This document shows, piece after piece, positions 1-61,242 of a DNA stretch of 61,242 nucleotides. The notes below the pieces were generated by a model that saw nothing but the letters and a program-made list of their open reading frames with translations, was not told the DNA's origin and searched no databases. This stretch comes from Pseudomonadota bacterium. GTDB taxonomy: Bacteria; Pseudomonadota; Alphaproteobacteria; Rickettsiales; UBA1997. Position 1 is the first letter of the stretch, and each line of letters starts with the position of its first letter. The stretch is from contig JAZKII010000058.1 in the NCBI GenBank assembly GCA_040384945.1, positions 1 to 61,242 on the forward strand, written 5' to 3'. The translations under genes were made by a program, and so were the position numbers.

Positions 1-47
1 TCGAGCTAGCATCTCGACGACGCACTTCGTGCTTTGCTCGATGACCT
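1..47. repeat. Family-C palindromic element, one arm only (cut by the window start)
   Basis: tcgagctagcatctcgacgacgc..gctttgctcgatgacct matches the left arm of the complete element at 58128-58246. It is the near-exact reverse complement of 61194-61242. Confidence 0.8.
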
Positions 48-138
48 AAAAAAATGATAGCCTTGGCTACTTAATATATAATCCTTTATGAAGATCTTGG
101 TCCATACGATCTCTAATTGAATCTCAATCTACCAAACA

Positions 139-1470
139 ATGAAAAAACTATCATCACTCTTTTTGGTAATTCTCCTAATTTCCGCCTGCGACAAAGATGA
201 AAAATATGACAAGGCCAAAGCAATTTCCGCCTTCGTTGCCATCGATCCAATTACAATCGACAAAAGCCTAGAAACCACTGAAATCAAGCTTCCAAAGCAA
301 CAGCAAAATAATTTATGGCTCGCTTCAGCCAGCGAAAGCAACCAACGCATTGAAAATTTCGCCAAAACTTTTTCCCTCAAAAAATCGCGCCAAATTTCTT
401 TAAAAGAATCTTCACAATTCTGGACTTTTTACAGCGGTAACCTCAACGACCATTTCGTTTTTTCTCCGGTAATTAACGGCGATATTGCTTATATTTTAGA
501 CACGACAGGCCAACTTGTAGCTTATAATTTAAAGACCGAAAAAAAAGTTTGGAAATCGCAAATCTTCCACAAAAAAATTCTGAAAAATTACCGCGCCCCA
601 AAAATCGGTTATGCTAAAGGTAAAATTTTTGCCACCGCCGGAACCAATAAAATTCTGGCTGTAGATGAAGTTGACGGCAAAGTTTTATGGTCACGCGACA
701 TTTCTTCAATTCCGGTTTCAACTCCAGTTTCGGATGGCAATTTAGTTTATGTTTCAACCAATGATAATAAACTTTATGCGTTAAATATAAATGACGGTGA
801 GTTGCAATGGTTTCAATCCGGAATTTTACGCACCACCGCCATCTTTGGCGCGGCAGACCCTGTAATTTATAAGGATACGCTAATTGTTTCTTATTCTTCC
901 GGCGAAATTTACGGCGTTAATAAAAAAACCGGCGAATCGCTATGGTCGCAAAATCTGAACTTAAGCAAAGCCACCAATTCTGATTTTTATTTAAACGATA
1001 TTGATGCCACGCCGCTCGCTAAAGATGACATGATTTACACCATCGGAAATGGCGGTTGGATGATGGCAATTTCAACTAAAAACGGTAATTACTTATGGCG
1101 CAAAGAAATCGCCGGAATCGTTGACTTCTGGCTGGCAGGAGACTTTTTATATGTGATTAATAATGATAATAAATTATTGGCAATTCACAGAAAAACTGGC
1201 GGTATAAAATGGATTTCGCAATTGCCGAATTTGGCGAAAAAAGATAAATTAGAAACCAGAATAATTTACAGCGGTGTGATTATGGCTGGTGATAAATTGG
1301 TGATTTCAAATAATAGCGGTGATTTATTGATTGCATCGCCAATTGATGGAAAAGTAGAAAAAACTTTTTCCGTCGGCAAAAGAATTTCCCATTCTCCGGC
1401 GGTTGTCGGAAACAAGATTTACCTGCATATTTTAGGAAAATATGTGGTTGATTTGGTGGAAGTGGAATAG
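139..1470 (+). CDS. bamB: BamB-like outer-membrane assembly lipoprotein (PQQ-like beta-propeller repeats)
   Basis: Lipoprotein signal MKKLSSLFLVILLISAC (lipobox LISAC). Repeated propeller-blade motifs are present: TEKKVWKS, DGKVLWSR, DGELQWF, TGESLWSQ, NGNYLWRK, TGGIKWIS. Confidence 0.75.
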   Translation: MKKLSSLFLVILLISACDKDEKYDKAKAISAFVAIDPITIDKSLETTEIKLPKQQQNNLWLASASESNQRIENFAKTFSLKKSRQISLKESSQFWTFYSGNLNDHFVFSPVINGDIAYILDTTGQLVAYNLKTEKKVWKSQIFHKKILKNYRAPKIGYAKGKIFATAGTNKILAVDEVDGKVLWSRDISSIPVSTPVSDGNLVYVSTNDNKLYALNINDGELQWFQSGILRTTAIFGAADPVIYKDTLIVSYSSGEIYGVNKKTGESLWSQNLNLSKATNSDFYLNDIDATPLAKDDMIYTIGNGGWMMAISTKNGNYLWRKEIAGIVDFWLAGDFLYVINNDNKLLAIHRKTGGIKWISQLPNLAKKDKLETRIIYSGVIMAGDKLVISNNSGDLLIASPIDGKVEKTFSVGKRISHSPAVVGNKIYLHILGKYVVDLVEVE

Positions 1471-1503
1471 TCATTTTATATTTGTAGCAAGATCCCATAG
1501 CAA

Positions 1504-1530
1504 GACGGGGTTACAAAACCCGTCCAGCGC
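1504..1530. repeat. Family-A hairpin, solo half element, 3' of bamB
   Basis: gacggggttacaaaacccgtccagcgc is the same hairpin plus cagcgc tail as the right end of the full elements at 40701-40790 and 47110-47200. Confidence 0.8.
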
Positions 1531-1583
1531 CAGGCGCAAGATCCAGCGCAAATAAAAAGTAGAAAATAAAATTTAATTAAAAA

Positions 1584-4157
1584 ATGTCCGAACAAGTAAA
1601 ACTTACCGATAAATACGATCCAAAAACCCGCGAGAAATTCTGGCAAAATCACTGGAAAGAAAACAAAATCTTCTCCTGGAAAAACGATCTCCCAAAAGCC
1701 CAAACTTTCGTTATCGATACGCCACCACCAACAGTTTCTGGCCTTCTACACATGGGCCATGTTTTCTCTTACACCCAAGCCGATTTCGTGGCGCGTTTCC
1801 AAAGAATGTCTGGTAAAGATGTCTTTTATCCAATGGGATTTGATGATAACGGCCTTCCAACCGAACGCTTAGTTGAAAAAATTATCGAGAAAAAAGCCGG
1901 AGTTTTTGAAAGCGAAAACGGCCACGGATCTTTCGTAAAAAAATGCCGCGAAGTTGTTGATGAAGCGGAAAAAGAATTTGAAATTTTATTTAACTCAATC
2001 GCACTTTCAGTTGATTGGGACCAGAAATATCAAACGATTTCACCGCAGTCGCAAAAAATTTCCCAAGCCAGTTTCGTTGATTTATACCGCAAAAATTTAG
2101 TTGAAAAAAAATTCGAACCAGTTTTTTGGGACATTTCCGACCGCACCGCTCTAGCGCAAGCCGACTTAATTGATAAAGAAGTTGAAGGCGTGATGAATGA
2201 AATTGAATTTTCAATTGAAGGAAGTGATGAAAAAATAATTATCATGACAACGCGTCCAGAGCTGCTTCCAGCCTGTGTCGCCGTAATGGTTCATCCAGAA
2301 GATGAACGCTATAAAAACCTTCACGGCAAAAATGCCATAACTCCGCTTTTTGGAGTTAAAGTTCAAATCATCGCTGATGATTTAGTTCAATTAGATAAAG
2401 GAACCGGCGCTGTAATGTGCTGTACTTTCGGTGATGAAACAGATATTCGCTGGTGGAAGAAACACAGTTTGCCGCTCAAAATCATCATTCAAAAAGATGG
2501 CAGAATTGAAGGCATTTCGATCAAACAATTTAAAGAAAAAGTAATTGAAGATCTAAAAAATACTCCCAGCAATATTCAGAGCGGGATGGGGTTTGTAACC
2601 CCGTCCCCACGTTCATTAAATGGACATGAAAATGAGGACGGGGTTACAAACCCCGTCCTGCAGCCGCTTTTGCGCTCGGTGCTGATAAAGCAAGAGCCGA
2701 TTAAGCGCGCCGTTAAATGTGCAGAGCGTTCCGGCGTTCCAATCGAAATTGTAGTTGCGCCGCAATGGTTTATCAAAATTCTTGATAAAAAAGAATTGCT
2801 GAAAAGCAAAGCAGCGGAATGCAACTGGTTTCCGGAATATATGAAAGTGCGCATCGATCAATGGATTGATGGGTTGCAATGGGATTGGTGTATTTCGCGT
2901 CAAAGATTTTTCGGCGTAGCATTTCCGGTTTGGTATTCAAAAAAAGCAGGCGAAGAAGGGAAAATTTTAGTTGCGGAACCTTCGCAACTTCCATGCGATC
3001 CGAATGTTGATTTGCCAGCAGGTTATTCGCGTGATGAAGTTACCGCTGAAACCGATATTATGGACACTTGGGCCACTTCATCAATTTCACCGCAATTATC
3101 TTCGCGCGGAATTTCCGATGAAATTTCTTTCGATAAAGCACGTCATGAAAAACTTTTCCCGGCAGATTTGCGTCCGCAAGCTCACGAAATTATTCGTACT
3201 TGGGCGTTTTATACGATTGTAAAATCGGCATTACACCAAAATTCCATTCCATGGAAAAACCTGATGATCTCAGGCTGGTGCTTGGCGGCGGACAAAACCA
3301 AAATGAGTAAATCAAAAGGAAATGTGGTTACTCCAACTTCTTTGATTGAAGAAAAAGGTTCTGATATTGTGCGTTATTGGGCTTCAACTTCGCATCTTGG
3401 CGCGGACACAGCTTACTCGGAAGAAGTATTTAAAATTGGCCAAAAATTAATCACCAAACTTTTCAACGCCGCGAAATTTGCTTCGATGAATTTTGCCTTG
3501 TTGCAAAATGATGCTAAAGTAACAGAAGCTTCTGATTTGTGGATTCTAGCACGTTTGCAACAAGTTGTAGAACGAGCAACTAAAGAATTCGAAAGCTTTG
3601 AATATGCTCGCGCGCGTGAAGTAATTGAAGAATTTTTCTGGAAAGATTTTTGCGATAATTATTTGGAAATTTGCAAAGTCCGTTCTTACGGAATTGCAGC
3701 GGAAAAAGTTGCTGGAGTTGAATTAAACGATCAACAAAAAGCTGAAATTTCTGCCAAACAACAAAGCGCGATTTTAACTTTGCGAATTTGCTTAAATAAT
3801 TTGTTAAAACTTTTTGCCCCTTTTATTCCGCATATTTGTGATGAAATTTATTCATCACTTTTTGCGGAGGAATTTGCGCAAAATTCTTCAATCAACGCAC
3901 GTGGTAACTGGCCGCAAGTTGATTCAAAATTTTATAATGATGGTTTGATTGAAGATGGAAAATTATTGTTGGAAGTGATTTTTGAAGTGAGGAAATTTAA
4001 ATCGGAAAAAAATATTTCGATGAAAACCACAGTTGAGAAAGTGAAAGTGGCGAAAGTTTTAGGTATTGAGAAGTTTGTTGAAGATTTAGCAAATGTTTGC
4101 AATGCCAAAGAAATTGAATTGGTGGTTGAAGAAAAATTAGTAGAAGTAATTTTATAG
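1584..4157 (+). CDS. valS: Valine--tRNA ligase (short archaeal/Rickettsia-type) with an in-frame palindromic-element insertion
   Basis: Class I aaRS motifs PPPTVSGLLHMGHVF (HIGH-type) and KMSKSKGN. The ORF is 857 aa, and the N-terminal block YDPKTREKFWQNHW is typical of ValRS. Confidence 0.95.
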   Translation: MSEQVKLTDKYDPKTREKFWQNHWKENKIFSWKNDLPKAQTFVIDTPPPTVSGLLHMGHVFSYTQADFVARFQRMSGKDVFYPMGFDDNGLPTERLVEKIIEKKAGVFESENGHGSFVKKCREVVDEAEKEFEILFNSIALSVDWDQKYQTISPQSQKISQASFVDLYRKNLVEKKFEPVFWDISDRTALAQADLIDKEVEGVMNEIEFSIEGSDEKIIIMTTRPELLPACVAVMVHPEDERYKNLHGKNAITPLFGVKVQIIADDLVQLDKGTGAVMCCTFGDETDIRWWKKHSLPLKIIIQKDGRIEGISIKQFKEKVIEDLKNTPSNIQSGMGFVTPSPRSLNGHENEDGVTNPVLQPLLRSVLIKQEPIKRAVKCAERSGVPIEIVVAPQWFIKILDKKELLKSKAAECNWFPEYMKVRIDQWIDGLQWDWCISRQRFFGVAFPVWYSKKAGEEGKILVAEPSQLPCDPNVDLPAGYSRDEVTAETDIMDTWATSSISPQLSSRGISDEISFDKARHEKLFPADLRPQAHEIIRTWAFYTIVKSALHQNSIPWKNLMISGWCLAADKTKMSKSKGNVVTPTSLIEEKGSDIVRYWASTSHLGADTAYSEEVFKIGQKLITKLFNAAKFASMNFALLQNDAKVTEASDLWILARLQQVVERATKEFESFEYARAREVIEEFFWKDFCDNYLEICKVRSYGIAAEKVAGVELNDQQKAEISAKQQSAILTLRICLNNLLKLFAPFIPHICDEIYSSLFAEEFAQNSSINARGNWPQVDSKFYNDGLIEDGKLLLEVIFEVRKFKSEKNISMKTTVEKVKVAKVLGIEKFVEDLANVCNAKEIELVVEEKLVEVIL
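2583..2664. repeat. Family-A double-hairpin element inside valS, translated in frame
   Basis: ggatggggtttgtaaccccgtcc..cacgttcat..ggacggggttacaaaccccgtcc encodes GMGFVTPSPRSLNGHENEDGVTNPVLQP. It has the same termini as the intergenic copies. Confidence 0.85.
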
Positions 4158-4182
4158 TTTATCAAACCGCGACTGAAACTTT

Positions 4183-4539
4183 TTAATTACTGTACCACTT
4201 TTGTGCGAGCTTATTTATTTCTTCCAGAATTTTATCCAGTTGCTTGCCTTGTTTAGTCAGGCTGTAAGTAACTTTCGGTGGAATTGTTTCTTCCTGAAAG
4301 CGGTTAAGGATTTTTGCTTCTTCTAACATGCGCAATCTTTCAGTTAAAACTTTTGATGAAATTTGCGGAATATTTTTTTTGATTTCGCCAAATCTTTGCG
4401 GGCCTTGTGATTTAATTAACCATAAAATATATGTTGTCCAAGGGCCGGAGAGTAAGTTCAACAGATGTTGCATCGGACAGCGAATTTTCATGTTCTCGCT
4501 GATCGATTTTGTGGAATTGATTTTCTTCTTTTGTGCCAT
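4183..4539 (-). CDS. HxlR-family winged-helix transcriptional regulator
   Basis: CPMQHLLNLLSGPWTTYILWLI..GPQRFGEIKKNIPQISSKVLTERLRMLEEAKIL..VTYSLT is the characteristic HxlR/DUF24 pattern. Confidence 0.85.
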   Translation of the reverse strand: MAQKKKINSTKSISENMKIRCPMQHLLNLLSGPWTTYILWLIKSQGPQRFGEIKKNIPQISSKVLTERLRMLEEAKILNRFQEETIPPKVTYSLTKQGKQLDKILEEINKLAQKWYSN

Positions 4540-4566
4540 TTTTTGAATTCTTAAAAAAATTTACTG

Positions 4567-4599
4567 GTTACTTTAAGGTACCTACTTGATTTAAGTAAC
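4567..4599. promoter_or_regulatory. Imperfect palindrome in the HxlR/yceI divergent intergenic region (possible operator)
   Basis: gttactttaa..N14..ttaagtaac lies between divergent genes. HxlR regulators commonly control the divergent neighbour. This is positional inference only. Confidence 0.25.
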
Positions 4600-4680
4600 T
4601 TACTTCATAATTTCAACCGCGATTAATTTCACCAGCATTATTTTACCCGTAATTTTCCTTAAATTTAAAAAATAAAAATC

Positions 4681-5259
4681 ATGACCAAATTAAAATTGAT
4701 TGCGATTGCAGCTATTGCTTTTGCTTTTTCTGCCAAGGCATCTTTTGCTGAAGCTGTTAAATACCAAATCGAACCAAACCACACTTATGCTGTATGGTTT
4801 GCCAATCATTTTGGTTTTTCTAACCAATCAGGAAAATTTTCTGATGTTAGTGGCGAAATTGCTTTTGATGAAGCCAAGCCCGCCAATTCTTCCGTAGAAG
4901 TGACGATTAAAATTGATAGTTTAGTTACTGGTTTATCTAAGTTTGATAATCATTTAAAAAGCGCTGATTTTTTTGATGCGGAGAAATTTCCAACTGCGAA
5001 ATTTGTGAGCAAAAAAATTAGAGTGACTGGCAAAGACAAAGCGAAAATTGAAGGTGATTTAACCATGCATGGTGTGACTAAAACAGTTATTCTTGATGCT
5101 AAAATGAATAAATCCGGAGTTAGCGCTGTTACTCAAAAATCAACTATCGGCTTTAGCGCGACTGCTGAAATCAATCGTTCAGAATTCGGTTTGGAATATG
5201 CAATTCCAGGCGTTGCGGATAAAGTTAAATTAGTAATTGAAGTTGAAGCTAATCGTTAA
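4681..5259 (+). CDS. yceI: YceI-family periplasmic polyisoprenoid-binding protein
   Basis: Signal peptide MTKLKLIAIAAIAFAFSAKASFA. YceI blocks are present: YQIEPNHTYAVWF..HFGFSNQSGKF, SLVTGLSKFDNHLKSADFFDAEKFPTAKF, LTMHGVTK. Confidence 0.85.
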   Translation: MTKLKLIAIAAIAFAFSAKASFAEAVKYQIEPNHTYAVWFANHFGFSNQSGKFSDVSGEIAFDEAKPANSSVEVTIKIDSLVTGLSKFDNHLKSADFFDAEKFPTAKFVSKKIRVTGKDKAKIEGDLTMHGVTKTVILDAKMNKSGVSAVTQKSTIGFSATAEINRSEFGLEYAIPGVADKVKLVIEVEANR

Positions 5260-5317
5260 TTTGGTTAAGGATGTGTAAAAGCTGTGCGCAGCAGGATCTC
5301 CAGCAGGACTTGCAGCA

Positions 5318-5365
5318 GGACGGGATTTTTAATCCCGTCCTAATGTTCATGTAAAATGTGACGAG
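5318..5365. repeat. Family-A half element (left hairpin plus spacer start)
   Basis: ggacgggatttttaatcccgtcctaatgttcatgtaaaatgtgacgag. The hairpin and the gttcatg..aaaatgtg spacer match the full elements, and the right hairpin is missing. Confidence 0.7.
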
Positions 5366-5372
5366 TATGGAT

Positions 5373-5456
5373 AGATCCTGAATCAAGTTCAGGATGACGA
5401 TGTGGGAGAAACGAGTCTAATAAAAACTCCGTCATCCTGAACTTGATTCAGGATCT
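5373..5456. repeat. Family-B long palindrome (27-bp arms)
   Basis: agatcctgaatcaagttcaggatgacg..cgtcatcctgaacttgattcaggatct. A second copy lies inside polA at 42661-42740. Confidence 0.85.
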
Positions 5457-5567
5457 AGTGTGAAGTTACAACAAAAGAAATGACGATGAGATAGATTTTG
5501 AAATTGCATTTGAAATTAAGAAGGATTTGATTCTGCTTTAGTTCACGCCAACTAATTTTTAAGAACC

Positions 5568-6908
5568 ATGACTCTAGATCCAGTTCTACTCGCCCGCATC
5601 CAGTTTGCTTTTACCATCAGTTTCCACATTATTTTCCCCGCCTTTACCATCGGACTCGCCGGCTATCTTGCTGCAATCGAAGCGCTTTACCTAAAAAGCA
5701 AAAACATAATTTACAAAGAAATCTACAAATTCTGGGTCAAAATTTTCGCCATAATTTTCGGTATGGGCGTTGTTTCTGGCGTTGTTTTATCTTACGAACT
5801 TGGCACTAATTGGGCTGGCTTTTCATTCGCTACTTCCAATGTTTTAGGTCCGCTTTTCGGCTTTGAAGTTTTAACTGCTTTTTTCCTCGAAGCCTCATTT
5901 TTAGGAATCATGCTTTTTGGCTGGGAACGCGTTTCTGCAAAAATGCACTTCACTTCAACTTGTATAGTTGCATTTGGAACTGTGGTTTCGGCATTTTGGA
6001 TTTTAGCCGCAAATAGTTGGATGCACACGCCACAAGGTTTCATGGTAAAAGATAATGTTTTCTATCCCGTAAATTGGCTGGAAATTATTTTTAATCCTTC
6101 TTTTCCATACCGCTTTTTCCACATGGTGATCGCCACTTATTTAACCTGCGCTTTCGTGGTGGCAGGTGTTTCTTCCTGGTTATTATGGAAAAACCGCGAG
6201 TCACTTCACGCCAAAATAATGCTCAAAATGGCGCTTAATTTTATCATAATTTTTGTGCCGTTGCAAATTGCAGTTGGTGACATGCATGGCCTAAACACGC
6301 TGCATCATCAGCCGGCAAAAGTTGCAGCGATGGAAGGAATTTGGGAAACTGAAAAAGGCGCGCCGCTGACACTTTTCGGTATTCCTGATGAAGAAAGTGA
6401 AACTACAAAATATGCAATCCGCATTCCAAAAATGGCGAGCATGATTTTAACCCACGATCCAAAAGGTGAAATTGCCGGATTAAAATCTTTCCCCAAAGAC
6501 CAACGCCCGCCAGTACTTCCGATTTTTATTTTCTTTCGCGTGATGGTTGGAATCGGTGTTTTAATGTTGGCAACCGGTGTAATGGCTTTGTACTTATATC
6601 GTAAAAGAAAACTTTTTGAAGCGAGATGGTTTCAACTTTGGTGCATGGCGATGACACCAAGCGGATTTATCGCATTGCTTTCGGGTTGGTTTGTAACTGA
6701 AATTGGCCGCCAGCCTTATGTAGTTTATGGTTTACTGCGAACAAGAGAAGCTGCGTCAGTTATAGCGGCAGGGCAGGTGTTATTTTCGCTGATTGTTTTT
6801 GTGGTGGTTTATTTTGTGATTTTCGGGTCGGCGACTTTTTATATTTTAAGACAAATTGCCAAAGGGCCGCAGAAAATTGAAGGTCCAATTCAAACCTTAA
6901 ATAAATAA
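5568..6908 (+). CDS. cydA: Cytochrome bd ubiquinol oxidase subunit I (short Q-loop type)
   Basis: N-terminus LARIQFAFTISFHIIFPAFTIGLA, and EIGRQPYVVYG matches the GRQPW block. It is 446 aa with multiple TM helices and is followed by cydB. Confidence 0.9.
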   Translation: MTLDPVLLARIQFAFTISFHIIFPAFTIGLAGYLAAIEALYLKSKNIIYKEIYKFWVKIFAIIFGMGVVSGVVLSYELGTNWAGFSFATSNVLGPLFGFEVLTAFFLEASFLGIMLFGWERVSAKMHFTSTCIVAFGTVVSAFWILAANSWMHTPQGFMVKDNVFYPVNWLEIIFNPSFPYRFFHMVIATYLTCAFVVAGVSSWLLWKNRESLHAKIMLKMALNFIIIFVPLQIAVGDMHGLNTLHHQPAKVAAMEGIWETEKGAPLTLFGIPDEESETTKYAIRIPKMASMILTHDPKGEIAGLKSFPKDQRPPVLPIFIFFRVMVGIGVLMLATGVMALYLYRKRKLFEARWFQLWCMAMTPSGFIALLSGWFVTEIGRQPYVVYGLLRTREAASVIAAGQVLFSLIVFVVVYFVIFGSATFYILRQIAKGPQKIEGPIQTLNK

Positions 6909-6912
6909 AACT

Positions 6913-7935
6913 ATGTTTGATTTTTCATCCTTCCTCAATCTCCCTTTAATCTTCGGCTGCGTAATCGCATTCTCCATTTTCATGTATGTACTTCTCGATG
7001 GTTTCGATCTCGGCATCGGAATCATTTTCCCCTTCGCCCCCACCGACGAATGCCGCAGCAAAATGATGAATTCCGTCGCCCCTTTCTGGGATGGCAATGA
7101 AACCTGGCTCGTCATGGGCGGCGCGGGTTTATTCGCCGCTTTCCCCGCCGCTTATTCGGTGTTAATGCCCGCATATTACATCCCAATTATTCTCATGCTT
7201 TTAGGATTAATTTTCCGCGGTGTCGCTTTTGAATTCCGCGCCAAAACCAAATCACAACGCGAACAACGCATTTGGGATTATTCATTTCACTTCGGATCTT
7301 TGATCGCCACCTTTTTCCAAGGCACAATTTTAGGCGCTTTTGTTCAGGGCGTAAAAGTTGAAAATCTGTCTTTTGTTGGACATCCATTCGACTGGCTAAA
7401 TGCATTTTCCGTTACCACCGGAATTGCTCTAATCTTTGGCTACGCCTTAATCGGCAGCACTTGGCTAATTATGAAAACCCACGATAAAACCCAAATTTGG
7501 GCGCGATATGTTGCAACTTATGTCGTTAGTTTTGTGGCATTTTTTACAGCTTTAGTAAGCGGCTGGACTTCATTTTTAAAAATCGAAATTTTCGAACGCT
7601 GGTTTACCAAACCGACAATTTTTTATCTTTTACCAATTCCGGTAATTACGATTTTAGGATTTATTTTTTTGATCAAAGGCTTGAATGAAAAGAAAGAATC
7701 ACAACCTTTTTTAACAGTAATTTTCCTGTTTGTTTTATGTTACGCCGGTTTGGCGATCAGCCTGTTTCCTTATGCCGTGCCTTACGCACTAACCTTCAAA
7801 GATGCCGCCGCCGCTTCAACTTCGCTGTCACTTTTATTCGTAGGAGTAGCAATTGTTATGCCGGTGATTTTGACTTATACCGCTTTTTCTTACCACGTGT
7901 TTCGCGGGAAATCGTCGCATGAGAATTTGTATTAG
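6913..7935 (+). CDS. cydB: Cytochrome bd ubiquinol oxidase subunit II
   Basis: LLDGFDLGIGI and APFWDGNETWLV blocks are present. The protein is polytopic and starts 5 nt after cydA. Confidence 0.9.
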   Translation: MFDFSSFLNLPLIFGCVIAFSIFMYVLLDGFDLGIGIIFPFAPTDECRSKMMNSVAPFWDGNETWLVMGGAGLFAAFPAAYSVLMPAYYIPIILMLLGLIFRGVAFEFRAKTKSQREQRIWDYSFHFGSLIATFFQGTILGAFVQGVKVENLSFVGHPFDWLNAFSVTTGIALIFGYALIGSTWLIMKTHDKTQIWARYVATYVVSFVAFFTALVSGWTSFLKIEIFERWFTKPTIFYLLPIPVITILGFIFLIKGLNEKKESQPFLTVIFLFVLCYAGLAISLFPYAVPYALTFKDAAAASTSLSLLFVGVAIVMPVILTYTAFSYHVFRGKSSHENLY

Positions 7936-8189
7936 AGTGTGATTCAAACCCGAGTAAAACAAACTGTCCTGAATTTATGCCAAAGGTGATTAATGTAATA
8001 TTGATACAACTATATGATTTAGATTACATTTTTCTTACTTAGATATTGATAATAAAATTTGTTCGAAATTAAATTTTCGCAAACATCCTAAAATTAATAT
8101 TTAAAATCCAGTTTTATCACCCGAAACACAAACCAGAAGCATGATTACCCTCTCATTTTACAATATAACAAAGCAAGTTTCTCAGCCGG

Positions 8190-8305
8190 AAAATTTTCGA
8201 GGTGTAAATTATCAGCATCAAAAGTGGGGTGATGTAAGAATTTGGCAAGATGCGAATGGTGATGCGCAAACTGATGCAGATGAGTTAAAAACTCTGAGGT
8301 TTGGC
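8190..8305 (+). pseudogene. Remnant of an RTX-family gene
   Basis: aagtggggtgatgtaagaatttggcaagatgcgaatggtgat.. translates to KWGDVRIWQDANGDAQTDADELKTL. It aligns to 10603-10680 of the giant gene (KWSDLRIWQDANGDGVTDAGELKTL). There is no start codon and a stop follows shortly. Confidence 0.7.
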
Positions 8306-8307
8306 CT

Positions 8308-9198
8308 ATGTTAGGTGAATTTTTTTTATTAAAATTTTTAACAAGTCTATTTGGTCTGTTCCTATCTTTTACCTTTGTTTATTTGCCAATCATCTTGGCG
8401 ATAATTGCCTATCGTAGAAAGTGGGGAATAAAAAAATTTCTAAAGAGAGTTGTTGAGTCAGTTACTCTAATAATCACCACTATAATAGTGGTTGTAGGAG
8501 TTTTAGTTTTACTTGGTCATTTTACCGAAATTAAAGACCCAGTAGAAGAAATGATTAATAACCCACAAAAATATAAAAATATGCCATGTTTTGAAGTAGA
8601 ATTTAACAAAGAGAAATACTGTTTTGATAGAAGTAGAGCTTACATTGAGAATAAATATGTAAGTCGCACAACAGGAGAAGATGAGAGTGCTGAAATTTAT
8701 TTCATCCCCAGAATTCTATCAAATTTTCCGATCGAACACAGAGAAGTAAGAGTTTATTTAAAAGTGGATAAGCATCACAGGGATGATGTTAACGAGCCTG
8801 AGTATTTTGTGCGCGGTGCTGTTAAAGACGATTCAAGAGAAGGAAAGGTTTTTAAAAAACTGATTGATAAAGCTAAAGATGGGGAGTTTGTTGAGATAAC
8901 AAAGATGCTAAAGTCTGACTGGTTGCATGGAGGAAAAAAGCATTTTACCGTCATTTTTAACAGCAGAATTGTTTTGAGCTTAATCGCTACATCAAATAAA
9001 TATTTTAAATTCATAGGACAAACTACTTTTCAATCCCCAATCCAAGCAATATACTTTGAATTTCAGTTAGTTTCCAACCAATCAACTCAACAAGAATTTC
9101 TTAAAACCTTGCTTGATGTCGCTCAAGAATTTAACCAATTCTTAACCGATTCAAAAGTTAGCAACCAACCATTATCAACCAACTCAACCACCAATTGA
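8308..9198 (+). CDS. Hypothetical membrane protein (2 N-terminal TM helices), translationally coupled to the RTX gene
   Basis: 296-aa ORF with TM segments LTSLFGLFLSFTFVYLPIILAIIAY and LIITTIIVVVGVLVLLGHF. Its stop is 1 nt before the RTX ATG at 9200. I recognise no family. Confidence 0.55.
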   Translation: MLGEFFLLKFLTSLFGLFLSFTFVYLPIILAIIAYRRKWGIKKFLKRVVESVTLIITTIIVVVGVLVLLGHFTEIKDPVEEMINNPQKYKNMPCFEVEFNKEKYCFDRSRAYIENKYVSRTTGEDESAEIYFIPRILSNFPIEHREVRVYLKVDKHHRDDVNEPEYFVRGAVKDDSREGKVFKKLIDKAKDGEFVEITKMLKSDWLHGGKKHFTVIFNSRIVLSLIATSNKYFKFIGQTTFQSPIQAIYFEFQLVSNQSTQQEFLKTLLDVAQEFNQFLTDSKVSNQPLSTNSTTN

Positions 9199-9199
9199 T

Positions 9200-21100: not shown

Positions 21101-22057
21101 ATCAAATTGTCTGATTTATTAGCTAATGATTCTGACATTGAAGATGGCGCTGCAATTCAAAATCTAACTTTAGATAAGTTTGTATTTAGCAATCCGGCCA
21201 AAGGAAAAATTGTTAAAGATGTTGTAAACAATGTTATTATTTACACTCCCAACAAAGATTATAACGGTGCCGATTCTCTAACCTATCAGATCAAAGACAG
21301 CAATGGCGCTCTTTCTAACAAATCTACCATTAGCCTGACTATTAATTCTGTTAATGATGCACCGGTTATCTCCACTAAATTAACCGACAAATCAGTTAAA
21401 GCCGGCAACTTGTTTAATTACACCTTGCCGACAAATTCATTTATCGATGCTGATAAAGATGCTTTAACTTACAGTGCTAAATTAGCTGATGGTTCTGATC
21501 TTCCTTCCTGGTTAAAATTTGATTATGTCACCAAAACATTTAGCGGAATTTCTCCTTCCGGAGTTGCTTCACTTTTATCAATCAAAGTAATAGCTAGTGA
21601 CGGATCTTTGGATGCTTCGCAAAGTTTTTCTTTAAACATTACCAGCAATGTAATTAACGGAACTGTCAAAAATGAGACCCTTAATGGCACTGCATTAAAT
21701 GATGAAATTTACGGCAATGACGGAATTGACAACATCAAAGGCAATGCCGGAAATGACTTAATAATTGGTGGAAAGGGTGCAGATGTTCTTCTTGGCGGAG
21801 CTGGAAATGATCAATTCATCTTTAAGAATCTAACCGATTCAACCATCAATGAAAGTGACCTCATTTTAGATTTCATTAAAGGCGAAGATAAAATCAATTT
21901 ATCTGGTCTGGGATTTCATGATATTGGCGGCAGTTCTGAACTTAGTTTGGCATATTACTTCGATGGCAAAAATACTGTGATTGACGATCCTAATTCAAAC
22001 TTCGCCGTGAAACTTGCTGGTGAAATCAGCTTGGATCACAATGATTTTGCTTTTTGA
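9200..22057 (+). CDS. Giant (4285 aa) T1SS-type RTX / cadherin-like repeat protein with an embedded subtilisin (S8) plus P-domain module
   Basis: - Many GGxGxDxUx nonapeptide blocks, for example GGAGSDSLQGGAGDDILI and GGAGNDVIMEGGGNDEVDGGDGYD.
- S8 motifs HATTVAGVIAA and GTSFSAPIISGVVALML, followed by a P-domain-like DGDWKLQITD..WQLKFYG (nt about 12035-13385).
- A coiled-coil region at about 13600-14130.
- More than 12 repeats of about 100 aa of the type NEDT..LDVL..DSDVDGD..YTP..NYNGSD.F.Y.I.D..G...VNDAP.
- SWLSF dystroglycan-type repeats.
- A C-terminal RTX block ending in DHNDFAF. Confidence 0.9.
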   Translation: MSTTINKSTLDQAQSLLNQGKVHEAWQTLAESGDNYALNAAKITDKNNDSFAKTLVQETWENTVGMAQYNEKFDAVAKQHLDNYLTSIRKINEKLPPENDLFVLPSTTNIEASYKKALESNGISTKAAIDGIINTVVSGADGLLGWTNWLDLFDGKWSNDYDIEDSRISDPYLKTDYSRFEAVEKIVTIGTESIYDESLDYVKGYLDNLYGDSQSLLHNLLSKQIEDQQSNLTSEQIDNSQLNLEINTNQTSGFAGSNDLTQTGNVIGDADWRALMKIDVVNGDGFKNIAMASMVSDYYRPGNQEISTYQNFAKDYGQQISNLDNIVYNNSQTSQNLFNNNTQLNVNLSNLTNNAIGARTFVNIDPVVLDLNGDGVKLTSYNDSEVTFDVDNDGMSERTGWVSNQDGILVDDVNHDGKINNITETISEYYNTKDGSVADADGKYSSDGLAALKKLDSNHDSKFNSSDAKWSDLRIWQDANGDGVTDAGELKTLNEAGIKEFDLSAITQASKERNAGNIIFSKTTYTTTDNQTKQVAAVDFTTNPIGYEFNDVNLGKLATSEDGTKSLVIGDVNGAIVTASQDTAQNIFGNIGNDTIIGDARDNWISGGAGSDSLQGGAGDDILIIDSEDKQQNIDGGDGRDVVIINSNQGVSFNLAQSHIETAVGGNGDDVLIGGGTSNVFIDGGSGDDIIIGGAADDALAGGDGDDYLDGGYGDDIIRGHRGNDVLIGGIGNDYLEGGLDDDKVFGGAGNDVIMEGGGNDEVDGGDGYDLVKYNGSYKDYKISRDGVNYKVQDLTTGNIDSIKNIEGVRFNDVTIKLIDGNISPLPVADVIQIQNKSDTIFISKDDLLKNDLDVEGDALTIISATNSTGGFAELVKDAGGNVLGVRFTPDKSFIGNMSFDYDVKDSKGAYTIITQQNNDGTSVAAAMKARVTFKLASDPTDDLYAKQWYLSEINIQKAWQDYTGSGVKIGVFEQGDFNVNHTELDGNTLQSYKDDVAFRQVEQFSQHATTVAGVIAAERNGTGIVGVAYDAKLEGYSWNADATGLANLKNVDIANNSWGAVGEFYDNFSDPNNLNSVYASLIEESVEQGRNGLGTINIFAGGNARASGDNVNYHNLQNSRFVITTGSINQPGDLATLTQASTPFSTPGDAILVSAPGSNISSTGNLLTNANGSTFLGEFSSNQGTSFSAPIISGVVALMLQANPNLGYRDVQKILALSARQFNDPNTTWQENGATNWNGGAMHFSHDYGFGEVDAAAAVRLAETWNEVSDSYNENSFSASDNFRTLLQDNGVITKQFTISNSNLHNIETVEVQVNLTDLDISDLTIKLISPSGTESILMDKPGSSVYQGGLSFNFSSRAFLGENVDGDWKLQITDSKTGDISYLNSWQLKFYGDLDDGTNDTYIYTDEFAKMIDGTRGIIIDSDGGIDTINAAAVSSDSIINLNAGQISNIAGKDVLITGGIKGEQYYQQQSLLPIKQAQLATVNSQIGVKNQALAADNTEFAGIDVAINAKYSEANAKYAEYQTAARNVANDWLSQNSFWTAYTDGSSSYYIYRNNSTGAQTTLPKNEAQQKINNYNGLITTQNQKASEYQSEVSQYNSLLTRRDALPNEISGLQNDIVTLTKQVSQLQSDINFINAYLNDFNDGKASMIENAYAGDGNDTIIGNDQDNKIWGGRGSNTETGGVGKDTFIIKQNAATQDVITDFKVGEDKIDLSDFKNLDLASLNLSQLANDVIISFESGQKIILQNLQVNQVSVDSFVGITGAVNVIDGTVGNDVLNGTARIDLIKAGAGNDTILGLLGDDYIDGGAGDDILLGGDGNDILIGGSGNNQLHGGKGNDIIDFGTGAESSLTDSVNYGFGEEGSDSFVISDKSIFLKHKYDVIVDFDVNDPNEKIDLSRIKGVDQYSDLQIFQNGADAYVAMNSNIFGYAELVKLENVNIASLNSSKFIITNEAPQAANDVASTNEDSSVIINLLSNDSDDKTSLKGSNLTIITNPIHGLLTINSDGTTTYKPNANFNGTDFFEYKIIDSGGLTSSKATVNLTVNPVNDAPVIVSIIADQKIYITKDINLKVDNFFTEVDGESLSYSVTLADGSNLPSWLSFNSQTLILSGQAPISASTFNVKITATDQSGFSNSETFKVTVDDSILFGTTGDDTLNGTENIDVINGDTGNDIINGLGGNDILYGAAGNDQISGGYGDDKLYGEDGDDILKGDVGKDLLDGGNGNDKLYSSGSGSDDTLTGGAGSDTFIIGNDIISNDVITDFNISDPNEKIDLSAFKDVATDISQLTMDQIGSDTKISFAGQSKTILVKNVSLSQLTVAKFIGLTDNKNSTGSLTINGTSGNDTLVGGSGDDIIKGNNGNDTIKGGLGSNLLTGGVGDDIFVISKNPGKTDVITDLEAFDSVQFDGFATGVKLSDFAYTENGNSVTFNLGEGQNLMFQNIKAADVLYYFSFISQTSLSDSSSVISYTGTAGNDKIVITTNSRNGDSINGGDGNDLISGNQKDDIIIGGKGNDILRGGDWCDIFQIDKNPGDKDTILDLAIKDMPDSIVLKGFSNTNLASYPAVQNGNDVVVDLGDGQTLTIKNFKVADVPYIASYSKDIYVSSNNVSGTDGDDLISRFDIGSSVKGTVIMNGGKGNDVLKGSNFDKDYFVIDKNSGDKDFVRSIDTSNGDKVIFRGFGDDILNQIKFLPSSDSYTLIMDLGDGQILRTYGVQQSSFSTYFDIEKPFLDATDGNDILKTGYLSVATIDGKAGDDIITGNDLGNNLSGGDGNDVINSGSGNDNIYGGDGNDVINDKGGNNIIEGGAGNDIINTGAGTDIINGGAGDDIINGGDGGDTINGGDGNDKLYSSGSGSNDILTGGLGSDIFVIGNDIISNDIITDFDVTDPNEKIDLSNFATSKNGFSTLAKISDLNITQVGNDAKINFSSASKTITIKNVKVSDLTADKFYLNNLPTATITSATINEDASTTIDVLSAASDLDNDVLSISAIGSASHGVATIVTDAQGKQKISYIPTVNYYGTDSFAYTISDGRGGTVTKTISVQINSVNDLPVVTLDSAITNEDTKVILDVLAYSSDVDGDTLSISSVTNGAHGQVLSFTDSDGKRKISYTPTTNYNGSDSFTYKISDGHGGIVTKTVSVNISAVNDVPTATLTSVTTNEDNATILDVLAFASDVDGDVLIISGVTAASHAAVSIINSSDGKQKISYIPQANYNGNDSFSYTISDGHGGEIVKTVTVNVISVNDVPIALITSAVTNEDTPTILDVLASASDVEGDILSITNVGTATHGFTAIFIDSDGYQKISYTPVENYNGLDYFTYKISDGHGGVVTKTVSVNVVSVNDAPTITKILSNVTTNEDSVFIIITADKISAAFADADVNDYLTYAITSVNGITTIPSWLSIDNNNGEITSNNPTNEDVGNYNIIITATDLSGLAISQSFFLTVNNVNDAPTASITSIATNEDNLVKIDVLSAASDIDASDILSLTSVTNGLHGTASIITDDNGNKVISYVPNANYNGSDIITYTISDNNGASVTKELTVTVSAVNDAPIIVSAAQNQTVQSGKAFTYTLSNNLFSDVDGDSLTIKATLADGSPLPSWLSFDGSKFSGTPNVSLATNFAIKLMATDPSGASISQNFGINVTNPNNAPIAKDDVFSMNEDASLTISFASILKNDSDVEDKTNIQKLTKDNIIFHNPGNGTITVTDSGIIYTPKANYNGSDSLTYQIKDSSGALSNMALINLTIKAVNDAPVAASDSFVTDEDTAITIKISDLLANDSDVEDGVNIQNTTFDKFVFTNPGKGVIVKDAVNGTITYTPNKNYNGSDVIYYQIKDSSGVLSNKAAINLTVNAVNDGPLAVNDVFATNEDTPLTITFASILKNDSDVEDGVNIKKLTKDNIVFGDSVNGTITITDTGIIYAPNKDFNGSDVITYQIKDSGGDLSNVASINLTIKAVNDIAVAGNDSFIADEDKPITIKLSDLLANDSDIEDGAAIQNLTLDKFVFSNPAKGKIVKDVVNNVIIYTPNKDYNGADSLTYQIKDSNGALSNKSTISLTINSVNDAPVISTKLTDKSVKAGNLFNYTLPTNSFIDADKDALTYSAKLADGSDLPSWLKFDYVTKTFSGISPSGVASLLSIKVIASDGSLDASQSFSLNITSNVINGTVKNETLNGTALNDEIYGNDGIDNIKGNAGNDLIIGGKGADVLLGGAGNDQFIFKNLTDSTINESDLILDFIKGEDKINLSGLGFHDIGGSSELSLAYYFDGKNTVIDDPNSNFAVKLAGEISLDHNDFAF

Positions 22058-22066
22058 AGATGAATT

Positions 22067-23326
22067 ATGAATTTTCTTCAGGTTCGTTTTTCATTTATAA
22101 TCTGTCTTACATTATTTACATATAATGATGTTTTGGCGACCAACTTGCGCGATGCCATTGATACTGCTCAAGTTAATAATCGTAATATAAAACTTGAGCA
22201 AATCAGGCTTAATTCGGTAAAGACTGAAAAAACCAGGGCAATTTCTGAGTTTCTACCAAATGTCAGTGCCAATGCCGGATATGGACAAAGAAACAGCTAT
22301 TATTCAGGTCAAACTTATGATCGTTCCACCAAACAAAAAACCGAAGAAATAAAACTGGAACAACCAATTTTTGATGGGTTGCATTCAGTTTCGAAATATC
22401 ATGAAGCTAACTATAAAATAAAATCTGGCAGTGCTAAAACTTCTGACAAAGTTCAAGAGGTTTCATTGGGCGCGGTGCAGAGTTATTGCAATCTTTTTCG
22501 CTATCAAGAACTCTCAAAAATTCATGAAGAAAATAAAGAACTTGGGTCTAAATTTCTGGCATTGGTAAGTCGCAGAAAAGAAGCCAGAATCATCGATCAA
22601 GCTGATATCATTAAATTTACTTACGAAGCATCTCTTACCGAAGAGAAATATCTCGATTCCTTAAATCGCCTCAACAAAGCCAAATTTGATTATCAAAATA
22701 TTATTGGCCAACTTGATGAAAACCTTATCACTCCCGAAATTACCGAAGAAGAATTTACCAAAGATAGAATTCTCGAATCAGCGTTGGCCAATAATCACAA
22801 TATAAAATCTTACCATTACAACTATCTTGCTTCCAAAGCTGCTTACAACGCCGAGCAATCAAACTTTTTGCCCAAAGTTTCATTGACTGCTTCAGCAAGT
22901 AAGCAGGAGAAAGTTGTTTACCTCAACAACCAAGATCTCAATCAACAATCAGTTTTCTTAAATCTTTCGGTGCCGATTTTTCAAAAGGGTGTGGAATATG
23001 CCAATGTCAGTAAAGCCGGATATGATCGCGATGCGGCAAAAGAAGAATTTGAAATCACCCGCGATAATGTCATCAAGGAAGTTAATCAGGCGCTGGAAGA
23101 ATATCGCTTTTTTTCCGAGATGAATAAAAGCAACAAAAAGCTTTTCGAGCTGGCTAAAAATCGTGCTGATATTTTTATCGCCAGATCAAATTTAAAAGTT
23201 GAAGATCCAATCGAAGTAATACGCGCCAAGATCGAAGCCAATGACAGAAAAATAAATTATATCGATTCCCAAATGGATTTGGTTATCGTTCACTACAAGA
23301 TCAAATATTTTTTGGGAGAAATATGA
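22067..23326 (+). CDS. tolC: TolC-family type I secretion outer-membrane protein
   Basis: Signal peptide, then LRDAIDTAQVNNRNIKLEQIRL. The protein is 419 aa with two internally similar halves. It lies immediately downstream of the RTX gene and upstream of the ABC/MFP genes. Confidence 0.8.
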   Translation: MNFLQVRFSFIICLTLFTYNDVLATNLRDAIDTAQVNNRNIKLEQIRLNSVKTEKTRAISEFLPNVSANAGYGQRNSYYSGQTYDRSTKQKTEEIKLEQPIFDGLHSVSKYHEANYKIKSGSAKTSDKVQEVSLGAVQSYCNLFRYQELSKIHEENKELGSKFLALVSRRKEARIIDQADIIKFTYEASLTEEKYLDSLNRLNKAKFDYQNIIGQLDENLITPEITEEEFTKDRILESALANNHNIKSYHYNYLASKAAYNAEQSNFLPKVSLTASASKQEKVVYLNNQDLNQQSVFLNLSVPIFQKGVEYANVSKAGYDRDAAKEEFEITRDNVIKEVNQALEEYRFFSEMNKSNKKLFELAKNRADIFIARSNLKVEDPIEVIRAKIEANDRKINYIDSQMDLVIVHYKIKYFLGEI

Positions 23327-23331
23327 GAAAT

Positions 23332-23362
23332 AAGGGAATAGGGAATAGGGGGTAGGAAATAG
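23332..23362. repeat. Array of 4 GGGAATA-type heptamers upstream of the four-helix-bundle gene
   Basis: aagggaatagggaatagggggtaggaaatag is complementary in register to the C-rich array at 23730-23762. Confidence 0.8.
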
Positions 23363-23363
23363 T

Positions 23364-23720
23364 ATGGCTATAGAAAGGTTTGAGGATATTAAGGCTTGGC
23401 AGAAGGCTCAGGATTTGGCTGTGGATGTTTATTTTATATTCGGAAAAATAAAAGATTTTGGATTTAGAGATCAAATTTGTCGTGCAGTAGTTTCGGTATC
23501 AAGCAATATAGCAGAAGGATTTAGCCGTAGTAGTAATGCCGATTTTGTTCGTTTCCTTTACATAGCAATTGCTTCCTGCAATGAAGTAAGATCATTGCTT
23601 TATCTGGCTCAAAGACTTGATTATTTACCACCAGAAAGAAAAGACTATTTAACAAAAAATGCAGACGAAGTGGCAAAAATTATCAAAGGATTGATAAAAT
23701 CAATGACAAAAAAATCATGA
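23364..23720 (+). CDS. Four-helix-bundle protein (23S rRNA intervening-sequence protein / Avd-like family)
   Basis: 118 aa with FEDIKAWQKAQDLAVDVY..FRDQICRAVVSVSSNIAEGFSR.S..DFVRFLYIA.AS..E....L.LA. This is the classic pattern of this family. Confidence 0.8.
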   Translation: MAIERFEDIKAWQKAQDLAVDVYFIFGKIKDFGFRDQICRAVVSVSSNIAEGFSRSSNADFVRFLYIAIASCNEVRSLLYLAQRLDYLPPERKDYLTKNADEVAKIIKGLIKSMTKKS

Positions 23721-25417
23721 CCAAACCAACCTATCCCCTATCTCCTATTCCCTATTTCCTAGCATGCTGCAAGCGTGCTTTCTACTTTTGTCTGCTATTT
23801 AGTTTTTTTATCAGCATTTTTACTCTCGCTTCTTCAGTTTATTCGATGCAGGTTTTGGATCGGGTTTTGAGTAGTAATAGTTTTGAAACGCTGCTTTATC
23901 TCACCATTATTGTTTTGGCCTTTTTGATTTTTCTGGGAATTTTAACTCAAGTTCGATCAACAATATTTTTACATATTTCCAATTGGCTCGATGAAAAATT
24001 GTCGCCGGTTTTATTCAATAGCAGCATCGAAGCGCAAGGCTCAAATAAAAATATCAGCAGCCAAAATATGCGCGATTTACAAACCATTAAAGGCTTTATT
24101 TCCGGTCCCAATCTGGCAGTGTTGTTTGATGCGCCTTTTGCGATTGTTTACTTTCTCATGATTTTTTTCATTCACTGGATCAACGGATTAATTACTTTAG
24201 TTGGTGGATTGGTAATGTTAAAAATGGCTTACATTAACGAAAAAACCACCAAGGAATTGATTGATAAAACTAACCAAATGCAGTCTGAAGTGCTGCGGGA
24301 TTTTGAGATTATTTCTTCCAATTCTGAAGTGATTAATGCGATGGGAATGAAAGGAAATGTGCGCGGAAATTGGCAGGCTGGTAATGATGAATTGCGCAAA
24401 GCTTCAGCGGATTTGGCCACTCTTACCAATCGAATTTCTACAATTTCCAAAACACTTAGAATGGCGCTGCAAACTTTAACAATGGCCTCAAGTGCAATTT
24501 TAGTGATGTTTAACAAAATGTCTTCCGGTGGAATTATCGCCACTTCAATTTTAGCCGGTAAAGCGCTGGCGCCATTTGATAATGCTATTGGACTTTGGAA
24601 ATCATTTAAAACAACCAAAGCCGCTTATCTGCGTTTGAATGAATCGCTAAAAAATTATGTTGAAGATAAAGGGAAAATAGAACTCCCAATTCCAACGGGA
24701 GAAATTGTGGTTGAGAAGTTGATCTATAAAATTCCCAACTCCGATCGCCTTCTCATCAAAGGCGTTTCTTTCAAGATTAATCCGAGTGAAGTAATCGGAA
24801 TTATTGGTCCAACCGGCAGCGGGAAAACTACTTTAGCCCGGCTTTTAGTTGGTGTTTTAAAGCCTAGTTCAGGAATTGTAAAAATTGATGGCGCCAATCT
24901 TTTTGATCAGGATTTAGAAAAAACCGGCAAACATATCGGCTATTTGCCGCAAGATGTTGAGTTGTTTAAAGGCTTGGTAAAACATAATATCGCCAGAATG
25001 AATAAAGAAGCCCAAGCCGAAGAAATCATCAAAGCCGCAAAATTTTGCGATGTTCATGAAATTATTTTATCACTATCGCAAGGCTACGAAACAGTGATTG
25101 AAAAAGATGCTGCAAATTTATCGGCGGGACAAAAGCAAAGAATTGCTTTGGCTCGTGCTTATTTTGGCGATGTAAAATTTGTGGTTCTTGACGAGCCAAA
25201 TTCCAACCTTGATGCGGAAGGAGAAAATGCTTTAAATAATGCAATTCTTCGCGCCAAAGAAAATGCCATCACAACTGTTATAATTACTCACCGTACTTCA
25301 GCAATTTCAATATGCGATAAAGTGATGCTGTTAAAAGATGGCGAAGTAAAAGCATTTGATAATGCGGATAAGATTTTAGGAAAATCATCGCAAGCAGCTT
25401 TGGGAGTAGGGGCATGA
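23717..25417 (+). CDS. Type I secretion ABC transporter, PrtD/AprD-like (no N-terminal C39/CLD domain)
   Basis: SMQVLDRVLSSNSFETL lies in TM1. Walker A GPTGSGKTT, signature LSAGQKQRIALARA and Walker B VVLDEPNSNLD are present. It is 566 aa and shares a 4-nt ATGA overlap with the previous gene. Confidence 0.9.
   Translation: MTKPTYPLSPIPYFLACCKRAFYFCLLFSFFISIFTLASSVYSMQVLDRVLSSNSFETLLYLTIIVLAFLIFLGILTQVRSTIFLHISNWLDEKLSPVLFNSSIEAQGSNKNISSQNMRDLQTIKGFISGPNLAVLFDAPFAIVYFLMIFFIHWINGLITLVGGLVMLKMAYINEKTTKELIDKTNQMQSEVLRDFEIISSNSEVINAMGMKGNVRGNWQAGNDELRKASADLATLTNRISTISKTLRMALQTLTMASSAILVMFNKMSSGGIIATSILAGKALAPFDNAIGLWKSFKTTKAAYLRLNESLKNYVEDKGKIELPIPTGEIVVEKLIYKIPNSDRLLIKGVSFKINPSEVIGIIGPTGSGKTTLARLLVGVLKPSSGIVKIDGANLFDQDLEKTGKHIGYLPQDVELFKGLVKHNIARMNKEAQAEEIIKAAKFCDVHEIILSLSQGYETVIEKDAANLSAGQKQRIALARAYFGDVKFVVLDEPNSNLDAEGENALNNAILRAKENAITTVIITHRTSAISICDKVMLLKDGEVKAFDNADKILGKSSQAALGVGA
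23730..23762. repeat. Array of 4 TATYCCC-type heptamers, the inverted partner of 23332-23362, inside the ABC gene 5' end
   Basis: cctatcccctatctcctattccctatttcctag is translated as YPLSPIPYFL at the N-terminus of the ABC transporter. Confidence 0.8.
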
Positions 25418-26652
25418 AGATAGGAAAAATCGAATCAAAAATTGCGGAAAATTCTATTAATTACGGAGTTAAATCCCTGATTCTTTTTGCGGTAATTTTT
25501 CTGGGCTGGGCGGCGTTTTTACCAATTCAATCTGCTTCAATTGCGGATGGTGTTATTGTGCTCGATTTCAATCGCAAAAACATTCAGCATTTGGAAGGTG
25601 GCATCATTGATCAGATTCTGGTTAAAGAAGGACATATTGTAAATGAGGGAGATGTTTTGCTTTATCTTCACGACATCAGAGCCAAAACCGAGCAGCAGAT
25701 TTTAAAAGAAAGATTGTGGGCGATGCAGCTACAAAAAGAGCGCCTCGAAGCTGAAAAAGAAAATAAACAAAATTTGAATCTGGAGAATTTTTTCTCGGAA
25801 GTCGGGGAATTGGCGCAAGATGATAATTCCAAATTGCAGGAAATTGCCGCGAATCAATTAAGGCTTTTCAAATCAAGAAGTGGTAAGAGAAAAGGGGAAA
25901 TAAAAGTTTTGGAGAAGAAGCTGAAATCAGCGGAAACGAGGTTAAGGCTTTTTCAAACAGAACTCAGCTTAATCAAACCGCTGGTTGAGGAAAATAATTT
26001 ACCGATTTTGCGGGAATTGGATTTGCAGAAATCAATCGCTCAAGCCGAAGAAGAAGCTGAAACAGCAAAATTGCAAATCGCCAATTACCAAAATAGCGAT
26101 TTGTCGGATACTCTAAAAGAAATCAAAGAAAGCGATATGGAAATCGTTGGTCTTTATAACCAACTTGCAGCCTCAAAAGATGTTTTAAAAAGATCAGCAA
26201 TTAAATCTCCGGTGTCGGGAAAGGTGATGAATATTAAATATCACACGATTGGCGCCGTTGTTCCTCCGGGCGGCGAAATTATGAATATCGTTCCGCAACA
26301 TGAAGAGCTAATTATTGAAGCCAAAATAAAGCCTCAAGACATTGATAATGTTGTCGTGGGAATGAAATCAAAAATTCAACTTACTGCTTATAAAGGCAAA
26401 AAAGTTCCAAAAATTAATGGCGAAGTAATTAATGTTGCGCCAGATATTTTAACCAACGAACAGACCAGAGAATCTTATTTCTTAGCCAGAGTCTCCATCA
26501 GCAAAAAAGACATCGAAAAACTCAAAAGCAAAGTTGAACTTTACCCTGGAATGCCCGCGCAAGTCTTCATCATAACCGGATCGCGGTCTCTAGTTTCTTA
26601 CATGTTTACACCAATTTCAGATTCAGCTTATAAGGCGTTTAGGGAAGAATAA
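25414..26652 (+). CDS. HlyD-family type I secretion membrane fusion protein
   Basis: One N-terminal TM helix, then DGVIVLDFNRKNIQHLEGGII..ILVKEGHIVNEGDVLL (lipoyl-like block). A long coiled coil follows, then a C-terminal beta domain with PGMPAQVFI. It overlaps the ABC gene by 4 nt. Confidence 0.9.
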   Translation: MKIGKIESKIAENSINYGVKSLILFAVIFLGWAAFLPIQSASIADGVIVLDFNRKNIQHLEGGIIDQILVKEGHIVNEGDVLLYLHDIRAKTEQQILKERLWAMQLQKERLEAEKENKQNLNLENFFSEVGELAQDDNSKLQEIAANQLRLFKSRSGKRKGEIKVLEKKLKSAETRLRLFQTELSLIKPLVEENNLPILRELDLQKSIAQAEEEAETAKLQIANYQNSDLSDTLKEIKESDMEIVGLYNQLAASKDVLKRSAIKSPVSGKVMNIKYHTIGAVVPPGGEIMNIVPQHEELIIEAKIKPQDIDNVVVGMKSKIQLTAYKGKKVPKINGEVINVAPDILTNEQTRESYFLARVSISKKDIEKLKSKVELYPGMPAQVFIITGSRSLVSYMFTPISDSAYKAFREE

Positions 26653-26757
26653 TCGCAGCACTTTAAAAGCAAAATTGCGCGAACTTATTGAAATGAAAAA
26701 AATTAAAACTGAAGTGTGGTTTATGAAATTTTTTAGAAAAAATTAAAATATAAAATT

Positions 26758-26932
26758 ATGCAAATCATCTGCAAAGCCAGTTACCAAGATTTAGATTCTA
26801 TTGTAAAAATTTGTTCTGCATCCAAATTATAATCGGATTTCAGTAAATTTTCATGAGAAAAATGGTTTTATGAAAATGGCTGAGTTGAAAGAAACCGACA
26901 GGATGGTTGGGGTATTTGTAAAAAAATTATGA
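26758..26932 (+). pseudogene. Internally deleted GNAT acetyltransferase remnant
   Basis: A GNAT-like N-terminus MQIICKASYQDLDSIVKICSASKL runs into a stop. A GNAT-like C-terminus NRISVNFHEKNGFMKMAELKE..VGVFVKKL follows. The core is missing. Confidence 0.5.
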
Positions 26933-26990
26933 GAAAAAAAAGGTGTCAAATCTCATCACAGTAGAAGAGCTCTATGGTCTCGAAATTTTT

Positions 26991-27243
26991 TAATGCGAAG
27001 AAATATCCGCTGAACCAAATCCTTGAACATCAAGCTTGGCATGGGTTGGTAAAAATTTTACGCAGGCTTCAAAAATTTCTACGCGATTTTCTCTTTTTAA
27101 CATTTCATCAAGTTTTGCTGTCACTTTTATTTGTGGGAGTAGCAATTGTGATGCCGGTGATTTTGACTTATACCGCTTTTTCTTATCATGTATTTCGCGG
27201 GAAGTCTTCGCATGAGAATTTGTATTAGAGTGTGATTCAAACC
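26991..27243. pseudogene. Chimeric scar: copy of the rnd 3' end (26991-27119, antisense) fused to a copy of the cydB 3' end (27117-27243)
   Basis: 26991-27119 aligns to 35620-35748 with 9 mismatches in 129 nt. 27117-27243 aligns to 7824-7950 with 8 mismatches in 127 nt, all synonymous. The junction shows gct microhomology. Confidence 0.9.
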
Positions 27244-27295
27244 TGTGAAAAAAGGTTCTGACATTGATTTAAATAAAGAATTGTCGGAGTGTCGA

Positions 27296-27319
27296 GATTT
27301 GACAACTTTTCACCTTTTT
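27296..27319. repeat. Left 24-bp inverted repeat flanking the ankyrin gene
   Basis: The reverse complement of gatttgacaacttttcaccttttt matches 28423-28446 at 23 of 24 positions. Confidence 0.85.
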
Positions 27320-27398
27320 TGGCCGCGCGATTTACGACAAAAAAATTGCTACAGCAGATTTGGTAACTCTTTAAGAAAATTTTAACTAAATTTTTACA

Positions 27399-28424
27399 GT
27401 GGAAAAAAATACTTCGTCGAAAAAACCAGATCTATCAATAAAGATCTTACCCGCGGATTCTAACGATCCTCAAACTAAAAATATTACCAAATACAATTAT
27501 ACTCCAGAAAATTTCCCTCGTCTCCCAGCTCCTCTAAGAGGAGTACTCTACGACAAGGATGAATCTGAGAGGTATAATGATGAGGTTGATAAAAGACAAA
27601 ATAGATTTAGGGAGTGGAAAAAAGGTCGTGTTGTGACAAAAAAAGAGATGCTAGAGATGGATGATGGTACAAAAGAGTTTTTCGCTGATGTGCTGGATCT
27701 AGAGAGAACAATTACAAGATATTCGCGATTGCCAATTGTTCTTGCAGCAAGACAGGGTGATTTCGAAAAGGTTAAAGATATTTTAACAAAAACGGCTCAA
27801 ATACCTACTCCTAACACCCACATTATAATTGGAAAGCACTACGCCCTAGAAGCAGCGGTACAAGAAAACAATTGGGATGTAGCCAATTTACTTTTGTTGG
27901 AAGGAGCTTCTGTTGAATTTTCTTCTGATGAAAAACACTCTACACTTTTGATGCAAGCAATTGAGCGTGAAGATTCTGAAGCTTTGGCATTTCTAATTTC
28001 ACACAAAGCAAATCCTAATTGCGTTAATCCCGACAACAAAACCGCCCTGCAACTCGTTGCTGAAAAAAACAATCCCCAACTTTTTTGTCAGTTGGTTTCG
28101 TTAGTATTGAATGAGCAAATCAAGAAAGCAGAAGAATTTACTAATCAAACCGACAAGAAAGAAGAATTTACTGAGGAAGCCGTCAAAAAAGAAAATTGGG
28201 CAAACAGAGAAGATTGGAAAATATTACAAAACGAATTTTCTAACCCAAAATTAGGCGAAGCCAACTTATTAGCCGTAACAGAAATTTTGCCACAGGGAGA
28301 TTTGTTAGATTCGATTAGGCAAACATTGGCTGACCTTCGTGCTAAAACAGGAAGTTCAGTAACTTCAGCACACGCGGTAATTGTGAGCAACATCTCTAAA
28401 GACACTAAATTAACACTTCCTTAA
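27399..28424 (+). CDS. Ankyrin-repeat protein (candidate host-targeted effector)
   Basis: ANK-like repeats: LPIVLAARQGDFEKVKDIL, ALEAAVQENNWDVANLLLLEGASV, TLLMQAIEREDSEALAFLISHKANPN, KTALQLVAEKNNPQL. The ORF has a GTG start and no signal peptide. Confidence 0.75.
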   Translation: MEKNTSSKKPDLSIKILPADSNDPQTKNITKYNYTPENFPRLPAPLRGVLYDKDESERYNDEVDKRQNRFREWKKGRVVTKKEMLEMDDGTKEFFADVLDLERTITRYSRLPIVLAARQGDFEKVKDILTKTAQIPTPNTHIIIGKHYALEAAVQENNWDVANLLLLEGASVEFSSDEKHSTLLMQAIEREDSEALAFLISHKANPNCVNPDNKTALQLVAEKNNPQLFCQLVSLVLNEQIKKAEEFTNQTDKKEEFTEEAVKKENWANREDWKILQNEFSNPKLGEANLLAVTEILPQGDLLDSIRQTLADLRAKTGSSVTSAHAVIVSNISKDTKLTLP

Positions 28425-28446
28425 AAAGGTGAAAAGGTGTCAAATC
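28423..28446. repeat. Right 24-bp inverted repeat flanking the ankyrin gene (overlaps its stop codon)
   Basis: aaaaaggtgaaaaggtgtcaaatc. A partial third copy (aaaaggtgtcaaatct) lies at about 26937-26952. Confidence 0.85.
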
Positions 28447-28501
28447 TTAAAAACTTGAAAATTAATCGAAAAGCTACCTTTGTTTTGTTTCTAGCCTCAA
28501 A

Positions 28502-28761
28502 CTTCATTAGAACCAATTGGTGATGTAGTTTCTTACAGCGCTTATACTTGGGGCCGAGATAGCGGAGCTCTTTACCAAAGTCCTTATTCTTTAAGCACAC
28601 AGCCGGATAGATATCATTTTAAACTTACAAATGGTGCGACAGTTGATATTGGAAATGATGGTAAAACTATTACTTCCAGAATGACAAAGTTGCGTGATCT
28701 TTTCCCCGATGAAATCATTCCCAATTATGATTTAGCTTCCGGCTCGCAATCAACCAATTCG
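28502..28761 (+). pseudogene. 260-bp internal fragment copied from the 32261-35575 gene
   Basis: Aligns colinearly to 33801-34060 with about 4 mismatches. It encodes SLEPIGDVVSYSAYTW..GSQSTNS and has no start codon of its own. Confidence 0.9.
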
Positions 28762-28873
28762 CAATTGAGACAGTTTATATTTTTCGTTGGAAGAAATATG
28801 GCAAACTACTTGTAAGGTATTAATAACGGATTTAAGACTTAGAAAAATGTCTTCTTCACCAATCAAAATTAAA

Positions 28874-29455
28874 ATGAAAAACAAATCCTTAAAATCTCTT
28901 TTAGCAGCGCTCATTCTTTTATCATCGTTAATGTTGGCAGATGCATCTCTTGCTCAAATCAGCAAATCATCAATTCAGAATAGTGAACAATTGGTTGAAG
29001 ATCCTGATCTTAAACTTTCGATTAAGGAATTGAGAAAAAAATATCCGATTGGTTGGTTGAAAAAGAAATATGGTGATCCTGAAAAATATTATGATTTTTG
29101 TAGTACAATAGATTATGTTGAACCGGCAGAAGAAGCACCGCCCAAAAATTTAGTATGTAATTTTCAGGCTATAAAATATCCATTTAAAACATTTTCTGAT
29201 TCTGAAATCAGAAGTGTTGTTGTGAATCTTAAAGTAGATGAGTTTGATTTCAGAATCGAACAAATTGCTTTAATTGCTTTAGAATATTTTGAAAAGACAC
29301 CCGAAAGTTCCTTAACCTCTAAGGAAAAATTATTGAGGAATTTTATTTACTCGGATCAGGTAACAACTCTTTTTAAGAAATTAAGAAACTGTATAGTGAT
29401 TAAGCATGTAAGGTATAATTGTGCTAAACCTTTGGGTAATTCACAAAAACTATAA
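28874..29455 (+). CDS. Secreted-protein family member P1 (Sec signal peptide, unknown function)
   Basis: MKNKSLKSLLAALILLSSLMLADASLAQ signal. Family motifs DPDLKLSIKELRKKYPIGWLKKKYGD, PKNLVCNF and LRNFIYSDQV are present. The start was chosen by analogy with P2, where an upstream stop excludes the longer form. Confidence 0.7.
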   Translation: MKNKSLKSLLAALILLSSLMLADASLAQISKSSIQNSEQLVEDPDLKLSIKELRKKYPIGWLKKKYGDPEKYYDFCSTIDYVEPAEEAPPKNLVCNFQAIKYPFKTFSDSEIRSVVVNLKVDEFDFRIEQIALIALEYFEKTPESSLTSKEKLLRNFIYSDQVTTLFKKLRNCIVIKHVRYNCAKPLGNSQKL

Positions 29456-29460
29456 ACCGA

Positions 29461-29589
29461 AATTCCGGGGACAGTTTACCTAATTAAAATTTTCATTTTG
29501 AAGCAAATACCTGAGAATCATTTGTAATGCATTGGTAACAAATTTAAAACTTAGAAAAATGTCTTCTTCACAAATCACAAACTAAAAAA
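29461..29589 (+). repeat. Conserved ~125-bp leader/promoter repeat (copy 1) upstream of P2
   Basis: aattccggggacagtttacctaattaaaattttcattttgaagcaaatacctgagaatcatttgtaatgcattggtaacaaatttaaaacttagaaaaatgtcttcttca.. It carries ttgaag (29498-29503) and tgtaat (29523-29528) hexamers spaced 19 nt apart. Confidence 0.8.
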
Positions 29590-30375
29590 ATGACAAACAA
29601 ATCTTTAAAATCTTTTTTAACAGCGCTCACTCTTTTATCATCGTTAATGTTTGCGCATGCAGCTTTTGCTCAAATCAGCAAATCACAAATTCAGAATAGT
29701 GAACAATCGGTTGAAGATCCTGATCTTAAACTTTCGATTGAGGAATTGAGAAAAAAATATCCAATTGAGTGGTTTGATTCAAAATTTGGGGAGTATTATA
29801 AATGTGCGACTGATTCAGAAGGGGAGTATGACGATCCAAAATTAATTTGCCGATTAACTATAAATAAAAATTATTTTAAAAATAAATTACGTGATGGATC
29901 TAAAATAAAATTATTTGATCCATTGAGACAATTAAATGAATCACAAATCAAAAGCATAATTGTTCATCATAGCAATAAAGTGTATGACGATGGTTACCCA
30001 GATATTAGGCTAGATAATATTTTAGAAATTTTAGAAATACAAACTGCAGATACAAAAAACACAAATCCTCTAAAAACAAGAATTAAAGATTTTCTCTATT
30101 CCGATGTTGCTGTTAATTCATTTAAAAATCTTTCTTGTGAATCACTATCTAAATTTGATGTCAATAACTCTCATTACGATTCATTAGCCTTAGAATATTT
30201 TAGAAAAATATATTTTCAAACGAGTGGGAATGCTGATAAATTAGAATATTTTAGAAAAATATATTTTCAACCGAGCATGCTTGATGATGATTTGAAGGAA
30301 TGCCTCCCCCCTAAGCAGCGTAGTCTAATTAGAAAGAAACTTTTAGAGGAATTAAAAACTAAAATTAGGGAATAA
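29590..30375 (+). CDS. Secreted-protein family member P2, directly upstream of the small M23 peptidase
   Basis: MTNKSLKSFLTALTLLSSLMFAHAAFAQ signal and DPDLKLSIEELRKKYPIEW motif. There is an internal duplication LEYFRKIYFQ(T/P)S. The stop is 3 nt before the next ATG. Confidence 0.8.
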   Translation: MTNKSLKSFLTALTLLSSLMFAHAAFAQISKSQIQNSEQSVEDPDLKLSIEELRKKYPIEWFDSKFGEYYKCATDSEGEYDDPKLICRLTINKNYFKNKLRDGSKIKLFDPLRQLNESQIKSIIVHHSNKVYDDGYPDIRLDNILEILEIQTADTKNTNPLKTRIKDFLYSDVAVNSFKNLSCESLSKFDVNNSHYDSLALEYFRKIYFQTSGNADKLEYFRKIYFQPSMLDDDLKECLPPKQRSLIRKKLLEELKTKIRE

Positions 30376-30378
30376 CTA

Positions 30379-30771
30379 ATGACAAAATATATAGAATTAT
30401 CTCTTCCTGTACCGGAAGGTACAAAAATAAATAGTGAGTATGGCCAGCGTCAGAAGGGATCTGGGTATCACTATGGAATAGATTTTAATGTTTTACCTAA
30501 AACAGAAATTACCTCTGCAGCACCCGGAACAGTAATTAGAATTATTCGTAATCATAAAGATTTTGGAAACGTTATAGTAATAAAACATGCTGAAGATCAG
30601 GCAACTTTATATGCTCATTTAAGCAGTATTAAAACTGGAATTAATGACCCGGTAACAGAATCTACTCTTATTGGATTATCTGGTTCAACCGGAAGAAGTG
30701 AGGGACCTCATTTACATTTTGAAGTAATTGAAGGAGCAAACAATAATTCAGGGGACAGTTTACCTAATTAA
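30379..30771 (+). CDS. Minimal leaderless M23 (LytM-domain) metallopeptidase, 130 aa
   Basis: HxxxD motif in GYHYGIDF and HxH motif in GPHLHFEV, with YAHLSS between them. There is no N-terminal signal peptide. Confidence 0.85.
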   Translation: MTKYIELSLPVPEGTKINSEYGQRQKGSGYHYGIDFNVLPKTEITSAAPGTVIRIIRNHKDFGNVIVIKHAEDQATLYAHLSSIKTGINDPVTESTLIGLSGSTGRSEGPHLHFEVIEGANNNSGDSLPN

Positions 30772-30869
30772 AATTTTCATTTTGAAGCAAATACTTGAAA
30801 ATTATTTGTAATGCATTGGTAACAAGTTTAAAACTTAGAAAAATGTCTTCTTCACCAATCAAAATTAAA
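30751..30869 (+). repeat. Leader repeat (copy 2) upstream of P3; its 5' end supplies the M23 gene C-terminus and stop
   Basis: ggggacagtttacctaattaaaattttcattttgaagcaaatacttgaaaattatttgtaatgcattggtaacaagtttaaaacttagaaaaatgtcttcttca.. Confidence 0.8.
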
Positions 30870-31454
30870 ATGAAAAACAAATCTTTAAAATCTCTTTTAG
30901 CGGCTCTAACACTTTTATTATCGCTAATGTTTGCGCATGAAGCTATTGCTCAAACTGATAAGTCATCAGCACAAAATAGTGCACAATATGACATTGATGA
31001 TTCAGATCTTTCAATTGAGGAACTAAAGAAGAAATATCCGCCAAGTTTATTGGATAAAAAGAATAAGGCTTATAAGCCAGGGCAGAAAGTTGATATTAAA
31101 GATTACTCAATTGCTGAGGTAAAAGCAGCGTTTCTGAATGCGGATAAGAATTTTATTTCGAGGATACCAATGAATGAAATTCCAAGAACAGCTTCAGGAA
31201 AATATGATTCTTATATTTCTGATAATGATGTAATTGCGCATAGTCAACTTGAGCTCGATATAATTGATGCATCTTGTAATAAATTTGGATTGAGGGTTTA
31301 TACCGCGCCAAAAAAATATGAGATACTTCAATCGTTTATTTTTTCTTCAGATAAAATTCGAATTCATTCTATGCGCTTCCTTCCACAAAAAACCGAAGTA
31401 TGTCTTTTTACCAATGATCCTTTAGGAGTTGAAGATCATAACGACTATACATAA
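30870..31454 (+). CDS. Secreted-protein family member P3 (divergent)
   Basis: MKNKSLKSLLAALTLLLSLMFAHEAIAQ signal and DDSDLSIEELKKKYPPSLL motif. The remainder is divergent. Confidence 0.7.
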   Translation: MKNKSLKSLLAALTLLLSLMFAHEAIAQTDKSSAQNSAQYDIDDSDLSIEELKKKYPPSLLDKKNKAYKPGQKVDIKDYSIAEVKAAFLNADKNFISRIPMNEIPRTASGKYDSYISDNDVIAHSQLELDIIDASCNKFGLRVYTAPKKYEILQSFIFSSDKIRIHSMRFLPQKTEVCLFTNDPLGVEDHNDYT

Positions 31455-31493
31455 TCAATATTTTAATCTCATGCCGTTCTTCCTCACTCGCAA

Positions 31494-31621
31494 AATTCCG
31501 GGGACAGTTTACCTAATTAAAATTTTCATTTTGAAGCAAATACCTGAGAATCATTTGTAATGCATTGGTAACAAATTTAAAACTTAGAAAAATGTCTTCT
31601 TCACAAATCACAACTAAAAAA
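31494..31621 (+). repeat. Leader repeat (copy 3) upstream of P4
   Basis: Near-identical to copy 1. It differs by a 1-nt indel just upstream of the A7 run that precedes the ATG. This indel puts the upstream MSSSQIT.. ATG in frame. Confidence 0.8.
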
Positions 31622-32245
31622 ATGACAAACAAATTTTTAAAATCTCTTTTAGCAGCGCTCATTCTTTTATCATCGCTAATGTTTGCGCATGCAGCTATTG
31701 CTCAAATCAGCAAATCAAAGATTCAAAATAGTGAACAATTAGGTGAAGATCCTGATTTAAAACTTTCTATTAAGGAATTGAGAAAAAAATATCCGATTGG
31801 TTGGTTGAAAAAGAAATATGGTGATTCCAAGCATCCATCGTGTGGGAATTCTGATGGAGCTTTTGAATATGAAGGTCCGATTCCAAAAAATCTTATATGC
31901 TCTTTTTTTACTAATGATATGTATTCCAAAAGCGATACATCCAAACTTATACCCTCATTCTCATTAGATCTTGAATTTTTCTCAAACAATCAAATCAAAA
32001 GTGCATTGATTGAGTATAACAATCTTTGGAAACAACACAGAGCTAGTGATGATGAAAGAGTAAGGGAAATAGTTATACTTGCGCTTCTGACTTTTGAAGA
32101 AAAAACAAATACTCTTACCGAAAATCAAAAAGAGCTAAAAAACTTTATTTATAAAAGCCAATTACTTCCAGTTTTACAAGATGCGATAGAGTGTAAGTAT
32201 GTCAATAGTGCCTACCAAACAAAAATTACCTGCCCAGTAAAATAA
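31622..32245 (+). CDS. Secreted-protein family member P4, directly upstream of the large M23 protein
   Basis: MTNKFLKSLLAALILLSSLMFAHAAIAQ signal. DPDLKLSIKELRKKYPIGWLKKKYGD, PKNLICSF and LKNFIYKSQL motifs are present. It ends 15 nt before the next gene. Confidence 0.8.
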   Translation: MTNKFLKSLLAALILLSSLMFAHAAIAQISKSKIQNSEQLGEDPDLKLSIKELRKKYPIGWLKKKYGDSKHPSCGNSDGAFEYEGPIPKNLICSFFTNDMYSKSDTSKLIPSFSLDLEFFSNNQIKSALIEYNNLWKQHRASDDERVREIVILALLTFEEKTNTLTENQKELKNFIYKSQLLPVLQDAIECKYVNSAYQTKITCPVK

Positions 32246-32260
32246 TTTATTTAATAATCT

Positions 32261-35200
32261 ATGCCAAGCTTAAAACTTCAATATCCACCGTTAAGCACTT
32301 TTGTCATTAGCAGCGAAAAGGGTCCAAGAATTAGTCCAACCACCAATATACCAACTGTTCACGAGGGAATAGATTTTGCAATTGCAGATGGAACGAATTT
32401 ATATAATGCTCATGATGGAACAGTGATATTTTCTGGAACATCTGTGGGATATGGAAATACAATTGTAATACAGGATAAGATTAGTGGGGAATCAACTCTA
32501 TATGCTCATCTAAGTGCAATATTTTTTCACAAGAGCGATCCTATAACTGGTAAAACCCCAATTGGTACAACAGGTAATAGTGGAACTAGCGCATATCACC
32601 TTCATTTTGAAGTCTTAAGTAAAGAAATTTCTGATAACTTAGCATCAAGCTCTAGTGGAAAAATACCAAAGTCAGGCCGTCTCAACCCACGCTCTTACAT
32701 TGCTGCTTCCCCTTTTGCATCAATGCTCTCAACTGAAGTACATAGTAAGGAATTAGGCTTTGGCACAAGAGAAGGAGATAGTCGTTCCAACACCATGGTT
32801 CGCGACAATGTTGGAACATATTATGGCACTCAAATGGTCTTTGATGGCAAAGAAGGATATGATACATATAAACTTAAACTTTCTTACACCGGCCAGAGAA
32901 TTGTAAAAAATACAAAAGACACTCATATAGTTCAAAGCCAAGATGCTATAAGTGATGCTGATTTAGATGGCAAAATAATAATCGATACCGGATCTCAAAA
33001 TATTCTTCTTTCCGGCAATGCTCTTCCAAAAACCGGAGTTTTAGGAGAGATTATAGCGGGAGAATGGACGTTAGATGGGTTAAATCTTTTACAAGATGGA
33101 GATGATCTAGTTGCGACTAAACTTGGTGTAAAACTTGCTGATTTTAAAGGAATTACAAATCCTAAAGTTCCAACTATTCCTATCAAAAACTTCCCTTTCT
33201 CCAATTCCCGCGGTGGCTTTGGAATTACATTAGGGAAAAAAGCTGATCTAAGTTTAGGCGAAGATGTTTTCAGCCTGACATTAACCGATTCTTATTTGCC
33301 ACAAGGCGCATTTGCTGTGGCTTCATCCGACAAAGGATTATTTGGTTCTTTGGCGATGCTTGATTCTCAAGGCTCGGAATTACCTGTTTCTCACAGCATT
33401 GGAGTTTTCGATAATTTCGGAAATCAATTAGCAACTCACGATGTTGAAACTGTAGTTAAATCATCTGTTGATGCTGAGATGTTAACTCCAGAAATTGGAG
33501 TAGGGATTAGAATCGGAGCTGGATATTCTTCCGGTGGATATGTTGTATTTCCGATTGCAGAAAGTGGCTATATTGCTGGCGGAAGTTTGCAATCCAGAGT
33601 TGGCGCACTTTTAACTGATGCTTCAGGTAATGTTTTAGCAGCCAATATTTACGACAACACCAATTCCCAAACCCAAAATAAAGTCGCTCGCAATGGTGCA
33701 ATCTTGGTCGGCAAAGATGATCCCAGTAAATTATATTTTAGCTACTCACTAGAAAATATCGGCCGCGATGTCGGAACTATGGTTTATCAAATTGACCCAA
33801 CTTCATTAGAACCAATTGGCGATGTAGTTTCTTACAGCGCTTATACTTGGTCTAGAGATAGCGGAGCTCTTTACCAAAGTCCTTATTCTTTAAGCACACA
33901 GCCGGATAGATATCATTTTAAACTTACAAATGGTGCGACAGTTGATATTGGAAATGATGGTAAAACTATTACTTCCAGAATGACAAAGTTGCGTGATCTT
34001 TTCCCCGATGAAATCATTCCCAATTATGATTTAGCTTCCGGCTCGCAATCAACCAATTCGGAATTAGCACAACAAATTTTAACTTTGGGTGATGCAACAA
34101 TTCTTGATGTTGTTGAAAATCCTAATTCTGTAGTGGCAGTTTTAAATCTTGATCCAACTACAAATCCCAATTCAAAAGTAACTTTCTCTGCTTTTGATTC
34201 TTCACAGGTTGCAGCTTATGCAACTGATTCGAGCCAATATAGCATTGATGCGCTTTTAAGCGGTGAAGCCAAAACTTCTGATATGCAATTGGTTTATGGC
34301 GCAGCGCGAACCAGAAGATTAACTGATGGCGTTGAGGATGTTACCGATCCTTATTATTATTCTTATGGCAGCAACGCTACCTATTCAGATTATTATTACG
34401 GGTCAAATTATGGCAATTATACGGATGATTCTGTTGCCGATGATGATGAATTACCTGCTTTAATCTCATATCCTTACACTTTTCTTGAACTGCCGAATAA
34501 CCAGACTGTAGTTTTAGTTGGTGTAAATGGCACGGAACTTGCACAATCTCCGTATAGTTTTTTTCTGACTAGTGAAAATATAACTCATGCCCCATCAAGC
34601 TATCCAAGCGGGCAGCCAACTCCCAACCCTTTTGCAATTTCCAGAGCAGAACCAACAAGTCAGCCATCAAATCAGCCGACAGTTCCACCTTCAATTCAAC
34701 CAAGTACACAACCAACCGGCGAACCTTCATCACAACCAACTTATCTTCCGACGGTAGGAGAGATAATAAGCACAAGTCCAACTTCATTACCATCGTCTGC
34801 TCAGCCAACTGGTCAGCCTTCAATTCAACCAAGTACACAACCAACCGGCGAACCTTCATCACAACCAACTTATCTTCCGACGGTAGGAGAGATAATAAGC
34901 ACAAGTCCAACTTCATTACCATCGTCTGCTCAGCCAACTGGTCAGCCTTCAATCCAACCAAGCAGAAAACCATTTGCTCATCCAAGTACAATTCCATCCT
35001 ATAAACCAGCGGCGATTCCATCTTTTAAGCCAACTAGACCAAGCGTGCAGCCAACCACAGAGGCTTCGGCACAATTAAATTCTAATCCCAGCGCGCAGCC
35101 AAGTTCTAGGCCAACAAATAATCCTTCATTAGATCCAACTCATCATCCAATTGCCGGCGATTTATCTGTAAGTCCTACATCACAACCAAGTGTTAATCCA

Positions 35201-35575
35201 AGTTCACAACCAAGTCAGAAACCAAGCAGGAATTTAAGAACTGCGAGTCCGACAAGTTCTAGCCCGGTGAGTGACAAGCCAATCAGCATCTATCCAACAG
35301 CAATTCCGACAGTTATGGGAACAGGATTTCCAACAATCAATTCTACTTTTAATCAATCTTTGCCGCAATTTCCAAATCAAATTCCAACTCATAATCAAAA
35401 TTCCAATTTTATGGAAAGCCCGGGAGGGATTGCTGTTGCGGCTACAGCAGCATTGTTATTAACAGTAGTTGGGTTGAAATGGGTTTTTAGAAAAGGTGAG
35501 CCAAAGGTGAGCCCAGAGAAAGCTTACGCATCTCAGGTAGAGCAGAGTAATGGGATAGGATTAGGAAAAGGCTAA
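32261..35575 (+). CDS. 1104-aa protein: N-terminal M23 peptidase domain, central unknown domain, Tyr/Asp-rich and P/S/T/Q-rich repeats, C-terminal TM anchor
   Basis: VHEGIDFA (HxxxD) and AYHLHFEV (HxH), with no signal peptide. PS.QPT-type repeats run from about nt 34585 to 35400. A TM helix GGIAVAATAALLLTVVGLKWVF lies at about 35423-35491 and is followed by a basic tail. Confidence 0.8.
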   Translation: MPSLKLQYPPLSTFVISSEKGPRISPTTNIPTVHEGIDFAIADGTNLYNAHDGTVIFSGTSVGYGNTIVIQDKISGESTLYAHLSAIFFHKSDPITGKTPIGTTGNSGTSAYHLHFEVLSKEISDNLASSSSGKIPKSGRLNPRSYIAASPFASMLSTEVHSKELGFGTREGDSRSNTMVRDNVGTYYGTQMVFDGKEGYDTYKLKLSYTGQRIVKNTKDTHIVQSQDAISDADLDGKIIIDTGSQNILLSGNALPKTGVLGEIIAGEWTLDGLNLLQDGDDLVATKLGVKLADFKGITNPKVPTIPIKNFPFSNSRGGFGITLGKKADLSLGEDVFSLTLTDSYLPQGAFAVASSDKGLFGSLAMLDSQGSELPVSHSIGVFDNFGNQLATHDVETVVKSSVDAEMLTPEIGVGIRIGAGYSSGGYVVFPIAESGYIAGGSLQSRVGALLTDASGNVLAANIYDNTNSQTQNKVARNGAILVGKDDPSKLYFSYSLENIGRDVGTMVYQIDPTSLEPIGDVVSYSAYTWSRDSGALYQSPYSLSTQPDRYHFKLTNGATVDIGNDGKTITSRMTKLRDLFPDEIIPNYDLASGSQSTNSELAQQILTLGDATILDVVENPNSVVAVLNLDPTTNPNSKVTFSAFDSSQVAAYATDSSQYSIDALLSGEAKTSDMQLVYGAARTRRLTDGVEDVTDPYYYSYGSNATYSDYYYGSNYGNYTDDSVADDDELPALISYPYTFLELPNNQTVVLVGVNGTELAQSPYSFFLTSENITHAPSSYPSGQPTPNPFAISRAEPTSQPSNQPTVPPSIQPSTQPTGEPSSQPTYLPTVGEIISTSPTSLPSSAQPTGQPSIQPSTQPTGEPSSQPTYLPTVGEIISTSPTSLPSSAQPTGQPSIQPSRKPFAHPSTIPSYKPAAIPSFKPTRPSVQPTTEASAQLNSNPSAQPSSRPTNNPSLDPTHHPIAGDLSVSPTSQPSVNPSSQPSQKPSRNLRTASPTSSSPVSDKPISIYPTAIPTVMGTGFPTINSTFNQSLPQFPNQIPTHNQNSNFMESPGGIAVAATAALLLTVVGLKWVFRKGEPKVSPEKAYASQVEQSNGIGLGKG
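34688..34945 (+). repeat. Exact tandem duplication, 2 x 129 bp (43 aa), in the proline-rich region
   Basis: The unit PSIQPSTQPTGEPSSQPTYLPTVGEIISTSPTSLPSSAQPTGQ occurs twice, with copies starting at 34688 and 34817. A third copy starts and then diverges. Confidence 0.9.
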
Positions 35576-35618
35576 TCTATCTAAATGTATAACTTTTGCC
35601 CCATACGATTTTGATTTT

Positions 35619-36230
35619 CTAATGCGAAAAAATATCAGCTGAACCAAACCCTTGAACATCAAGCTTGGCGCGGGTTGGTAAAAATCTCACGCAGGCTTCA
35701 AAAATCTCTACACGATTTTCTCTTTTTAACATTTCATCAAGTTTTGCTTTCAACTTATGCAAATGCAAAACGTCGGAAGCGGCGTATTCTAACTGTTTCT
35801 CGGTAATTTCAGCATTTCCCCAATCGGAAGTTTGTTGTTTTTTGGAAAGTTCAATTCCTAAAAGTTCATCGCAAAGTGATTTTAATCCATGGGCGTCGGT
35901 GTATGTACGAACTAATTTCGAAGCAATTTTGGTGCAGTAAATATTTTTGATTTCAACTTTTAAATAATGCTGCAAAGCCGCTAAATCAAAGCGGGCGAAG
36001 TGGAAGATTTTCTGAATTTTTTCGTCAGCCAAAAGTTTACACAAATTCGGCGCGTCATATTTTCCTTGTTCAAATTGCACCAAATGCGCATCGCCATTGC
36101 CATCGGAAATTTGCACCACGCAAAGACGATCGCGAATTATGTTTAAGCCCATTGTTTCGGAATCAATGGCAATTGAGCCTTTAAACTGAATGTCGGAAGG
36201 CAGATCGTTTTTATGTAAAAAATTTGTCAT
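35619..36230 (-). CDS. rnd: Short ribonuclease D-like 3'-5' exonuclease (DEDDy)
   Basis: IAIDSETMGL (Exo I), HFARFDLAAL (Exo II) and YAASDVLHL (Exo III YxxxD); 203 aa. Confidence 0.8.
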   Translation of the reverse strand: MTNFLHKNDLPSDIQFKGSIAIDSETMGLNIIRDRLCVVQISDGNGDAHLVQFEQGKYDAPNLCKLLADEKIQKIFHFARFDLAALQHYLKVEIKNIYCTKIASKLVRTYTDAHGLKSLCDELLGIELSKKQQTSDWGNAEITEKQLEYAASDVLHLHKLKAKLDEMLKRENRVEIFEACVRFLPTRAKLDVQGFGSADIFSH

Positions 36231-36233
36231 ATA

Positions 36234-37220
36234 TTAGTTTGTAAATTTAACCCAAAATTCATCATTTAATTGCGGTAAGGCCGAATTAATTTCCACCATT
36301 TCTTGCATATTGCCATTGCAGTGTAAAACCAAGTCGCAGCCGGCATTTAGAATTGCTTTTGATTTATCGTGGAAATTGCCTTTAAGCGCTTTCATCGAAA
36401 CGTCATCGCTCATTAAAATATTTTTGAAGCCTATTTCATTTCTGATTAAATCAATCGCGGCTTTAGAAGTTGTAGCGCAATTAACTTTATCGATTGCCGA
36501 AAATAAAATATGCGCGGTCATCGCAAATTTTTGGTCGCGTAATTTTTGGAAAGTTACGAAATCGGTTTTTCTTAATTCTTCCAAAGTTGCATCAACGATT
36601 GGTAATTCTAAATGGCTGTCAGAAGTGCCGCGGCCGTGGCCGGGAATATGTTTGATTACGGGATAAACACCTTGTGAAAGCAAGCCTTCGCAAACTTTGC
36701 GGCCTAAAGCTGCAACTTGTAATGCATCTCTTCCATAAGCGCGATCGCCAATAACTTGATGAGTTTTTTCGGTTAAAATATCCAGCACCGGAGCGCAATC
36801 AACATTGATGCCAACATCAATTAAATCGCGGCCGATTTCTTGAAAATTTTCGTATAATTCTTCTTCAGCTTGCAGTGGATTTTCTTGGTAAAGATCAGCA
36901 AAATATTGGCCAGCCGGATATTTTTTCCAATCCGGTTCTTTCATGCGAGCAACGCGGCCGCCTTCTTGATCGACTAAAATTAAAACTTCACCTTGCATTA
37001 ATTCGCGCAGGGAATCGGTTAATTTTTTTAATTGGGTTTTGTTGGAAATGTTGCGAGCGAATAAAATGAAACCAAGCGCACCGTTTTTGGTGAAGAAATG
37101 TTTTTCTTCCTCGGTGAGGGTGAGGCTAGAAATGCCGTAAATTACTGGCTTGGTGGCGTTTTTATTTTCGGAGATTTTTTTAAGTAATGGCATGTTGTTT
37201 AAAGATTGTATGGATCCCAT
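36234..37220 (-). CDS. nagZ: Beta-N-acetylhexosaminidase NagZ (GH3)
   Basis: LILVDQEGGRVARM and VIKHIPGHGRGTSDSH motifs. The start is set at MGSIQSL (37220) because the longer ORF reads through the 37251-37343 palindrome and overlaps hisB. Confidence 0.85.
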   Translation of the reverse strand: MGSIQSLNNMPLLKKISENKNATKPVIYGISSLTLTEEEKHFFTKNGALGFILFARNISNKTQLKKLTDSLRELMQGEVLILVDQEGGRVARMKEPDWKKYPAGQYFADLYQENPLQAEEELYENFQEIGRDLIDVGINVDCAPVLDILTEKTHQVIGDRAYGRDALQVAALGRKVCEGLLSQGVYPVIKHIPGHGRGTSDSHLELPIVDATLEELRKTDFVTFQKLRDQKFAMTAHILFSAIDKVNCATTSKAAIDLIRNEIGFKNILMSDDVSMKALKGNFHDKSKAILNAGCDLVLHCNGNMQEMVEINSALPQLNDEFWVKFTN

Positions 37221-37250
37221 TATTTGACGGGAAATTATGCTTAAGTTTTG

Positions 37251-37343
37251 TACCACAACCCCCCAACCCCCCTTATCAGGGGGGCTTTGAGATCGAACTC
37301 GGATTAAAGCCCCCCTGATAAGGGGGGTTGTGGGGTTGTGGTA
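37251..37343. repeat. Family-D G/C-tract nested palindrome between hisB and nagZ
   Basis: taccacaaccccccaaccccccttatcaggggggcttt..aaagcccccctgataaggggggttgtggggttgtggta. Each arm also contains its own cccccc-ttatca-gggggg hairpin. Confidence 0.85.
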
Positions 37344-37359
37344 CGATTTTATATTATTT

Positions 37360-37947
37360 TTACAAAACCCCTTTCGTGGAGTTAATCGCATCTTTCTTTC
37401 TTTCATCAATCGCAATTGCCTCGCGAAGCGCTCTGGCTAATGATTTAAAGCAAGATTCGATGATATGATGATTATTAACGCCGTAAAGATTTTCGATATG
37501 TAAGTTGCAACCAACGGCTTGTGCGAAAGCGAAAAACCATTCGCGGAAAAGCTCGCAATCCATTTCTCCGATTTTATCGCGTTTAAATTCGCAGTTAAAA
37601 ATCGGGTAAGCGCGACCGGATAAATCAACAACGCAGCGCGTTAAAGTTTCATCCATCGGCACATAAGAATGACCGAAACGGGTAATGCCTTTTTTGTCAC
37701 CCAAAGCTTGTTTGAAAGCTTCGCCAATTGCTAAAGCTGCATCTTCAGTGGTGTGGTGGAAATCGATATGTAAATCGCCTTTCACTTCGCAAGTGATGTC
37801 CATCAAGCTGTGATGTGAAAGCTGTTCGATCATGTGATTTAAAAACCCGATGCCGGTATCAACCTTGAATTGACCGGTTCCGTCGAGATTTATTTCAACT
37901 TTAATTTTAGTTTCCTTGGTGTTGCGTTCGATTTTTGCTGTGCGCAT
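37360..37947 (-). CDS. hisB: Imidazoleglycerol-phosphate dehydratase
   Basis: [28 protein letters not shown] and [18 protein letters not shown] blocks; 195 aa. Confidence 0.9.
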
Positions 37948-37997
37948 GGATGTGTCTAAGATGTGGCCTCACTTTTTGTAAGCGAGGCCGATATTTT

Positions 37998-38729
37998 TTA
38001 AGAAGCTTTTTTCAAATTTTCAGAAACGAAATCCCAGTTTACCAGGTGGTTTAAGAAAGTGTCGATGTAAGTTGGGCGGGCATTTTGGTAATCCAAATAA
38101 TATGCATGTTCCCAAACATCCATTGTCATTAATGGAGTTGCAGAAGTTGTAAGTGGAGTTTCGGCATTGCCAGTTTTAGTAACTTTCAATTTACCATTTT
38201 CTAAAACTAACCAAGCCCAGCCTGAGCCGAATTGAGTTGCGCCGGCATTTTTAAATTCAGTTACGAAATTTTCGTAAGAACCAAAATCAGATTCGATTTT
38301 TTTCAAAACCTCGCCAGATGGCTTGCCGCCACCGTTTGGTTTCATTGAATGCCAGTAAAAAGTGTGATTCCAAACTTGTGCTGAATTATTGAAAATTCCG
38401 GCTTTAGCTTTGTCAGCGTGAGAAATTTTGATGATTTCTTCTAAAGATTTTCCATCCAAATCAGTGCCGGTAATTAAGTTATTTAAATTAGTAACATAAG
38501 CCTGATGATGTTTGCCATAGTGAAAATTCATGGTATTTTCAGAGATGTAGGGAGCTAGAGCGCCTTTATCGTAAGGCAATTTAGGTAATTCGATTTTGTG
38601 CATGGATCCTCCAAAAAATTTTGACTTAGAATTAGTAATGCCACTTAAGCCCTTGATTTTACAAGCGCCAAGAAGAAAGGCCGAAGAAAGGCAAACATTT
38701 TTAATGAATTTTCTTTTTGACATTTGCAT
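37998..38729 (-). CDS. sodB: Fe/Mn superoxide dismutase with a possible lipoprotein signal peptide
   Basis: FHYGKHHQAYV and MDVWEHAYYLDYQN motifs. Upstream in frame is MQMSKRKFIKNVCLSSAFLLGAC (lipobox LGAC). The alternative start MHKIELP at 38603 has ggagga 3 nt upstream and would give a cytoplasmic form. The maximal ORF reaches 38798. Confidence 0.8.
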   Translation of the reverse strand: MQMSKRKFIKNVCLSSAFLLGACKIKGLSGITNSKSKFFGGSMHKIELPKLPYDKGALAPYISENTMNFHYGKHHQAYVTNLNNLITGTDLDGKSLEEIIKISHADKAKAGIFNNSAQVWNHTFYWHSMKPNGGGKPSGEVLKKIESDFGSYENFVTEFKNAGATQFGSGWAWLVLENGKLKVTKTGNAETPLTTSATPLMTMDVWEHAYYLDYQNARPTYIDTFLNHLVNWDFVSENLKKAS

Positions 38730-38818
38730 GGGTGACAACCTAGTTTTGTTGCTTAGGCCACTTAACTTATTTTGGCTCTCTCGCATGTCAATTATCATTT
38801 TATTTTTTCACCAAAACC

Positions 38819-39577
38819 ATGTCAAAAATATCCGCTGTAATTGTTGCGCATAATGAGGAAAAGAAAATTGCCGATTGTTTGCGCAGTCTTTCATTTGCTG
38901 ATGAAATCGTAGTTGTACTTGATAAATGCACTGATCGCACCAAAGAAATTGTTTTGGAATTCACAGATAAAATTGTTGAAGGTTCATGGAAAATTGAAGG
39001 CGCGCGCCGCAATGTAGCGCTAAATGCCGCCAGCCATGAATGGATTTTTGAAATTGATGCTGATGAAAGAGTTTCTCCGGAATTAGCGCAGGAAATTTTG
39101 GCGATAAAAAATTCACCGCCTTGCGCTGTAATTGTGCCAATTGCAAATTACATCGGCAAACGTCACGTAAAATATGGCTGGCTTCGAACTTTATGTGTGT
39201 TGAGTCGCCAGACTTTGGCTTATAAGGGTTTAAAAAAATATCATGAAGATAAAGAAGTTCACCCGACTTGTGATTTAGGTGCTGGAATAAAATATTTTGA
39301 AAATCCAATTATCCATTTGGTTGATGAAGATATTGCTGATTTTATTTCGCGCTTCAACCGCTACACCAATTGGCGCGCCAATGACATGATTTCTAAAAAT
39401 AAAATCAAATGTGCCGGGCTTTTTAAAGGAGTCGTTAATTTTAAATTACGTTTTATAAAATCTTTTTTCTTCAAAAAAGGTTATAAAGAAGGTGCGCTGG
39501 GTTTCTTAATCGCAATTCTCGCCGGGCTTTATCCATTGGTTTCAAGCCTTAAAGCTCAAGAAAAATTATCCAAATGA
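38819..39577 (+). CDS. Family 2 glycosyltransferase (LPS-core type)
   Basis: ISAVIVAHNEEKKIADCLRSL.FADEIVVVLDKCTDRT and EIDADE (DxD-like) motifs; 252 aa. Confidence 0.75.
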   Translation: MSKISAVIVAHNEEKKIADCLRSLSFADEIVVVLDKCTDRTKEIVLEFTDKIVEGSWKIEGARRNVALNAASHEWIFEIDADERVSPELAQEILAIKNSPPCAVIVPIANYIGKRHVKYGWLRTLCVLSRQTLAYKGLKKYHEDKEVHPTCDLGAGIKYFENPIIHLVDEDIADFISRFNRYTNWRANDMISKNKIKCAGLFKGVVNFKLRFIKSFFFKKGYKEGALGFLIAILAGLYPLVSSLKAQEKLSK

Positions 39578-40659
39578 AAATTGTTCACATAATTTTAACT
39601 TCCCAAAATGGCGGAGCGGAGCAGGCGTTTATTGATTATTCGGTGGCTTTAAAAAATCTTGGTCATGAAATTTTGGCGATCATAAAAAATGATGCGCCTT
39701 ACGCTGATGCAGTTGAAAAACTTGGAATTACGGTGAAAAAAGTTCCCAATAAATTGGGATTTTATGATATTTTTACAGTTAAAAAAATTCATGAAATTCT
39801 GGAAGAATTTAATGCCGATACAGTGATAGCACATGCCGGAAGATCAACAGTTTTAGCGCGCCGTGCCATTGCCAAAATAAAAAATAAAAAAACTTTTTTA
39901 ATCGCTGTAAATCACAGCATGAATGTGAAGCGTTCAATCGGCGCTGATATTATTCTTTCGGTGAATAAGGAAATTTTCTTGCGCACAATTAATGCCGGGC
40001 AAAGTGAAACAGCGAGTTTCGTAATTCAAAATGCGATTGATTTGAGCGATGCGCCAATAGTTGCGTCGAAAATTGATTTGCAAAATAAAGAAACAATCGT
40101 GCTTGGCGGAATGGGTCGCCTCGATATTGCCAAAGGTTTCCGCTTTGTTATTCGGACAATTAAAAAATTGGAAGAACTCGCCAAAGCAGATAATTTAAAT
40201 AAGAAATTTGTTTTTAAGATTGCTGGTTCTGGCGAGCGTGAAGATTATTTACGTAATCTTGCCAAAGAATTAAATGTTGAAAGTAAGATAGAATTTTTGG
40301 GCTGGATGAAAAATAAAAAAGAATTTTTTAACTCGATTGATATTTTTATAATGTCGTCAGAGCGTGAAACTTTTGGTTTGGTGGTTTTAGAAGCCATGAA
40401 ATTTCGCAAGCCAATAATTTCAACCGATGCTGATGGCCCGAAAGAATTTTTGAGAAATGATGTAGATGCTTTGATGGTGAATTTGCAGCCTTTGGATAAT
40501 ATAGAAAACAGAATTGCCGATGCGGTTTTGAGAATGGTTAATGAGCCGGAATTGGTGAATAAATTGGTTGAAAATGCGTTTGCTAAAGTGAATGAAAAAT
40601 TTTCTTATAAGGCGCTGGAGAAATATTTTGAAGAGATTGTGGGAAGAGTGAAAAGTTAA
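39574..40659 (+). CDS. GT-B (family 4) glycosyltransferase
   Basis: SERETFGLVVLEAMKFRKPIISTDADGPKEFL (EX7E-type motif). It overlaps the preceding GT2 gene by 4 nt. Confidence 0.75.
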   Translation: MKIVHIILTSQNGGAEQAFIDYSVALKNLGHEILAIIKNDAPYADAVEKLGITVKKVPNKLGFYDIFTVKKIHEILEEFNADTVIAHAGRSTVLARRAIAKIKNKKTFLIAVNHSMNVKRSIGADIILSVNKEIFLRTINAGQSETASFVIQNAIDLSDAPIVASKIDLQNKETIVLGGMGRLDIAKGFRFVIRTIKKLEELAKADNLNKKFVFKIAGSGEREDYLRNLAKELNVESKIEFLGWMKNKKEFFNSIDIFIMSSERETFGLVVLEAMKFRKPIISTDADGPKEFLRNDVDALMVNLQPLDNIENRIADAVLRMVNEPELVNKLVENAFAKVNEKFSYKALEKYFEEIVGRVKS

Positions 40660-40700
40660 GAATTCTTGATTTAAGAATTTTTGATTTGAGTAAGAATTTG

Positions 40701-40790
40701 AGCAAGACGGGATTTGTAATCCCGTCTTCGCGTTCATGCAAAATTAATTGAACTGAAAATGTGAACGGGGTTACAAACACCGTCCAGCGC
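40701..40790. repeat. Family-A full double-hairpin element between the convergent GT4 and polA genes
   Basis: agcaagacgggatttgtaatcccgtcttcgcgttcatgcaaaattaattgaactgaaaatgtgaacggggttacaaacaccgtccagcgc. Confidence 0.85.
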
Positions 40791-40827
40791 TAAGGGTTGG
40801 GGGGTTTTGCGGTCTTAATTTATTTTA

Positions 40828-43632
40828 CTACTTCCAACAATCCGCCACAGTCACATCAACCTTCAACGGCACATCTAAAATCGCCGCATTTTCCATTTCA
40901 TATTTCAAAATCTTTGTCGCAATTTCCACTTCATTTTCTGGTGCTTCTACAATCAATTCGTCATGAATTTGTAAGATAATTTTTGATTGTAAATTTTCTT
41001 CCTTAAATCTTTTACTCAAACGAATCATCGCCTTTTTGATAATATCCGCGGCACTTCCCTGAATCGGCGCGTTAATCGCCAGGCGCTCAGCTTCGGCGCG
41101 GATCATCGGGTTTTTATTATTAATATCGCGGATAAAACATTTGCGCCCGGAAAGGGTTTGGACATAGCCATTTTTCCGAGCCAATTCGATGTAATTTTTC
41201 ATCGAAATATCAATTCCCGGATAAGTTTCTAAATAAGATTTTATATAAATTGCAGCTTCCTGACGTGGAATATCTAGTTGACGAGCCAGCCCGAACGCGC
41301 TGATTCCATAAATAATTCCGAAATTAATTGCTTTGGCTTTGGAGCGTAAAGAATCGTCAACTTCATCTTCTGTAACTCCGAAAACCTGCGCCGCTGTAAT
41401 GCGGTGAATATCTTTATCTTCTTTAAAGGCATTAATTAAATTTCCGATTTTTGCGGCATGAGCAATCACGCGCAGTTCAATTTGTGAATAGTCGGCGGAA
41501 ATTAAAAAATGATTTTTTTCAGCGATAAAACTTTCGCGGATTTTTTGGCCTTCCAAACTTTTTATCGGAATATTTTGCAGGTTTGGATACCTAGAGCTGA
41601 GCCTTCCGGTAATTGTTGAAGTTGTAGAAAAATGCGTGTGAATTCGGCCGGTTTGTGGGTTAATTTCTTCCGGCAAAGCATCGGTATAAGTATTTTTTAA
41701 TTTAGAAAATTTCCGGAAATCAAGAATTTTTCTTGCAATCGGATTTCCAGCCTCATCAAGCTCTTCAAGCACGCCAACACCGGTTGAAAGCGCTCCGGTT
41801 TTTTTTGATTTTTTGCCGGAAGCCAAACCCATTTTTTCAAATAAAACTTCCGAAAGTTGTTTGGCTGAAGCGATGTTAAATTCATGTCCGGCGAGGATGT
41901 AAATTTCGCTGCTTAATTCGGCGATTTTTTTACCGAATTCTTGTGAAAGTTGACGTAATTTTGCCACGTCAATTTTAATGCCGTTAGTTTCAATTTGCGC
42001 TAGAACCTCAATTAATGGGCGCTCAAAAGAAAGATAGGCTTCAGTTAATTTTTCAGGCGCAATTTTTGGCGCAAATATTTTGTAAAGTTGGTAAATTGCG
42101 AAATTTCTAAAAGTTAAAAATTCAGCTTTTTTTTCGGGATCGGCAAAAATTTCCGGCTCGCGATCTTTTTCAATTTCCGCAAAAACTTTGCCAAAACCTA
42201 ATTGTTCGACATCTTCGTTGAGATTAAGATCTATAAGCTCGCGTAAGTCATTTTTAACTGAAGAAGTTAAGAGGTGATGAATAGTTGCGACATCTTCGTA
42301 GGAATTTGCCGGAGAAAATTTTAAGAAATTTTTGGCATCGAAAAAGATTTTTTTAATTGAATCATCAGTCAGAATTTTTTCTAGAATTTCGATGTCAAAG
42401 CCTTCAGTTTCAATCTTTTCTGGTTCGTGATTAAAACTAAATAAATCAAAAGAGTGATTTTGATTTGGAGTTTTTGCCGATTTTTTTACTTCGAAATAAA
42501 GAATTTCTTTTGGAGAATCGCCTGATTTACAAGTTGAAATTGTGATGAAATTTTTATCGCGGTCGATTGTGACTTGGCCGTTTGTAGATGCTTCTTTGTT
42601 GAGTCGCGCGATTATTTCGGGAGATGAAATTAAAGTTTTTTGGCATGACGAAAACACGCTAGATCCTGAATCAAGTTCAGGATGACGGAGTTCTTGGGAA
42701 GATTTTACCACATCGTCATCATGAACTTGATTCAGGATCTGTTTTTCAACAGGAACAGCAGCATTTTCCGAAATTCCAAATTCTTTGCGAACTCTTGTAA
42801 TCAATGAATGAAAGCCTTGAATCTGCAAAAAAGAAATTAATTTATGCGGATCAAGGGCGCGAATTTCTAATTCATCCAAATGAATTCCTAACTCAACATC
42901 TTCTTTCAAAGCTGCTAAAATTTTTGAAAGTTTGGCTTTTTCAATTCCTTCGCTCAAAAGCTGGCGACGCTTTTCTTGCTTGATTTGATGCAGGTTTTCA
43001 AAAATATTTTCCAGATTTCCAAATTGCTTAATTAATTCGGCAGCGGTTTTTGGGCCAATGCCTTTTACGCCTGGAATGTTATCTGATGTGTCACCAATTA
43101 ATGACAACATATCTAAAACTTTTTCTGGCCCAACTTCGAATTTTTCTATAACTTGGGGAATTCCAATCATGCGGTTTTTCATCGAATCATACATGTGGAT
43201 ATTTTCTCCAACCAGCTGCATCAAGTCTTTATCCGATGAAACGATTAAAACTTCATAACCTTCAATTTCAGCTTTTTTGGCGATGGTTGCGATGATGTCG
43301 TCAGCTTCGAAACCAATTTTTTCAAGTATTGATAAATTCAATGATTCGGCGCTTTCACGAACAATCGAAAATTGCGGAATTAATTCTTCAGGGCAGGGTG
43401 GACGATTGGCTTTGTAAGCCGGATAAATATCATTTCTAAAAGTTTTAGAGCCGGAATCAAAAACAACAGCGGCGTGAGTTACATTAAGCCCGGCCAAAAG
43501 TTTAATTAACATATTGGTGAAGCCATAAACTGCACCAACCGGCGTGCCATCTGGTCTGGTTAAAGGTGGCAAAGAATGAAAGGCGCGAAATACGAAGCCA
43601 TAACCGTCAATTAAGGCGATTTTTTTGGACAT
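40828..43632 (-). CDS. polA: DNA polymerase I with an in-frame family-B palindrome insertion
   Basis: 5'-nuclease N-terminus LIDGYGFVFRAFH. Polymerase motifs ADYSQIELRV, RSKAKAINFGIIYG and LQIHDELIVE are present; 934 aa. Confidence 0.95.
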   Translation of the reverse strand: MSKKIALIDGYGFVFRAFHSLPPLTRPDGTPVGAVYGFTNMLIKLLAGLNVTHAAVVFDSGSKTFRNDIYPAYKANRPPCPEELIPQFSIVRESAESLNLSILEKIGFEADDIIATIAKKAEIEGYEVLIVSSDKDLMQLVGENIHMYDSMKNRMIGIPQVIEKFEVGPEKVLDMLSLIGDTSDNIPGVKGIGPKTAAELIKQFGNLENIFENLHQIKQEKRRQLLSEGIEKAKLSKILAALKEDVELGIHLDELEIRALDPHKLISFLQIQGFHSLITRVRKEFGISENAAVPVEKQILNQVHDDDVVKSSQELRHPELDSGSSVFSSCQKTLISSPEIIARLNKEASTNGQVTIDRDKNFITISTCKSGDSPKEILYFEVKKSAKTPNQNHSFDLFSFNHEPEKIETEGFDIEILEKILTDDSIKKIFFDAKNFLKFSPANSYEDVATIHHLLTSSVKNDLRELIDLNLNEDVEQLGFGKVFAEIEKDREPEIFADPEKKAEFLTFRNFAIYQLYKIFAPKIAPEKLTEAYLSFERPLIEVLAQIETNGIKIDVAKLRQLSQEFGKKIAELSSEIYILAGHEFNIASAKQLSEVLFEKMGLASGKKSKKTGALSTGVGVLEELDEAGNPIARKILDFRKFSKLKNTYTDALPEEINPQTGRIHTHFSTTSTITGRLSSRYPNLQNIPIKSLEGQKIRESFIAEKNHFLISADYSQIELRVIAHAAKIGNLINAFKEDKDIHRITAAQVFGVTEDEVDDSLRSKAKAINFGIIYGISAFGLARQLDIPRQEAAIYIKSYLETYPGIDISMKNYIELARKNGYVQTLSGRKCFIRDINNKNPMIRAEAERLAINAPIQGSAADIIKKAMIRLSKRFKEENLQSKIILQIHDELIVEAPENEVEIATKILKYEMENAAILDVPLKVDVTVADCWK
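42661..42740. repeat. Family-B palindrome inside polA, translated in frame
   Basis: agatcctgaatcaagttcaggatgacg..cgtcatcatgaacttgattcaggatct encodes about QILNQVHDDDVVKSSQELRHPELDSGS. This lies in the linker after the 5'-nuclease domain. Confidence 0.85.
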
Positions 43633-43752
43633 GGGAATTATAAATTATTTAAGGTCGGAATTATTTATTTAGCTTCAAGTTTTGCTTTTTGTAAATTTAA
43701 TAACAAACTCTACTTAGATATATCTTAAATCCTAAATCTAAAATCTAAAATT

Positions 43753-44430
43753 ATGTATCGCCTTTACCATCATTCACTTTGCCCTTTTTCGCGCAAAGTA
43801 CGAGTTCACATGGCTGCAAAGGAAATTGGCTTTGAGCTGGTTCCTGAAAATTTCTGGGAAAGACGCAAAGAATTTATCGCCATGAATCCGGCCGGAAGCT
43901 TGCCAGTGTTGTTTGATAATGCCAATTCGGCAGTGATTTCAAACAGTTCAACTATTGTTGAATATATTGAAGAAAAACATCAAGAAACTAAAAATTTTAT
44001 CGGCGATTCAGTTGTAACAAGGGCGGAAGTGCGTCGTTTGCAAAATTGGTTTGATGAAAAATTTTATAATGAAGTCAGCAAACATGTTTTAAATGAACGC
44101 CATTTTAACCGCTATTTGCCGGGAGTTAATGCCCCTGATTCGGAAGTTTTAAGAGTTGCGCGACGCAATTTAAACATTCATTTAAGCTATATTGAATATT
44201 TGCTTGAAACCAGAAAATATCTTGCTGGAGATCATATTTCAGTTGCTGATTTTGCAGCTGCGGCGCAAATTTCGGTGCTGGATTATTTCGGCGATATTAA
44301 CTGGCATCATTATTTGCCGGCAAAGGATTGGTATAGTTTAATCAAGTCGCACAAGATTTTCGGCGAAATTTTAAAAGACCGCATTCCCAACGTAAATCCG
44401 CCGGAATGGTATTCTAAATTAGATTTCTAA
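43753..44430 (+). CDS. Glutathione S-transferase family protein
   Basis: Thioredoxin-fold N-terminus YHHSLCPFSRKVRVHMAAKEI..PAGSLPVL. A C-terminal helical domain contains YLAGDHISVADF. Confidence 0.7.
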   Translation: MYRLYHHSLCPFSRKVRVHMAAKEIGFELVPENFWERRKEFIAMNPAGSLPVLFDNANSAVISNSSTIVEYIEEKHQETKNFIGDSVVTRAEVRRLQNWFDEKFYNEVSKHVLNERHFNRYLPGVNAPDSEVLRVARRNLNIHLSYIEYLLETRKYLAGDHISVADFAAAAQISVLDYFGDINWHHYLPAKDWYSLIKSHKIFGEILKDRIPNVNPPEWYSKLDF

Positions 44431-44433
44431 AAC

Positions 44434-45432
44434 ATGATTCAGCTAGATGAAAAGCAGGCGCGCGAGTTTCTTGCTAAAAATAATATAAAAGATTGCGAGA
44501 TAAAAAAAATCGCCGGAGATGCATCTTTTCGTTCTTATTACCGAATTTTTTTTGGTGAAGAAACTAACATTTTAATGTTCGCACCTCCCGGTTATGAAGA
44601 TGTGCGACCATTTGTGAAGATTGATGAATTTCTGGTTTTAAATAGTTTTTCTGCTCCCAAAATTTTTGCCCGCGATGAAGAATTAGGTTTTCTGCTTCTG
44701 GAAGATTTAAATGATGACACTTACGGCCGCGTACTTGCAACTGATGATTCATCAGAATTAACGCTTTATGAAAAAGCCTGTGATTGCTTGCTTGAATTAC
44801 ATCAACTTGAAGCGCCAAAAGATTTGCCGCTTTACAATCACGCTTTGCTTTTTCGCGAAGTGATGTTGTTTATTGATTGGTTTATTCCTGCGCAAAAAAA
44901 AGAAATTACTTTGGCAGAAAAAGCACAGTTTAAATTTTTATGGTTTCAACTTTTTGACCAATTAAGTCAATTTAACGCTGTACGAAATCATCTGGAAAAA
45001 AATTCAACTTCGGTGTTGGTTTTGCGCGATTATCATGCGGATAATTTAATGATTTTGCCAAGTCGCGAAGGCTACAAACAAGTCGGTTTGCTCGATTTTC
45101 AAGATGCAGTTATCGGACCAAAAGCCTATGATTTGGTTTCGCTTCTTGAAGATGCAAGACGTGATGTTAATTCTGCAAATCGCATAAAACTTTTTGATTA
45201 TTATTTAGAAAAATCTAATTGCGATAGAGCAGAATTTAGGCGCGATTATGAAATTTTATCTTTGCAGCGTAACATAAAAATAGTTGGGATTTTTTCTCGT
45301 CTTTCAATGCGCGACGGTAAACATGATTATTTAAATTTATTGCCGCGGGTTCTTGGTTTTGTAAAGTCCAGACTAGAATCGGGAAATCCGCTTTTTGCTG
45401 AAATGTCTCAATTGCTTAAAAAATTTATTTAA
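44434..45432 (+). CDS. Aminoglycoside-phosphotransferase-fold kinase, AmgK-like (anomeric MurNAc/GlcNAc kinase)
   Basis: GDASFRSYYRI, LRDYHADNLMIL and LLDFQDAVIGPKAYDLVSLLEDAR blocks. Confidence 0.65.
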   Translation: MIQLDEKQAREFLAKNNIKDCEIKKIAGDASFRSYYRIFFGEETNILMFAPPGYEDVRPFVKIDEFLVLNSFSAPKIFARDEELGFLLLEDLNDDTYGRVLATDDSSELTLYEKACDCLLELHQLEAPKDLPLYNHALLFREVMLFIDWFIPAQKKEITLAEKAQFKFLWFQLFDQLSQFNAVRNHLEKNSTSVLVLRDYHADNLMILPSREGYKQVGLLDFQDAVIGPKAYDLVSLLEDARRDVNSANRIKLFDYYLEKSNCDRAEFRRDYEILSLQRNIKIVGIFSRLSMRDGKHDYLNLLPRVLGFVKSRLESGNPLFAEMSQLLKKFI

Positions 45433-45436
45433 AAAT

Positions 45437-45937
45437 ATGGCTATCAATAAAAGTGAATTGGCAAACCAAAATCTTGATGTTCCTTCGTCGGTTCCAAATA
45501 ATGCTTCGGCTGAAATCATTGCCAACCTGCAATTAATCAGTGAAGTATTTCAAAAAATCGAGGAAGAAACCGCAGAAATGGCGGAGTTGATTTTTGATTA
45601 TTTGATTAATGCGACAGATGAACAAATCATGAATGGCACGATTCCCATTCATAAAAATAAAAGAATTAATGATTATATTAAAATTCTGAATCGCCTGTTT
45701 TTATTTTCGCGTAAAGCTTCAAAATCCGGGGGTTTAAGAATCATCAATCGTGAAACAGTTGAAGAGTTAGATAAAAAAACTTTTATGATTTGTATGGTTC
45801 AAGATGGCGGTGTTTCGCTGGATATTTTATGTGACATTGTAAATACAGAAAACCAGGCCAGAACTCCAAATGCTTCGCCGGTGAAAGTTACGGTCAGACA
45901 ATTATTTGGTGTGTCTCAAGGTACGGAAAGAATTTAG
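45437..45937 (+). CDS. Hypothetical protein
   Basis: ORF with its start set at MAINKSEL, because the longer form overlaps the preceding gene. I recognise no motif. Confidence 0.45.
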   Translation: MAINKSELANQNLDVPSSVPNNASAEIIANLQLISEVFQKIEEETAEMAELIFDYLINATDEQIMNGTIPIHKNKRINDYIKILNRLFLFSRKASKSGGLRIINRETVEELDKKTFMICMVQDGGVSLDILCDIVNTENQARTPNASPVKVTVRQLFGVSQGTERI

Positions 45938-46010
45938 TTTTTTTCAGCGGCAGGCTTCTTTTTCGAGGCAGAAGCAGAGTAGTATAGTAAGTCACAGTCA
46001 TAGAAATAGA

Positions 46011-46044
46011 AAAGGCGGGATCTCGTGGGAGATCCCGCCTTTTC
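46011..46044. terminator. Bidirectional rho-independent terminator hairpin
   Basis: aaaggcgggatctc-gtgg-gagatcccgccttt has A-tracts and T-tracts on both sides. It lies between convergent genes. Confidence 0.8.
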
Positions 46045-46076
46045 ATTTACTTTTTAGATTTTCTACTTTCTAAAAC

Positions 46077-46280
46077 TTACTTTTTCTTAGCTACAGTTTT
46101 TTTAGCAGGAGCTTTTTTAGCAGCTGGTTTTTTAGCTACAGTTTTTTTCGCAACTACTTTTTTAGCTGGAGCTTTTTTAGCAACAGTTTTTTTCGCAACA
46201 ACTTTTTTAGCTGGAGCTTTTTTTACAGCAGCTTTTTTAGCTGGAGCTTTTTTTGCTACTACTTTTTTGATAGGGGCCAT
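46077..46280 (-). CDS. Histone H1-like lysine/alanine-rich DNA-binding protein
   Basis: 67 aa made almost entirely of (A/V)KK(A/T)(P/V)AKK repeats. Confidence 0.7.
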
Positions 46281-46288
46281 AATTTTTT

Positions 46289-47041
46289 TTACTTTTTATT
46301 GTTAAAATTTTTACCAATAAGAATTGCAATTTCGAATAATAAAATCATCGGAATTGCTAAACTAACCTGACTCAAGATGTCTGGGGGAGTAAGGACGGCG
46401 GCCACTAAAAAAATGATCACAATCCAATATCTTCTCTTCTTTCTTAAATCATTGGCGGACAAACAACCAACTTTAATTAAAAAAAGCAACAAGATTGGTA
46501 ATTCAAATGCGATACCAAATCCAAATAGTAAATTTGTTACAAAATTTAAGTATTCACTAATTCGTGTTTCAAGTTGAATCGGAAGTGAAGCAGATGTTGC
46601 GGAGCCTTGAATCTCAAAGCTCGCGAAGAATTGAAAAGCGACGGGCAAAATAAAATAATAAGCAAAAATTGCGCCGCATAAAAATAAAAGTGGAGCGAAA
46701 AAAAATGTTAATAGAATATTTTTTTTCTCATTTTTGTATAAAGCCGGAGATAAAAAAAGATAAATTTCGGCAGCAAAAATTGGGAAAGAAAAAAATAATG
46801 CAGAAGAAAGAGAAAGTTTTAAATAGGTCATGAAGGCTTCAGTGGGGCTGGTGTAGATCAATTTGCGATTCTGATTATTTTGTGAAATTTCTGCGAAAGG
46901 TTGTAATAAAAATTCGTAAATTTTTTCAGAAAAAAAATAGCAGAGTGCAAAAGTTATGATGAAAAATATTAGAGAAAAAATTACACGTTTGCGAAGTTCG
47001 GAAAAATGTTCGTGAAGTGTCATGAAGTTTTTTTTATTCAT
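46289..47041 (-). CDS. tatC: Twin-arginine translocase subunit TatC
   Basis: [17 protein letters not shown]-terminus; 6-TM layout; 250 aa. Confidence 0.85.
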
Positions 47042-47109
47042 GTGGAGGATTTTTTAAGAAATTTTTTTGTTAAGAATTTATAATATATTTTTGAGATCGT
47101 ATAGAATTG

Positions 47110-47200
47110 AGCAGGACGGGGTTTGTAACCCCGTACTCACGTTCATGCAAAATTAATTGAACTTGAAAATGTGGACGGGGTTACAAACCCCGTCCAGCGC
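47110..47200. repeat. Family-A full double-hairpin element, 3' of the pilin-like gene
   Basis: agcaggacggggtttgtaaccccgtactcacgttcatgcaaaattaattgaacttgaaaatgtggacggggttacaaaccccgtccagcgc. Confidence 0.85.
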
Positions 47201-47281
47201 AGATTGGGTTATCACGTCATACGATTTTTATGCAAGTGTGGATTTGTATGTACAAAATACATCTTTCAAGCAAACACAAAA

Positions 47282-47992
47282 CTATCTCGCTTCAATTCGT
47301 AATTGGCAAACTGGGCTAATTGTACTTTGATTATATTCACCAAGCTTCACACATTCATCATTCATCGGAACATTTAACATATCACCACCAAGCGCAATAA
47401 TTCTGCCTTTTTGCGGATTGCCATCATCCATTTTTTTATCAAACAAAAATGCTTCTTCACTTTTCAGACTGCGATTATTTGTGTAAAGGCGATCAACATC
47501 GGCAAATTTAAAACCGATTTGGTAAAAAGTTTTTCCTTCATTTCCAAAAGCTACAATGCCGGAATTTTCTCCGATTTTACTTAATGGAAAAGTGCTGCCG
47601 TTTTTGGCATCGCCATCATCTTGGCCATCATAATTTTCATTGATCATTTTTGTTTTTGATAAATGAAGCCAGAACTTGGTTATTTCACCATTAGCCATGA
47701 GGATTTGCTGCACTCTATCTGTAATTATATTATCGTTATTACCATCGGTGCTAGATTCGGTGATACCATAAGCAACGGTGCTTTTAAGATCTCCTGGAAG
47801 TGCTTGGTATTTTTGAGTAAAATTATTGAGAGCAGCATCATATTTTTTGATCTGCATGATGAGGGATTTTACATCATTTTCTTTGATTATTTTTTTAACA
47901 AAGAAAATGCCGGCAATAGCGATGCTGATAATACAAAGTGTGATTAAAAATTCGATGATGGTAAAAGCGTTTTTAGAATTTTTATTTTTCAT
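47282..47992 (-). CDS. Type IV pilin / pseudopilin-like protein
   Basis: Prepilin-type N-terminus MKNKNSKNA|FTIIEFLITLCIISIAIAGIFFV with Glu at +5. A C-terminal Cys pair (NDECVKLGEYNQSTISPVC) resembles a pilin D-region. The start lies 7 nt after the stop of the 2424-aa gene. Confidence 0.7.
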   Translation of the reverse strand: MKNKNSKNAFTIIEFLITLCIISIAIAGIFFVKKIIKENDVKSLIMQIKKYDAALNNFTQKYQALPGDLKSTVAYGITESSTDGNNDNIITDRVQQILMANGEITKFWLHLSKTKMINENYDGQDDGDAKNGSTFPLSKIGENSGIVAFGNEGKTFYQIGFKFADVDRLYTNNRSLKSEEAFLFDKKMDDGNPQKGRIIALGGDMLNVPMNDECVKLGEYNQSTISPVCQLRIEAR

Positions 47993-47999
47993 AAATTTT

Positions 48000-50900
48000 T
48001 TATGAATTTTCGTCACCGCCTTTATCTCCATCAAATCTTTCAGTAAATTTTTTGAAGGCTTCAGGTGAATCTAAACCTTTAGTAGCTTTTGCAATTTCTT
48101 TTGATCTGTCTTCTTGCTCTTGCACAAATTTTTCTGCTGCTTCTGGAGATTCCAAGCTGTCATATTTTTTAACTAGCTCTTCAGCGCGTTCATAAGAACC
48201 GCTATGTGGAGTTTTGTTGTTAGGGTCTTGGTCTCTTGCTGCATCTTCTTTTTCCATTAAAGTTCTGGCGTGCTCAGAAAGAGCATCAGCTTTCTCAGCT
48301 GCATTACCAAGTCTGGTCGCATCGTCGAATTCTTTTTTACCTTCTTTTTCATCTTTGACTGCATTTTGATATTTTTCTTCTTTAGGATCTAGCGCCTTGC
48401 CTGTTGCTTTATCAGCCATTCTTTTCATAAGAGAAGGGCGTTCTTTAGCAGCTTCTTCTTTAGTTGCGCCTGCGGTTGCTATTTTTTCTTTGGCGGCAGT
48501 TTTTTTCTCGGCTATGGTTTGTGTAGTTCCAGCTTGTTTATCTTTTAATTTGGTAATGTTTTTATTTCTAGGTTCTACCGGAGCTTTAGCAGCGCTTCCT
48601 GAAGTTGGAGAGGCACCAGTAGGCGAAGTTGCGCCCGCTGTTGCACCTGCTGCTGATCCATCACTAGTTGAGGTAACAAGTGGATTTGTAACTTCTGATT
48701 CTGTCGCTGCTGCTTTGCTTTGTTCTTCATCTTTGTCACGCAGTAAGTCAGCTCTTTGTTGACCTTCTTCGCTAATTTCACTAGCAGTTGTTGCTGCGGT
48801 GTCGAATTCTTCGGTTGCTTGAAGTTTCTCTTTGATATTTTCCAATTTGGTATCGATTTGTCTGACAGCAGCACCAGCCAAATTTTGTTTTTTGGTAAGT
48901 TCAGCAAGTTTTGGATCTTCAGCACCACCCATTTGTCTGAGTTGGGATTGAGCTTTTCTAGCTTCCTTATCTTCTTTTCTGGCAGCAGAGTCGAGAATTC
49001 TTGGTATAGTGCCGGTAAAACCTTCGTGAGTTTTTTTAGCTTTTTCAGTTAATTCTGTTACTAATGCAGCTCTTTCTATGGATTCAGGTTTATTTTTATG
49101 TTCCTCAACTGCTGCGGTAGCGGTGTCGTAATCTTGCATTGCAGTTGCGCGGCCTTTTTCCAAATTCTTTTTCTCACCTTTAACTGCGGTAAGTTTTTCT
49201 TTACCTTGTTCTTTAGCAGCTTTGAGCAAGTCTTTCTTGGTGTCTTCTTTGATTGTTGCACCTTGTTTACCAATTGGATTATATCTTTTGGCTGCAGCTG
49301 ATATTCTTCCTCCGACTTGTTCAGAGAATCTGGCATTGTCAGGAATTGCGGCAATTTCTTTATTATAAGCTTCTTCTTTGGCGATGCCGGTCATGGTGTT
49401 TAAATCAGGAGTTTTAATTCCAGATTTTTTCTCATTTTCATTTTGTTTCACTCGATCTTGTATCATCTTCTTATCTGCATCCGGACGAGCAAAATTGGTT
49501 CCCGGAGCCATTCTAACCAAAGCTGTTTCTTTTTCTAATTGTTTGGTGGCTTCATAACCTTTTGGATCTGACAGTCTTTCAGCCATATCAGCTGCCGAAC
49601 TCATGGCGTTTGCTGCAGAGCTGACAGCTTTTCCGGCAGCTGCTGCTGTTTTTTTAACTGCCATCGCTGGTAATAAAACTGGTGATGCAAGAACCAGTCC
49701 TGCTGTTTTCAATTTATTTTCAGAAGTAAACTTAGCAGCAGAATCAATGTTATTACCAATTGAATCTCTAGTATTTACTATAGCTCTGCCTGTTGCTTTT
49801 CCAGCTCCTGCAACAGCTCCGACTGCTGCAATTCCAGCTCCTGCAACAGCTCCGACTGCCGCACCTCCAGCTCCTGCAACAGCTCCGATTGCCGCACCTC
49901 CAGCTCCGATTGCTGCACTGCCGGCTGCTTTTGCTGTTGTACCTGGATTGTGCAAAGCAAATTCAGCGCCTGCTGATATAGCTTTTCCAGCTGCTGATAT
50001 AGATTTTCCAGCTTGAGCTCTGGCTTCATCACCTTTTTCTGTTGGGCTCATAAGTGTTGCTGCGCCCATTGCTGCACTTGCAGCTCCAGATGCTGCGCTA
50101 GATGCAGCACCACCAATTGCTTTGCCGACAGAAGTTTCTGATGCAGCTTTTGCAGCGCTACTCATTGCGCTGCCGACGGCTCCAGCTGCGCCACCGACAG
50201 TTTTAGCTACGTCCGAAAGTTTTGCGGCAGTATTTTTTTCGACATCAATATTGCCTTTGGCAATATTTTCTTTGAGCGTTTTAGCATCTTCGGTACTCAG
50301 GCCTTTTCCTCCAGCTTGAGCAACAGAAAGTTTAAGATCTGATGATTTTTCGCTTAGAGATTCATTGAGAGTTTTAGCGCCCATGAATCTTTGTTTTAGC
50401 ATGCTGGCAGCAGCTCCGCCGATAGTATCTCCTTCGAATTTGAAGCCTTTATCCTTGTTCAATCTATCAATATCCTCATCTTTTAGGCCGAGATCTTTAC
50501 CTGCTTTGGTTTCAGCTGCATTTCTAACACCTTTCAGTATTTTGTTTCGTTCCCCTTCTTTCATACCAGAAAGCGCGACTTCATTTTTGTTGAAATAATC
50601 TTTTTCAGCTTTTTTACCGGCTTTGGACATGGCGCTTTTATTGGAGAAATCTTTGGCATTGTTGGCTTTGCGGGCGTTGCGTTCTTTATCCGCCATGGCT
50701 CCGGAATCGAAAAGAGCTTTATCCATTCTTTGCACGACTTGGCCACCGGTTTTATTCCATACATCTTGACGGGCTTTTTTAGCCATAGCACTAACTTCTT
50801 TAGCTGCATCAGCAATGCCTTTGCCCATTGCGCTGGCTGATAAACCACCACTAATTGAAGCGGCAAGATCAGTCATAAAGCCAATGAATTTATTCATTAG

Positions 50901-53900
50901 TGAGGCAATTACCCAAATGAAGAGAATGGAAAATAATGATGGAATACCTTCTGGATTTCCGATGTTGCCAACATCAGACTGCGCATTAGTTCTTGGTGGC
51001 AATGAGGCGATTGTCCAGAATGATAGTAATGTGATGCGGGTGATGATGTTGATGGTCCAGACTTCATCCCAGCAGATTTTGTAACCAAGTGAAAGTTTAA
51101 TAACTTCATACATCAACATATTGAAGAAGGCGAGAGTGGTGAGTAAGAAAATTTGTTGCAGCGAGAAGCCGATCAATTGCTTGAGCCAATTGTCGAACAT
51201 TTCCTTGGTTTGGTTGAAGAGCGTAAAGATGAGGAATATCGGCCCCAAAGTGAAGAGGATCGAGATAAATATCTGCGCCGTTAAATATAGTAATACGGCG
51301 TTGGCAACTGAGTAAACATAAAGCATGAAGCTTTGATAGATGATGAGCAAATAAGCCCAACCGAAGATACTGGCGAATAATAAAGCGGAGACTTTTTTCT
51401 GCACGGCTTGAGAGAAGAACATGCTGAAAACATTATCGACGCTGCCGAAAAGAACAGATTTATCGTAATAATCACTATTGGCAATTGCATCAGAGACGGC
51501 GTGGTTAGTTGAATCGTCAAAGGAGGCGGCCATCATGAAGGCGAGATAATCGGTGCCGTTTTTAAAGAACCTCACCACTAAATTATTGAACCAATCCCAA
51601 CCGGTTTCGCCGATAAAGAGATAGATTATACCGATCTTGATGATGCGGTTCATAATCTCGGAGTGGTTTAATTCACTGGTTCCCATTAGATAACCAACGC
51701 CGTAAAAGCTAAACATCACCACGAAACACATGGTTACGATTGCTTTGAACCTAGGATCGGCAATGACCAGTTTGTAAACTCTTTCTGCCTGACCAACGTT
51801 AGCTTTTTTACAATAATATTGTTTAGCGCAATTAGTGCCATCGCTGTCAATGCAGGTAGAACCTGTGTTGGTGTCGATAATGTCGTCTAGAGTGTCAACA
51901 TATAAAGGGTTATCTGTTCTTACGCCATCATTTGAGATAATGCTGCCAGTTGTGCTGCAATTACGTGTTTTTGGGCCATCCATAACTTCAATTACAGGAG
52001 CAATAACGCCGCCAATAATACTGGAAATGGTGCCTGTAACTTCGCTTTTTACCTTAATATTAACAAAATATGAGCCGCTATTATTGGCATATTTATTGGC
52101 GCAGTAATATTGTTTTATGCAGGTTTGAGTAGCTAACTCAGTAGCAGTACAAGTTTTGCCGGTATTAGGAAGGTTTGTAGTGCAAATAGTAGTGCAATTT
52201 TGACCCTCAGAGTCACAAGTACTTCCTGAATAATAACCCCGATTTCCATCGGAAGCATCGCAGCTATCTGTGTTATAAATTGGATTTGCAAGTTTGCTAC
52301 CATCGGCTGAGGATCCAGTAGCATCGGCTCCGCTGGAGAGATTACAATTTGTAATTTCAGGATCCATGATCTTGAAAGATAGTCTTAATTTCTGGATTGA
52401 GCTTTCAATATCATCTTGATCATCTTGTGATTTTGCTTTTAGGGTAGAAGCAGAATAATATTGGTAAGTGTGGCAGTAGAAATTAGCGCCGGCAACTGAA
52501 GCAACGCCATTATCATTTGCAGTACAATCCTTGGTGGTTCCGTTAACAACTAAAGAATAATTATTAGTGCGTAAGATATTGCCATAACCATCAAATCCAT
52601 AACTGGTTGAAATATTTGGTGGAGTGCCTGCTGGTGTTGTGCTTGTAGGTGGAGTAATCTCGATTAATTGGGGTTGATCGCTAATAGCAATCGGATCGGA
52701 GTTTTTGCAGAGTATGCCGCTGTCATCTTCTAAGCATAGTCGGCCTTGCAACCATTGGCCGTTAGAAAAATCAAGCATTCCGGATAGATTGATTTTAAAA
52801 CCATTGGAGCCGGAATAAGCGCTACCGATTACAGTGTTGTTGGTATAGGCATTGTAGGCACCGTTATTATTGGCAACGCTCACGTCATTCAAATCAGAAC
52901 CATCAAGCATGAAGAATCTTAACCTGCCTTCTGTTCCAAAAGTCAGAGGTTGTTGGAGCTGAAAAATTTTATTATTGCCAGTTGTATCTGTGGTTCCGGA
53001 ATCAACAAAGTTTTCAAGATTTCCATAACTACCATTAAAGGCACTGATTTTGGTAAGTCCTTTGGTTATTGTTGAATCTGCAAGTTCTGTATCAGAATAT
53101 CCTGTAGTGCCGTTGCGGATTAATGATACTTTACTGGTATAATTTTCCAGGTCGTAACATTGAATCATATTAGATAAAGCAATTTTACCTGACAGGCTGG
53201 CATTATCTTTCATCTTGTTAGAGCAGGCAGTGCAGGTTGCAGAAGTGATAGTGGTGGTGTAAGATTCTGAAGGGCAGGCGGTTGTAGTTGGTGCTGTTAC
53301 TGTACAAGTTCCTTTTTGATAAAGAGGAGAAACACCATCAGGACAAGTTATAGTGGATTGGCAATTAGTAAGTGGACAATAATTAGATGTAGATGCGCTA
53401 TCAGAACATTCACTGGCAACTGCCTTACAACCGATCAATGTTCCGCTACTATTATAGTCTTGGGTGCAGGCTGTATTTAAAACATAATCAGATGCTGTTC
53501 CTCTGCAAAGTAATGCAGGTCTTGGTTCAATCATCATTGCCATTCCAATGCCGCATTGACGATTTCCGGCGCTTGTTGTCCAGGCTCCATCCCAACTCTT
53601 AGGTGAGAAGCGGATTACTTGTCCTTTTCTAACAAAGGATAAATTTGACCAGCTTATTGTCGAGCTTGATGCTGGTACGGTTAAATTGGCAAGAGGATCT
53701 TTTGATGATGTAGGTATTGTAGCGAAATTATCATATTCATATATATCATCACTAGCAAAAGTTCCTTCCGGATTCATAATGCGGGCCTTAATTGTGCAAT
53801 TTCCGCTGCCGTTAAGCATGGTAAATTTTACAAAACCGGACTTTTGCATTTTTAATTCGTGGTATTTATTAAATTTGACCCCGATTCCTTTGCCGCAAGT

Positions 53901-55274
53901 GCCTGAGCTTGTAAGTTTTGCAACGGAAAGTGTTTTTCCGATTTCAAGTGGAATTTCTTTATCGTCGCTCCAACTACTATTTGTAACTGCGGTTGAGTAA
54001 GAAACTCCATTACTATCCGTAACGACTAACGTAACATTGCAGGAAGTATCGCCGGTTAGAGACTTGAATGAAACTCGGAAAGGAGTATCAGAAGTGGGAT
54101 TTAAAATCGAAACTGAGGTAGTGGAAAGATCTCCCAGAATTTTCCCTGAAGTTGCCGGAGTGGAATCTATGTTGGTACAGACTCCCGTGGCAATAGTACA
54201 AACTGTGGAAGGGAAAACCAGGTCATCGGTAAAAGAAGTTAAATTATCTCCGGTCCAGCGAATAACACCGCCATAAGATGTAAGAATATCGGATGCAGCG
54301 TCGGAAGATAAAGGAAATACAGCTATAGCTAAAGAGTTATCAGCATTGGTATATCCGGCTGAAACAGAGTAAGGATTGGTGGTTTTATTATGACAATTTG
54401 CTTCGGTTAAAGTACTCCCAGTATAGTCGCAAGTCCAGGCTAGAGCATCAGGTAAAAGAGGAGTTCCTTTGGTTCCAGTTTGTTCGGTTGATTGAGAAGT
54501 ATCAAAATTATAACCCTCAGGATGAGGAATTACATAAGCAATAATTCTTCGTGCACCACTATAAGTAGCATTGCTAATTGCTCCGGCTCCAGAACCTACA
54601 GTAGTACTGCCGTCAGACCATGATCCGCTAAATTTCAAATTAATAGTTTGTCCGTTTCTGACATCAAAAAATACATCAGTTGCTCCGCTCGACCAAGCTG
54701 CTTTTTTTGCATGAGGAATAGGATTGTTAGCTTGAACATGAATAGGATTATAATCCAGACTATCACCTAAATGAATTGTTCCAATTGCGCGGATAATGAT
54801 TTCTGATCCTGGCCTGATTGTAACACCACTATTAGCAGTAGTTGATCTTTTATCGGTTGAAATCCAGTCTGGTTCGGGAGTTCCAGAAACTCCGGTACCG
54901 GATAAACAGTTTTGTATGCAGGTAGTAACGCATAAATTTTTATAAGTGGCATCAGTAAAACCAAAGCAGCCAGTAGTACTGGTTTGAGAAGCGCCGGCTT
55001 CATCATAAACTGTAGTACTACCGGCAGTGAAACATGATTTAAGCCCACTGCCTTGAGTTGCATCAGTCAGTTCTAGTGAGCCATCATAGGTACATTTTTC
55101 TTGTTGGGAGTTGGCGGAAACCTCAATTGTTTGAGTTTCATATTCACCAAAATCATCGGCATCGATACAACCTTGGTCAGTGCAGGAAGAAGAAAGGGCA
55201 AAAAATAGTAATAAAACCGCCGTCTTGGCGCAGATTTTCTGATGCTGGATTTTTTTGAGCCAATTCTTGATCAA
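48000..55274 (-). CDS. 2424-aa envelope protein: signal peptide, about 1150-aa Cys/Thr/Ser/Gly-rich N-domain, TrbL/VirB6-like polytopic core, about 940-aa Ala/Lys/Gly/Glu-rich tail
   Basis: The signal is KTAVLLLFFALSSSC. The polytopic block (nt about 50830-51760) contains ILFTLGPIFLIFTLFNQTKEMFDNWLKQLIGFSLQQIF. From memory this resembles the GP(I/L)F..LF..T...F..W..L signature of TrbL/VirB6. The tail is low-complexity with AGAGGAAVGAV repeats. Confidence 0.55.
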   Translation of the reverse strand: MIKNWLKKIQHQKICAKTAVLLLFFALSSSCTDQGCIDADDFGEYETQTIEVSANSQQEKCTYDGSLELTDATQGSGLKSCFTAGSTTVYDEAGASQTSTTGCFGFTDATYKNLCVTTCIQNCLSGTGVSGTPEPDWISTDKRSTTANSGVTIRPGSEIIIRAIGTIHLGDSLDYNPIHVQANNPIPHAKKAAWSSGATDVFFDVRNGQTINLKFSGSWSDGSTTVGSGAGAISNATYSGARRIIAYVIPHPEGYNFDTSQSTEQTGTKGTPLLPDALAWTCDYTGSTLTEANCHNKTTNPYSVSAGYTNADNSLAIAVFPLSSDAASDILTSYGGVIRWTGDNLTSFTDDLVFPSTVCTIATGVCTNIDSTPATSGKILGDLSTTSVSILNPTSDTPFRVSFKSLTGDTSCNVTLVVTDSNGVSYSTAVTNSSWSDDKEIPLEIGKTLSVAKLTSSGTCGKGIGVKFNKYHELKMQKSGFVKFTMLNGSGNCTIKARIMNPEGTFASDDIYEYDNFATIPTSSKDPLANLTVPASSSTISWSNLSFVRKGQVIRFSPKSWDGAWTTSAGNRQCGIGMAMMIEPRPALLCRGTASDYVLNTACTQDYNSSGTLIGCKAVASECSDSASTSNYCPLTNCQSTITCPDGVSPLYQKGTCTVTAPTTTACPSESYTTTITSATCTACSNKMKDNASLSGKIALSNMIQCYDLENYTSKVSLIRNGTTGYSDTELADSTITKGLTKISAFNGSYGNLENFVDSGTTDTTGNNKIFQLQQPLTFGTEGRLRFFMLDGSDLNDVSVANNNGAYNAYTNNTVIGSAYSGSNGFKINLSGMLDFSNGQWLQGRLCLEDDSGILCKNSDPIAISDQPQLIEITPPTSTTPAGTPPNISTSYGFDGYGNILRTNNYSLVVNGTTKDCTANDNGVASVAGANFYCHTYQYYSASTLKAKSQDDQDDIESSIQKLRLSFKIMDPEITNCNLSSGADATGSSADGSKLANPIYNTDSCDASDGNRGYYSGSTCDSEGQNCTTICTTNLPNTGKTCTATELATQTCIKQYYCANKYANNSGSYFVNIKVKSEVTGTISSIIGGVIAPVIEVMDGPKTRNCSTTGSIISNDGVRTDNPLYVDTLDDIIDTNTGSTCIDSDGTNCAKQYYCKKANVGQAERVYKLVIADPRFKAIVTMCFVVMFSFYGVGYLMGTSELNHSEIMNRIIKIGIIYLFIGETGWDWFNNLVVRFFKNGTDYLAFMMAASFDDSTNHAVSDAIANSDYYDKSVLFGSVDNVFSMFFSQAVQKKVSALLFASIFGWAYLLIIYQSFMLYVYSVANAVLLYLTAQIFISILFTLGPIFLIFTLFNQTKEMFDNWLKQLIGFSLQQIFLLTTLAFFNMLMYEVIKLSLGYKICWDEVWTINIITRITLLSFWTIASLPPRTNAQSDVGNIGNPEGIPSLFSILFIWVIASLMNKFIGFMTDLAASISGGLSASAMGKGIADAAKEVSAMAKKARQDVWNKTGGQVVQRMDKALFDSGAMADKERNARKANNAKDFSNKSAMSKAGKKAEKDYFNKNEVALSGMKEGERNKILKGVRNAAETKAGKDLGLKDEDIDRLNKDKGFKFEGDTIGGAAASMLKQRFMGAKTLNESLSEKSSDLKLSVAQAGGKGLSTEDAKTLKENIAKGNIDVEKNTAAKLSDVAKTVGGAAGAVGSAMSSAAKAASETSVGKAIGGAASSAASGAASAAMGAATLMSPTEKGDEARAQAGKSISAAGKAISAGAEFALHNPGTTAKAAGSAAIGAGGAAIGAVAGAGGAAVGAVAGAGIAAVGAVAGAGKATGRAIVNTRDSIGNNIDSAAKFTSENKLKTAGLVLASPVLLPAMAVKKTAAAAGKAVSSAANAMSSAADMAERLSDPKGYEATKQLEKETALVRMAPGTNFARPDADKKMIQDRVKQNENEKKSGIKTPDLNTMTGIAKEEAYNKEIAAIPDNARFSEQVGGRISAAAKRYNPIGKQGATIKEDTKKDLLKAAKEQGKEKLTAVKGEKKNLEKGRATAMQDYDTATAAVEEHKNKPESIERAALVTELTEKAKKTHEGFTGTIPRILDSAARKEDKEARKAQSQLRQMGGAEDPKLAELTKKQNLAGAAVRQIDTKLENIKEKLQATEEFDTAATTASEISEEGQQRADLLRDKDEEQSKAAATESEVTNPLVTSTSDGSAAGATAGATSPTGASPTSGSAAKAPVEPRNKNITKLKDKQAGTTQTIAEKKTAAKEKIATAGATKEEAAKERPSLMKRMADKATGKALDPKEEKYQNAVKDEKEGKKEFDDATRLGNAAEKADALSEHARTLMEKEDAARDQDPNNKTPHSGSYERAEELVKKYDSLESPEAAEKFVQEQEDRSKEIAKATKGLDSPEAFKKFTERFDGDKGGDENS
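49801..49920. repeat. 33-bp tandem repeat (3.6 copies) in the tail of the 2424-aa gene
   Basis: The unit ccagctcctgcaacagctccgactgc.gca..t starts at 49801, 49834 and 49867, with a partial copy from 49900. It encodes (GAGGAAVGAVA)n on the minus strand. Confidence 0.9.
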
Positions 55275-55351
55275 GACTAGAGACTGTTTACTTGAGGATT
55301 ATTTAAAAGAAAATTTTAATGGATGCTAAAAACAGCAGGAACTTAATCAAG

Positions 55352-56335
55352 CTAAAACTTAGATCTAATTAAATTTGCTACTCTTTTTGTTTCTAAAAGT
55401 TTTTTTGAAGAAAAATTTTCCAGTTCAAAAATATTTCGCGAAAGTTTTTTAGCATAATTTTCGGCAATTAAATTCTGGTGAAACTTGCGATGTTTTTTGG
55501 AAGAAATTTCTTTTTCATCAAAAATATAAACCGGCTTGCCGGTTGAACAGCATTCTGAAATCATTGAAACCGAATCGCCGGTAATCACGAAAAAATCAGC
55601 ATATCCTAAAATTGCCAGATAAGGATTTTCGTTTTTGGTTTCTTTCCAATCGAAAAATTTAAAATCGCAATTCAGGTTTGATTTTACTGCTTGCGATAAT
55701 TCATCGCCCGATCTTCTGCTGTTTAAAACCAGCAAAGTTGCATCCATATTATTAACAATTTCAGAAAGGATTTTGGCGAGTTTAATTCCGGAATCTGTAG
55801 TAAATTCAGTTTTGTTAGAAGAGCCGCCAAGCATTAAAGCAATTTTGGGTTTTTGAATTTCGGCAAACCAGGTGGCAAATCTTTCACGTTCTTTGGCAAT
55901 TGATTTTTCGTTGGTTTTAGTAAGTGCGCCAATTGTAGTGATTAAATTGGAATGTGCAGATTCATCAGCTTCATCATGTTTTGGTAAAATCACGAAATCA
56001 AATTTATCGAAATTCAAATTAGGATTCATGATTTGCACAATTTTTGTGCGATTATCGGATAATTCTTTTAAATAAAGTGCTACTGGCGCAGATCTTCTGC
56101 CTGCGGAAATAACCAGGCTGGGAAGATAATCAAGATTCTGGAATTTATCTTTGACATCTTTGGTTAATCGAATCAGCGATCGGCTGAATAAAAAATTCGG
56201 CAAAACCGCCAGAGAATTATAAGTGAGATTAATAATTTTATAATCAAACCCAATTTCTTCCGCCAATCCAATACTTTGTGAAACCGTGCCTGGCCTATCG
56301 TCCCCGAGTATCCAAATTTCGTCTTTGATGATCAT
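55352..56335 (-). CDS. ELM1/DUF1022-family protein (putative glycosyltransferase-like)
   Basis: The N-terminus IWILGDDRPGTVSQSIGLAEEIG matches the W.L.D.r.G...Q..GLAE pattern of this family; 327 aa. Confidence 0.6.
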   Translation of the reverse strand: MIIKDEIWILGDDRPGTVSQSIGLAEEIGFDYKIINLTYNSLAVLPNFLFSRSLIRLTKDVKDKFQNLDYLPSLVISAGRRSAPVALYLKELSDNRTKIVQIMNPNLNFDKFDFVILPKHDEADESAHSNLITTIGALTKTNEKSIAKERERFATWFAEIQKPKIALMLGGSSNKTEFTTDSGIKLAKILSEIVNNMDATLLVLNSRRSGDELSQAVKSNLNCDFKFFDWKETKNENPYLAILGYADFFVITGDSVSMISECCSTGKPVYIFDEKEISSKKHRKFHQNLIAENYAKKLSRNIFELENFSSKKLLETKRVANLIRSKF

Positions 56336-56353
56336 TATATTATTTTGTGTTTG

Positions 56354-56842
56354 TTATTTTCCTAATTTATCCATCAATTTTTTCTCCACATTCGGTGAAA
56401 CAAACCCTGAAATATTTCCACCCAATCTCGCAACTTCTTTTACCAATCTTGATGCAATAAAATGATTAGTTTCTGATGCTGGTAAAAAAATAGTTTGAAT
56501 TTCAGGATTCAACTTCGAATTCATGCCATACATTTGAAACTCATATTCAAAATCTGAAACGGCGCGAAGTCCACGAATAATAACTTTCGAATTTCTTTTG
56601 CTGGCATATTCCACCAACAAACCTTCAAATTTTTCTACCGTAATATTATTGTGTGTATTTAAAAATTGCGTTTCTTCCTCAATCAATTTCACTCTTTCAT
56701 CCAGCGTGAAAAGCGGGTTTTTGTAATTATCTTTCGCGGCGGCAATTATTAAATGATCGAAAAGTTCACTGGCTCTTTTAATAATATCAAGATGTCCAAA
56801 AGTAATCGGATCAAAAGTTCCCGGATAAATTGCAATTCTCAT
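56354..56842 (-). CDS. coaD: Phosphopantetheine adenylyltransferase
   Basis: IAIYPGTFDPITFGHLDIIKRA and RGLRAVSDFEYE blocks; 162 aa. Confidence 0.95.
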   Translation of the reverse strand: MRIAIYPGTFDPITFGHLDIIKRASELFDHLIIAAAKDNYKNPLFTLDERVKLIEEETQFLNTHNNITVEKFEGLLVEYASKRNSKVIIRGLRAVSDFEYEFQMYGMNSKLNPEIQTIFLPASETNHFIASRLVKEVARLGGNISGFVSPNVEKKLMDKLGK

Positions 56843-56911
56843 ATGTTTAAATTTTATTGGAGTTCTAGAGTCTTTTCTAAATCCTAAATCTTAAATCTAA
56901 AATCCTAAATC

Positions 56912-57376
56912 ATGCGCGTCTCAATTTTATCCATTGGAAAGTTCGAAAATTCGCCGCATAAAGCTGTTTTTGAAACTTATTTAAAAAGATTGAAGTGGAA
57001 AGTTGAGTTGCGCGAATTGGAATTAAAAAACTCCCAAAATATGTCGGTGGATAAAATCAAAGAAGGCGAAGGAGCTTTAATTTTAAAGGCCTGGCGACCA
57101 ACATCAAAAATGATTTTACTCGATGAAAAAGGCAAACAATTCGCCAGTCGTGATTTTGCCAAATTAATTTCTGATTTTGCTGTCGCCGGAGATTCTGATT
57201 TAACTTTCGTAATTGGCGGTGCTGATGGACTGGCTCCAGAGCTTTTAAAAAAATCTTCCCTAAAAATTTCTTTCGGGCTTATGACTTTGCCTCATTTAAT
57301 GGTGCGTTCAGTTTTAGCCGAACAGCTTTATCGCGCTCAAACCATTATTGAAGGGCATCCGTATCATCGTGATTAA
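56912..57376 (+). CDS. rlmH: 23S rRNA (pseudouridine1915-N3)-methyltransferase RlmH
   Basis: SPOUT-type C-terminus LTFVIGGADGL, SFGLMTLPHLMVRSVLAEQLYRAQTI and GHPYHR; 154 aa. Confidence 0.9.
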   Translation: MRVSILSIGKFENSPHKAVFETYLKRLKWKVELRELELKNSQNMSVDKIKEGEGALILKAWRPTSKMILLDEKGKQFASRDFAKLISDFAVAGDSDLTFVIGGADGLAPELLKKSSLKISFGLMTLPHLMVRSVLAEQLYRAQTIIEGHPYHRD

Positions 57377-57418
57377 GATCTTTGCGCCAACATTTCTTTT
57401 CTTATTTCGGCGATTTTT

Positions 57419-58102
57419 TTAATTACTTAAAGCATCGATTTTCCCATCGAGAAATTCTTCTTGTAAATGCTTCTTTTCCTCAGCTTTCCTTTCCTCTTCT
57501 TCATCGATAATTTTTCTTTCATTTTTGGTGCAAAATAGTGCCGATTGTAAATCAAAAGTGCTTTTTATTTTATCGCATAAAACTGAGTTTTGAATTGGTG
57601 TAATTATTTTATCTGAATAAATAAAATCCCTTAATTTTTTCTCATCATTGCTCAATAAATTGGCAGGTTTTTTTTCGAAAAATTGCAGTGTAATTCCCAC
57701 TAATTCCCAGATTCTTGGATCTTCATAAGCCGGCGTGCCTGTAGTTGCTGGCACAAATTGTTCGCGCACAAAAACACTTTTTATTTCATCAAAAGAGAAG
57801 TCAGAAAATTTCTTTTGTTCTGCCGGAGTTGGGCCGTAAAAACTGCAAAGCAGATTTGCCGGAATTTGGTTAGAACCGACAAATTTTTCTTGTCCGCAAA
57901 AACGCGAATTAGCATCGCCATATTTTTGTTTAAGCCAGATTAAAAGATATTTTTTTCGTAATTGTAAAATTGAAAGGCGGGTATCGGGATCAGGAATGAC
58001 GCGGGTGCGGCTTTTGGTTGGTGGTTTTGGAGTAATTTTAATTTCGTCTGCGTGGGCGAGAGTGGTGAAAAAGAAAATAAAAATTATCAAAAACTTTTTC
58101 AT
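57419..58102 (-). CDS. Secreted-protein family member P5 (distant paralog outside island 2)
   Basis: Signal MKKFLIIFIFFFTTLAHA. Motifs DPDTRLSILQLRKKYLLIWLKQKYGD, PANLLCSF and LRDFIYSDKI match the P1/P2/P4 motifs. Confidence 0.75.
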   Translation of the reverse strand: MKKFLIIFIFFFTTLAHADEIKITPKPPTKSRTRVIPDPDTRLSILQLRKKYLLIWLKQKYGDANSRFCGQEKFVGSNQIPANLLCSFYGPTPAEQKKFSDFSFDEIKSVFVREQFVPATTGTPAYEDPRIWELVGITLQFFEKKPANLLSNDEKKLRDFIYSDKIITPIQNSVLCDKIKSTFDLQSALFCTKNERKIIDEEEERKAEEKKHLQEEFLDGKIDALSN

Positions 58103-58127
58103 GGAAGTTGAGTTGGTTATTGATAAA

Positions 58128-58246
58128 TCGAGCTAGCATCTCGACGACGCTACGCTTTGCTCGATGACCTAATTCTTTTTTCTTCGCGACTTCTTATTCC
58201 AGGTCATCGAGCAAAGCGCTTTAGCGCGTCGTCGAGATGCTAGCTC
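58128..58246. repeat. Family-C complete palindromic element (about 119 bp)
   Basis: tcgagctagcatctcgacgacgctacgctttgctcgatgacct..aggtcatcgagcaaagcgctttagcgcgtcgtcgagatgctagctc. Confidence 0.9.
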
Positions 58247-58728
58247 TAACTTGTCGCACTCGCTGTAACCGTTAACCATCTACTTCTAGCTCTTAATCTT
58301 CTAGCATCAGAACGACCTCTGAGATCGGCACCTTTTTGTTTCAAACTTACAGTATCACGCCATTTAGTTGGTTGATCGCGATCTTTTTGTAAAGTTGGCG
58401 ATGCTCCCATCGGCGGTTGTTTTTCTTGGGCTTTTCGTCTTGCAAGGGCGCGGGTTCTGGCGTTGGAAATTAAAAGTTCGCGGTTTCTATCATGTAATCT
58501 TTTATGATGCATGATGATGTTATCTACGAACCAACGTCTTTTGCGATTCGACATTTTTCGAGCCTGTCTGCGGCTAATGCGACCACGGCCAGCGCGACGA
58601 ATGTGACTGTAAAGCGCGTGCGCTAAAGCATGGCCCGCAACATCATTGATTAAAGCGGGGTGAAGGGCGAGAAAATTACCAAAATCTAATGTAAGTGAGC
58701 CAACGGATGGCATTATGATTAACGTCAC
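58246..58728 (-). CDS. Hypothetical arginine-rich basic protein
   Basis: 160-aa ORF that looks more GC-rich than its neighbours. It has many Arg residues (RRAGRGRISRRQARKMSNRKRRW). I recognise no family, and coding status is uncertain. Confidence 0.35.
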   Translation of the reverse strand: MTLIIMPSVGSLTLDFGNFLALHPALINDVAGHALAHALYSHIRRAGRGRISRRQARKMSNRKRRWFVDNIIMHHKRLHDRNRELLISNARTRALARRKAQEKQPPMGASPTLQKDRDQPTKWRDTVSLKQKGADLRGRSDARRLRARSRWLTVTASATS

Positions 58729-58787
58729 TACGGGAGTTTTTCTTTTAATTTAATTATAAACTTATCCGTGGTTTTAAAGAGCAGCTC

Positions 58788-60086
58788 TTATTTTCCAATA
58801 CAAAAGCGTGAAAAAATAACATCGAGGATATTTTCTATATCAACTTTACCGGTGATCTTACCGATCTCGCGTGCCGTCATTCTTAGGTCTTCAGCTGCAA
58901 GCTCGATATTTTTTTCCAAAGAAAAGCTTTCCAAATTTGCGACAGAATTTCGTAAAGCAGAGCGATATCTCTCTTGAGTGATGAGGGGAGAATTTTGATT
59001 GGGGATTAATTCAAGGATTTTTTCTTCCAGTTTTTTGATTAATTGCGCTGTATTTACATTGTTGGTTAAAGAGATTTCAACAGCGCCATCAAAATTAAAA
59101 GATTCCAAGTCGATTTTATTCACTACGACAATTGTATTTTCATCAATTAAATCAGCGCGTAAAACCGGATTTTTAGCATCGATTAAAAAAATCTTTAAAT
59201 CGGCATCGCCGGCTTTTTTCAAGGCGCGGCGAATTCCTTCCGCTTCAATTTTATCTTCAGTTTCGCGTAATCCCGCAGTGTCAGAAATTTTCACCGCAAC
59301 ACCGGCAATTGATAAATGGGTTTCAACAACATCGCGTGTGGTTCCGGCGATTTCTGAAACAATTGCCACTTCGCTTTGAGCTAAAAAATTTATTAAACTG
59401 GATTTTCCGACATTTGGCGCACCAATAATTGCAAGGCTCAAACCATCTTTAATTTTTTGCCCGACTTTATTGTCGTTTAAATGGGAAGCGATTTCGTTTT
59501 TTAATTTCTCAACATCGCTTTCAACTTTATCAGTAATATTTTTCGGTAAATCTTCATCAGGAAAATCAATCGCCGCTTCAATCATCGCTGAAGTTTCAAT
59601 CAAACGAAAACGCCAATCTTCATAAATTGCACCCAGCTTTCCTTCAAGTTGACGCAGAGCTTGCTTGTGTTGCGCTGCGGTTTCAGCGGCAATTAGATCA
59701 GGAATTGCCTCAGCTTGAACCAAATCAAGTTTACCATTTAAAAAAGCACGTTTGGAAAATTCGCCGGCTTCAGCGAAGCGGCAATTTTTTTGATCGGATA
59801 AAATTTCAAAGATTTTTTTAGCAATAAAAGGCGAGGCGTGAATTGAAATTTCGGCGACATCTTCGCCGGTAAAACTTTTTGGTGATTGAAAAAATGAAAC
59901 CAGAACTTCGTCAATAATTTCTGACGTTTTTGGATCGCGGATTTTTTGAAATGTAATTTTTTGATGTTGTGGTGCGTCTTTAAATCCAAGAGTTTTTAGG
60001 CATTCAATAGTTTGTGAGCCGGAGATTCGAATTACTGAAATTCCGGCGCGTGCCGCGGAAGTGATTGGGGCAAAAATAGTTGGCAT
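58788..60086 (-). CDS. mnmE: tRNA uridine-5-carboxymethylaminomethyl modification GTPase MnmE
   Basis: G1 GAPNVGKSSL, G3 DTAGLRET and G4 NKIDL motifs, with the C-terminal FCIGK motif; 432 aa. Confidence 0.95.
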   Translation of the reverse strand: MPTIFAPITSAARAGISVIRISGSQTIECLKTLGFKDAPQHQKITFQKIRDPKTSEIIDEVLVSFFQSPKSFTGEDVAEISIHASPFIAKKIFEILSDQKNCRFAEAGEFSKRAFLNGKLDLVQAEAIPDLIAAETAAQHKQALRQLEGKLGAIYEDWRFRLIETSAMIEAAIDFPDEDLPKNITDKVESDVEKLKNEIASHLNDNKVGQKIKDGLSLAIIGAPNVGKSSLINFLAQSEVAIVSEIAGTTRDVVETHLSIAGVAVKISDTAGLRETEDKIEAEGIRRALKKAGDADLKIFLIDAKNPVLRADLIDENTIVVVNKIDLESFNFDGAVEISLTNNVNTAQLIKKLEEKILELIPNQNSPLITQERYRSALRNSVANLESFSLEKNIELAAEDLRMTAREIGKITGKVDIENILDVIFSRFCIGK

Positions 60087-60105
60087 TTAAATTTATATTT
60101 AGTTC

Positions 60106-61155
60106 CTAAGGAAAAAGAGGTGCCATTTCCAAACCTTCTTTTTCATCGAAGCCAAAAAGGATGTTCATATTTTGTACAGCTTGTCCAGAAGCGCCTTTGC
60201 AGAGATTATCAATTACTGAAACAATAATAATTTTATCCGCAGTTCTGGCTTTTTTAACTGACATTACGCAGAAATTTGTGCCAACTACATCTTTAATATT
60301 GGGATCGCCTTCGATTACTCTTACAAAAGGCTCATCTTCATATTTGGTTTGTAAACAATTCTTAACATCTTCAATTGAAAATTTTGGATTAATTTTAGCG
60401 TAAATTGTCGAAATAATTCCCCGATTTATCGGCAATAAATGTGGCGTGAAATCAATTTCAATCACAGCATTGGCGGCCTTTCCCAGCTCTTGCTCAATTT
60501 CACCCATATGTCTGTGTTTGCCAACGGAATAGGCTTTTACCGATTCATTAACTTCGCAAAATAAATTGCCTTGTTTTACTGATCTGCCAGCGCCAGTAGT
60601 TCCTGATTTTGAATCAATAATTATATCATGTTTTTCAATTAAATTATTTTCCAAAAGCGGAATTAATGGCAGTAAAGCTGAAGTTGGATAACAACCAGGG
60701 CAGGCGATTAAATTTGATTTTTTTATTTTGTTTCTGTGAATTTCTGGTAAGCCGTAAACTGCTTGAGGCTGTAAGTCTTTAGCGATATGTTCGTGATCGT
60801 ACCATTTTTGGTAATCGTCAGGATTTTCTAATCTGAAATCGGCAGAAAGATCGATGATTTTCAGGTGAGAATTTTTTGGGTCAGATAAAAGTTTTTTAAA
60901 AGTTTCTTGGGAAGTTGTGTGCGGTAAACATCCGAAAACTACATCGATTTTAGTAAAATCAATTTCTTCAATTTTCTTCAAGTCAGGTAAATTGTAATGA
61001 ACTAAATGCGGATAAAGTTGCTCAATTTTTTGCCCGGCATTGCTATTGGCCACTAAAGCGCTGATTTCCACTTTTTTGTGGTTCAGTAAAATTCTGATAA
61101 GTTCCGCGCCGGTGTAACCTGACGCGCCAATGATTGCAGCTTTGATTTTGTTCAT
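60106..61155 (-). CDS. argC: N-acetyl-gamma-glutamyl-phosphate reductase
   Basis: IIGASGYTGAELIRIL (NAD-binding) and the catalytic-Cys block IACPGCYPTSALL; 349 aa. Confidence 0.9.
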   Translation of the reverse strand: MNKIKAAIIGASGYTGAELIRILLNHKKVEISALVANSNAGQKIEQLYPHLVHYNLPDLKKIEEIDFTKIDVVFGCLPHTTSQETFKKLLSDPKNSHLKIIDLSADFRLENPDDYQKWYDHEHIAKDLQPQAVYGLPEIHRNKIKKSNLIACPGCYPTSALLPLIPLLENNLIEKHDIIIDSKSGTTGAGRSVKQGNLFCEVNESVKAYSVGKHRHMGEIEQELGKAANAVIEIDFTPHLLPINRGIISTIYAKINPKFSIEDVKNCLQTKYEDEPFVRVIEGDPNIKDVVGTNFCVMSVKKARTADKIIIVSVIDNLCKGASGQAVQNMNILFGFDEKEGLEMAPLFP

Positions 61156-61193
61156 TTTGTTTTTGTGTAATTGTTGTAAAGCTAGTAATTCTC

Positions 61194-61242
61194 AGGTCAT
61201 CGAGCAAAGCACGAAGTGCGTCGTCGAGATGCTGGCTCGATG
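61194..61242. repeat. Family-C palindromic element, one arm only (cut by the window end)
   Basis: aggtcatcgagcaaagcacgaagtgcgtcgtcgagatgctggctcgatg is the reverse complement of 1-47, apart from one or two mismatches. Confidence 0.8.

Follow-up and report, generated by a model that had tools for sequence, protein, structure and literature searches.

A palindromic repeat of REP-doublet type read in frame within valS of an uncultured Rickettsiales-like bacterium, and its putative link to RAYT-type transposases

The valS gene and its insert

The stretch of DNA analysed here (61,242 nucleotides, hereafter the window) carries an intact valyl-tRNA synthetase gene, valS, into which a palindromic repeat has been inserted and is translated as part of the enzyme (Table 1). 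The product matches the Pfam families tRNA-synt_1 (1.7e-78) and Anticodon_1 (2.2e-31), its translation shows both the HIGH ('LHMGHV') and KMSKS motifs, and it is 100% identical to P0001, 'MAG: valine--tRNA ligase [Pseudomonadota bacterium]'. In L001, the nearest relative, whose site is empty (about 90% nucleotide identity), only 13 nucleotides (GCCAAAAATCTTT) stand where the window has 124, a net gain of 111 nucleotides or 37 codons through which the reading frame stays open. The segment corresponds to ValRS residues 326-366 and adds the peptide NTPSNIQSGMGFVTPSPRSLNGHENEDGVTNPVLQPL together with changed flank residues. The original prediction had placed a double hairpin in frame within valS, and it is indeed there, in an intact ORF; the predicted gain of about 27 residues, by comparison, was too small, the count against L001 being 37 over 2559-2682. 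The junctions are not clean; because 13 nucleotides have been replaced and a target duplication is absent, the original insertion event is not reconstructable.

Table 1. Coordinates of valS, of the parts of its insert, and of the other family A copies in the window
Feature	Start	End	Strand	Remarks
valS (valyl-tRNA synthetase)	1584	4157	+	intact 857-aa ORF hosting the element
Half copy, single hairpin	1502	1532		spacer upstream of valS
Entire inserted/replaced segment	2559	2682	+	DNA alignment with L001 (empty), L081 and L082 (filled); protein alignments
Left outer flank, AATACTCCCAGCAATATTCAGA	2559	2580	+	encodes NTPSNIQ; specific to the valS site
Core repeat, family A: REP doublet, GC-[left hairpin]-spacer-[right hairpin]-TGC	2581	2661	+	nhmmer E = 2.6e-27
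Left hairpin, GGGATGGGG / TTTGTAA / CCCCGTCCC	2583	2607	+	encodes GMGFVTPSP
Spacer with short central stem GTTCAT...ATGAA	2608	2635	+	helix 3, 78.5% paired
Right hairpin, GGACGGGG / TTACAAA / CCCCGTCC	2636	2658	+	encodes EDGVTNPV
Right outer flank, ..AGCCGCTTTTGCGCTCGGTGC	2662	2682	+	encodes QPLLRSV; specific to the valS site
Half copy, single hairpin and part of spacer	5309	5357		yceI-cydA spacer; abuts a family C doublet
Full-length intergenic family A copy	40698	40796		nhmmer 76.9 bits; between a glycosyltransferase gene and polA
Full-length intergenic family A copy	47107	47205		nhmmer 85.9 bits; DNA fold z = -8.8

The insert was placed on the protein by sequence alignment to 1GAX and 1WK9. 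It lies where alignment to T. thermophilus ValRS fails: query residues 315-365 lie opposite residues 307-329, so that the T. thermophilus enzyme has just ~23 residues across the region; these residues are within the C-terminal 30 of the isolated editing-domain construct 1WK9. This would put the insertion site in a hypervariable loop of the CP1 (editing) insertion, close to that insertion's C-terminal end; the 37 added residues, rich in Pro, Ser, Gly and Asn, probably form a flexible loop. An AlphaFold2 model of the window ValRS shows the insert as coil of the lowest confidence, in a model that is itself poor (mean pLDDT 49.9, from a 35-sequence alignment) and for that reason was left out of the fold search.

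Anatomy of the repeat

What has been inserted is a palindromic repeat of REP-doublet (REPIN-like) type that is non-autonomous and consists of two inverted hairpins of 23-25 nucleotides separated by a short spacer; it is referred to here as a member of family A. In an alignment of 36 copies the ends of the family consensus read GC-nGGACGGGG...CCCCGTCC-nGC. The spacer of the valS copy is shorter than that of the intergenic copies and is stop-free in the valS frame. The left outer flank, to which the right one is weakly complementary, is common to filled valS alleles of every repeat family and lies outside the family A consensus.

As a whole the 124-nucleotide segment folds at -64.9 kcal/mol (z = -7.8), and its arms (2581-2616 and 2626-2661) are 86% complementary. 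The long single hairpin that this complementarity allows is the minimum-free-energy fold, yet as a conserved structure it is ruled out by the covariation test. Under a model of local hairpins, double-sided changes affect 16 pairs and the score for covariation is 0.233, compared with 0.121 for shuffles, neither value being reached by any of 500 shuffles. The long arm-to-arm stem does not exceed chance, its count of double-changed pairs being equalled or surpassed in 270 of 500 shuffles. Helix 1 (the left hairpin) is 96% paired, with both sides changed in 7 of 9 pairs, and helix 4 (the right hairpin) is 92% paired, with both sides changed in 5 of 8; compensatory changes are thus found in 12 of the 17 stem pairs of the two terminal hairpins. 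Since the terminal hairpins covary and the arm-to-arm stem does not, the anatomy is that of a REP doublet, for whose two independent REPs a lack of arm-to-arm covariation is the expected result.

Covariation extends to copies that are translated. The hairpin stems of 15 coding copies are 95.7% paired, and alleles occupied at ValRS position 325 show compensatory stem variation (GGGAT/GTCCC, CAGAC/GTCTG, AAGAC/GTCTT), with the encoded peptide changing accordingly.

Turnover at site 325 of ValRS

The comparison set comprised 120 close ValRS homologues, at least 78% identical, and in 71 of them the site is empty; it is occupied in the other 49. The lineage-specific indel expected at the outset is therefore borne out by the alignment, although its borders are wider than had been proposed. 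Among the empty homologues are the nearest ones (P0002, P0003, P0005, P0006 and P0007; 94% identity, 820 aa). Family A occupies the site in 22 of the 120, two other palindromic families in 8, and in 5 the space between palindromic arms holds an in-frame ORF for a DUF559 nuclease. The precomputed Pfam domains of the long ValRS relatives add only PF04480 and PF18741, and a DUF559 domain search returned small free-standing proteins and no other in-frame fusions. Occupants of the site (three unrelated repeat families, the nuclease ORF, or nothing) switch between ValRS sequences that are 94-99% identical, and the valS site is an insertion hot spot. The inserted peptide is less conserved than the enzyme around it: the window and L081 agree at about 20 of 29 of its residues, against 88-94% identity in the ValRS core.

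Farther afield, the ValRS matches of distant Rickettsiales, Wolbachia and others are about 2.4 kb long and leave no room for the insert, which, like the T. thermophilus enzyme, they lack; the segment is not a conserved part of distant orthologues. Many ValRS relatives also carry a variable insert of a non-repeat kind 17 residues upstream, at site 308.

Family A in the window and beyond

A 21-nucleotide hairpin motif, allowing at most 3 mismatches, matches the window 10 times, spread over 8 sites, and none of 100 shuffles gave any match. In all, the 61 kb hold three full and two half copies of family A. The four intergenic copies originally reported at 1504, 5318, 40701 and 47110 are all present, two as full-length and two as half copies. 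The accompanying claim, that spurious ORFs across these copies encode the same peptides, holds in part: most frames contain stops, and one ORF (40420-40737, minus strand) encodes a TGLQIPS version. The half copy upstream of valS is missing in L001 and L082, where other palindromic families occupy its place. Both ends of the window contig consist of inverted repeat copies.

With nhmmer, 63 copies of family A were found across 118 sources, and a strict pattern for the family is matched by 35 metagenome contigs. Besides ValRS, the repeat is read in frame in IleRS, CobT, MnmE (3 contigs), iPGM and a class I/II aminotransferase, and in the ValRS of relatives it is found at three different sites (214, 325 and 606), among which no common DNA target motif is evident in the empty allele. 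The suggestion that this family would behave like the Rickettsia palindromic elements (RPEs) is upheld by this dispersal in intergenic DNA and in unrelated housekeeping genes. An Rfam scan of the whole window matched no family, and a search with the nhmmer profile turned up no copies in L045, L059 and L071, loci of Rickettsia or Wolbachia of only ~20 kb each. Family A appears to be a new repeat family with the known behaviour of RPEs and intragenic REPs.

RAYT-like genes flanked by the repeat

Genes resembling REP-associated tyrosine transposases (RAYTs) are flanked by the repeat. On the L085 contig, the ORF at 10309-10806 matches NCBIfam NF047646 'REP-associated tyrosine transposase' over the full profile (5.4e-22), with a score of 78.2 bits that is slightly below the NCBIfam cut-off of 80; the Pfam Y1_Tnp match to the protein is weak. 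The ORF is bracketed by canonical family A doublets. The contig has 51% GC and belongs to a different organism, and it is the sole case in which canonical family A hairpins flank a RAYT. Two RAYT homologues are flanked by variant doublets (L118 and L119/L120): P0232, which shares a contig with the repeat-bearing valS of L010, and P0157, on a contig of 79,182 nucleotides, which equals the length recorded for that of ValRS P0083. On these Rickettsiales-like contigs the RAYT-flanking hairpins differ from the valS copies in loop and stem. A tblastn search found no RAYT homologue in the window or in 80 valS loci. The arrangement of the flanked genes suggests that family A may be mobilized by RAYTs.

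Origin of the valS copy

The valS copy of the window is 88% identical to valS copies of other genomes, as compared with 71-76% to the intergenic copies on its own contig, and the site-specific flanks NT(P)S...LRSV are common to all filled valS alleles. Upstream of the insert the window follows the empty-allele lineage at 20 informative sites versus 1, and in the 33 nucleotides downstream 6 of 7 informative sites are as in the filled allele of L081. This mosaic signal is not significant on a whole-gene scan (P = 0.35); taken a priori next to the insert it gives a binomial P of ~0.002, which is suggestive only and is partly due to changes specific to the L001 lineage. It appears that the window copy was probably acquired by descent or by homologous recombination from another filled valS allele, and not by fresh transposition from the same contig.

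Proposed explanation and its alternatives

The explanation judged best, with a probability of roughly 0.7 for the whole, is that valS carries a REP-doublet repeat that was multiplied by a RAYT and is tolerated with no host function. A copy would have entered the coding sequence at the hypervariable loop, there to be translated in frame, and the family would have multiplied most likely through a REP-associated tyrosine (HUH/Y1) transposase acting on single-stranded DNA hairpins. The filled allele may then have persisted because the chosen reading frame is stop-free and the loop tolerates added residues, and the window would have received it from another filled allele, as above. Mobility through a RAYT, spread by recombination and neutrality for ValRS are inferred, and the insert most likely serves no host function.

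A less probable but serious alternative is that family A is an RPE-like element unrelated to RAYTs, which spreads only by recombination, gene conversion or some nuclease (for example of homing type), its association with RAYTs being a coincidence or restricted to other sub-families. A survey of CGTC-type REPs that included RPE-4 and RPE-6 of R. conorii found no dedicated transposase (PMC3733652), the window itself is free of RAYTs by tblastn, there are signs that the filled allele moved laterally together with its flanks, and the same site in relatives holds the DUF559 nuclease element. Set against these are the canonical doublets that bracket the RAYT-like gene of L085 and the related doublets around RAYT homologues in repeat-bearing valS lineages (L118, L119/L120), which are the defining REP-RAYT arrangement, as well as the lack of a nuclease ORF in the family A copies.

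More doubtful is a reading in which site 325 serves as a 'homing' site for palindromic elements that are retained in the mature protein. A family B palindromic element whose arms enclose an in-frame DUF559 (Vsr-like) nuclease ORF would supply the enzyme that cleaves valS alleles lacking an occupant or holding a different one, and repair would copy any available filled allele plus a short flank. Such a process would account for the interchange of three palindromic families and a nuclease element at the same codon of ValRS sequences 94-99% identical, and for the foreign downstream flank carried by the window insert. If true, it would amount to a translated, intein-less homing system and would give RPE-type elements a concrete mobility mechanism.

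It is very unlikely that the insert has been domesticated, with either the DNA/mRNA hairpin or the peptide loop serving valS through translational pausing, mRNA stability or an interaction surface of the editing domain. Compensatory changes do preserve hairpin complementarity in coding copies, even among valS-325 alleles, the mRNA segment is highly stable (-64.9 kcal/mol), and 49 of 120 relatives have the site filled; however, the nearest relatives do well without the insert, the occupants of the site are interchangeable, the peptide is conserved less than the host protein, and replacement by other copies would equally yield compensatory variation.

An artefact, whether a chimeric or misassembled MAG contig with a repeat collapsed into valS or a decaying valS pseudogene, is scarcely credible: the inverted repeat copies at the contig ends do indicate that repeats break this assembly, but the reading frame is unbroken, the protein is 94% identical to relatives and retains its catalytic motifs, the length of the insert is divisible by three, and filled alleles with the same junction flanks recur in more than 20 independently assembled sequences from several sources (NCBI, JGI, ENA, Logan), always in frame, which makes a misassembly specific to this contig unlikely. 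Lineage-specific CP1 insertions are frequent in class I synthetases, and site 308 of relatives does hold a variable non-repeat insert, but an ancient native ValRS loop, with the intergenic look-alikes derived from it or unrelated, is already contradicted by the presence of the same family in intergenic DNA and five other unrelated genes, by its absence from the closest relatives and by a palindromic DNA architecture with covariation.

Relation to known systems

The closest parallel is with the RPEs (RPE-1 to RPE-10), from Ogata et al. (2000, 2002) as outlined in PMC10969869 and PMC3733652. Family A resembles them in being a dispersed palindromic repeat of Rickettsiales, about 100-150 bp long, that is intergenic as well as in frame in unrelated housekeeping genes, where it encodes a recognisable family peptide at tolerated protein positions. 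It differs in its host, which is not Rickettsia but an uncultured freshwater Rickettsiales-like MAG; the window ValRS is 48-53% identical to the enzymes of Rickettsia sp. and Wolbachia, and the closest genomes are MAGs of uncultured lake bacteria that carry the label Rickettsiales or Alphaproteobacteria. It differs also in the RAYT association and the multi-family hot spot, neither of which is mentioned for RPEs in PMC10969869 or PMC3733652.

With the REPIN-RAYT and REP/BIME systems (Bertels & Rainey 2011, PMC3116915, PMC3337134) family A shares two short imperfect palindromes in inverted orientation around a spacer, hairpins rather than a long stem as the conserved units, and copies that flank a single Y1/HUH transposase gene, although not in the window itself. 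Unlike classical REPs it has no GTAG tetranucleotide at its ends, and whereas classical REPINs are extragenic by name, many family A copies are translated inside essential genes. Nunvar 2010 and Ton-Hoang 2012 reportedly provide further literature on these systems.

CGTC-tagged REPs of Alphaproteobacteria, including Rickettsia and Wolbachia, are defined by an unpaired terminal CGTC tag, an 8-9 bp stem, a loop of 4-5 nucleotides, a CCA-like tail and head-to-head dimers, and where such dimers fall within an ORF they code for 20-30 residues (Di Nocera et al. 2013, PMC3733652). Family A hairpins likewise terminate in CGTC(C) with a short tail after it, have stems of 8-9 bp, occur mostly as head-to-head dimers and are carried here by an alphaproteobacterium. 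In family A, however, the CGTC is base-paired within the stem and the loop is of 7 nucleotides (3 if TT/AA pairs are counted). The survey found no CGTC-flanked transposase (PMC3733652), in contrast to the RAYT-like genes that family A flanks.

Inteins and homing endonucleases offer the likeness of a selfish insertion at one recurrent site of a conserved essential gene, of a filled allele that seems to travel with its flanks, and, in some relatives, of an in-frame DUF559 nuclease ORF at the same site. The differences are that the window ValRS has no Hint/splicing domain, its Pfam matches being confined to those of the synthetase, that the insert remains in the mature protein and that family A encodes no nuclease. 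MITEs such as ERIC and Correia/NEMIS can also create in-frame fusions (PMC10969869) and are likewise small non-autonomous repeats with inverted-repeat symmetry, but a target-site duplication is absent at the valS junctions. The enzyme associated with family A is moreover a Y1 and not a DDE transposase.

In-frame palindromic repeats in essential genes of Rickettsia have been known for 25 years. To our knowledge, how such repeats move and why proteins tolerate them are still open questions, and the spread of RPEs has gone unexplained since 2000. The locus described here adds a repeat family that behaves as RPEs do and whose hairpins flank RAYT-type transposase genes; what it contributes over the earlier reading is this transposase link and the turnover at the hot spot. 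It also displays compensatory hairpin evolution within coding sequence, and the upwards of 100 near-identical ValRS alleles form a natural series in which the site is empty or holds family A, two other families or a nuclease-bearing element. For annotation, length variation of core enzymes in such genomes is often repeat-derived. Mobility becomes testable through the biochemistry of the RAYT and DUF559 proteins, and tolerance through ValRS with and without the insert. The empty valS site has the duplex sequence GATCTAAAAGCCAAAAATCTTTTGCTAAAACAAG, and the tryptic peptides predicted from the insert region of the window ValRS are NTPSNIQSGMGFVTPSPR and SLNGHENEDGVTNPVLQPLLR.

A translated palindromic repeat in valS

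The valS gene of the window harbors a real, lineage-specific, selfish palindromic repeat that is translated with the enzyme. This reading, advanced in the original prediction, is upheld by the empty site of the nearest relatives and by the presence of the same repeat family (family A) in frame elsewhere. The window spans the full length of a 61,242-nt contig from an NCBI MAG labelled Pseudomonadota bacterium. Its valS ORF encodes an intact class I synthetase of 857 residues, with Pfam matches to tRNA-synt_1 (1.7e-78) and to the anticodon-binding domain (2.2e-31), and the closest solved structure is T. thermophilus ValRS (1GAX). Both hairpins were located within the unbroken frame, and their arms are 86% complementary according to the repeat finder, which clustered the element with loci 5311, 40698 and 47107. 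Eight window sites match the 21-nt hairpin motif with no more than 3 mismatches (0 matches in shuffles), and the copies foreseen outside valS were recovered as full-length or single-hairpin forms.

Coordinates of valS, palindromic repeats and associated genes (L-numbers, comparison loci or contigs)
Feature	Location	Strand	Sequence
valS ORF	window 1584-4157	+	
Left hairpin	window 2583-2607	+	GGGATGGGG-TTTGTAA-CCCCGTCCC
Right hairpin	window 2636-2658	+	GGACGGGG-TTACAAA-CCCCGTCC
Repeat-finder arms	window 2581-2616 / 2626-2661		
Segment replacing L001 DNA	window 2559-2682		
Family A, single hairpin	window 1502-1532		
Family A, single hairpin	window 5309-5357		
Family A, full length	window 40698-40796		
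Family A, full length	window 47107-47205		
Spacers flanking valS block	window 1470-1584; 5259-5568		
In-frame DUF559/PF04480 valS inserts	L043:7159-7866; L057:11120-11707; L061:11069-11632; L066 (~1933)		
48-nt tandem unit	L043:7630-7800		GNLKFALQADASPQGE (encoded)
RAYT-like genes flanked by REP doublets	L085:10309-10806; L118:4001-4495; L119 and L120:4001-4498		
polA	window 40828-43632	-	
Family C doublet in polA	window 42655-42740		GATCCTGAA..TTCAGGATGACG
Family C, intergenic	window 5372-5457		
Contig-end repeat	window 1-52; 61189-61240		
39-nt inverted repeat	window 37250-37344		…CCCCCCTTATCAGGGGGG…
RTX-like region	window 10900-21800		

Borders and occupants of the ValRS site

A word-index protein search gave 120 ValRS homologues with at least 78% identity outside insertions and lengths of 816-1052 aa (baseline 816-820). 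The segment is missing from the nearest of these (P0002/3/5/6/7; 94% identity, 820 aa). One such empty allele, GATCTAAAA / GCCAAAAATCTTT / TGCTAAAAC, comes from L001, a MAG from a Swedish lake that shares the gene order of the window; its DNA aligns with ~90% identity. Alignment of orthologues bears out a lineage-specific indel and moves its borders: 124 nt of the window stand in place of 13 nt of L001, a net gain of 111 nt or 37 codons where about 27 residues had been proposed.

At this position (site 325 of the 820-aa form) 71 of the 120 homologues are empty, and 22 hold the family A peptide (GFVTPS..GHE.EDGVTNPV). A second palindromic family, B (NHPPLEGGS...STLPQGEGD), occupies five and a third, C (CHPERSEGS...SPQND), related to an intergenic window repeat, three; five more carry a nuclease ORF, and 14 have short unclassified inserts. 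Some relatives also have family A at ValRS positions ~214 and ~606. Across the insert region T. thermophilus ValRS has ~23 residues against 51 in the window. With the site mostly empty and the T. thermophilus region short, the segment is therefore not one conserved in distant orthologues, and the original interpretation stands.

Alignment to T. thermophilus ValRS puts the insert between residues 306 and 330 of that enzyme, in the C-terminal 30 residues of the isolated 1WK9 editing-domain construct, past the conserved GTG..D editing motif and ahead of the strand returning to the catalytic core. In a poor AlphaFold2 model (mean pLDDT 49.9), a helix at 313-325 precedes a coil (326-372) of lowest confidence, a weak hint that the insert may be a flexible loop. 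At residue ~308 (window about 2505-2510), 17 residues upstream of site 325, many relatives, although not the window, have a variable non-repeat insert of 13-67 aa, so CP1 is generally permissive here. Most filled-site alleles carry this ~308 insert together with a distinct upstream flank (xGKTIKQAKEAIIEALK).

In five ValRS proteins of 1019-1052 aa (P0024, P0087, P0095, P0112, P0116) a DUF559/PF04480 ORF of ~110 aa lies in frame between inverted family B arms, at the same codon as the window insert. Other relatives have short, ORF-less family B copies at this site, and free-standing DUF559 homologues elsewhere also encode family B arm peptides (NHSPLEGES…). A nuclease-bearing element at the same codon raises the idea that palindromic elements at site 325 form a translated "homing-like" system, which we consider improbable. 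In the L043 insert, three tandem copies of a 48-nt unit adjoin the family B right arm.

Origin of the window copy

Every filled valS allele, irrespective of the occupying family, has flanks of the form NT(P/R)S ... (L)RS-V, which are site-specific and lie outside the family A consensus of other genes; the filled alleles are therefore related by descent. Occupancy is patchy between nearest neighbors: family A faces an empty site in P0004 and P0015 (98.8% core identity) and in P0022 and P0031 (98.4%), a 10-residue stub in P0012 and P0016 (98.6%), and family B with DUF559 in P0023 and P0087 (96.2%), the last difference being seen at 94.5-96.2% ValRS identity in alignment A2. Such differences between near-identical enzymes indicate rapid gain, loss, replacement or allele exchange. 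This replacement pattern extends to the spacers flanking the valS block, where the window, L001 and the filled-allele locus L082 differ in the palindromic family found at one and the same position.

The closest ValRS relatives of the window are all empty, and its valS repeat shares 88% identity with the valS repeats of other genomes but 71-76% with the intergenic copies of its own contig. Upstream of the insert, informative sites favor the empty-allele lineage by 20 to 1; over the 33 nt directly behind it, 6 of the 7 such sites agree with the filled allele L081. Scanning the whole gene gives this cluster no significance (P = 0.35), and the pattern is no more than suggestive of recombinational transfer of a filled allele into the window lineage.

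Anatomy and relatives of the element

Energy minimization folds each strand into a single long hairpin (valS copy, z = -7.8; intergenic copy, z = -8.8), yet among 36 aligned family A copies this arm-to-arm pairing shows covariation no better than shuffles (9 double-changed pairs, reached in 270 of 500; score 0.108 against 0.099), and it was rejected as the conserved structure. Two terminal hairpins with a small central stem give 16 double-changed pairs, reached in 0 of 500 shuffles (score 0.233 against 0.121). What is conserved is therefore a pair of REP-like hairpins, one inverted relative to the other, which is the architecture of REPIN/BIME elements (PMC3337134). In this local-hairpin model the terminal stems are 92-96% paired (95.7% in 15 coding copies), and the loops TTTGTAA and TTACAAA are near-invariant. 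Homologous valS-325 alleles have compensatory stem-base differences that alter the encoded peptide; whatever keeps the element in place works on the hairpin in the nucleic acid rather than on the encoded protein.

A profile from ten copies found a total of 63 family A copies across the window and 117 fetched loci, and 35 metagenome contigs match the strict two-hairpin pattern; the organisms involved are Rickettsiales-like, represented by uncultured MAGs from freshwater lakes. As anticipated, the family behaves like Rickettsia palindromic elements (RPE), being intergenic and also in frame within long ORFs for IleRS, CobT, MnmE (three contigs) and a class I/II aminotransferase, and, in the other open frame (DGVCNPV...TGLQTPS), within cofactor-independent phosphoglycerate mutase. 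Two of three frames are open in the left hairpin. Coding copies have a short, stop-free spacer; intergenic copies in the window have stops in nearly all frames. Such behavior has been described for RPE in a review (PMC10969869) and for ORF-internal REP dimers, among them R. conorii RPE-4 and RPE-6 (PMC3733652). Family A appears to be a new family, but its behavior is of a known kind. Beyond the original prediction are the covariation-supported REP-doublet anatomy, a transposase association, the multi-family hot spot and the in-frame nuclease-bearing element of relatives.

Association with a transposase

Canonical family A doublets lie on both sides of a 166-aa ORF of L085 that matches the NCBIfam model for REP-associated tyrosine transposases (RAYT) over its full length (5.4e-22; 78.2 bits, just missing the cut-off of 80) and Pfam Y1_Tnp weakly. 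It has HLH (HUH) and YIHQNPV motifs and 419 homologues, several named by their sources as RayT or REP-associated tyrosine transposase. Of these proteins, P0232 is encoded on JAGWWH010000010.1, also home to the family-A-bearing valS of L010, and P0157 on a contig of 79,182 nt, the length also recorded for the contig of ValRS P0083; both genes are flanked by doublets with hairpins related to but distinct from family A. Stems and loops of RAYT-flanking doublets differ by contig (TTTGTAA, TCTCTGA, CTTGTAG), which suggests co-diversification of RAYT and hairpin. Contigs of ~50% GC from other bacteria also contain the same hairpin core. No RAYT was found in the 61-kb window; we infer from these genes elsewhere that multiplication of the REP doublet by a RAYT would be the most likely mechanism. 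This contrasts with the published statement on CGTC-type REPs, which are said to have no dedicated transposase (PMC3733652). Family A is a possible member of that class: it has CGTC(C), an 8-9 bp stem and head-to-head dimers, but its CGTC motif is paired and its loop length different.

Other repeats of the window

A family C doublet, unrelated to family A, is read in frame in polA (…HDDDVVKSSQELRHPELDSGSS…). It directly follows the 5'-nuclease domain, and the alignment to Taq stops there, at residue 290. Both contig ends carry the same 52-nt sequence in opposite orientation (94% complementary), and the assembly probably broke within another repeat family. A near-perfect 39-nt inverted repeat lies at the 5' end of a glycoside hydrolase family 3 (nagZ-like) ORF, either inside it or immediately ahead of it, and is possibly a further palindromic family extending into an annotated ORF. 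Repeat-finder output was dominated by very long ORFs, whose GGxGxD-type (RTX-like) nonapeptide repeats number in the hundreds and which also contain 291-nt tandem domains.

Follow-up and report, generated by a model that had tools for sequence, protein, structure and literature searches.

Two unrelated islands stacked between cydB and rnd in an uncultured Rickettsiales-like bacterium: a scar probably left by duplicative integration of diverged donor DNA

Two unrelated islands stand in tandem between the convergent housekeeping genes cydB and rnd on a 61-kb contig of an uncultured Rickettsiales-like bacterium, and the boundary between them, where truncated ends of both flanking genes are fused, is probably the footprint of homeologous donor DNA that was integrated duplicatively, with homology at one join and microhomology at the other. 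The gene order is that originally predicted, namely cydB, island 1, an rnd' fragment joined through a 3-nt microhomology to a 'cydB fragment, island 2 and rnd, and both housekeeping genes are intact beside the stacked islands. The arrangement comes from a single short-read contig of a metagenome-assembled genome (MAG), and the window, the whole stretch of DNA analysed, is that entire contig (61,242 nucleotides).

Layout of the locus and content of the islands

The left core flank is an intact cydB, encoding cytochrome bd oxidase subunit II (340 aa; 6913..7935, forward strand; PF02322, E 1e-91; MES2961492.1), and the right core flank an intact gene for an rnd-like DEDDy 3'-5' exonuclease (203 aa; 35619..36230, reverse strand; PF01612, E 4e-42; MES2961508.1). 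The latter is no certified RNase D, because its score against TIGR01388, 88.5 bits, lies under the 299-bit cutoff. Among the ORFs scanned with Pfam and NCBIfam across the 61-kb contig none was an integrase, recombinase or transposase, in agreement with the earlier statement that no integrase is present, and no recombinase gene lay at either island edge; the contig likewise holds no tRNA, tmRNA or other Rfam match.

Island 1 (7960..26984, forward strand) is a type I secretion (T1SS) locus, recognised from Pfam matches and from orthologous clusters in relatives. It encodes a 296-aa protein (8308-9198), a 4285-aa RTX/cadherin/subtilase giant (9200-22057), TolC (22067-23326), a four-helix-bundle '23S IVP' protein (23364-23720), an ABC exporter (23717-25417) and HlyD (25414-26652). 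Identity to relatives is 83-86% for TolC, 89-90% for the ABC exporter and 87-92% for HlyD, thus 83-92% for the machinery, with 52-63% for the giant protein; this is the clade-conserved T1SS/RTX locus and no foreign island.

Island 2 (27253..35613, forward strand) comprises genes for an ankyrin-repeat protein (27399-28424), four signal-peptide paralogues (28787-29455, 29590-30375, 30795-31454 and 31565-32245), a 130-aa M23 peptidase (30379-30771) and a 1104-aa M23/PT-repeat protein (32261-35575), together with a 267-nt pseudo-copy of the interior of the 1104-aa gene (28500-28766). It is nearly unique in databases: the ankyrin protein is alone in its cluster, and for the M23/PT protein there is a single homologue, at 34%. 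Between the two islands there is no homology past the 24-nt left and 5-nt right trailers that adjoin them, and local alignments are no better than those of shuffles, so that the claim of two unrelated islands stands. A simple tandem duplication of one island is rejected, the islands not being homologous along their length.

The scar and the divergence of its gene ends

Each gene end adjoining the islands is present as an intact and a truncated copy, so that direct repeats of recipient sequence enclose the insert. The left copy (7824..7959, forward strand) consists of the last 36 codons of cydB, the stop codon and a 24-nt trailer (AGTGTGATTCAAACCCGAGTAAAA), and recurs as the 5'-truncated 'cydB fragment at 27117..27252 (forward strand), made up of the same three parts. 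The right copy (35614..35748, reverse strand) comprises a 5-nt trailer and the last 43 codons of the intact exonuclease gene; its counterpart is the 5'-truncated rnd' fragment (26985..27119, reverse strand), with the last 42 codons, the stop codon and the 5-nt trailer, which stands in GenBank as a 44-aa hypothetical protein (MES2961499.1). A repeat search recovered both as gapless 139-nt matches, 7821-7959 with 27114-27252 (91%) and 26985-27123 with 35614-35752 (92%), each far above chance. The repeats thus lie where they had been predicted, but reach further than claimed: the cydB similarity is 9 nt longer, to 7959/27252, taking in the 24-nt trailer, and the rnd similarity continues 5 nt beyond the stop codon (35614-35618/26985-26989).

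The novel junction is an overlap of three nucleotides, GCT, common to the rnd' and 'cydB fragments and placed at 27117..27119 because of the coordinates of the exact-match runs (7824-7838 = 27117-27131; 35713-35748 = 27084-27119). It is the predicted microhomology, and sits within an imperfect 10-nt patch, TTnGCTnTCA, that matches at 8 of 10 positions. Neither repeat has more than its two copies, which match exactly over at most 36 nt, and at the internal junction the ends of two different genes are fused, with no attL/attR pair. A 'filler DNA' explanation, with a 268-nt piece inserted into one pre-existing island, is rejected on parsimony because the ends of the piece match the trailer boundaries of the outer flanks exactly.

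Over 36 codons the cydB copy shows 8 differences, all of them third-position and synonymous, and an identical stop codon (Nei-Gojobori S=26.3, N=81.7, dS=0.39, dN=0); the absence of replacements and frameshifts confirms the earlier hand alignment. A synonymous bias of this strength (binomial P 1.2e-5; reached in 0/20000 simulations) argues that the copy was once part of a working gene, and it would have diverged inside that gene in another lineage; neutral decay of a dead fragment as the only source of divergence is rejected for cydB at P about 1e-5. The rnd copy carries 5 synonymous codon changes and 3 replacements (F>S, R>H, R>K) over 42 codons, with a TAG>TAA stop and no indel (dS=0.27, dN=0.031, P between 0.004 and 0.04), and for both fragments combined the synonymous bias has P=5e-5. 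The counts match those predicted, frameshifts being absent, but not every replacement is conservative: R>H and F>S fall on residues that vary in none of the 14 full-length homologues in the 90% cluster, nor in relatives that are 73-82% identical.

Polarisation against an outgroup of six relatives gives derived states common to the full allele and the fragment allele at cydB sites 57, 84 and 111 (the TAG stop) and at rnd site 54, and the two alleles are sisters. The 'cydB fragment has at least 5 (5-7) private changes, all synonymous, against 1-2 in the full cydB copy; rnd' has 3 private replacement nucleotides against 2 silent ones. Because R>H and F>S strike invariant residues, the private changes of rnd' suggest decay after the event, and the divergence of rnd', taken alone, could also be explained by decay in place. 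The copies of both repeats differ in the manner of two separately functional alleles, dN/dS being 0 for cydB and 0.12 for rnd, with the caveat that the private changes of rnd' resemble decay. The proposal that both are flanks of a functional, diverged allele is accordingly retained for the cydB copy on its synonymous bias, but not for rnd', whose private changes are mostly replacements at invariant residues.

These patterns bear on a history in place, whereby a 269-nt unit (cydB 3' end, spacer of roughly 29 nt, rnd 3' end) was duplicated in tandem and each spacer later filled differently, the 'cydB fragment being kept free of replacements as the translated C-terminal membrane helix of a predicted 84-aa chimeric ORF (26974..27228, forward strand). 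We regard this history, the role of the ORF included, as very unlikely. The ORF does remain open antisense through rnd' and continues in frame into the last 36 residues of CydB, with a GAAGAG motif upstream of its ATG, and the seemingly neutral private changes of rnd' are what decay in place predicts. Against this, no identical product of the ORF is on record and its sole family match is a weak one to the CydB C-terminus, with no promoter-like site upstream on the forward strand. Three independent events would be required, including two insertions at an identical spacer nucleotide, and the excess of private synonymous changes in 'cydB over the full copy calls for a long time during which rnd' nevertheless gained neither indel nor stop.

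The junction might instead be an artefact of assembly or of the sample, two strains, one with cydB, island 1 and rnd and the other with cydB, island 2 and rnd, having been merged by a chimeric read or amplification chimera at 27117-27119. Alleles about 8% apart are the expected content of a strain or species mixture, and the window is the whole contig of a metagenome-assembled genome. An independent Logan assembly of the same run (SRR26324625) reproduces the joins of island 1 to rnd' and of island 2 to rnd, but in short contigs that end before the scar junction, one at 27085 and another at 7950, the former with no obvious k-mer cause (shared 31-mers do not account for it); the arrangement itself is carried by one contig. 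However, a k-mer graph could not make the join without reads containing it, because the junction shares 3 nt and the copies at most 36 exact nt. Exact look-up recovered no full-length second cydB or rnd allele from the sample, the one extra allele on record being the 44-aa fragment, and replacements at invariant residues fit a dead rnd' better than the working gene of a second strain. A comparable stacked arrangement in a relative, described below, moreover recurs in 7 contigs from several samples. Such an artefact is, on balance, improbable.

The site in relatives and the proposed origin

In about 30 related contigs, among them lineages in which CydB is 97% and rnd 98% identical, the site is empty and the cydB-rnd spacer is 3 nt, and the comparison shows that the ancestral site was empty. 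A CydB scan of genome contigs reached its nearest genomes at only 74%, whilst an rnd scan of metagenome contigs, the contexts of cluster members and homologues of island genes gave only empty sites or T1SS loci elsewhere. The earlier expectation of finding either an empty site or one island alone was borne out in its first part; neither island was found alone at cydB/rnd among the 160 loci retrieved (80 in each of two scans), the cluster-member contexts and the island 2 homologues. The immediate sister lineage of the MAG is absent from the sampled genomes, and the donor allele is hypothetical. In two distant relatives the cydB/rnd inserts are housekeeping genes.

Both islands begin after the identical 24-nt trailer and end before the identical 5-nt trailer, and these trailers are missing from the empty sites of relatives. 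They are the one observation from which a shared hotspot with alternative occupants might be proposed; what the comparison gives is presence here against absence in about 30 contigs, and the claim of alternative occupants is not borne out, the single-island state having not been found. Searches for extended homology at the island ends, further trailer copies, and terminators or promoters at the scar yielded nothing informative. That both islands start and stop at the same nucleotide is, however, also what site-specific tandem accretion would produce, if both were integrative elements with the cydB/rnd spacer or the 3' ends of the two genes as their target, which supply replacement 3' ends, like e14 and phage 21 at icd or islands at tRNA and tmRNA genes, and have lost their integrase or use one in trans. 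Elements of this kind, such as e14 at icd, typically leave a displaced 3' gene fragment that differs at synonymous positions; the short contig of a relative (L178) has another 5'-truncated cydB 3' fragment adjoining rnd, and large serine recombinases adjoin the T1SS locus in relatives. Yet the contig lacks a recombinase gene and any tRNA or tmRNA, no att core is common to 7960, 27119 and 35613 apart from the trailers, and there is no third copy of one, each repeat being present only as a pair around a junction of unlike gene ends. The cargo, a clade-conserved secretion locus and a paralogue array, has no mobility or conjugation genes, and the cydB breakpoints differ (-230 in L178, -111 here). 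Site-specific accretion is therefore an unlikely explanation.

Duplicative integration of homeologous DNA, the reading we favour, would have begun from an ancestor in which convergent cydB and rnd abutted across a 3-nt spacer. This spacer would have been filled in the MAG lineage and in an unsampled sister lineage, with T1SS/RTX in one allele and the ankyrin/M23 cluster in the other, and the two alleles would then have diverged to a dS of about 0.3 with their flanking genes functional throughout. DNA of one allele would next have entered a cell carrying the other and been integrated additively through two joins. One would be normal homologous recombination within the flank, where identity is roughly 92%; the other would be illegitimate, linking position -111 of cydB to position -129 of rnd at GCT. 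The fragment may have been circularised at GCT and then inserted by a single crossover of Campbell type, or a linear fragment may have been anchored by homology at one end and joined by microhomology at the other, as in homology-facilitated illegitimate recombination (HFIR). Either route would give the observed order and leave both housekeeping genes intact, with the scar fragments as dead remnants whose decay has begun. The Campbell-type event originally proposed thus fits the order and the direct-repeat anatomy, but a linear HFIR-type event gives an identical order, and the pattern of derived sites along the repeats offers too few sites to order the islands or to separate circle from linear; what we infer is the lineage of the donor, whether the incoming DNA was circular or linear, and the order in which the islands arrived. 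Homologous recombination over about 135 nt at 92% identity is inefficient, which counts against this reading.

In relatives the T1SS/RTX locus sits in a genomic context other than cydB/rnd. In one, the T1SS cluster is enclosed by a serine-recombinase gene that is intact and by its 5'-truncated copy, 89.7% identical and differing by 19 synonymous and 3 replacement codons, and this arrangement carries the same signature as the cydB/rnd scar. It is conceivable, though rather doubtful, that the T1SS/RTX locus is an integrase-free translocatable cassette, moving between lineages and loci as a recombination-generated circle with the 3' fragments of its neighbours as homology handles. Such a cassette may account for two independent footprints, with cydB and rnd handles here and a serine-recombinase 3' end in the relative; were it real, the scar would keep both islands excisable.

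Significance and comparison with known systems

The scar offers a natural footprint of additive gene gain from a diverged relative without a site-specific recombinase, in environmental Rickettsiales-like bacteria, a group whose gene-flow mechanisms are poorly known. Two accessory loci can be stacked at a normally closed site with the flanking essential genes undamaged, and the synonymous-only divergence of leftover gene ends serves both as an internal clock and as evidence of a foreign allele. Direct repeats of roughly 135 nt at 92% now enclose each island, and across them RecA-mediated recombination could delete either precisely or release a circle with homology handles; the remaining repeats would permit loss or onward passage of either locus. 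A 5'-truncated gene end near an intact copy, with synonymous-only differences, provides a search image for similar events.

HFIR with 3-10 bp of microhomology is described in a passage of PMC6382021 (citing de Vries and Wackernagel 2002) as a recognised means by which naturally transformable bacteria integrate foreign DNA. The GCT join falls within that range of about 3-10 bp (PMC6382021). As in HFIR, DNA would have been added beside a homologous anchor, here a roughly 92% identical core gene, with microhomology at the other end and without a site-specific recombinase. HFIR, however, known from transformation of Acinetobacter, Pseudomonas stutzeri and Streptococcus pneumoniae, was demonstrated by experiment in competent bacteria and usually deletes recipient DNA, whereas here the event is read from a natural scar in an uncultured organism, with about 135 nt per flank duplicated and nothing deleted. 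Campbell insertion-duplication likewise leaves direct repeats of the homology segment around the insert, one gene reconstituted and a truncated copy behind; the circle in this case would be no plasmid but a sister-lineage chromosomal segment closed illegitimately, and the homology is short and 8% diverged.

The element e14 and phage 21 integrate in the 3' end of icd, supply a replacement 3' end, have an integrase gene of their own and rely on a defined att core. The cydB/rnd locus resembles them in its intact target gene and in the displaced, mostly synonymously differing 3' fragment at the far end of the insert, but lacks an integrase, and its displaced fragment is fused to a piece of the gene from the other flank. 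Tandem accretion of islands is described for the ICESt1 family, by site-specific recombination, in a passage of PMC5812530 (citing Pavlovic et al. 2004), and for islands at the tmRNA gene of Dehalococcoides in one of PMC3146451. Those arrays, as these passages present them, also stack unrelated islands at one chromosomal site with a target repeat between them; they have at least three copies of one att repeat and an integrase, whereas here two repeats occur twice each, with no integrase and a gene-gene fusion as the boundary. Set beside these systems, the scar is a clean instance of a known process, and neither a new kind of element nor a new biological principle.

Repeats and junction at the cydB/rnd locus

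Between cydB (6913-7935) and the convergent rnd gene (35619-36230), which encodes a 203-aa DEDDy 3'-5' exonuclease, two islands stand in tandem, separated by a scar in which 5'-truncated fragments of both genes (rnd' and 'cydB) abut. The 3' end of cydB with its trailer (7824-7959) recurs at 27117-27252, and that of rnd (35614-35748) at 26985-27119. Both repeats are real, as the original prediction had described: each is gapless, with 91–92% identity across 139 nt, and exact-match runs place the overlap of the two fragments at a GCT (27117-27119) within the imperfect patch TTnGCTnTCA. An assembly chimera drawn from a strain mixture is improbable because only 3 nt are in common at the join and the copies share at most 36 exact nt; no second assembly crosses the join.

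Codon comparison and Nei-Gojobori estimates bear out the substitution pattern first read by eye: the cydB copies differ at 8 positions in 36 codons, all of them third-position and synonymous, with the same stop codon (dS 0.39, dN 0), and the rnd copies by 5 synonymous changes and 3 replacements in 42 codons, with a stop change from TAG to TAA and no indels or frameshift (dS 0.27, dN 0.031). Were mutation neutral, so few replacements would arise with a probability of 1.2e-5 for cydB, 0.004-0.04 for rnd and 5e-5 for both combined. Duplication in place, with selection acting on a chimeric 84-aa ORF (26974-27228), is a very improbable account of the structure. Scans of the contig found no recombinase, transposase, tRNA, tmRNA or Rfam family, in agreement with the reported lack of an integrase; accretion by an integrase since lost, or acting in trans, is improbable, the contig showing neither the att-repeat pattern nor a recombinase.

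The contig, its flanks and the site in relatives

The window is one entire contig of a MAG recorded as 'Pseudomonadota bacterium' (with locus tags V4694_038xx; CydB, MES2961492.1; exonuclease, MES2961508.1), and proteins identical to those it encodes are confined to Logan contigs from run SRR26324625. At species level the closest genomes are those of Rickettsiales MAGs (CydB identity 74%), and closer relatives lie in lake-type metagenome contigs from JGI, ENA and Logan (CydB 93–97%, rnd 96–98%). Ordinary core genes flank the locus: BamB, LeuRS, HxlR, YceI and CydAB on the left and, on the right, the exonuclease, NagZ, HisB, SodB, two glycosyltransferases and PolA. A 2424-aa ORF (48000-55274, minus strand) carries a TrbL/VirB6 domain of the giant VirB6 type found in Rickettsiales type IV secretion systems, which fits the Rickettsiales affiliation; there is a weak N-terminal methylation motif in the adjoining 250-aa ORF (47282-48034). 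Other repeats are scattered along the contig. Its ends are 52-nt inverted repeats of 94% identity (1-52 and 61189-61240), probably a dispersed repeat where assembly broke. REP-like palindromic elements built on GGACGGGGTTTGTAACCCCGTCC, several of which form inverted pairs, lie at 2565-2661, 5311-5372, 40698-40804 and 47107-47203, mostly in intergenic positions, the first being within the LeuRS reading frame (1584-4157). Just before tatC, at 46068-46292 (plus strand), at least 11 units of a 15-nt periodic repeat, TTTTTTAGCnnnnnn, probably encode a lysine/alanine-rich repeat on the minus strand.

The convergent cydB and rnd genes are three bases apart (TAA-AAA-CTA) in five close metagenome contigs, and the same spacer is present in 15 contigs with rnd variant P0018, six with CydB variant P0014 and three with rnd variant P0021. 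More distant relatives have spacers of 3–100 nt, and two distant genomes carry housekeeping genes at the site (gpx and EamA in one; addA, mltG and fabF in the other). Ancestrally, therefore, the site was closed. Comparison of this interval thus yielded the empty site that had been anticipated, with its three-base spacer; a site holding island 1 alone or island 2 alone was not found among the relatives' cydB/rnd loci, and the idea of a hotspot with alternative occupants, which predicted such single-island states, is unsupported.

Several relatives whose cydB/rnd site is empty have their variable spot on the other side of rnd, where a two-gene insert encoding an AAA_15/AAA_21 ATPase and a 219-aa protein, which looks like a defence gene pair, lies between nagZ and rnd (contigs L168, 3931-5990, and L179, 7104-9163). 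A 1.3-kb contig from a close relative (L178, JGI Ga0492675_0108562; 946-1321) carries nagZ, rnd, the 3-nt spacer and the final 230 nt of cydB, an exact match to contigs L176 and L177, before breaking abruptly into unrelated sequence with a 60-aa ORF. Either the contig is a chimera or it holds a further truncated piece of the cydB 3' end.

Contents of the islands

Island 1 (7960-26984) is a type I secretion system (T1SS) locus encoding a 296-aa protein, a 4285-aa RTX/cadherin/Ig/subtilase giant, TolC, a four-helix-bundle protein, an ABC exporter and HlyD. Orthologous clusters occur in relatives (TolC 83–86%, ABC 89–90%, HlyD 87–92% identity), with machinery in the same identity range as core genes and a faster-evolving giant substrate (52–63%). 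Judged by these identities, island 1 is not exotic, and its proposed foreignness finds no support. The four-helix-bundle gene (23364-23720), annotated as a '23S rRNA intervening sequence protein', lies between the tolC and ABC genes, where relatives do not have it; in relatives, the giant substrate gene and tolC are instead separated by two genes, one of 74 aa and one OmpA-like.

In relatives the T1SS cluster adjoins serine-recombinase, retron and defence genes rather than lying between cydB and rnd. In one relative (seven contigs) an intact 456-aa serine-recombinase gene stands on one side of the T1SS/RTX cluster and a 5'-truncated copy of that gene on the other (L169 6866-8462 and L165 12786-16179; JGI Ga0633725_0000297, Ga0633722_000763). 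The bracketing repeats are direct, gapless and 1253 nt long at 89.7% identity, spanning the 3' end of the large serine recombinase gene and two small genes; the right, truncated recombinase copy has 19 synonymous and 3 replacement codon differences, and the right repeat copy is interrupted by a retron RT/HTH pair. This is the same signature as at cydB/rnd, at another locus, which suggests that homeologous duplicative recombination recurs around the T1SS locus.

Island 2 (27253-35613), essentially unique in databases, carries genes for an ankyrin-repeat protein, for four paralogues that have their signal peptide and N-terminal region in common, and for a pair of M23 peptidases, of which one is 1104 aa long and contains PT repeats. 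The paralogues form four tandem cassettes (28787-32245) with ~350 nt of upstream and N-terminal sequence in common (repeat families D2, D7 and D11), one signal peptide, MKNKSLKSLLAALILLSSLMFAHAAIAQ, and divergent C-termini; M23 peptidase genes follow two of the four. A 267-nt internal piece of the 1104-aa gene (33799-34065) recurs with 98% identity at 28500-28766, in non-coding sequence that follows the ankyrin gene; this makes a second scar of gene-fragment type, within island 2.

Descent of the alleles and comparison with known events

With six relatives as the outgroup, intact and fragment alleles have derived states in common at cydB sites 57, 84 and 111 (the TAG stop) and rnd site 54, and are therefore sisters. 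The 'cydB fragment has at least five private changes, all synonymous (intact cydB, 1–2), and therefore bears the record of having diverged, under purifying selection, in a functional genome other than this one. Each rnd allele has five private changes: four synonymous and K>R in the intact gene; R>H (two bases), F>S, one synonymous and the stop change in rnd'. No full-length homologue examined departs from the R and F that are altered in rnd', and these replacements show rnd' as apparently dead for some time already. The core of the original interpretation is supported; its view of the fragments as a functional, diverged allele stands for 'cydB, and the private replacements of rnd' look more like decay after gene death. 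The same 24-nt trailer precedes each island and the same 5-nt trailer follows it, sequences absent from the relatives' empty sites and found nowhere else; both alleles therefore stem from one ancestral alteration of the spacer.

Duplicative joining of sister alleles, by a circular or a linear route, is the reading we lean towards as fairly likely. In its simplest history, two sister alleles with different occupants would have been combined through one homologous and one illegitimate join: either a donor fragment circularised at GCT and inserted through a single crossover, or a linear fragment used one flank as anchor and was joined at GCT by its other end, as in homology-facilitated illegitimate recombination (HFIR), which uses 3-10 bp microhomologies (PMC6382021). 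Either route would give the observed order, leaving cydB and rnd intact and rnd'|'cydB as the scar; derived sites are too few to tell the routes apart or to say which island came second.

The structure lacks the defining features of integrase-based systems. Its displaced 3' ends are like those that e14-type elements leave at icd. In its stacking it resembles tandem accretion of islands, as two published accounts describe it (PMC5812530; PMC3146451). It works like both HFIR and Campbell insertion-duplication, and is a further example of an already known kind of event.

Follow-up and report, generated by a model that had tools for sequence, protein, structure and literature searches.

A four-helix-bundle gene enclosed by inverted heptamer arrays between tolC and prtD of a T1SS operon: very probably an accessory cassette of the rRNA intervening-sequence type

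The region analyzed in this work (hereafter the window, that is, the whole stretch of 61,242 nucleotides) harbors a row of co-directional T1SS genes, in which a short four-helix-bundle (4HB) gene is lodged between the gene coding for the outer-membrane channel and the one coding for the ABC transporter, and is bordered on each side by an array of tandem heptamers. The features are the following:

9200–22057, forward strand: giant ORF of 4285 aa, the presumed T1SS substrate, which heads the same row of co-directional genes
22067–23326, forward strand: tolC, coding for a TolC-family outer-membrane channel (TolC/OEP; profile match), whose stop codon abuts the 5' arm
23327–23764, forward strand: the whole cassette-derived segment of 438 nt, as defined by comparing the window with positions 5998–6063 of the relative L081
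23326–23362, forward strand: the 5' arm, a non-coding purine-rich heptamer array recognized by repeat finding and folding, which fills the spacer between tolC and the 4HB gene
23364–23720, forward strand: the 4HB gene, 118 aa (PF05635/TIGR02436, alias S23p or 23S rRNA IVS protein)
23730–23761, forward strand: the 3' arm, a pyrimidine-rich complementary heptamer array translated within prtD
23717–25417, forward strand: prtD, coding for a PrtD-type T1SS ABC transporter (profile match, TIGR01842)
25414–26652, forward strand: gene for a HlyD-family T1SS adaptor (profile match), overlapping the end of prtD by 4 nt

The presumed substrate has in L081 an orthologue of 4249 aa embedding RTX (Peptidase_M10_C), cadherin, and Big_9 domains. 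The heptamer-flanked cassette is present in one copy within the 61-kb window, and its GC content (0.34) is that of its surroundings, so that there is no compositional sign of a recent transfer. The Rfam scan of the window retrieved neither rRNA nor any other family, the element being located between tolC and prtD and not inside an rRNA helix; PADLOC gave no match, nor was any match obtained when phage genomes were searched by tblastn. A second ORF of 118 aa (4183–4539, reverse strand) was considered as another 4HB gene and discarded, as by eye it resembles an HxlR-type regulator.

The first-pass annotation of this DNA, made from the sequence alone, had assigned the 118-aa protein encoded between tolC and the ABC transporter gene to the IVS/Avd-like family. 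This assignment holds, as both family profiles are matched above their thresholds: PF05635 (23S_rRNA_IVP) over its whole length (positions 1–106 of 106) with E = 1e-32 and 112.9 bits (cut-off 33.8), and TIGR02436 with 112.6 bits (cut-off 24). The protein also matches two pentameric four-helix-bundle proteins of the PDB, 2GSC (1.3e-11) and 2RLD (8e-10), and from this sequence homology a pentameric state may be predicted for it; a weak match to the PHROG “Avd protein of DGR” (E = 1.8e-4) was obtained as well. The translation contains the motif RxxxSxxxNxxEG (as R-AVV-S-VSS-N-IA-EG), to be compared with the published family motif GxxRxxxSxxxNxxE (PMC3936711), whose leading G is found at −3 neither in the window protein nor in 2GSC. 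The gene is intact and under purifying selection, its dN/dS with respect to the relative L105 being 0.08 (0.09 for the 3' end of tolC).

The two heptamer arrays are where the first-pass annotation had placed them, with four units upstream and four complementary units downstream of the gene. The 5' arm consists of GGGAATA, GGGAATA, GGGGGTA, and GGAAATA, plus a GAAATAA lead-in, whereas the units of the 3' arm are TATCCCC, TATCTCC, TATTCCC, and TATTTCC. Upstream of the 4HB ORF, the four heptamers (also readable as AGGGAAT-type units) span positions 23333–23362, where Tandem Repeats Finder detects a period of 7 in 4.3 copies ending 2 nt before the ATG; the same program finds period-7 arrays at 23730–23761. 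Shine-Dalgarno-like AGGA/GGAA motifs are embedded in the 5' arm, 8 nt before the ATG. The arms 23333–23367 and 23726–23760 form an inverted repeat of 35 nt with 80% complementarity. When up to three mismatches are allowed, the heptamer motif occurs 8 times in the window versus 0.96 expected (none of 100 shuffles reaches 8), and six of these eight occurrences are the two flanking arrays. A stem of about 28 bp had also been suggested, and folding does predict a stable one: the minimum free energy structure of 23325–23770 pairs both arrays, although the z-score of the whole-region fold is only −2.4, and the predicted arm–arm duplex comprises 24 + 4 = 28 bp, with an energy of −45 kcal/mol. When folded within 700 nt of sequence, the arms pair with a probability of about 1.0, shared between two registers (61% and 38%) that are shifted by 7 nt. 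The search for an intrinsic terminator revealed no T-run after the arm–arm stem; a terminator-like hairpin at 23761–23779 lies inside conserved coding sequence and is probably due to chance. Despite a dS of about 1.3–1.45 in the flanking genes, the non-coding 5' array of the window is identical to that of L105 at 34 of 37 positions; as judged from this comparison of sequences, it is conserved by selection, as is the 4HB gene.

The relationship between the 3' arm and prtD deserves particular attention. The prtD ATG (23717) overlaps the TGA of the 4HB gene as ATGA, and the 3' array is translated as about codons 6–16 of prtD (YPLSPIPYFLA), so that both the overlap and the array-encoded first residues of the transporter, already described in the first-pass annotation, are found in the sequence. 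The further idea that the cassette had donated the start of the transporter is supported by the comparison of the relatives. Indeed, 438 nt of the window stand where L081 has the first 63 nt (codons 1–21) of prtD, and thus the cassette supplies the prtD ATG and the first 16 codons. The homology of PrtD to its relatives starts at Cys17/Cys18 (CKRAF), with position 2 of the TIGR01842 profile aligned to residue 16. Relatives with an empty site exhibit a different and conserved PrtD N-terminus (MLxNLQIQQPxQQ...), whereas in every occupied allele prtD begins at the 4HB stop codon or 2 nt after it and translates its own array. Only one relative was found to share this array-encoded N-terminus with the window, L105 (MNRPTNISYPLSPIPYFLS), and it carries the cassette. 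As for other possible starts, the ATG at 23764–23766, which might have served after the array, is out of frame. A start at the following in-frame ATG (M44) would cost the protein its conserved TM1 segment, and therefore 23717 is the only plausible start of prtD.

The first-pass annotation had regarded the element as inserted, and the comparison of the tolC-prtD junction in related T1SS operons supports this idea: the cassette is accessory, the junction being empty in close relatives and occupied in others by cassettes with differing heptamers. In the closest relative, L081, whose PrtD is 93% and whose TolC is 87% identical, the prtD ATG comes right after the tolC TAA; eight relatives besides L081 have a cassette-free junction together with the canonical prtD N-terminus, and the cassette is absent from L081, L083, L085, L086, L088, L089, L091, L093, and L101–L104. 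Conversely, at least five other relatives harbor 4HB cassettes at this junction, whose unit sequences differ while the two arms still match each other. L105 has the same heptamer family as the window and a 4HB protein 85% identical, L082 is occupied by a cassette with TAAGGCN units, L084 has about 10 copies of AGTCGTA units and a frameshifted 4HB gene, and L001 and L106 are occupied by cassettes with AGGAGGC/AGAAAAC-type units. The junctions of L102, where CCTTAC heptamers encode the N-terminus and a 4HB gene is lacking, and of L092 are probably cassette scars. The TolC of the window is 87% and 83% identical to those of L081 and L083, both with an empty junction, and only 70% identical to that of L105, which has the same type of cassette; on TolC identities and on the tree, the distribution of the cassette does not follow that of the host genes. 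The junctions of the window, L082, L084, and L001 show no target-site duplication; the cassette encodes no recombinase, and the analysis revealed no mechanism of mobility. The history of the junction could have consisted either of repeated insertion or of the swapping, by homologous recombination, of ancient occupied alleles.

ORF-containing 23S rRNA intervening sequences (IVSs) are known from Coxiella burnetii and Leptospira (Ralph and McClelland 1993; Warrier et al. 2016, PMC4990558), and since 1993 it has been asked what the “23S rRNA IVS protein” family does and where ORF-bearing rRNA IVSs come from. The 23S IVS of Coxiella is 428–444 nt long, with a 28-bp terminal stem and with GACAGAT heptamers, three to four in tandem, preceding the S23p ATG; RNase III cuts it at mid-stem, and its ORF is reportedly in decay and not translated (PMC4990558). 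The window cassette exhibits the IVS architecture that the first-pass annotation had attributed to it, since its size (435–438 nt), the predicted terminal stem of about 28 bp that its inverted repeats would form around the ORF, the tandem heptamers immediately upstream of the ATG, and the position of the ORF in the loop all match the Coxiella IVS. With the IVSs of both Coxiella and Leptospira it shares the protein family encoded in the loop, a purine-rich Shine-Dalgarno-like region inside the 5' arm, and, presumably, transcription within the host transcript. However, unlike the 23S IVSs, it is embedded between two T1SS protein genes and not in helix 45 or helix 9, and its 3' arm is read as N-terminal codons of the following gene. 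Moreover, strong purifying selection acts on its ORF (dN/dS 0.08), in contrast to the Coxiella ORF, reportedly in decay, and the RNase III cut demonstrated there would damage the downstream cistron in the window.

Other known systems share part of these features. Free-standing 4HB genes of Bacteroidota, Cyanobacteria, and other bacteria belong to the same family and lie between co-directional genes, most of them with inverted tandem-repeat arms, but they have been catalogued as genes only and are mostly not fused to the N-terminus of the next gene; 23S_rRNA_IVP genes have also been reported inside cas operons (PMC3936711). PF05635 is the Avd-like family, Avd being a basic pentameric four-helix bundle that binds nucleic acid and reverse transcriptase (PMC10053308). 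The Avd of diversity-generating retroelements (DGRs; bAvd, PDB 4DWL) has a homologous four-helix-bundle fold, but no reverse transcriptase domain was found in the 24 ORFs of the window that were scanned, there are no template/variable repeats, the heptamer arrays being the only repeats detected, and inverted heptamer arrays do not belong to DGRs. MITEs and REP/BIME-type repeats resemble the cassette in being small, with inverted termini, located in intergenic spacers, and variably present between strains. However, they differ from it in that the window cassette has a conserved protein gene, that the termini of 4HB cassettes are short-period tandem arrays whose sequence differs between copies, that no target-site duplication is seen, and that there is a strong orientation bias relative to host transcription.

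The analysis was then extended to 86–88 4HB loci from genome contigs and from the relatives, spread over many bacterial phyla. Flanking arrays, which the first-pass annotation had suggested looking for around other copies of the gene family, are present at most of these loci. The median Smith-Waterman score of the arms is 33.5 for complementarity within the same locus, versus 16 across loci and 17 in direct orientation (own-arm versus cross-locus pairing: Mann-Whitney p = 2.4e-30; Wilcoxon p = 6e-16), and in 71 of 86 loci arm complementarity exceeds the maximum of 20 shuffles. The commonest period of the arrays is 7, followed by 8. Both neighbors are co-directional with the 4HB gene in 70/79 loci (median distances to them, 49 and 46 nt), and in 44/53 after de-replication. 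The arms also exhibit a strand polarity, as the 5' arm has more G than C in 53 loci versus 12 and is purine-rich in 51 versus 15. The array units differ among cassettes even inside one contig (L045, L007, and L061) and diverge greatly between 4HB proteins that are 60–75% identical; within a lineage, as at the Flavobacteriaceae sites, the arrays keep one unit type. At two orthologous Flavobacteriaceae sites, own-arm pairing is barely above cross-species pairing (p = 0.08 and p = 0.04), so that no fine-scale compensatory signal emerges. Among arm mismatches there is no excess, on the sense strand, of G·U-compatible transitions (39) over A·C-type ones (49), and pairing might just as well be relevant in DNA. 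A 4HB cassette is located in the 16S-23S spacer of L024, the only rRNA-containing locus of the 17 others scanned with Rfam, and a 4HB copy on a Nostoc plasmid has GGGAAAA/CCCTTTT-type arrays. The window element belongs to a pan-bacterial class of 4HB cassettes riding in co-directional gene rows. In the literature, our coverage of which is incomplete, so that an earlier description is possible, we found no description of flanking arrays outside rRNA nor of this family-wide architecture.

We consider it very likely that the locus, in a Rickettsiales/Pelagibacterales-like alphaproteobacterium, represents an accessory IVS-type cassette outside rRNA, of a widespread class. As for its mode of action, we propose, by analogy with known IVSs, a mechanism based on an RNA stem and RNase III, to which we would attribute slightly less than an even chance; the explanation as a whole, in which cassette identity and RNA mechanism are blended, appears moderately probable. 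According to it, a promoterless cassette would be transcribed by read-through from the operon promoter, and translation would be relayed from tolC to the 4HB gene via the Shine-Dalgarno-like purine repeats of the 5' arm, and from the 4HB gene to prtD via the overlapping ATGA. In the absence of ribosomes on this region, a helix of about 28 bp would form between the arms, which would occlude the 4HB ribosome-binding site and, as in the case of the Coxiella and Leptospira 23S IVSs that encode a 4HB protein, would be a substrate of RNase III. In typical cassettes, such cleavage would free the polycistronic RNA neatly of the element; most homologous cassettes avoid the loss of a start codon, the next gene beginning after the 3' arm, without N-terminal fusion, in 49/63 loci. 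In the window, instead, 13 nt separate the only plausible start of prtD from the 3' arm downstream of it, so that a mid-stem cut would leave prtD without its ATG and not yield a functional message of its own; such a cut would decapitate prtD, and ABC/MFP expression would be lowered by it and not uncoupled. The idea, put forward in the first-pass annotation, that the cassette uncouples substrate/TolC from ABC/MFP expression is thus an awkward one, and cleavage of the 3' arm is hard to reconcile with the intact and conserved prtD-hlyD pair, unless it is rare.

Different explanations might account for the arrays. They might act in DNA, as terminal inverted repeats delimiting a miniature cassette that transposes or recombines, mobilized in trans by an enzyme of the host or of a mobile element, or by hairpin/cruciform-dependent recombination, the RNA stem being a by-product. 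This possibility, unlikely in our opinion though to be taken seriously, fits the presence/absence of the cassette among close relatives, incongruent with the host genes, and the lack of a sense-strand G·U bias among arm mismatches; furthermore, a transposition origin of IVS inverted repeats was proposed by earlier authors (PMC4990558). However, since the units differ between cassettes even in one contig (L045, L007, and L061), a sequence-specific transposase is unlikely; no target-site duplication is found at the window, L082, L084, and L001, and no transposase or recombinase adjoins the window cassette. The co-orientation observed in 70/79 loci and the purine/pyrimidine polarity of the arms would not be predicted by a purely DNA-level role either. 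Alternatively, the arrays might be binding sites, in RNA or DNA, of the pentameric 4HB protein, a ring of five subunits reading about five units, with autoregulation as the outcome or with a ribonucleoprotein driving processing or mobility, in the way Avd binds reverse transcriptase and RNA in DGRs. The homology to the pentameric toroids 2GSC and 2RLD, the weak PHROG match to Avd (E = 1.8e-4), the presence of about 4–5 units of 7 nt in the arrays of the window and L082, and the purifying selection on both protein and array are in agreement with this idea. It nevertheless appears quite improbable, as the copy number varies widely (L084 has about 10 units and L001 has 8) and the units differ greatly between proteins 60–75% identical.

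Two further hypotheses concern the gene itself. If it were a resident and dedicated T1SS accessory, with the hairpin as an ordinary regulatory or stabilizing structure internal to the operon, its co-orientation and translational coupling with the T1SS genes and the recurrence of 4HB genes at the same junction of at least six related operons would be readily explained. Yet the closest relatives and most others, in which tolC and prtD abut, lack the gene, the L084 junction copy is frameshifted, and the same architecture occurs in unrelated operons, an rRNA spacer, plasmids, and many phyla, which makes this hypothesis hardly credible. The idea that the gene is the Avd accessory gene of a DGR, or its remnant, looks untenable. 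PF05635 is indeed the Avd-like family (PMC10053308), and the weak PHROG match points in the same direction, but no reverse transcriptase domain was found in the 24 ORFs scanned across 139–43632, the giant ORF apart; the gene is surrounded by T1SS and housekeeping genes, its repeats consist of short heptamers in tandem and not of a template/variable pair, and there is no PADLOC match.

The accessory-cassette reading with an RNA stem, which we prefer, might also be extended, in a speculation that we regard as unlikely, to a pan-bacterial class of tiny autonomous “operon-riding” elements, in which an Avd-like pentamer would recognize its own heptamer arms, in RNA or single-stranded DNA, and direct transcript excision and/or spread. 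The rRNA IVSs would then be merely the special case noticed first, and host-gene 5' ends would be rewritten as a side effect, as happened to prtD in the window. At any rate, the IVS architecture is not specific to rRNA and represents the standard packaging of the 4HB gene family, in operons, an rRNA spacer, plasmids, and many phyla, and the family can be treated, as a testable model, as a cassette-type element living on host read-through transcription. Such cassettes can replace the start codon and the N-terminus of an essential transporter gene; from the viewpoint of annotation, array-encoded N-termini and operon-internal “four helix bundle protein” genes are best read as insertions. The close relatives offer a natural experiment, with empty, occupied, pseudogenized, and scarred tolC-prtD junctions. 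As a minor observation on these junctions, the contig of P0234 has a 437-nt gene-free gap between tolC and prtD, and several cassette-less relatives have other odd PrtD N-termini that resemble scars.

Between tolC and prtD, the window carries a gene encoding a four-helix-bundle (4HB) protein that matched PF05635 (23S_rRNA_IVP) over the full profile (E = 1e-32, 112.9 bits, cut-off 33.8) and TIGR02436 ('four helix bundle protein'); sequence matches of this protein also include 2GSC and 2RLD, two pentameric four-helix-bundle structures.

23364-23720, + strand: 4HB gene, 118 aa (PF05635, TIGR02436)
Neighbours, all co-directional: giant 4285-aa ORF, TolC, PrtD-type ABC transporter, HlyD

The 37-nt spacer separating the tolC stop from the 4HB ATG is made up of a GAAATAA lead-in, the heptamers GGGAATA GGGAATA GGGGGTA GGAAATA and a final GT (period 7, 4.3 copies according to Tandem Repeats Finder), and a complementary 3' array (TATCCCC TATCTCC TATTCCC TATTTCC) begins 10 nt past the 4HB stop. 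The heptamer motif occurs eight times in the window versus 0.96 expected (0/100 shuffles reached 8), six of these occurrences being the two arrays. In the predicted MFE structure of 23325-23770 the arms pair with each other; the predicted arm-arm duplex measures 28 bp (-45 kcal/mol). Within a 700-nt context the predicted pairing probability of the arrays is ~1.0, shared by two registers (61% and 38%) offset by one heptamer. The 4HB gene, the inverted heptamer arrays and the enclosing stem of about 28 bp, all proposed in the first-pass annotation, are thus borne out, the stem as a prediction.

The same annotation suggested that this cassette had donated the start of the transporter, and the comparison with relatives agrees with this idea. 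The prtD ORF starts at 23717, where its ATG and the 4HB TGA overlap, and the 3' array is read as PrtD residues 6-16. In the closest relative, locus L081 (PrtD 93% and TolC 87% identical), there is no 4HB gene and the prtD ATG directly follows the tolC TAA. The junction is also cassette-free in eight further relatives, which share the N-terminus ML(K/G)NLQIQQPxQQ..LxS or a shorter form, e.g., MIPNQPQKIIKTALDS in L083. The 63 nt of L081 that hold prtD codons 1-21 correspond to 438 nt (23327-23764) in the window; PrtD homology to relatives starts again at Cys17/18 (CKRAF), and the match to the TIGR01842 PrtD profile likewise starts at residue 16. The next in-frame ATG corresponds to M44, and since the stretch preceding it is strongly conserved in all homologues, 23717 is the sole plausible prtD ATG. 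The start codon and the first 16 codons of prtD come from the cassette, the insertion of which rewrote the prtD start. An ATG just past the array (23764-23766), considered as a prtD start, is out of frame. Directly 3' of the 3' arm, within prtD codons 16-21, lies a terminator-like hairpin (23761-23779; AGCATGC TGC AAGCGTGCT, then TTCTACTTTT); L081 has no hairpin of this type and reads TCTTGTAAAAGAGCT there. The hairpin is probably due to chance and could add to attenuation.

According to its PrtD homologues, the host is a Rickettsiales/Pelagibacterales-like alphaproteobacterium. Among relatives, the cassette is either present or absent at the tolC|prtD junction, which is empty in L081 and the eight others and occupied in five further loci:

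L105: GGGRRTA/TAYYYCC arrays as in the window; 4HB protein 85% identical to that of the window
L082: TAAGGCN units
L084: about 10 AGTCGTA units; 4HB gene (2081-2436) frameshifted
L001 and L106: AGGAGGC/AGAAAAC- or CAGT-type units

All occupied alleles start prtD at the 4HB stop or 2 nt past it, and translate their own 3' array. In L084, where tblastn shows the frameshift as two overlapping segments in differing frames, the arrays are nevertheless intact, as is the PrtD N-terminus that the array encodes. Locus L102 (2495-2560) has no 4HB gene, its prtD ATG stands 6 nt after the tolC stop, and its PrtD N-terminus (MKKPLLLTPYSLLIS) is encoded by four CCTTAC-type heptamers; a cassette was probably lost here, leaving a scar. 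L092, with a window-like PrtD N-terminus (MNKPNHSESAISYSLAY) and no 4HB gene, also looks scar-like.

In the PrtD tree, occupied and empty alleles are interspersed, and the TolC of the window is 87% and 83% identical to those of L081 and L083 (both empty) versus only 70% to that of L105, which has the same cassette type. The distribution of the cassette thus conflicts with the relationships of the host genes. The 4HB proteins encoded at the junction fall partly into groups (window/L105 with L001/L106), at poor resolution. Either repeated insertion at this site or the movement of old occupied alleles by homologous recombination might account for the distribution.

The P0234 contig (JGI 3300059473) has a 437-nt tolC-prtD gap without a called gene, the size expected of a degenerate or uncalled 4HB cassette, and an odd PrtD N-terminus (MSNKHHPLSPASCLLA). 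Upstream of the L106 4HB gene (1-130), a long array (AGGCAGT AAACAGG AAACAGT GAGCAGT, twice) precedes its own complement, the two giving an ORF-less hairpin; past the gene comes a third array, again complementary. The relative L087 harbors, between tolC and prtD and instead of a 4HB cassette, a ~1.7-kb gene rich in GGxGxD-like (RTX) repeats (483-2448); the junction therefore takes other insertions too.

A survey limited to a single genome for each species yielded 80 loci with genes for 4HB relatives, from Bacteroidota, Nitrospirota, Patescibacteria, Planctomycetota, Spirochaetota, and other phyla. When the 100-nt flank 5' of each 4HB gene was aligned to the reverse complement of the 3' flank of equal length, the arm score exceeded the maximum of 20 shuffles in 71/86 cassettes, so that inverted tandem arms also surround other copies of the family. 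The median Smith-Waterman score was 33.5 for own-locus arms versus 16 across loci and 17 in direct orientation (Mann-Whitney p = 2.4e-30; Wilcoxon p = 6e-16). The unit of these arrays varies by cassette (e.g., AAAGTCG, AAGTTTA, GGGGTCC, AAGTCTGTA), even between two cassettes on one contig, the commonest period being 7, then 8. Both neighbouring ORFs are co-directional in 70/79 cases (44/53 after de-replication), at median gaps of 49 and 46 nt, and the following gene usually begins ~13 nt past the 3' arm (49/63 loci), a translated 3' array as in the window being a minority (5/63). The 5' arm has G>C in 53 loci versus 12 and is purine-rich in 51 versus 15, these loci being phylogenetically non-independent. 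A Nostoc plasmid copy, inside a gene row, has GGGAAAA-type and complementary CCCTTTT-type arrays. In a Spirochaetota MAG (L024), a cassette with inverted AGTCGRC-type arms (4001-4357) occupies the 16S-23S spacer of an rRNA operon, with a tRNA (3882-3954) on one side and the 23S start (4430) on the other, and is an intermediate between the rRNA intervening sequence (IVS) and mRNA-operon locations. Two cassette sites are conserved: one in 22 Flavobacteriaceae loci (L012-L068), upstream of a 482-aa ORF and usually after a 109-aa ORF, with AAAGTT-type units; the other in nine Flavobacterium and related loci (L061-L080), between 248- and 438-aa ORFs, with AAAGTC-type units. Their maintenance across genera indicates long vertical residence.

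The dN/dS of the 4HB gene is 0.08 in both the window-L105 and the L001-L106 comparisons, similar to that of the tolC 3' end (0.09); it is a working gene, unlike the decaying ORF of the Coxiella IVS. The non-coding 5' array is constrained as well, since it is identical at 34/37 positions between the window and L105 even though synonymous sites are near saturation (dS ~1.3-1.45). In its size, the length of its stem, its heptamers and the placement of its ORF, the element matches the experimental precedent, the Coxiella 23S IVS, which spans 428-444 nt, is closed by a 28-bp terminal stem, carries three to four GACAGAT heptamers ahead of the S23p ATG, and is cut mid-stem by RNase III, with loss of the purine-rich Shine-Dalgarno region (PMC4990558).

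By analogy, we infer that the cassette, having no promoter, would be transcribed along with the operon, and that translation would be relayed from tolC to the 4HB gene via the purine-rich 5' arm (AGGA 8 nt ahead of the ATG) and from there to prtD via the ATGA overlap, in place of the ancestral TAA-ATG coupling. Ribosome-free arms would form the ~28-bp helix, a plausible substrate of RNase III that could also mask the 4HB ribosome-binding site. A mid-stem cut in typical cassettes would leave both adjoining cistrons intact; in the window its position would be 13-44 nt past the prtD ATG. The uncoupling of TolC/substrate from ABC/MFP (HlyD adaptor) expression originally suggested is to be amended in this sense: since such a cut would decapitate prtD, processing would lower ABC/MFP expression and yield no independent functional message.

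The arms may also act at the DNA level, or be bound by the 4HB pentamer. Arm mismatches showed no sense-strand G·U bias (39 vs 49), and little lineage-specific arm co-variation was found in the orthologous Flavobacteriaceae cassettes. No reverse-transcriptase domain is present in any of the 24 ORFs scanned across 139-43632, which makes an origin from a diversity-generating retroelement (DGR) unlikely, and the idea that the 4HB gene is a dedicated T1SS component is contradicted by the empty tolC|prtD sites. ORF-bearing rRNA IVSs are already known, as is the wide occurrence of PF05635 genes outside rRNA, including inside cas operons (PMC3936711) and, in one case, beside transporter genes in UCYN-A. 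In the literature, incompletely covered, we found nothing on inverted tandem-repeat arms flanking the non-rRNA copies, on the co-orientation of these copies inside operons, or on a host-gene N-terminus replaced by such a cassette.

Elsewhere in the window, two solo heptamer arrays in divergent intergenic regions, with no inverted partner seen, run exactly up to an ATG: 43722-43751 (TCTTAAA TCCTAAA TCTAAAA...), before ORF 43753-44430, and 56877-56911 (TCTAAA TCCTAAA TCTTAAA TCTAAAA TCCTAAA), before ORF 56912-57376. They may be what remains of lost cassettes, or else an unrelated leader-region feature. A 129-nt unit is repeated 2.1 times at 99% identity (34688-34962) inside a 1104-aa M23-peptidase/PT-repeat ORF (32261-35575), with more proline/threonine-rich short repeats nearby.

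Follow-up and report, generated by a model that had tools for sequence, protein, structure and literature searches.

Organization of the locus

The window, the whole stretch of 61,242 nt that was analyzed, comes from an uncultured freshwater bacterium and carries on its forward strand a tandem array of genes for P proteins, which are predicted to be exported, and for proteins with M23 peptidase domains. P1 (ORF 28787/28874-29455) is an orphan of 193 amino acid residues when read from 28874, with an alternative in-frame ATG at 28847. It is followed by P2 (29590-30375; 261 residues, with a C-terminal tail) and, after 3 nt, by M23small (30379-30771; 130 residues), an apparently displaced M23 head cut off at the next leader, of whose head type P2 is the putative cognate. 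P3 (ORF 30795/30870-31454; 194 residues) is another orphan and defines its own subtype. P4 (ORF 31565/31622-32245; 207 residues, or 217 in the NCBI call, which starts at an upstream ATG) lies 15 nt before M23large (32261-35575; 1104 residues), to whose head it is presumably cognate. P2 is in the same reading frame as M23small, and P4 in that of M23large; because one and three TAA stops, respectively, lie in between, and the genome uses all three stop codons, these pairs are not fusions. A distant orphan paralog, P5 (57419-58102, reverse strand), lies outside the array, and the window ORFs include no M23 gene downstream of it.

The leader noted as conserved in the initial annotation is present, also on the forward strand, in four copies of about 130-144 nt each with 79-90% identity: 28767-28873 (repeat family D4, alignment A7), and 29454-29589, 30738-30869, and 31487-31621 (all families D2/D4). 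Ahead of the first copy is a forward-strand fragment of the central domain (CEN) of an M23large-type gene (28500-28766), 98% identical to 33799-34065 within M23large, which appears to be the remnant of a displaced upstream copy. The junction of CEN fragment, leader, and P gene seen at 28500-28873 recurs in contigs L011 and L037.

The P proteins

P1 to P5 all possess AxA cleavage sites and an N-terminal hydrophobic segment with a KD12 (the maximum 12-residue Kyte-Doolittle score of that segment) of 1.9-2.8, the value for P1 being 2.6; their description as exported paralogs is borne out. Such a signal is found in 18/18 P proteins examined (KD12 1.9-3.5), which contain between 2 and 10 Cys residues, an even number in every case (four in P1). 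There is no lipobox Cys in P, the site being of the AxA signal-peptidase I type, and from these sequences we infer Sec export and a periplasmic location. Mature P1, P2, P4, and P5 match one another by BLASTP with E values of 5e-10 to 8e-35 (P1 vs P4, 8e-35; P5 vs P1/P4, about 1e-25). Of the motifs thought to be shared by P1 to P4, the highly conserved N-terminal EDPDLKLSIEELRKKYP stands; by BLAST, however, P3 shares this motif alone with the other P proteins (E about 1e-6), and HMM comparison adds a weak C-terminal match.

The orphans P1, P3, and P5 are intact and have orthologs elsewhere at 82-91% identity: P0004 for P1 (89%, from another sample), P0137 for P5 (82%), and P0144 in L037 for P3 (91% protein identity). 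The last retains an M23 head of its own 18 nt downstream, which agrees with the earlier view of these genes as orphan copies. Searches of Pfam, NCBIfam, PDB, and Foldseek returned no relative of P, be it a known non-immunity family or any other, none was present among 2.9 million viral contigs, and the AlphaFold2 model of P4 (pLDDT 87.8) had no relative among predicted viral structures (BFVD). As first supposed, P appears to be a new family, with a confidently predicted fold that has no structural or sequence relative.

The M23 heads and the scaffold of M23large

The M23 domains of M23small and M23large match PF01551 at 86.2 and 70.3 bits (E 1.7e-24 and 1.6e-19; Pfam cutoff 28.7) and contain the motifs HYGID/HEGID, YAHL, and HLHFE; the Zn-ligand and catalytic residues are invariant across 18 homologous heads. 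In NCBIfam the best partial matches were MepM, ShyA, and DipM, all far below their cutoffs. Both proteins are leaderless: neither has an N-terminal hydrophobic segment (KD12 <=1.05; <=1.3 in homologous heads), and neither ORF can be extended upstream, since the codon at which each begins is the earliest possible start following a stop, so that no cryptic signal peptide is apparent. The initial annotation described two peptidases, of which one, M23large, is a full-length putative effector, whereas M23small is a truncated displaced head and not an independent enzyme. The leader of the cassette that follows supplies its final 10 codons. L013 has an intact version of this head type on the large scaffold, in a full-length protein whose head shares 64% identity with M23small. 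A P2-type gene followed by an M23small-type head is found in L013 and also in L022.

M23large consists, from its N-terminus, of an exchangeable head module (32261-32941; residues 1-227, with the M23 domain at 1-135), the conserved CEN (32942-34630), a Pro/Thr/Ser-rich stalk (34631-35413), and a C-terminal transmembrane helix with a basic tail (35414-35575), all on the forward strand. Identity to homologs is 33-49% in the head region vs about 80% downstream. CEN is acidic (net charge -32), has no assigned fold and only 6 database relatives, and is 69-89% identical to its counterparts in L005, L012, and L013. The stalk (20% Pro, 19% Ser, 12% Thr) matches the PT repeat PF04886 (E 4.6e-21). The helix, the sole hydrophobic segment (19-residue Kyte-Doolittle score 2.05, from residue 1057), is conserved in L018, L008, L010, L012, and P0013. 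M23large is devoid of Cys, and most large M23 proteins have 0-2. A Pfam search of M23large revealed no XVIPCD, PAAR, MIX, LXG, or TPS domain and no RTX match; it also has no lipobox. In the L031 homolog, RTX repeats (E 3e-12) directly follow the head.

Comparison with related contigs

All sequences compared are metagenome assemblies, in which repeats may produce chimeric joins. Further P/M23 pairs were sought, and a P gene followed by a gene for a leaderless M23-headed protein was found in about 20 independent, non-redundant contigs, with gaps of 2-56 nt and one overlap; the paired protein runs from M23 head through conserved CEN and Pro/Thr stalk to C-terminal membrane helix. Barring a few orphans, every P gene with enough downstream sequence precedes a leaderless M23+CEN ORF. 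The identity matrices of P and head correlate (r=0.50, Mantel p<=2e-4, 20 pairs), a co-variation that simple linkage would also produce.

Compared with the related L012, M23large is 33-41% identical over residues 1-300 and about 80% over the remainder; in the comparison with L014 it is the head that is more similar (63%) and CEN less so (25-37%). Each head type moves together with its P type, and their recombination is independent of the scaffold. The sister strain L037 has the P3 ortholog and then its own head on a CEN of 80% DNA identity. Between shared flanks, 637 nt of head in L037 correspond to 1448 nt of leader, P4, and new head in the window, with the recombination breakpoint in M23large at 32942. 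The window has thus swapped an L037-type head for leader, P4, and new head while retaining P3. Bacterial toxin/immunity weapons are known to exchange heads and keep older partner genes in this manner. A second, unrelated head of about 390 residues sits on the same CEN in L015, L029, L035, L037, and P0163. A GH24 lysozyme motif in it is sub-threshold, and it may only tentatively be called lysozyme-like. Its upstream partner is a different signal-peptide protein of 232 residues in L015 and L035 and one of 299 residues in L037, kinship between the two not being established. L001, L008, L011, L015, L028, L029, L032-35, and L037 likewise carry truncated heads upstream as well as fragments of CEN, and several copies of the related loci are truncated or frameshifted.

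The locus is accessory and strain-specific. In the close relative L036 (88-91% DNA identity) cydB and rnd are 4 nt apart; in the window, whose flanks are otherwise collinear, 27.7 kb separates them, and the array lies inside this segment, which L036 lacks. An ankyrin-repeat gene is found in the same inserted segment. The left module boundary (26991-27227; direct repeat D5) is made up of second copies of two 3′-ends, that of the rnd-like exonuclease gene (26991-27127) and that of cydB (27114-27227); by blastn vs L036 they are copies of the ancestral rnd/cydB junction at 91% and 90% identity. Elsewhere one P/M23 pair adjoins relaxase/MobC/ArdC-like genes, and one toxin gene is interrupted by an IS1595 element.

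A putative toxin/immunity array

The effector/immunity-like module proposed in the initial annotation gains support from the conserved gene order, co-variation, head exchange, and even Cys counts, and the locus is in our view probably an antibacterial toxin/immunity array of the polymorphic kind, with reversed polarity. This reading draws on what is observed above: how the genes are arranged and conserved, the co-variation of P and head, the mosaic identity, the replaced cassette, and the accessory nature of the locus. M23large would be the toxin, with an exchangeable N-terminal peptidoglycan-endopeptidase head on a scaffold (acidic central domain, Pro/Thr stalk, membrane helix, and basic tail) that may serve in delivery and anchoring; since it has no Sec signal, it would leave the cell by a dedicated route. 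Each head type would have its own P, encoded directly upstream and probably co-transcribed. P would be the immunity protein, exported by Sec to the periplasm, where the peptidoglycan is, to bind and block the cognate head, whether leaked by the producer or delivered by sister cells. Both this inhibition and the toxicity of M23large and its delivery to target cells are surmised from sequence. The array may grow by recombination that inserts further leader-P-head cassettes at the 5′-end of the toxin gene, with the conserved leader and central domain as homology arms; the old P genes (P1, P3, and P5) would be retained as orphan immunity genes, and old heads (M23small, the CEN fragment) would remain as truncated remnants. 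Against this, so conserved an N-terminal motif is unusual for an immunity protein and could reflect another shared function, and the C-terminal helix and basic tail imply an N-out topology that a protein lacking a signal peptide would not easily attain.

There is a real if minor chance that the same toxin/immunity logic operates independently of contact, M23large being a bacteriocin released by a type I secretion system (T1SS) or by lysis that enters the target periplasm through a receptor bound by its central domain, like pesticin and colicin M. Pesticin, a bacteriocin that degrades peptidoglycan as a muramidase, has its immunity protein, Pim, in the periplasm (PMC3390615). An acidic CEN and a Cys-less protein are typical of proteins secreted unfolded, the L031 homolog has its RTX repeats, and OEP/ABC/HlyD T1SS genes lie 0.5 kb upstream of the module. 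These genes, however, adjoin one for a giant 4285-residue RTX protein, an adhesin and obviously their substrate, and belong to a part of the insertion with boundaries of its own; no T1SS genes occur near the pairs in L017, L018, and L014, a C-terminal membrane helix is foreign to T1SS substrates and colicins, and M23large in the window itself is without RTX repeats recognizable by Pfam.

We regard it as rather unlikely that the pair remodels the cell's own wall, with M23large an envelope-anchored autolysin and P its periplasmic regulator, for instance making room for a T4SS, a giant adhesin, or division, and with the array a product of ordinary duplication and decay. Most M23 proteins are housekeeping enzymes; MepM, ShyA, and DipM are the best partial matches in NCBIfam, at sub-cutoff scores; the helix and stalk resemble an envelope anchor, and genes for the RTX adhesin, its T1SS, and a VirB6-like protein lie in the window. 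A housekeeping role fits poorly with a locus missing from L036 between otherwise collinear flanks, with strains that exchange heads and keep old P genes, with a second unrelated head and different partner on the same scaffold, with links to mobilisation genes and an IS element, and with an enzyme that has no signal peptide.

Still less probable is an effector directed at eukaryotes, the host- or organelle-directed possibility of the initial annotation, in which M23large would be tail-anchored in a protist or host membrane and P co-secreted or an unrelated exported protein. The mucin-like stalk, single C-terminal helix, and basic tail do recall eukaryotic tail-anchored or type I surface proteins, an ankyrin-repeat gene shares the inserted segment, and related contigs carry a Rickettsiales label. 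Yet the M23 head and, tentatively, the sub-threshold GH24-like second head both point to peptidoglycan, a head-specific partner in the producer's own periplasm would have no role, and orphan partners kept after head replacement fit immunity rather than co-effectors. A lysis cassette of phage origin, comprising an endolysin and an accessory protein, is very improbable, as is non-functional debris of mobile elements: endolysins are leaderless peptidoglycan hydrolases and several copies are truncated or frameshifted, but phage genes are absent from the window and related loci, P has no relatives in the viral contigs or, for the P4 model, in BFVD, an endolysin would hardly have 1104 residues, a stalk, and a membrane anchor, and different samples share intact, conserved full-length genes and orphan P genes.

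As to how the toxin of such an array would be delivered, we would guess first at a VirB-type T4SS: "Rickettsiales bacterium" MAGs are the source of related contigs, and a 2424-residue VirB6/TrbL protein is encoded in the window. Release through a T1SS or in the manner of a bacteriocin is almost equally plausible. No secretion genes adjoin the pairs in L017 and L018, and the T6SS elements PAAR, VgrG, Hcp, MIX, FIX, and WHIX were found neither in M23large nor in the window.

Comparison with known systems

M23 domains are mentioned in the literature on T6SS effector sets. The T6SS pairs Tae/Tai and Tge/Tgi likewise combine a leaderless peptidoglycan hydrolase with a Sec-exported cognate inhibitor, although neither protein nor window has the T6SS elements listed above and the immunity gene, here upstream, is usually downstream in T6SS loci. 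The initial annotation likened the module to T6SS and X-T4SS pairs; M23large bears no T6SS or X-T4SS marker.

In pesticin/Pim and colicin M/Cmi, too, a modular, peptidoglycan-directed toxin with an exchangeable activity domain is neutralised by a periplasmic immunity protein (PMC3390615). The activity domain of pesticin is C-terminal and its uptake domains N-terminal, the reverse of the order here; our protein is much larger, has a membrane helix, and has no identified receptor-binding or translocation domain.

The X-Tfe/X-Tfi systems are effector/immunity pairs of Xanthomonadales-like T4SSs. A screen for X-Tfe-like domains included M23 (PMC9352585), and X-Tfe/X-Tfi immunity genes are usually upstream and co-transcribed, with truncated effector fragments occurring (PMC6536674). 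The locus resembles these systems in the N-terminal enzymatic domain aimed at peptidoglycan, an effector without signal peptide, an immunity protein that is (here presumably) periplasmic, an upstream immunity gene, pairs dispersed in the genome, and truncated effector fragments. It differs in having a Pro/Thr stalk, membrane helix, and basic tail in place of an XVIPCD C-terminus, an AxA signal-peptidase I site with no lipobox Cys in P, an alphaproteobacterial, Rickettsiales-like host lineage, and cassette exchange of heads on one scaffold with tandem orphan arrays.

Polymorphic toxins such as CDI CdiA-CT/CdiI and Rhs combine a conserved scaffold with variable toxin domains and vary at strain level; M23 had 0 occurrences among the toxin domains catalogued in a survey of them (PMC3482391). 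N-terminal trafficking domains, RHS repeats, and filamentous haemagglutinin repeats are lacking here. Common to both are a trafficking scaffold with variable toxin domains, cognate immunity genes that neighbor the toxin domain, a tandem arrangement of orphan immunity genes and fragments of displaced toxins, and recombination at conserved junctions. The polarity is mirrored in our locus, where the heads are N-terminal, the immunity genes lie upstream, and the orphans stand upstream of the full-length gene.

Organization of the P/M23 array

The genes under study lie on the forward strand of the window in the order P1 (28874-29455), P2 (29590-30375), M23small (30379-30771, starting 3 nt past the end of P2), P3 (30870-31454), P4 (31622-32245) and M23large (32261-35575, starting 15 nt past the end of P4); the remaining paralog, P5, is on the reverse strand at 57419-58102. 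A leader of ~130-144 nt precedes each P gene, the copies being 79-90% identical. P1-P5 carry classical signal peptides with an AxA site, and their mature parts hold two or four cysteines. Homology among mature P1, P2, P4 and P5 spans the whole sequence (E 5e-10 to 8e-35), while P3 shares with the others the N-terminal motif and resembles them weakly at the C-terminus. The C-terminal tail of P2 contains two in-frame tandem copies of a 51-nt unit (30190-30291), which repeat "LEYFRKIYFQ." A scan for promoters and terminators gave no signal exceeding shuffled expectation.

By profile and motifs, M23small and M23large are members of peptidase family M23. Their Pfam scores against PF01551 are 86.2 and 70.3 bits, respectively (curated cutoff, 28.7 bits), and both retain the zinc ligands HxxxD (HYGID/HEGID) and HxH (HLHFE) along with the catalytic His of YAHL. 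The catalytic and zinc-ligand residues are invariant in 18/18 homologous heads, "head" being the exchangeable N-terminal domain of these proteins. The initial annotation had allowed for a cryptic signal peptide on the M23 proteins; none was found, since neither ORF can be extended upstream and neither N-terminus has a hydrophobic stretch, and both sequences are free of cysteine. The ORFs, the gaps between them, the M23 motifs, the restriction of signal peptides to the P proteins and the repeated leader all stand as first annotated. In both pairs the P and M23 genes share a frame, which brought P-M23 fusion or readthrough into consideration, but in-frame TAA stops intervene (one between P2 and M23small, three between P4 and M23large). 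As the contig employs TAA, TAG and TGA as stop codons, these are separate genes.

M23large consists of the M23 head (aa 1-135), an acidic central domain without cysteine that reaches ~aa 790 (CEN), a Pro/Thr/Ser stalk of ~260 aa, a single transmembrane helix (aa ~1052-1078) and, at the C-terminal end, a basic tail of ~30 aa. The helix and tail are also kept in divergent homologs. A Pfam scan of the protein returned M23 and PT repeats and nothing else. Relatives of CEN are rare, with six among 5.8 billion proteins, and phmmer found no sequence match to it in the PDB. AlphaFold2 modeling of aa 1-800 from a six-sequence alignment gave a pLDDT of 34.7 and no usable CEN fold, because the alignment was too shallow. 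The stalk contains an in-frame tandem duplication of 129 nt (two copies, 96% identical; 34672-34929).

Conserved pairing and exchangeable heads

The initial annotation proposed that the array is an effector/immunity-like module, and comparative genomics supports this through pairing, modularity and cassette exchange; inhibition, toxicity and delivery would follow from that reading. Thirty-seven related loci (L001-L037) were gathered, and the P, M23 and CEN profiles were mapped onto all their ORFs; every sequence compared derives from metagenomic assemblies. Adjacency is conserved. On ~20 non-redundant contigs, every P gene with enough downstream DNA precedes a leaderless ORF in which M23 comes first and runs on into CEN, with gaps of 2-56 nt between P and head and one overlapping pair. 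All P proteins examined possess a signal peptide and an even number of cysteines, and no head possesses a signal peptide.

Identity along M23large is a mosaic. Compared with the L005 homolog, the head is 49% identical and the rest 69-87% (55% in one 100-aa bin); with L012, aa 1-300 are 33-41% identical and the rest ~80%, the flanking DNA being 93% identical; with L014, the head is 63% identical and the rest 25-37%. Head type tracks P type across the loci: the "LSLPVPEGTKI" head pairs with P2-type proteins, "FITHKP" or "FFLTRKP" heads with P3-type and "LQY.PL" heads with P4-type. The P and head identity matrices are correlated (r=0.50, Mantel p<=2e-4), a value to which linkage alone could add.

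The same CEN also carries a second, leaderless N-terminal domain of ~390 aa that is not M23-related (L015, L029, L035, L037 and database protein P0163). This second head bears a "vY.D..G.pTIGIG" motif and has a sub-threshold Pfam match to GH24 lysozyme (21.9 bits vs. a cutoff of 22.3). Alignment with T4 lysozyme using hhalign yielded a 22-column motif match with a probability of 4.8%, and its profile had no match in the PDB. Given the sub-threshold GH24 score and the weak match to T4 lysozyme, we describe it only tentatively as GH24 lysozyme-like. It is preceded in L015 and L035 by a 232-aa exported protein that is not of the P family (copies 59% identical), and in L037 by an exported protein of 299 aa. 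Such a combination, in which one scaffold (CEN, stalk, membrane helix and tail) carries different heads with different exported partners, is characteristic of polymorphic toxin systems.

Cassette replacement and orphan genes

Replacement of cassettes, with retention of orphan P genes, is evident when the window is compared with L037. There, a 91% ortholog of P3 still has an M23 head of its own, which begins 18 nt further on and sits on a window-like CEN. By blastn, L037 3309-4007 corresponds to window 30798-31493 (89%) and L037 4645-5096 to window 32942-33393 (80%); the stretch enclosed by these two matches is 637 nt of head in L037 and 1448 nt of leader, P4 and a different head in the window. 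The window therefore retained P3 after exchange of the head that had partnered it, as is expected of an immunity gene still guarding against relatives. Intact orthologs of P1, P2, P3 and P5 (82-91%) occur in other samples.

Two M23 peptidases had been annotated initially, and both pass the M23 profile, but M23small terminates within the next leader repeat and so is a displaced, truncated head. A head 64% identical to it sits on a full scaffold in L013, and the copy in L022 has been shortened further, to 72 aa. In many loci truncated heads, M23::P read-through chimeras and CEN fragments lie upstream of the full-length genes; in the window such a CEN fragment occupies 28500-28766 and matches 33799-34065 with 98% identity.

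The P family

The initial annotation had not recognised the P family, and in agreement with this no relative was found in Pfam, NCBIfam, the PDB or BFVD. A word-index search returned ten matches, and a profile search of 1.84 billion representatives returned 67 clusters; matches of the profile to PDB sequences were noise only. The AlphaFold2 model of P4, built from 47 sequences, is mainly helical (pLDDT 87.8, pTM 0.78), and Foldseek found no match to it in the PDB or BFVD (best E >1, TM <=0.25). P, an immunity-like family, therefore has a confidently predicted fold lacking a known relative in these two databases. Our literature search found no account of the family.

The MAGs with P matches are titled "Rickettsiales bacterium" or "uncultured Rhizobium sp.," the latter being probably mislabelled; the window is the entire 61-kb contig of a MAG titled "Pseudomonadota bacterium." Neither P nor CEN homologs were found among PLSDB plasmids, and P homologs were absent from IMG/VR viral contigs. 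The signal peptides end in AxA-Q, and the first Cys does not occur before ~residue 70. The EDPDLKLSIEELRKKYP motif does not vary among M23-partnered P proteins, and the partner of the second head in L015 does not have it. A P3-type C-terminal domain is fused to DUF4116 repeats in database protein P0194, and two DUF4116 genes lie immediately upstream of the P/M23large pair of L018 (7159-9887).

Accessory status and genomic neighborhood

The locus is accessory. L036, a close relative with collinear flanks and 88-91% DNA identity, has 4 nt between cydB and the rnd-like exonuclease gene; in the window the interval is 27.7 kb (7936-35618). The 8.4 kb of this insert nearest rnd comprise the P/M23 array and an ankyrin gene, and duplicated 3′-ends of rnd and cydB mark their left boundary (26991-27227). 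In L012, another relative, a P3-type/M23large locus adjoins the same exonuclease gene. The pair in L005 (1-3621) lies beside genes for a MobA/VirD2-type relaxase, MobC and an ArdC-like protein, a setting that points to a mobilisable element as its carrier, and the toxin gene of L008 is interrupted by an IS1595 element.

The ankyrin-repeat gene (27399-28424) is flanked by 25-nt inverted repeats (27295-27319 and 28423-28447, 96% complementary) and with them resembles a small mobile cassette; comparison with the related loci gave no homolog of this segment. The rest of the strain-specific insertion (7936-26990) holds a 296-aa ORF, a TolC-like/ABC/HlyD T1SS and a 4285-aa protein with subtilase S8 and P-domain, along with Big_9/cadherin-like repeats and RTX repeats, and may be a second island added at this cydB/rnd site. 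Close relatives carry a gene pair that is missing from the window (36230/36234): in L036 (7931-9990) an AAA_15/AAA_21 ATPase (467 aa) and a 219-aa gene lie between a GH3 gene and the rnd-like gene. This pair may be a defence system in a second variable slot beside rnd.

A 2424-aa protein is encoded elsewhere in the window (48000-55274, reverse strand). It contains a single TrbL/VirB6 domain (aa 1187-1392) and is oversized even when compared with the RvhB6 paralogs of Rickettsiales. The ORF downstream of it (47282-48034, reverse strand) has a weak prepilin N-methylation motif.

Mechanism, delivery and significance

In an effector/immunity module of this kind P would be periplasmic and would block its cognate head, the head would be toxic in the periplasm, and M23large would be delivered to competitors. 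We speculate that EDPDLKLSIEELRKKYP touches the conserved M23 active site, and that the variable rest of P sets head specificity.

Delivery by a T4SS is suggested by the VirB6/TrbL protein of the window, by the Rickettsiales-labelled relatives and by the basic C-terminal tail. T1SS-dependent or bacteriocin-like release is suggested by the acidic, Cys-free body, the nearby T1SS and the RTX repeats found in the L031 homolog of M23large. With a basic tail after the membrane helix, the implied topology is N-out, which neither route readily explains. In the neighborhoods of the L017 and L018 pairs no secretion genes were found, the neighbors being housekeeping genes. T6SS and T4SS loci had both been named initially as models; on this one 61-kb contig the search for their genes yielded the TrbL/VirB6-domain protein and no T6SS genes. 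The array differs from T6SS effector/immunity loci in that neither a delivery marker nor neighboring T6SS genes were found among the ORFs scanned in the window or around L017 and L018. The scaffold, with no recognised secretion signal, may point to a new delivery logic.

It has been proposed that the Rickettsiales T4SS began, and perhaps persists, as a bacteria-killing machine (Schön et al. 2022, PMC9352585; Verhoeve et al. 2024, PMC11077975); the candidate effectors in these papers are generic, for example peptidoglycan-binding-domain proteins and CRCT/A modules, and include no such pairs. A possible, if doubtful, reading of our data is that the locus represents an undescribed class of polymorphic toxin, with exchangeable N-terminal cell-wall-hydrolase heads, cognate upstream immunity genes of a new fold and a helix-anchored scaffold, which would be either the missing bactericidal cargo of the rvh T4SS or the user of a new delivery route. 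If true, these would be the first concrete effector/immunity pairs for the hypothesis of a bacteria-killing ancestral T4SS in Rickettsiales. On the effector/immunity reading in general, the locus widens the polymorphic-toxin concept to N-terminal exchangeable heads with both immunity genes and orphans upstream. It also adds an immunity-like family of 67 clusters, with a predicted fold for which no relative is known. The window locus and its ~20 relatives offer toxin/immunity candidates that can be cloned into E. coli although the source organisms are uncultured.

Comparison with known systems

Like pesticin and Pim (PMC3390615), the array would pair a peptidoglycan-degrading toxin with a periplasmic immunity protein, both here predicted from sequence. 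The CDI/Rhs polymorphic toxins (PMC3482391) have a C-terminal toxin and downstream immunity gene, whereas the variable domain of M23large is N-terminal and its partner upstream, so that the polarity is mirrored; nor did Pfam detect on M23large any known kind of N-terminal trafficking module, such as signal peptide/TPS, PAAR or LXG. In common with CDI/Rhs, a single scaffold bears unrelated toxin heads, each with its own partner, tandem orphan immunity genes accompany displaced toxin fragments, and cassettes are replaced between strains.

The closest functional analog is X-Tfe/X-Tfi, in which an N-terminal enzymatic domain is matched by an upstream periplasmic immunity protein (PMC6536674). The C-terminal XVIPCD of X-Tfe (~120 aa, VirD4-binding) was not found on M23large by Pfam scan, its place being taken by the stalk, membrane helix and 30-aa tail, and P, with a signal peptide ending in AxA-Q and no lipobox, differs from X-Tfi, a periplasmic lipoprotein. 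As in X-Tfe/X-Tfi, the P gene is upstream and co-oriented, and M23large has an N-terminal enzymatic domain without a signal peptide.

Follow-up and report, generated by a model that had tools for sequence, protein, structure and literature searches.

The polA gene of an uncultured freshwater Rickettsiales-like bacterium contains, in the linker before the central domain of DNA polymerase I, a palindrome that is composed of two CGTC-tagged REP units and is read through in frame. The gene lies in a stretch of 61,242 nt (contig JAZKII010000058.1 of the MAG assembly GCA_040384945.1), the whole of which is referred to here as the window. The observations are probably best explained by a CGTC REP dimer of the TT type (tags inside) that was inserted once into the polA linker and is read through there, with the upkeep of its arms and an Ssn-type spread of the family as the inferred parts of this account. 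Intragenic CGTC REPs, including those in DNA polymerase I, were already reported by Di Nocera, De Gregorio, and Rocco (2013, BMC Genomics 14:522; PMC3733652), and the polA insert is a new example of this known phenomenon. The new elements are the distribution of the insert among PolA orthologs, the predicted disorder of the linker, the repeated insertions into it, the contrast between arms and spacer, the in-frame hosts, and a GIY-YIG cassette.

The palindrome that the original prediction placed in polA is borne out, with arms of 27 nt (42661-42687 and 42714-42740) that differ by one mismatch and enclose a spacer of 26 nt. The palindrome proper (42661-42740) measures 80 nt, and the element measures 82 nt when the 3-nt tails of its units are included (Table 1). 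The arm sequence has 4 matches in the window at ≤3 mismatches, compared with 0.00 expected from 100 shuffles. The RNA fold, which had been suggested as a check, reaches -43 kcal/mol (z = -8.7), and DNA folds of the palindrome give -27 to -29 kcal/mol (z = -9.5 and -10.7). REP unit 1 consists of a tag, a perfect 8-bp stem, a 5-nt loop, and a 3-nt tail, and both tag and tail stay unpaired when this unit is folded singly as DNA.

Table 1. Positions of polA, the REP units, and related features (window coordinates unless a contig is named)
Feature	Position	Strand	Description
polA	40828..43632	-	934 aa, intact; insert = residues 298-324
Whole element in polA, TT dimer of two CGTC-tagged REP units	42660..42741	.	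Tags toward spacer
REP unit 1	42660..42687	-	CGTC-ATCCTGAA-CTTGA-TTCAGGAT-CTA; encodes RHPELDSGS(S) in polA
Spacer, loop of long hairpin	42688..42713	.	26 nt
REP unit 2	42714..42741	+	CGTC-ATCATGAA-CTTGA-TTCAGGAT-CTG; stem mismatch at 42721; encodes QILNQVHDD
Second TT dimer copy	5372..5457	.	Between yceI (4681-5259) and cydA (5568-6908)
L154 cassette, first dimer	150-302		Contig L154
L154 cassette, GIY-YIG gene	348-641		Contig L154; 97 aa
L154 cassette, second dimer	641-732		Contig L154
Other in-frame hosts			AMP-binding synthetase, BioD-type, PrmC, AFG1-ATPase, GT1, flavoprotein, PD-(D/E)XK; lake metagenomes

According to the text of Di Nocera et al. (PMC3733652), the superfamily of CGTC-tagged REPs includes Rickettsia RPE-4 and RPE-6 and Neisseria dRS3, and its members are recognized by an unpaired CGTC tag (variants TGTC and CCTC) at one hairpin end, a stem of 8-9 bp with complementary A/T at positions one and two, a loop of 4-5 nt, and an unpaired tail of 3 nt, mostly CCA. 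They are multicopy and dispersed and frequently form inverted dimers 20-100 bp apart. All four units of the window read CGTC-ATC... on the tag strand, ATCCTGAA and TTCAGGAT form a stem of 8 bp starting with AT, and the loop is CTTGA (5 nt). The 3-nt tail is present as CTA (variant CTG) rather than the usual CCA, which is found in a decayed unit in the PolA of a related contig, L237. The window holds two dimers, a relative's contig (L001) holds further ones, and 84 unique perfect dimers were found in metagenomes. Judged by its sequence, the polA palindrome has every feature that the text of that paper gives for CGTC REPs, and its unit is CGTC-2-like, an assignment made from the stem and loop lengths in the text and not from the published consensus. 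As described there for CGTC-2, the copies are dispersed, mostly intergenic, and often dimeric, with no transposase close by, and some are intragenic, where they encode 20-30 residues, with DNA polymerase I and tRNA synthetases among the hosts. One CGTC-2 unit from Sulfurovum is translated as RHSELVSGS, and the window unit as RHPELDSGS. In contrast, the TT arrangement of the window dimers is called rare in that text, and the host belongs to an uncultured low-GC freshwater lineage outside the survey described in it. A search of Rfam over the whole window gave nothing at gathering thresholds, and the miRNA-precursor models that appeared at relaxed thresholds were dismissed because they are generic and score any long hairpin. 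A literature search by the peptide motifs and the DNA motif retrieved nothing relevant.

The original prediction treated the repeat as an invader of this one genome, and the presence of the repeat there stands, but the arm unit is not private to it, since at least 120 stretches of DNA from different phyla contain CGTC-type units. When the flanks and the loop alone were held fixed, 883 kb of diverse genomes gave 227 matches, compared with 7 in shuffles. All six free stem positions pair in 196 of these 227, compared with 49 when the partners are permuted, and 15 different stems are represented. This pattern bears on a rival explanation, in which the element would be a classical MITE derived from a DDE transposon (e.g., of the IS630/Tc1 type), with TIRs of 27 nt and a TA duplication, and would be moved as double-stranded DNA. 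In 26 of the 84 unique copies, the GATC...GATC core does have TA on either side, and IS1595-type transposase genes are present on two related contigs (L236 and L239). However, this TA is formed by the last two bases of the unit's own 3-nt tail (CTA, variant CTG), and the TA target-site duplication, together with an IS630-type MITE, was rejected for this reason. The ends also vary independently (TA/TA in 26 copies, CA/TG in 11, and mixed in 20), the comparison of filled and empty sites yields no clean duplication, with the inserted block exceeding the palindrome, and units are also found singly and in the opposite relative orientation. In addition, each supposed TIR is itself a hairpin whose stem covaries across phyla around fixed unpaired flanks, which is unexpected for a site bound as double-stranded DNA. 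A MITE is thus a very improbable identity for the element.

Palindromic repeats that lie in frame in housekeeping genes and are tolerated as an extra peptide are known from Rickettsia as RPEs. These Rickettsia palindromic elements were reportedly described by Ogata et al. in 2000 and 2002. The polA palindrome likewise lies in frame in a housekeeping gene whose ORF is intact. Curated NCBIfam RPE domain models gave no match to the window peptide and three related peptides at E values up to 10, and the insert of a Rickettsia IleRS, used as a positive control, was recovered by TIGR03777 (RPE4) with 37.3 bits against a cutoff of 23.95. In the text of Di Nocera et al., RPE-4 is CGTC-4 and RPE-6 is CGTC-1 (PMC3733652). 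The RPE4-positive ileS insert (locus L071) has the same GTCAT...CTTGT...ATC flanks and loop, as in GTCAT-ACCGTGG-CTTGT-CCACGGT-ATC, but its stem sequence is different, and the tags of the RPE4 dimer lie outside rather than inside; RPE-1 is much longer, at about 150 bp. REPIN/RAYT elements resemble the window element in being short hairpins with an unpaired tag, in forming inverted pairs able to make one long hairpin, and in being nonautonomous and presumably processed in single-stranded form, whereas their tag is GTAG and not CGTC. The 142 ORFs that neighbor the units included no Y1 (RAYT) transposase, with Y1_Tnp among the families searched and at most 2 matches for each family, and the text of Di Nocera et al. 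likewise describes CGTC REPs as having no transposase association (PMC3733652). Coding palindromes, first seen in Rickettsia, thus extend to uncultured freshwater Rickettsiales-like bacteria in the form of a different, shorter unit.

In the PolA of the window, Pfam assigns residues 4-261 to the 5'-nuclease domains and residues 558-934 to DNA_pol_A, and with 996.7 bits (cutoff 720) the protein qualifies in NCBIfam as a DNA polymerase I equivalog of full length. The gene is intact; a pseudogene had been raised as a possible objection. As claimed, the palindrome is read through in frame after the 5'-nuclease domain and ahead of the remainder of the enzyme, in the linker that leads to the central domain, and the peptide QILNQVHDDDVVKSSQELRHPELDSGS (residues 298-324) is exactly the one given earlier. 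An AlphaFold model assigns pLDDT values of <50 to residues 291-323, and the linker that carries the insert is predicted to be disordered; 27-31 additional residues should be tolerated in such a linker. The integrity of the ORF suggests that the insert is translated, and it appears to be a passenger peptide with no required function.

The comparison of PolA orthologs shows the peptide to be lineage specific, as the original prediction required: it is present in all orthologs of 90-92% identity and missing from those of ≤75% identity. The insert occupies the same PolA position in nine further clusters (90-92% identity), which come from NCBI, ENA, JGI, and Logan assemblies of different samples, with one of them (P0002) alone represented on 26 contigs, and synteny is kept on both sides. 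Because the window comes from a MAG and assemblies typically go wrong at repeats, an insert-free polA could in principle have been turned into a repeat-induced chimera; with these clusters and the conserved synteny, the probability of such an artifact is negligible. The insert goes back to a single dimer that arrived in the polA linker in the ancestor shared by the window organism and its 90-92% identical relatives. The linker of the closest insert-free ortholog (75% identity) is too diverged to yield the exact inserted length. A dimer site upstream of polA is filled in L001 and L007 and empty in the window, L003, and L005, and is a presence/absence polymorphism among close relatives. The same PolA linker carries other CGTC units in L235, L236, and L237/L009, and CGTC units have entered it independently in related lineages. 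A CGTC insert at residues 338-367 of the PolA of R. palustris is reported in the literature.

The arms and the spacer of the polA copy have evolved differently. Arm divergence is 9-13%, compared with 32-35% at four-fold sites, and the arms thus evolve about three times more slowly than these sites. The distance from the family consensus is 1/54 in the window copy and 4-11/54 in the copies of the relatives. The polA spacers are unrelated among relatives in a gene that is otherwise 93-95% identical, and the spacer type of L001 recurs in a prmC copy (L191). The copy between yceI and cydA has perfect 28-nt arms and a 30-nt spacer. It had been described as almost identical to the polA copy, which is true of the arms but not of the spacers, which share only their first 6 and last 5 bases. 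No frame of this copy is open, as all six contain stops, and its orthologs in L143 and L001 have a different spacer. At both orthologous sites examined, the arms stay near the family consensus and the spacer is replaced. The polA series allows one ancestral insertion to be followed through five lineages, in which the arms are kept or rehomogenized, one spacer is exchanged for another, and part of the copies decay.

Instead of conversion, arm conservation could also reflect selection for a hairpin that functions as RNA or as DNA. In this alternative, the hairpin would be retained because its mRNA structure tunes PolA synthesis or stability or because the peptide is a functional addition, and Di Nocera et al. 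speculated similarly on REP-decorated replication and repair proteins in the text of their paper (PMC3733652). The slow evolution of the arms, the repeated hits on the PolA linker in related lineages and in R. palustris, and the very stable mRNA hairpin are in its favor. However, the copies of the relatives are decaying, with 2-7 arm-arm mismatches and divergence at the neutral rate in L007, the spacer peptide is replaced wholesale and is part of a region predicted to be disordered, and orthologs of ≤75% identity lack the insert. In addition, the yceI/cydA site shows kept arms and a swapped spacer with no coding context. Retention for function is therefore considered unlikely. For a REP dimer carried as a passenger, the upkeep of the arms and the swapping of the spacer may result from gene conversion among scattered copies or from the repair of cuts made at the tags.

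The expectation that coding copies have lengths divisible by 3 does not hold, as the palindrome is 80 nt (82 nt with tails) and the copies of the relatives are 92 nt. Rather than the total length, the left-arm frame and the spacer length class are constrained. Of the three frames of the left arm, a single one is open (ILNQVQDD), which is the frame of the polA insertion, and the spacer length class holds the right arm in its open frame (RHPELDSGS). The tail of REP unit 2 gives the boundary codon, which is CAG in the window polA, CAG or AAG among the polA copies, and TAG in most copies, including the untranslatable ones; in coding copies, this TAG is replaced by CAG, AAG, GAG, or TGG. The dimer survives in polA because left-arm frame, spacer length class, and boundary codon are all permissive. 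These rules also speak to whether the insert is a mini-intron or mini-intein that is excised from the transcript or the protein and so is absent from mature PolA. Nothing speaks directly for this beyond the discreteness of the insert and the essential nature of its host gene. The insert has 27 residues and no intein or intron features, and Rfam returned only generic hairpin noise. All coding copies obey the open-frame rules, which would be needless were the insert spliced out, and such removal is highly improbable.

The read-through dimer in polA is one of several. In lake metagenomes, no fewer than seven further enzymes, confirmed by Pfam (Table 1), contain perfect copies that are read through, and the left arm uses one and the same frame in all of them. 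About 10 of the 84 unique perfect metagenomic dimers sit in long ORFs. Of the pervasive in-frame invasion that was originally proposed, the frequency of such hosts in the group is upheld, but most copies are intergenic and untranslatable. The second repeat-bearing host gene of the window is valS according to NCBIfam, in agreement with its earlier naming; leuS, which was considered on the basis of a Pfam match to the LeuRS editing domain, was rejected. Annotators should expect low-complexity inserts of 25-30 residues (ILKQVQDD...RHPELVSGS) in genuine enzymes, and the same peptides also make up many spurious small ORFs.

The spread of these repeats may be linked to GIY-YIG nucleases. Chenal et al. 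(2025, Nat Commun 16:2388; PMC11893778) described an NTS-ssnA-NTS arrangement and cleavage of the repeat by the cognate Ssn nuclease as single-stranded DNA and on one strand only, for which, as for binding, the GTC upstream of the palindrome and the C after it are critical; that study concerns the control of transformation and not coding insertions. In the units analyzed here, as in NTS/dRS3, the palindrome is immediately preceded by a conserved GTC and immediately followed by a C. On L154, a related metagenome contig that is perhaps of another organism than the window, a repeat, a small GIY-YIG gene, and a repeat follow one another as in NTS-ssnA-NTS, with units of the window's type (Table 1), and an eroded form of the dimer/GIY-YIG/dimer arrangement is present on L238. 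The L154 protein could be placed only in Pfam GIY-YIG and not in the Ssn subfamily cd10448; NCBIfam returned nothing meaningful for it, and the PDB returned a weak UPF0213 match. No GIY-YIG or transposase genes were found in the window or in the polA contigs of the relatives (L001-L009 in the search for GIY-YIG). Among the 142 ORFs beside units in diverse genomes, which were matched to 150 families, no family recurred more than twice.

As to the mode of movement, we infer that the spread of the family may depend on an Ssn-type GIY-YIG nuclease that recognizes the hairpin as single-stranded DNA. By analogy with Ssn, the substrate of the GIY-YIG protein of this clade is predicted to be single-stranded DNA with CGTCATCCTGAACTTGATTCAGGATCTA. 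A more speculative extension, which we regard as unlikely, is that the inward TT tags would be cut sites at which cutting and repair swap the spacer while conversion keeps the arms, so that a dimer lying in a gene would behave as a self-renewing hypervariable peptide cassette within essential proteins. If this were true, the repeated colonization of the PolA linker, and that of dnaE, uvr, and rec genes known from the literature, would reflect an interaction of the hairpin with replication and repair and not mere tolerance. The L154 cassette is a lead on how CGTC REPs spread, and the published Ssn-motif pattern would miss units of its type: the SRM pattern HGTCWYN(0-2)YYVSBRHN(0-5)WNVSBRGN(0-2)RNCYNB finds no match in the window, in L154, or in L001, and it does match the CGTC-1 units of the Rickettsia locus L071. 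A DUF559 nuclease gene beside polA in L003 was also considered as a candidate and set aside, as it is flanked by a different, C-rich palindrome family.

The original prediction of an in-frame palindrome in polA is borne out by the sequence, which has two 27-nt arms with one mismatch and is translated exactly as proposed, as QILNQVHDDDVVKSSQELRHPELDSGS (PolA residues 298 to 324). With up to 3 mismatches allowed, the arm sequence is present four times in the window (expectation from 100 shuffles, 0.00), and the RNA fold that had been suggested as a check gave -43 kcal/mol (z = -8.7); the DNA fold lies between -27 and -29 kcal/mol (z near -10). Each arm is a small hairpin, reading from the tag CGTC-ATCCTGAA-CTTGA-TTCAGGAT-CTA. 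CGTC-tagged REPs, as defined in the text of Di Nocera, De Gregorio, and Rocco (2013; PMC3733652), have an unpaired CGTC tag, an 8- to 9-bp stem starting with AT, a 4- to 5-nt loop, and a 3-nt tail, and they form four families in five phyla, chiefly in alphaproteobacteria. The window's unit has all of these textual features, and its 8-bp stem and 5-nt loop place it in CGTC-2 by the lengths in that text. The element is a TT dimer because the tags face the spacer; the same text describes dimers as mostly HH (tags outside) and TT dimers as rare, with spacers tending to vary. The polA feature is real and can be explained well as a TT dimer of a CGTC-2-like REP. Elements of this kind are already known, as REPs and RPEs occur inside genes, PolA included. 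In the same source, intragenic CGTC copies code for 20 to 30 residues, and many of them lie in genes for replication and repair, that for DNA polymerase I among them; the supplement lists an R. palustris PolA that contains a CGTC-3 dimer (residues 338 to 367 of 1012) and a Sulfurovum CGTC-2 unit encoding RHSELVSGS.

Features of the window and of the compared contigs
Contig	Feature	Coordinates	Strand	Remarks
Window	polA ORF	40828-43632	minus	934 aa; contains the palindrome
Window	Palindrome in polA	42661-42740		Plus strand: AGATCCTGAATCAAGTTCAGGATGACG + 26 nt + CGTCATCATGAACTTGATTCAGGATCT
Window	Second TT dimer	5372-5457		Between yceI and cydA; perfect 28-nt arms, 30-nt spacer
Window	valS	1584-4157
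Window	GGACGGGGTT-TGT-AACCCCGTCC family	2581-2661		Inside valS
Window	Same family	47108-47201
Window	Same family, partial	5320-5345		Adjoins the intergenic CGTC dimer
Window	C-rich family	37250-37344
Window	Nested palindromes	58130-58246		21-nt arms, 58130-58150 / 58226-58246; 18-nt arms, 58153-58170 / 58201-58218
Window	3'-5' exonuclease/RNase D-like gene	35619-36230	minus	203 aa; 5 kb from polA
Window	Giant gene 1	9200-22057		4285 aa
Window	Giant gene 2	48000-55274		2424 aa
L154	TT dimer	150-302		Exactly the window's unit type
L154	GIY-YIG gene	348-641		97 aa; the element's terminal TAG serves as its stop
L154	Second dimer	641-732
L154, L238, L239	dnaE region	1-150; 3228-6811; 299-3791
L001, L143	Small hairpin	22530-22590; ~1335-1375		CGTCATTCTTGAGCACAAATTATCTAAGAATGACG
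L007	Dimer upstream of polA	about 4190-4420
L003	C-rich palindromes	8760-9090
L056, L127, L051	Tandem arrays	47-244; 237-870; 1528-1630		Spacing 42/93 nt; about 145 nt; 82 nt
L167, L199	BioD-type gene	4856-4933; 920-997
L210	AFG1 ATPase gene	5182-5268

A polA pseudogene would have spoken against the original prediction. Pfam finds two 5'-nuclease domains (residues 4 to 261) and DNA_pol_A (558 to 934), the NCBIfam score of 996.7 bits (cutoff, 720) marks a full-length DNA polymerase I equivalog, and the columns read as polymerase motif residues (e.g., D714-R721 and Q888/H890-E892) are invariant in 72 orthologues; polA is thus no pseudogene. In an AlphaFold model built from the 72 orthologues (mean pLDDT, 84.4), residues 291 to 323 have a pLDDT below 50 and lack secondary structure; this segment separates the folded 5'-nuclease domain, whose last helix spans 275 to 284, from the central domain (from about residue 327), which agrees with the predicted placement. 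The polA TT dimer is well explained as being translated into a passenger peptide in a linker predicted to be disordered. In PolA, Pfam detects no 3'-5' exonuclease domain, and a stand-alone 3'-5' exonuclease/RNase D-like gene is syntenic in every relative.

The PolA insert occupies the same position in all nine clusters at 90 to 92% identity (938 aa), and orthologues at 75% identity or less have just a short unrelated linker, so that the peptide is lineage specific in the orthologue alignment that had been proposed. The insertion boundaries are identical at the DNA level in five lineages, the window and the relatives' polA contigs L001, L003, L005, and L007. The window copy differs from the family consensus at 1 of 54 positions and the relatives' copies at 4 to 11; between the window and L001, L003, or L005, the arms differ by 9 to 13% compared with 32 to 35% at four-fold degenerate sites, and the L007 arms differ from the window's by 20%. 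The spacers are of three unrelated types, one of 26 nt (window) and two of 38 nt. Those of L001 and L003 agree at 15 of 37 positions, while the rest of polA is 95.4% identical, and the L001 type (peptide AKREMSSSSNSQH) recurs in prmC on contig L191 (AERKMSSSSNYQY). The dimer between yceI and cydA, which had been described as almost identical to the polA copy, is identical to it in the arms only, the spacers being alike just at their ends. It is common to the window, contig L143, and L001, with conserved arms, and absent from L007; L143 and L001 share a 25-nt spacer type unrelated to the 30-nt one of the window. An insertion of about 130 nt containing a dimer lies upstream of polA in L001 and L007 and is missing from the window, L003, and L005, and L001, unlike the window, carries a dimer between cydB and cydA. 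On the simplest reading, one insertion would have entered polA in an ancestor, and conversion by other copies, or repeated repair, would have come later. The five-lineage series, with arms kept and spacers swapped, is new. In L007, the spacer of the upstream dimer is about 140 nt longer than in L001, which indicates that TT-dimer spacers can take insertions besides being replaced. Next to the yceI-cydA dimer, L001 and L143 carry a small hairpin with CGTC on both sides, at whose position the window has a partial copy of the GGACGGGG family.

The same PolA linker carries different elements on other contigs: a CGTC unit of another kind, with 11-bp stems, paired as an HH dimer (L235), a decayed single CGTC-2-like unit (L236), and a decayed TGTC...CCA unit common to L237 and L009; the L008 linker has no CGTC unit. 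CGTC units have independently colonized this linker in related lineages. Repeated colonization of one linker is new, as are the lineage and unit type.

A length divisible by 3, suggested for coding copies, does not apply to the palindrome, because it measures 80 nt (82 nt with tails) and 92 nt in relatives; these figures describe the palindrome itself, and the true inserted length may differ. One of six frames is open in the polA copy and none in the yceI-cydA copy. Just one of the three left-arm frames is open (ILNQVQDD), and two are open in the right arm (RHPELDSGS and VILNLIQD); which of these two is used depends on the spacer length class, with 26 and 38 nt working and 30 nt leading to a stop. 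Of 84 unique perfect TT dimers found in metagenomes, 44 have TA before the core and 22 have CA; with TA, the sole open frame starts with TAG, a codon that is CAG in the window's polA and AAG in its relatives. Long ORFs contain about 10 of the 84, and in every one of these the left arm is translated as IL(K/N)QVQDD. In seven Pfam-confirmed hosts (AMP-binding synthetase, BioD-type protein, FAD/NAD-binding protein, PrmC, PD-(D/E)XK nuclease, AFG1 ATPase, and GT1 glycosyltransferase), the right arm gives (R/C)HPEL(V/D)SGS. In the BioD-type gene of L167, a 32-residue block with the right arm is repeated, and L199 lacks the repeat; in the AFG1 ATPase of L210, the right-arm peptide (...SSKTQNTLRHPELVSGS) occurs three times in tandem. 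Intragenic REP dimers seem to seed local tandem duplications at these two loci.

A scan of one genome per species found at least 120 stretches with the 21-nt arm core, the matches listed including Sphingomonadales, Bacteroidota, Treponema, candidate-phyla bacteria, Nitrospirota, a Nanoarchaeota MAG, and a Rickettsia endosymbiont. In the matched loci, inverted pairs are usual, the unpaired flanks (GTCAY...RTC) and loop (CTTGW) are constant, and the stem varies with compensation. When only flanks and loop were specified, with no pairing assumed, 883 kb gave 227 matches (7 in shuffled sequence) with 15 distinct stems; all six unconstrained stem positions were Watson-Crick paired in 196 of them, compared with 49 with partners permuted. 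In an Alphaproteobacteria MAG and two other genomes, window-type units form regular same-strand tandem arrays instead of inverted pairs. Di Nocera et al. treat Neisseria dRS3 and R. conorii RPE-6 as equivalent to CGTC-1, and RPE-4 as equivalent to CGTC-4 (PMC3733652). The ileS gene of the Rickettsia endosymbiont locus (L071) has two in-frame palindromic inserts, one of which (...ILCHPGAKIPGSS...CFLDTVDKPRYDT...) matches the RPE4 model TIGR03777 (37.3 bits; cutoff, 23.95). Its DNA contains GTCAT-ACCGTGG-CTTGT-CCACGGT-ATC, which differs from the window's unit in the stem but shares its flanks and loop. RPE models gave no match at E values up to 10 for the window's peptide and three related peptides. 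The element thus acts like an RPE and follows the same building plan but lies outside the curated RPE families.

No recurrent neighbor family was found, as 142 ORFs next to units matched 150 families, each at most twice, and no transposase-like gene is associated with the window copies. In Neisseria, the NTS repeat CGTCATTCCCGCGMAVGCGGGAATCYRG is bound and cut, as single-stranded DNA only, by the small GIY-YIG nuclease SsnA, whose gene is flanked by NTS repeats; cutting is affected by the three bases that precede the palindrome and binding by the C directly following it, and many related motifs occur in Rickettsia, Wolbachia, and Sphingomonas genomes, among others (Chenal et al. 2025, PMC11893778). 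A probe of the collected DNA for small GIY-YIG proteins, with a consensus for such proteins, matched seven loci, and all five checked were confirmed by Pfam. One, on the low-GC lake contig L154, has the gene between two dimers; L238 keeps the gene with eroded flanks. The L154 protein has 1122 homologues at E values of 1e-10 or less, those named being "GIY-YIG nuclease family protein." This cassette, built from the window's unit type, is new. The published degenerate motif (PMC11893778) has no match to the window's unit, and no GIY-YIG gene was found in the window. A GIY-YIG enzyme step in spread is a supported hypothesis, limited by the motif mismatch, the assignment of the protein to GIY-YIG in general and to no subfamily, the possibility that L154 comes from another organism, and the absence of the gene from the window. 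In a further reading, rated unlikely, spacer turnover driven by the nuclease would turn coding REP dimers into variable peptide cassettes. In the contigs that have the cassette, the dnaE call is an 831-aa ORF with the end ...AYFSVERV(KN)*, and a separate 205- to 322-aa ORF with no Pfam match comes next. In L154, the dnaE stop lies shortly before the first dimer, and a REP-associated site may be where the gene for the replicative polymerase has been truncated or split.

The window contains further palindromes. Inverted pairs of the hairpin GGACGGGGTT-TGT-AACCCCGTCC form a second family with a copy in valS, whose predicted identity is upheld by NCBIfam (1009.9 bits) and whose ORF is continuous across the palindrome. 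A third, C-rich family (...CCCCCCAACCCCCCTTATCAGGGGGG...) flanks, in L003, a small DUF559 (Vsr-like endonuclease) gene that is inserted between polA and the glycosyltransferase gene and that is missing from the window. Two nested perfect palindromes are intergenic and unrelated in sequence to the other families. Two giant genes are also present, one encoding a protein with subtilase, P-domain, RTX, and many cadherin/Big repeats and the other a protein with a TrbL/VirB6 domain that relatives also have.
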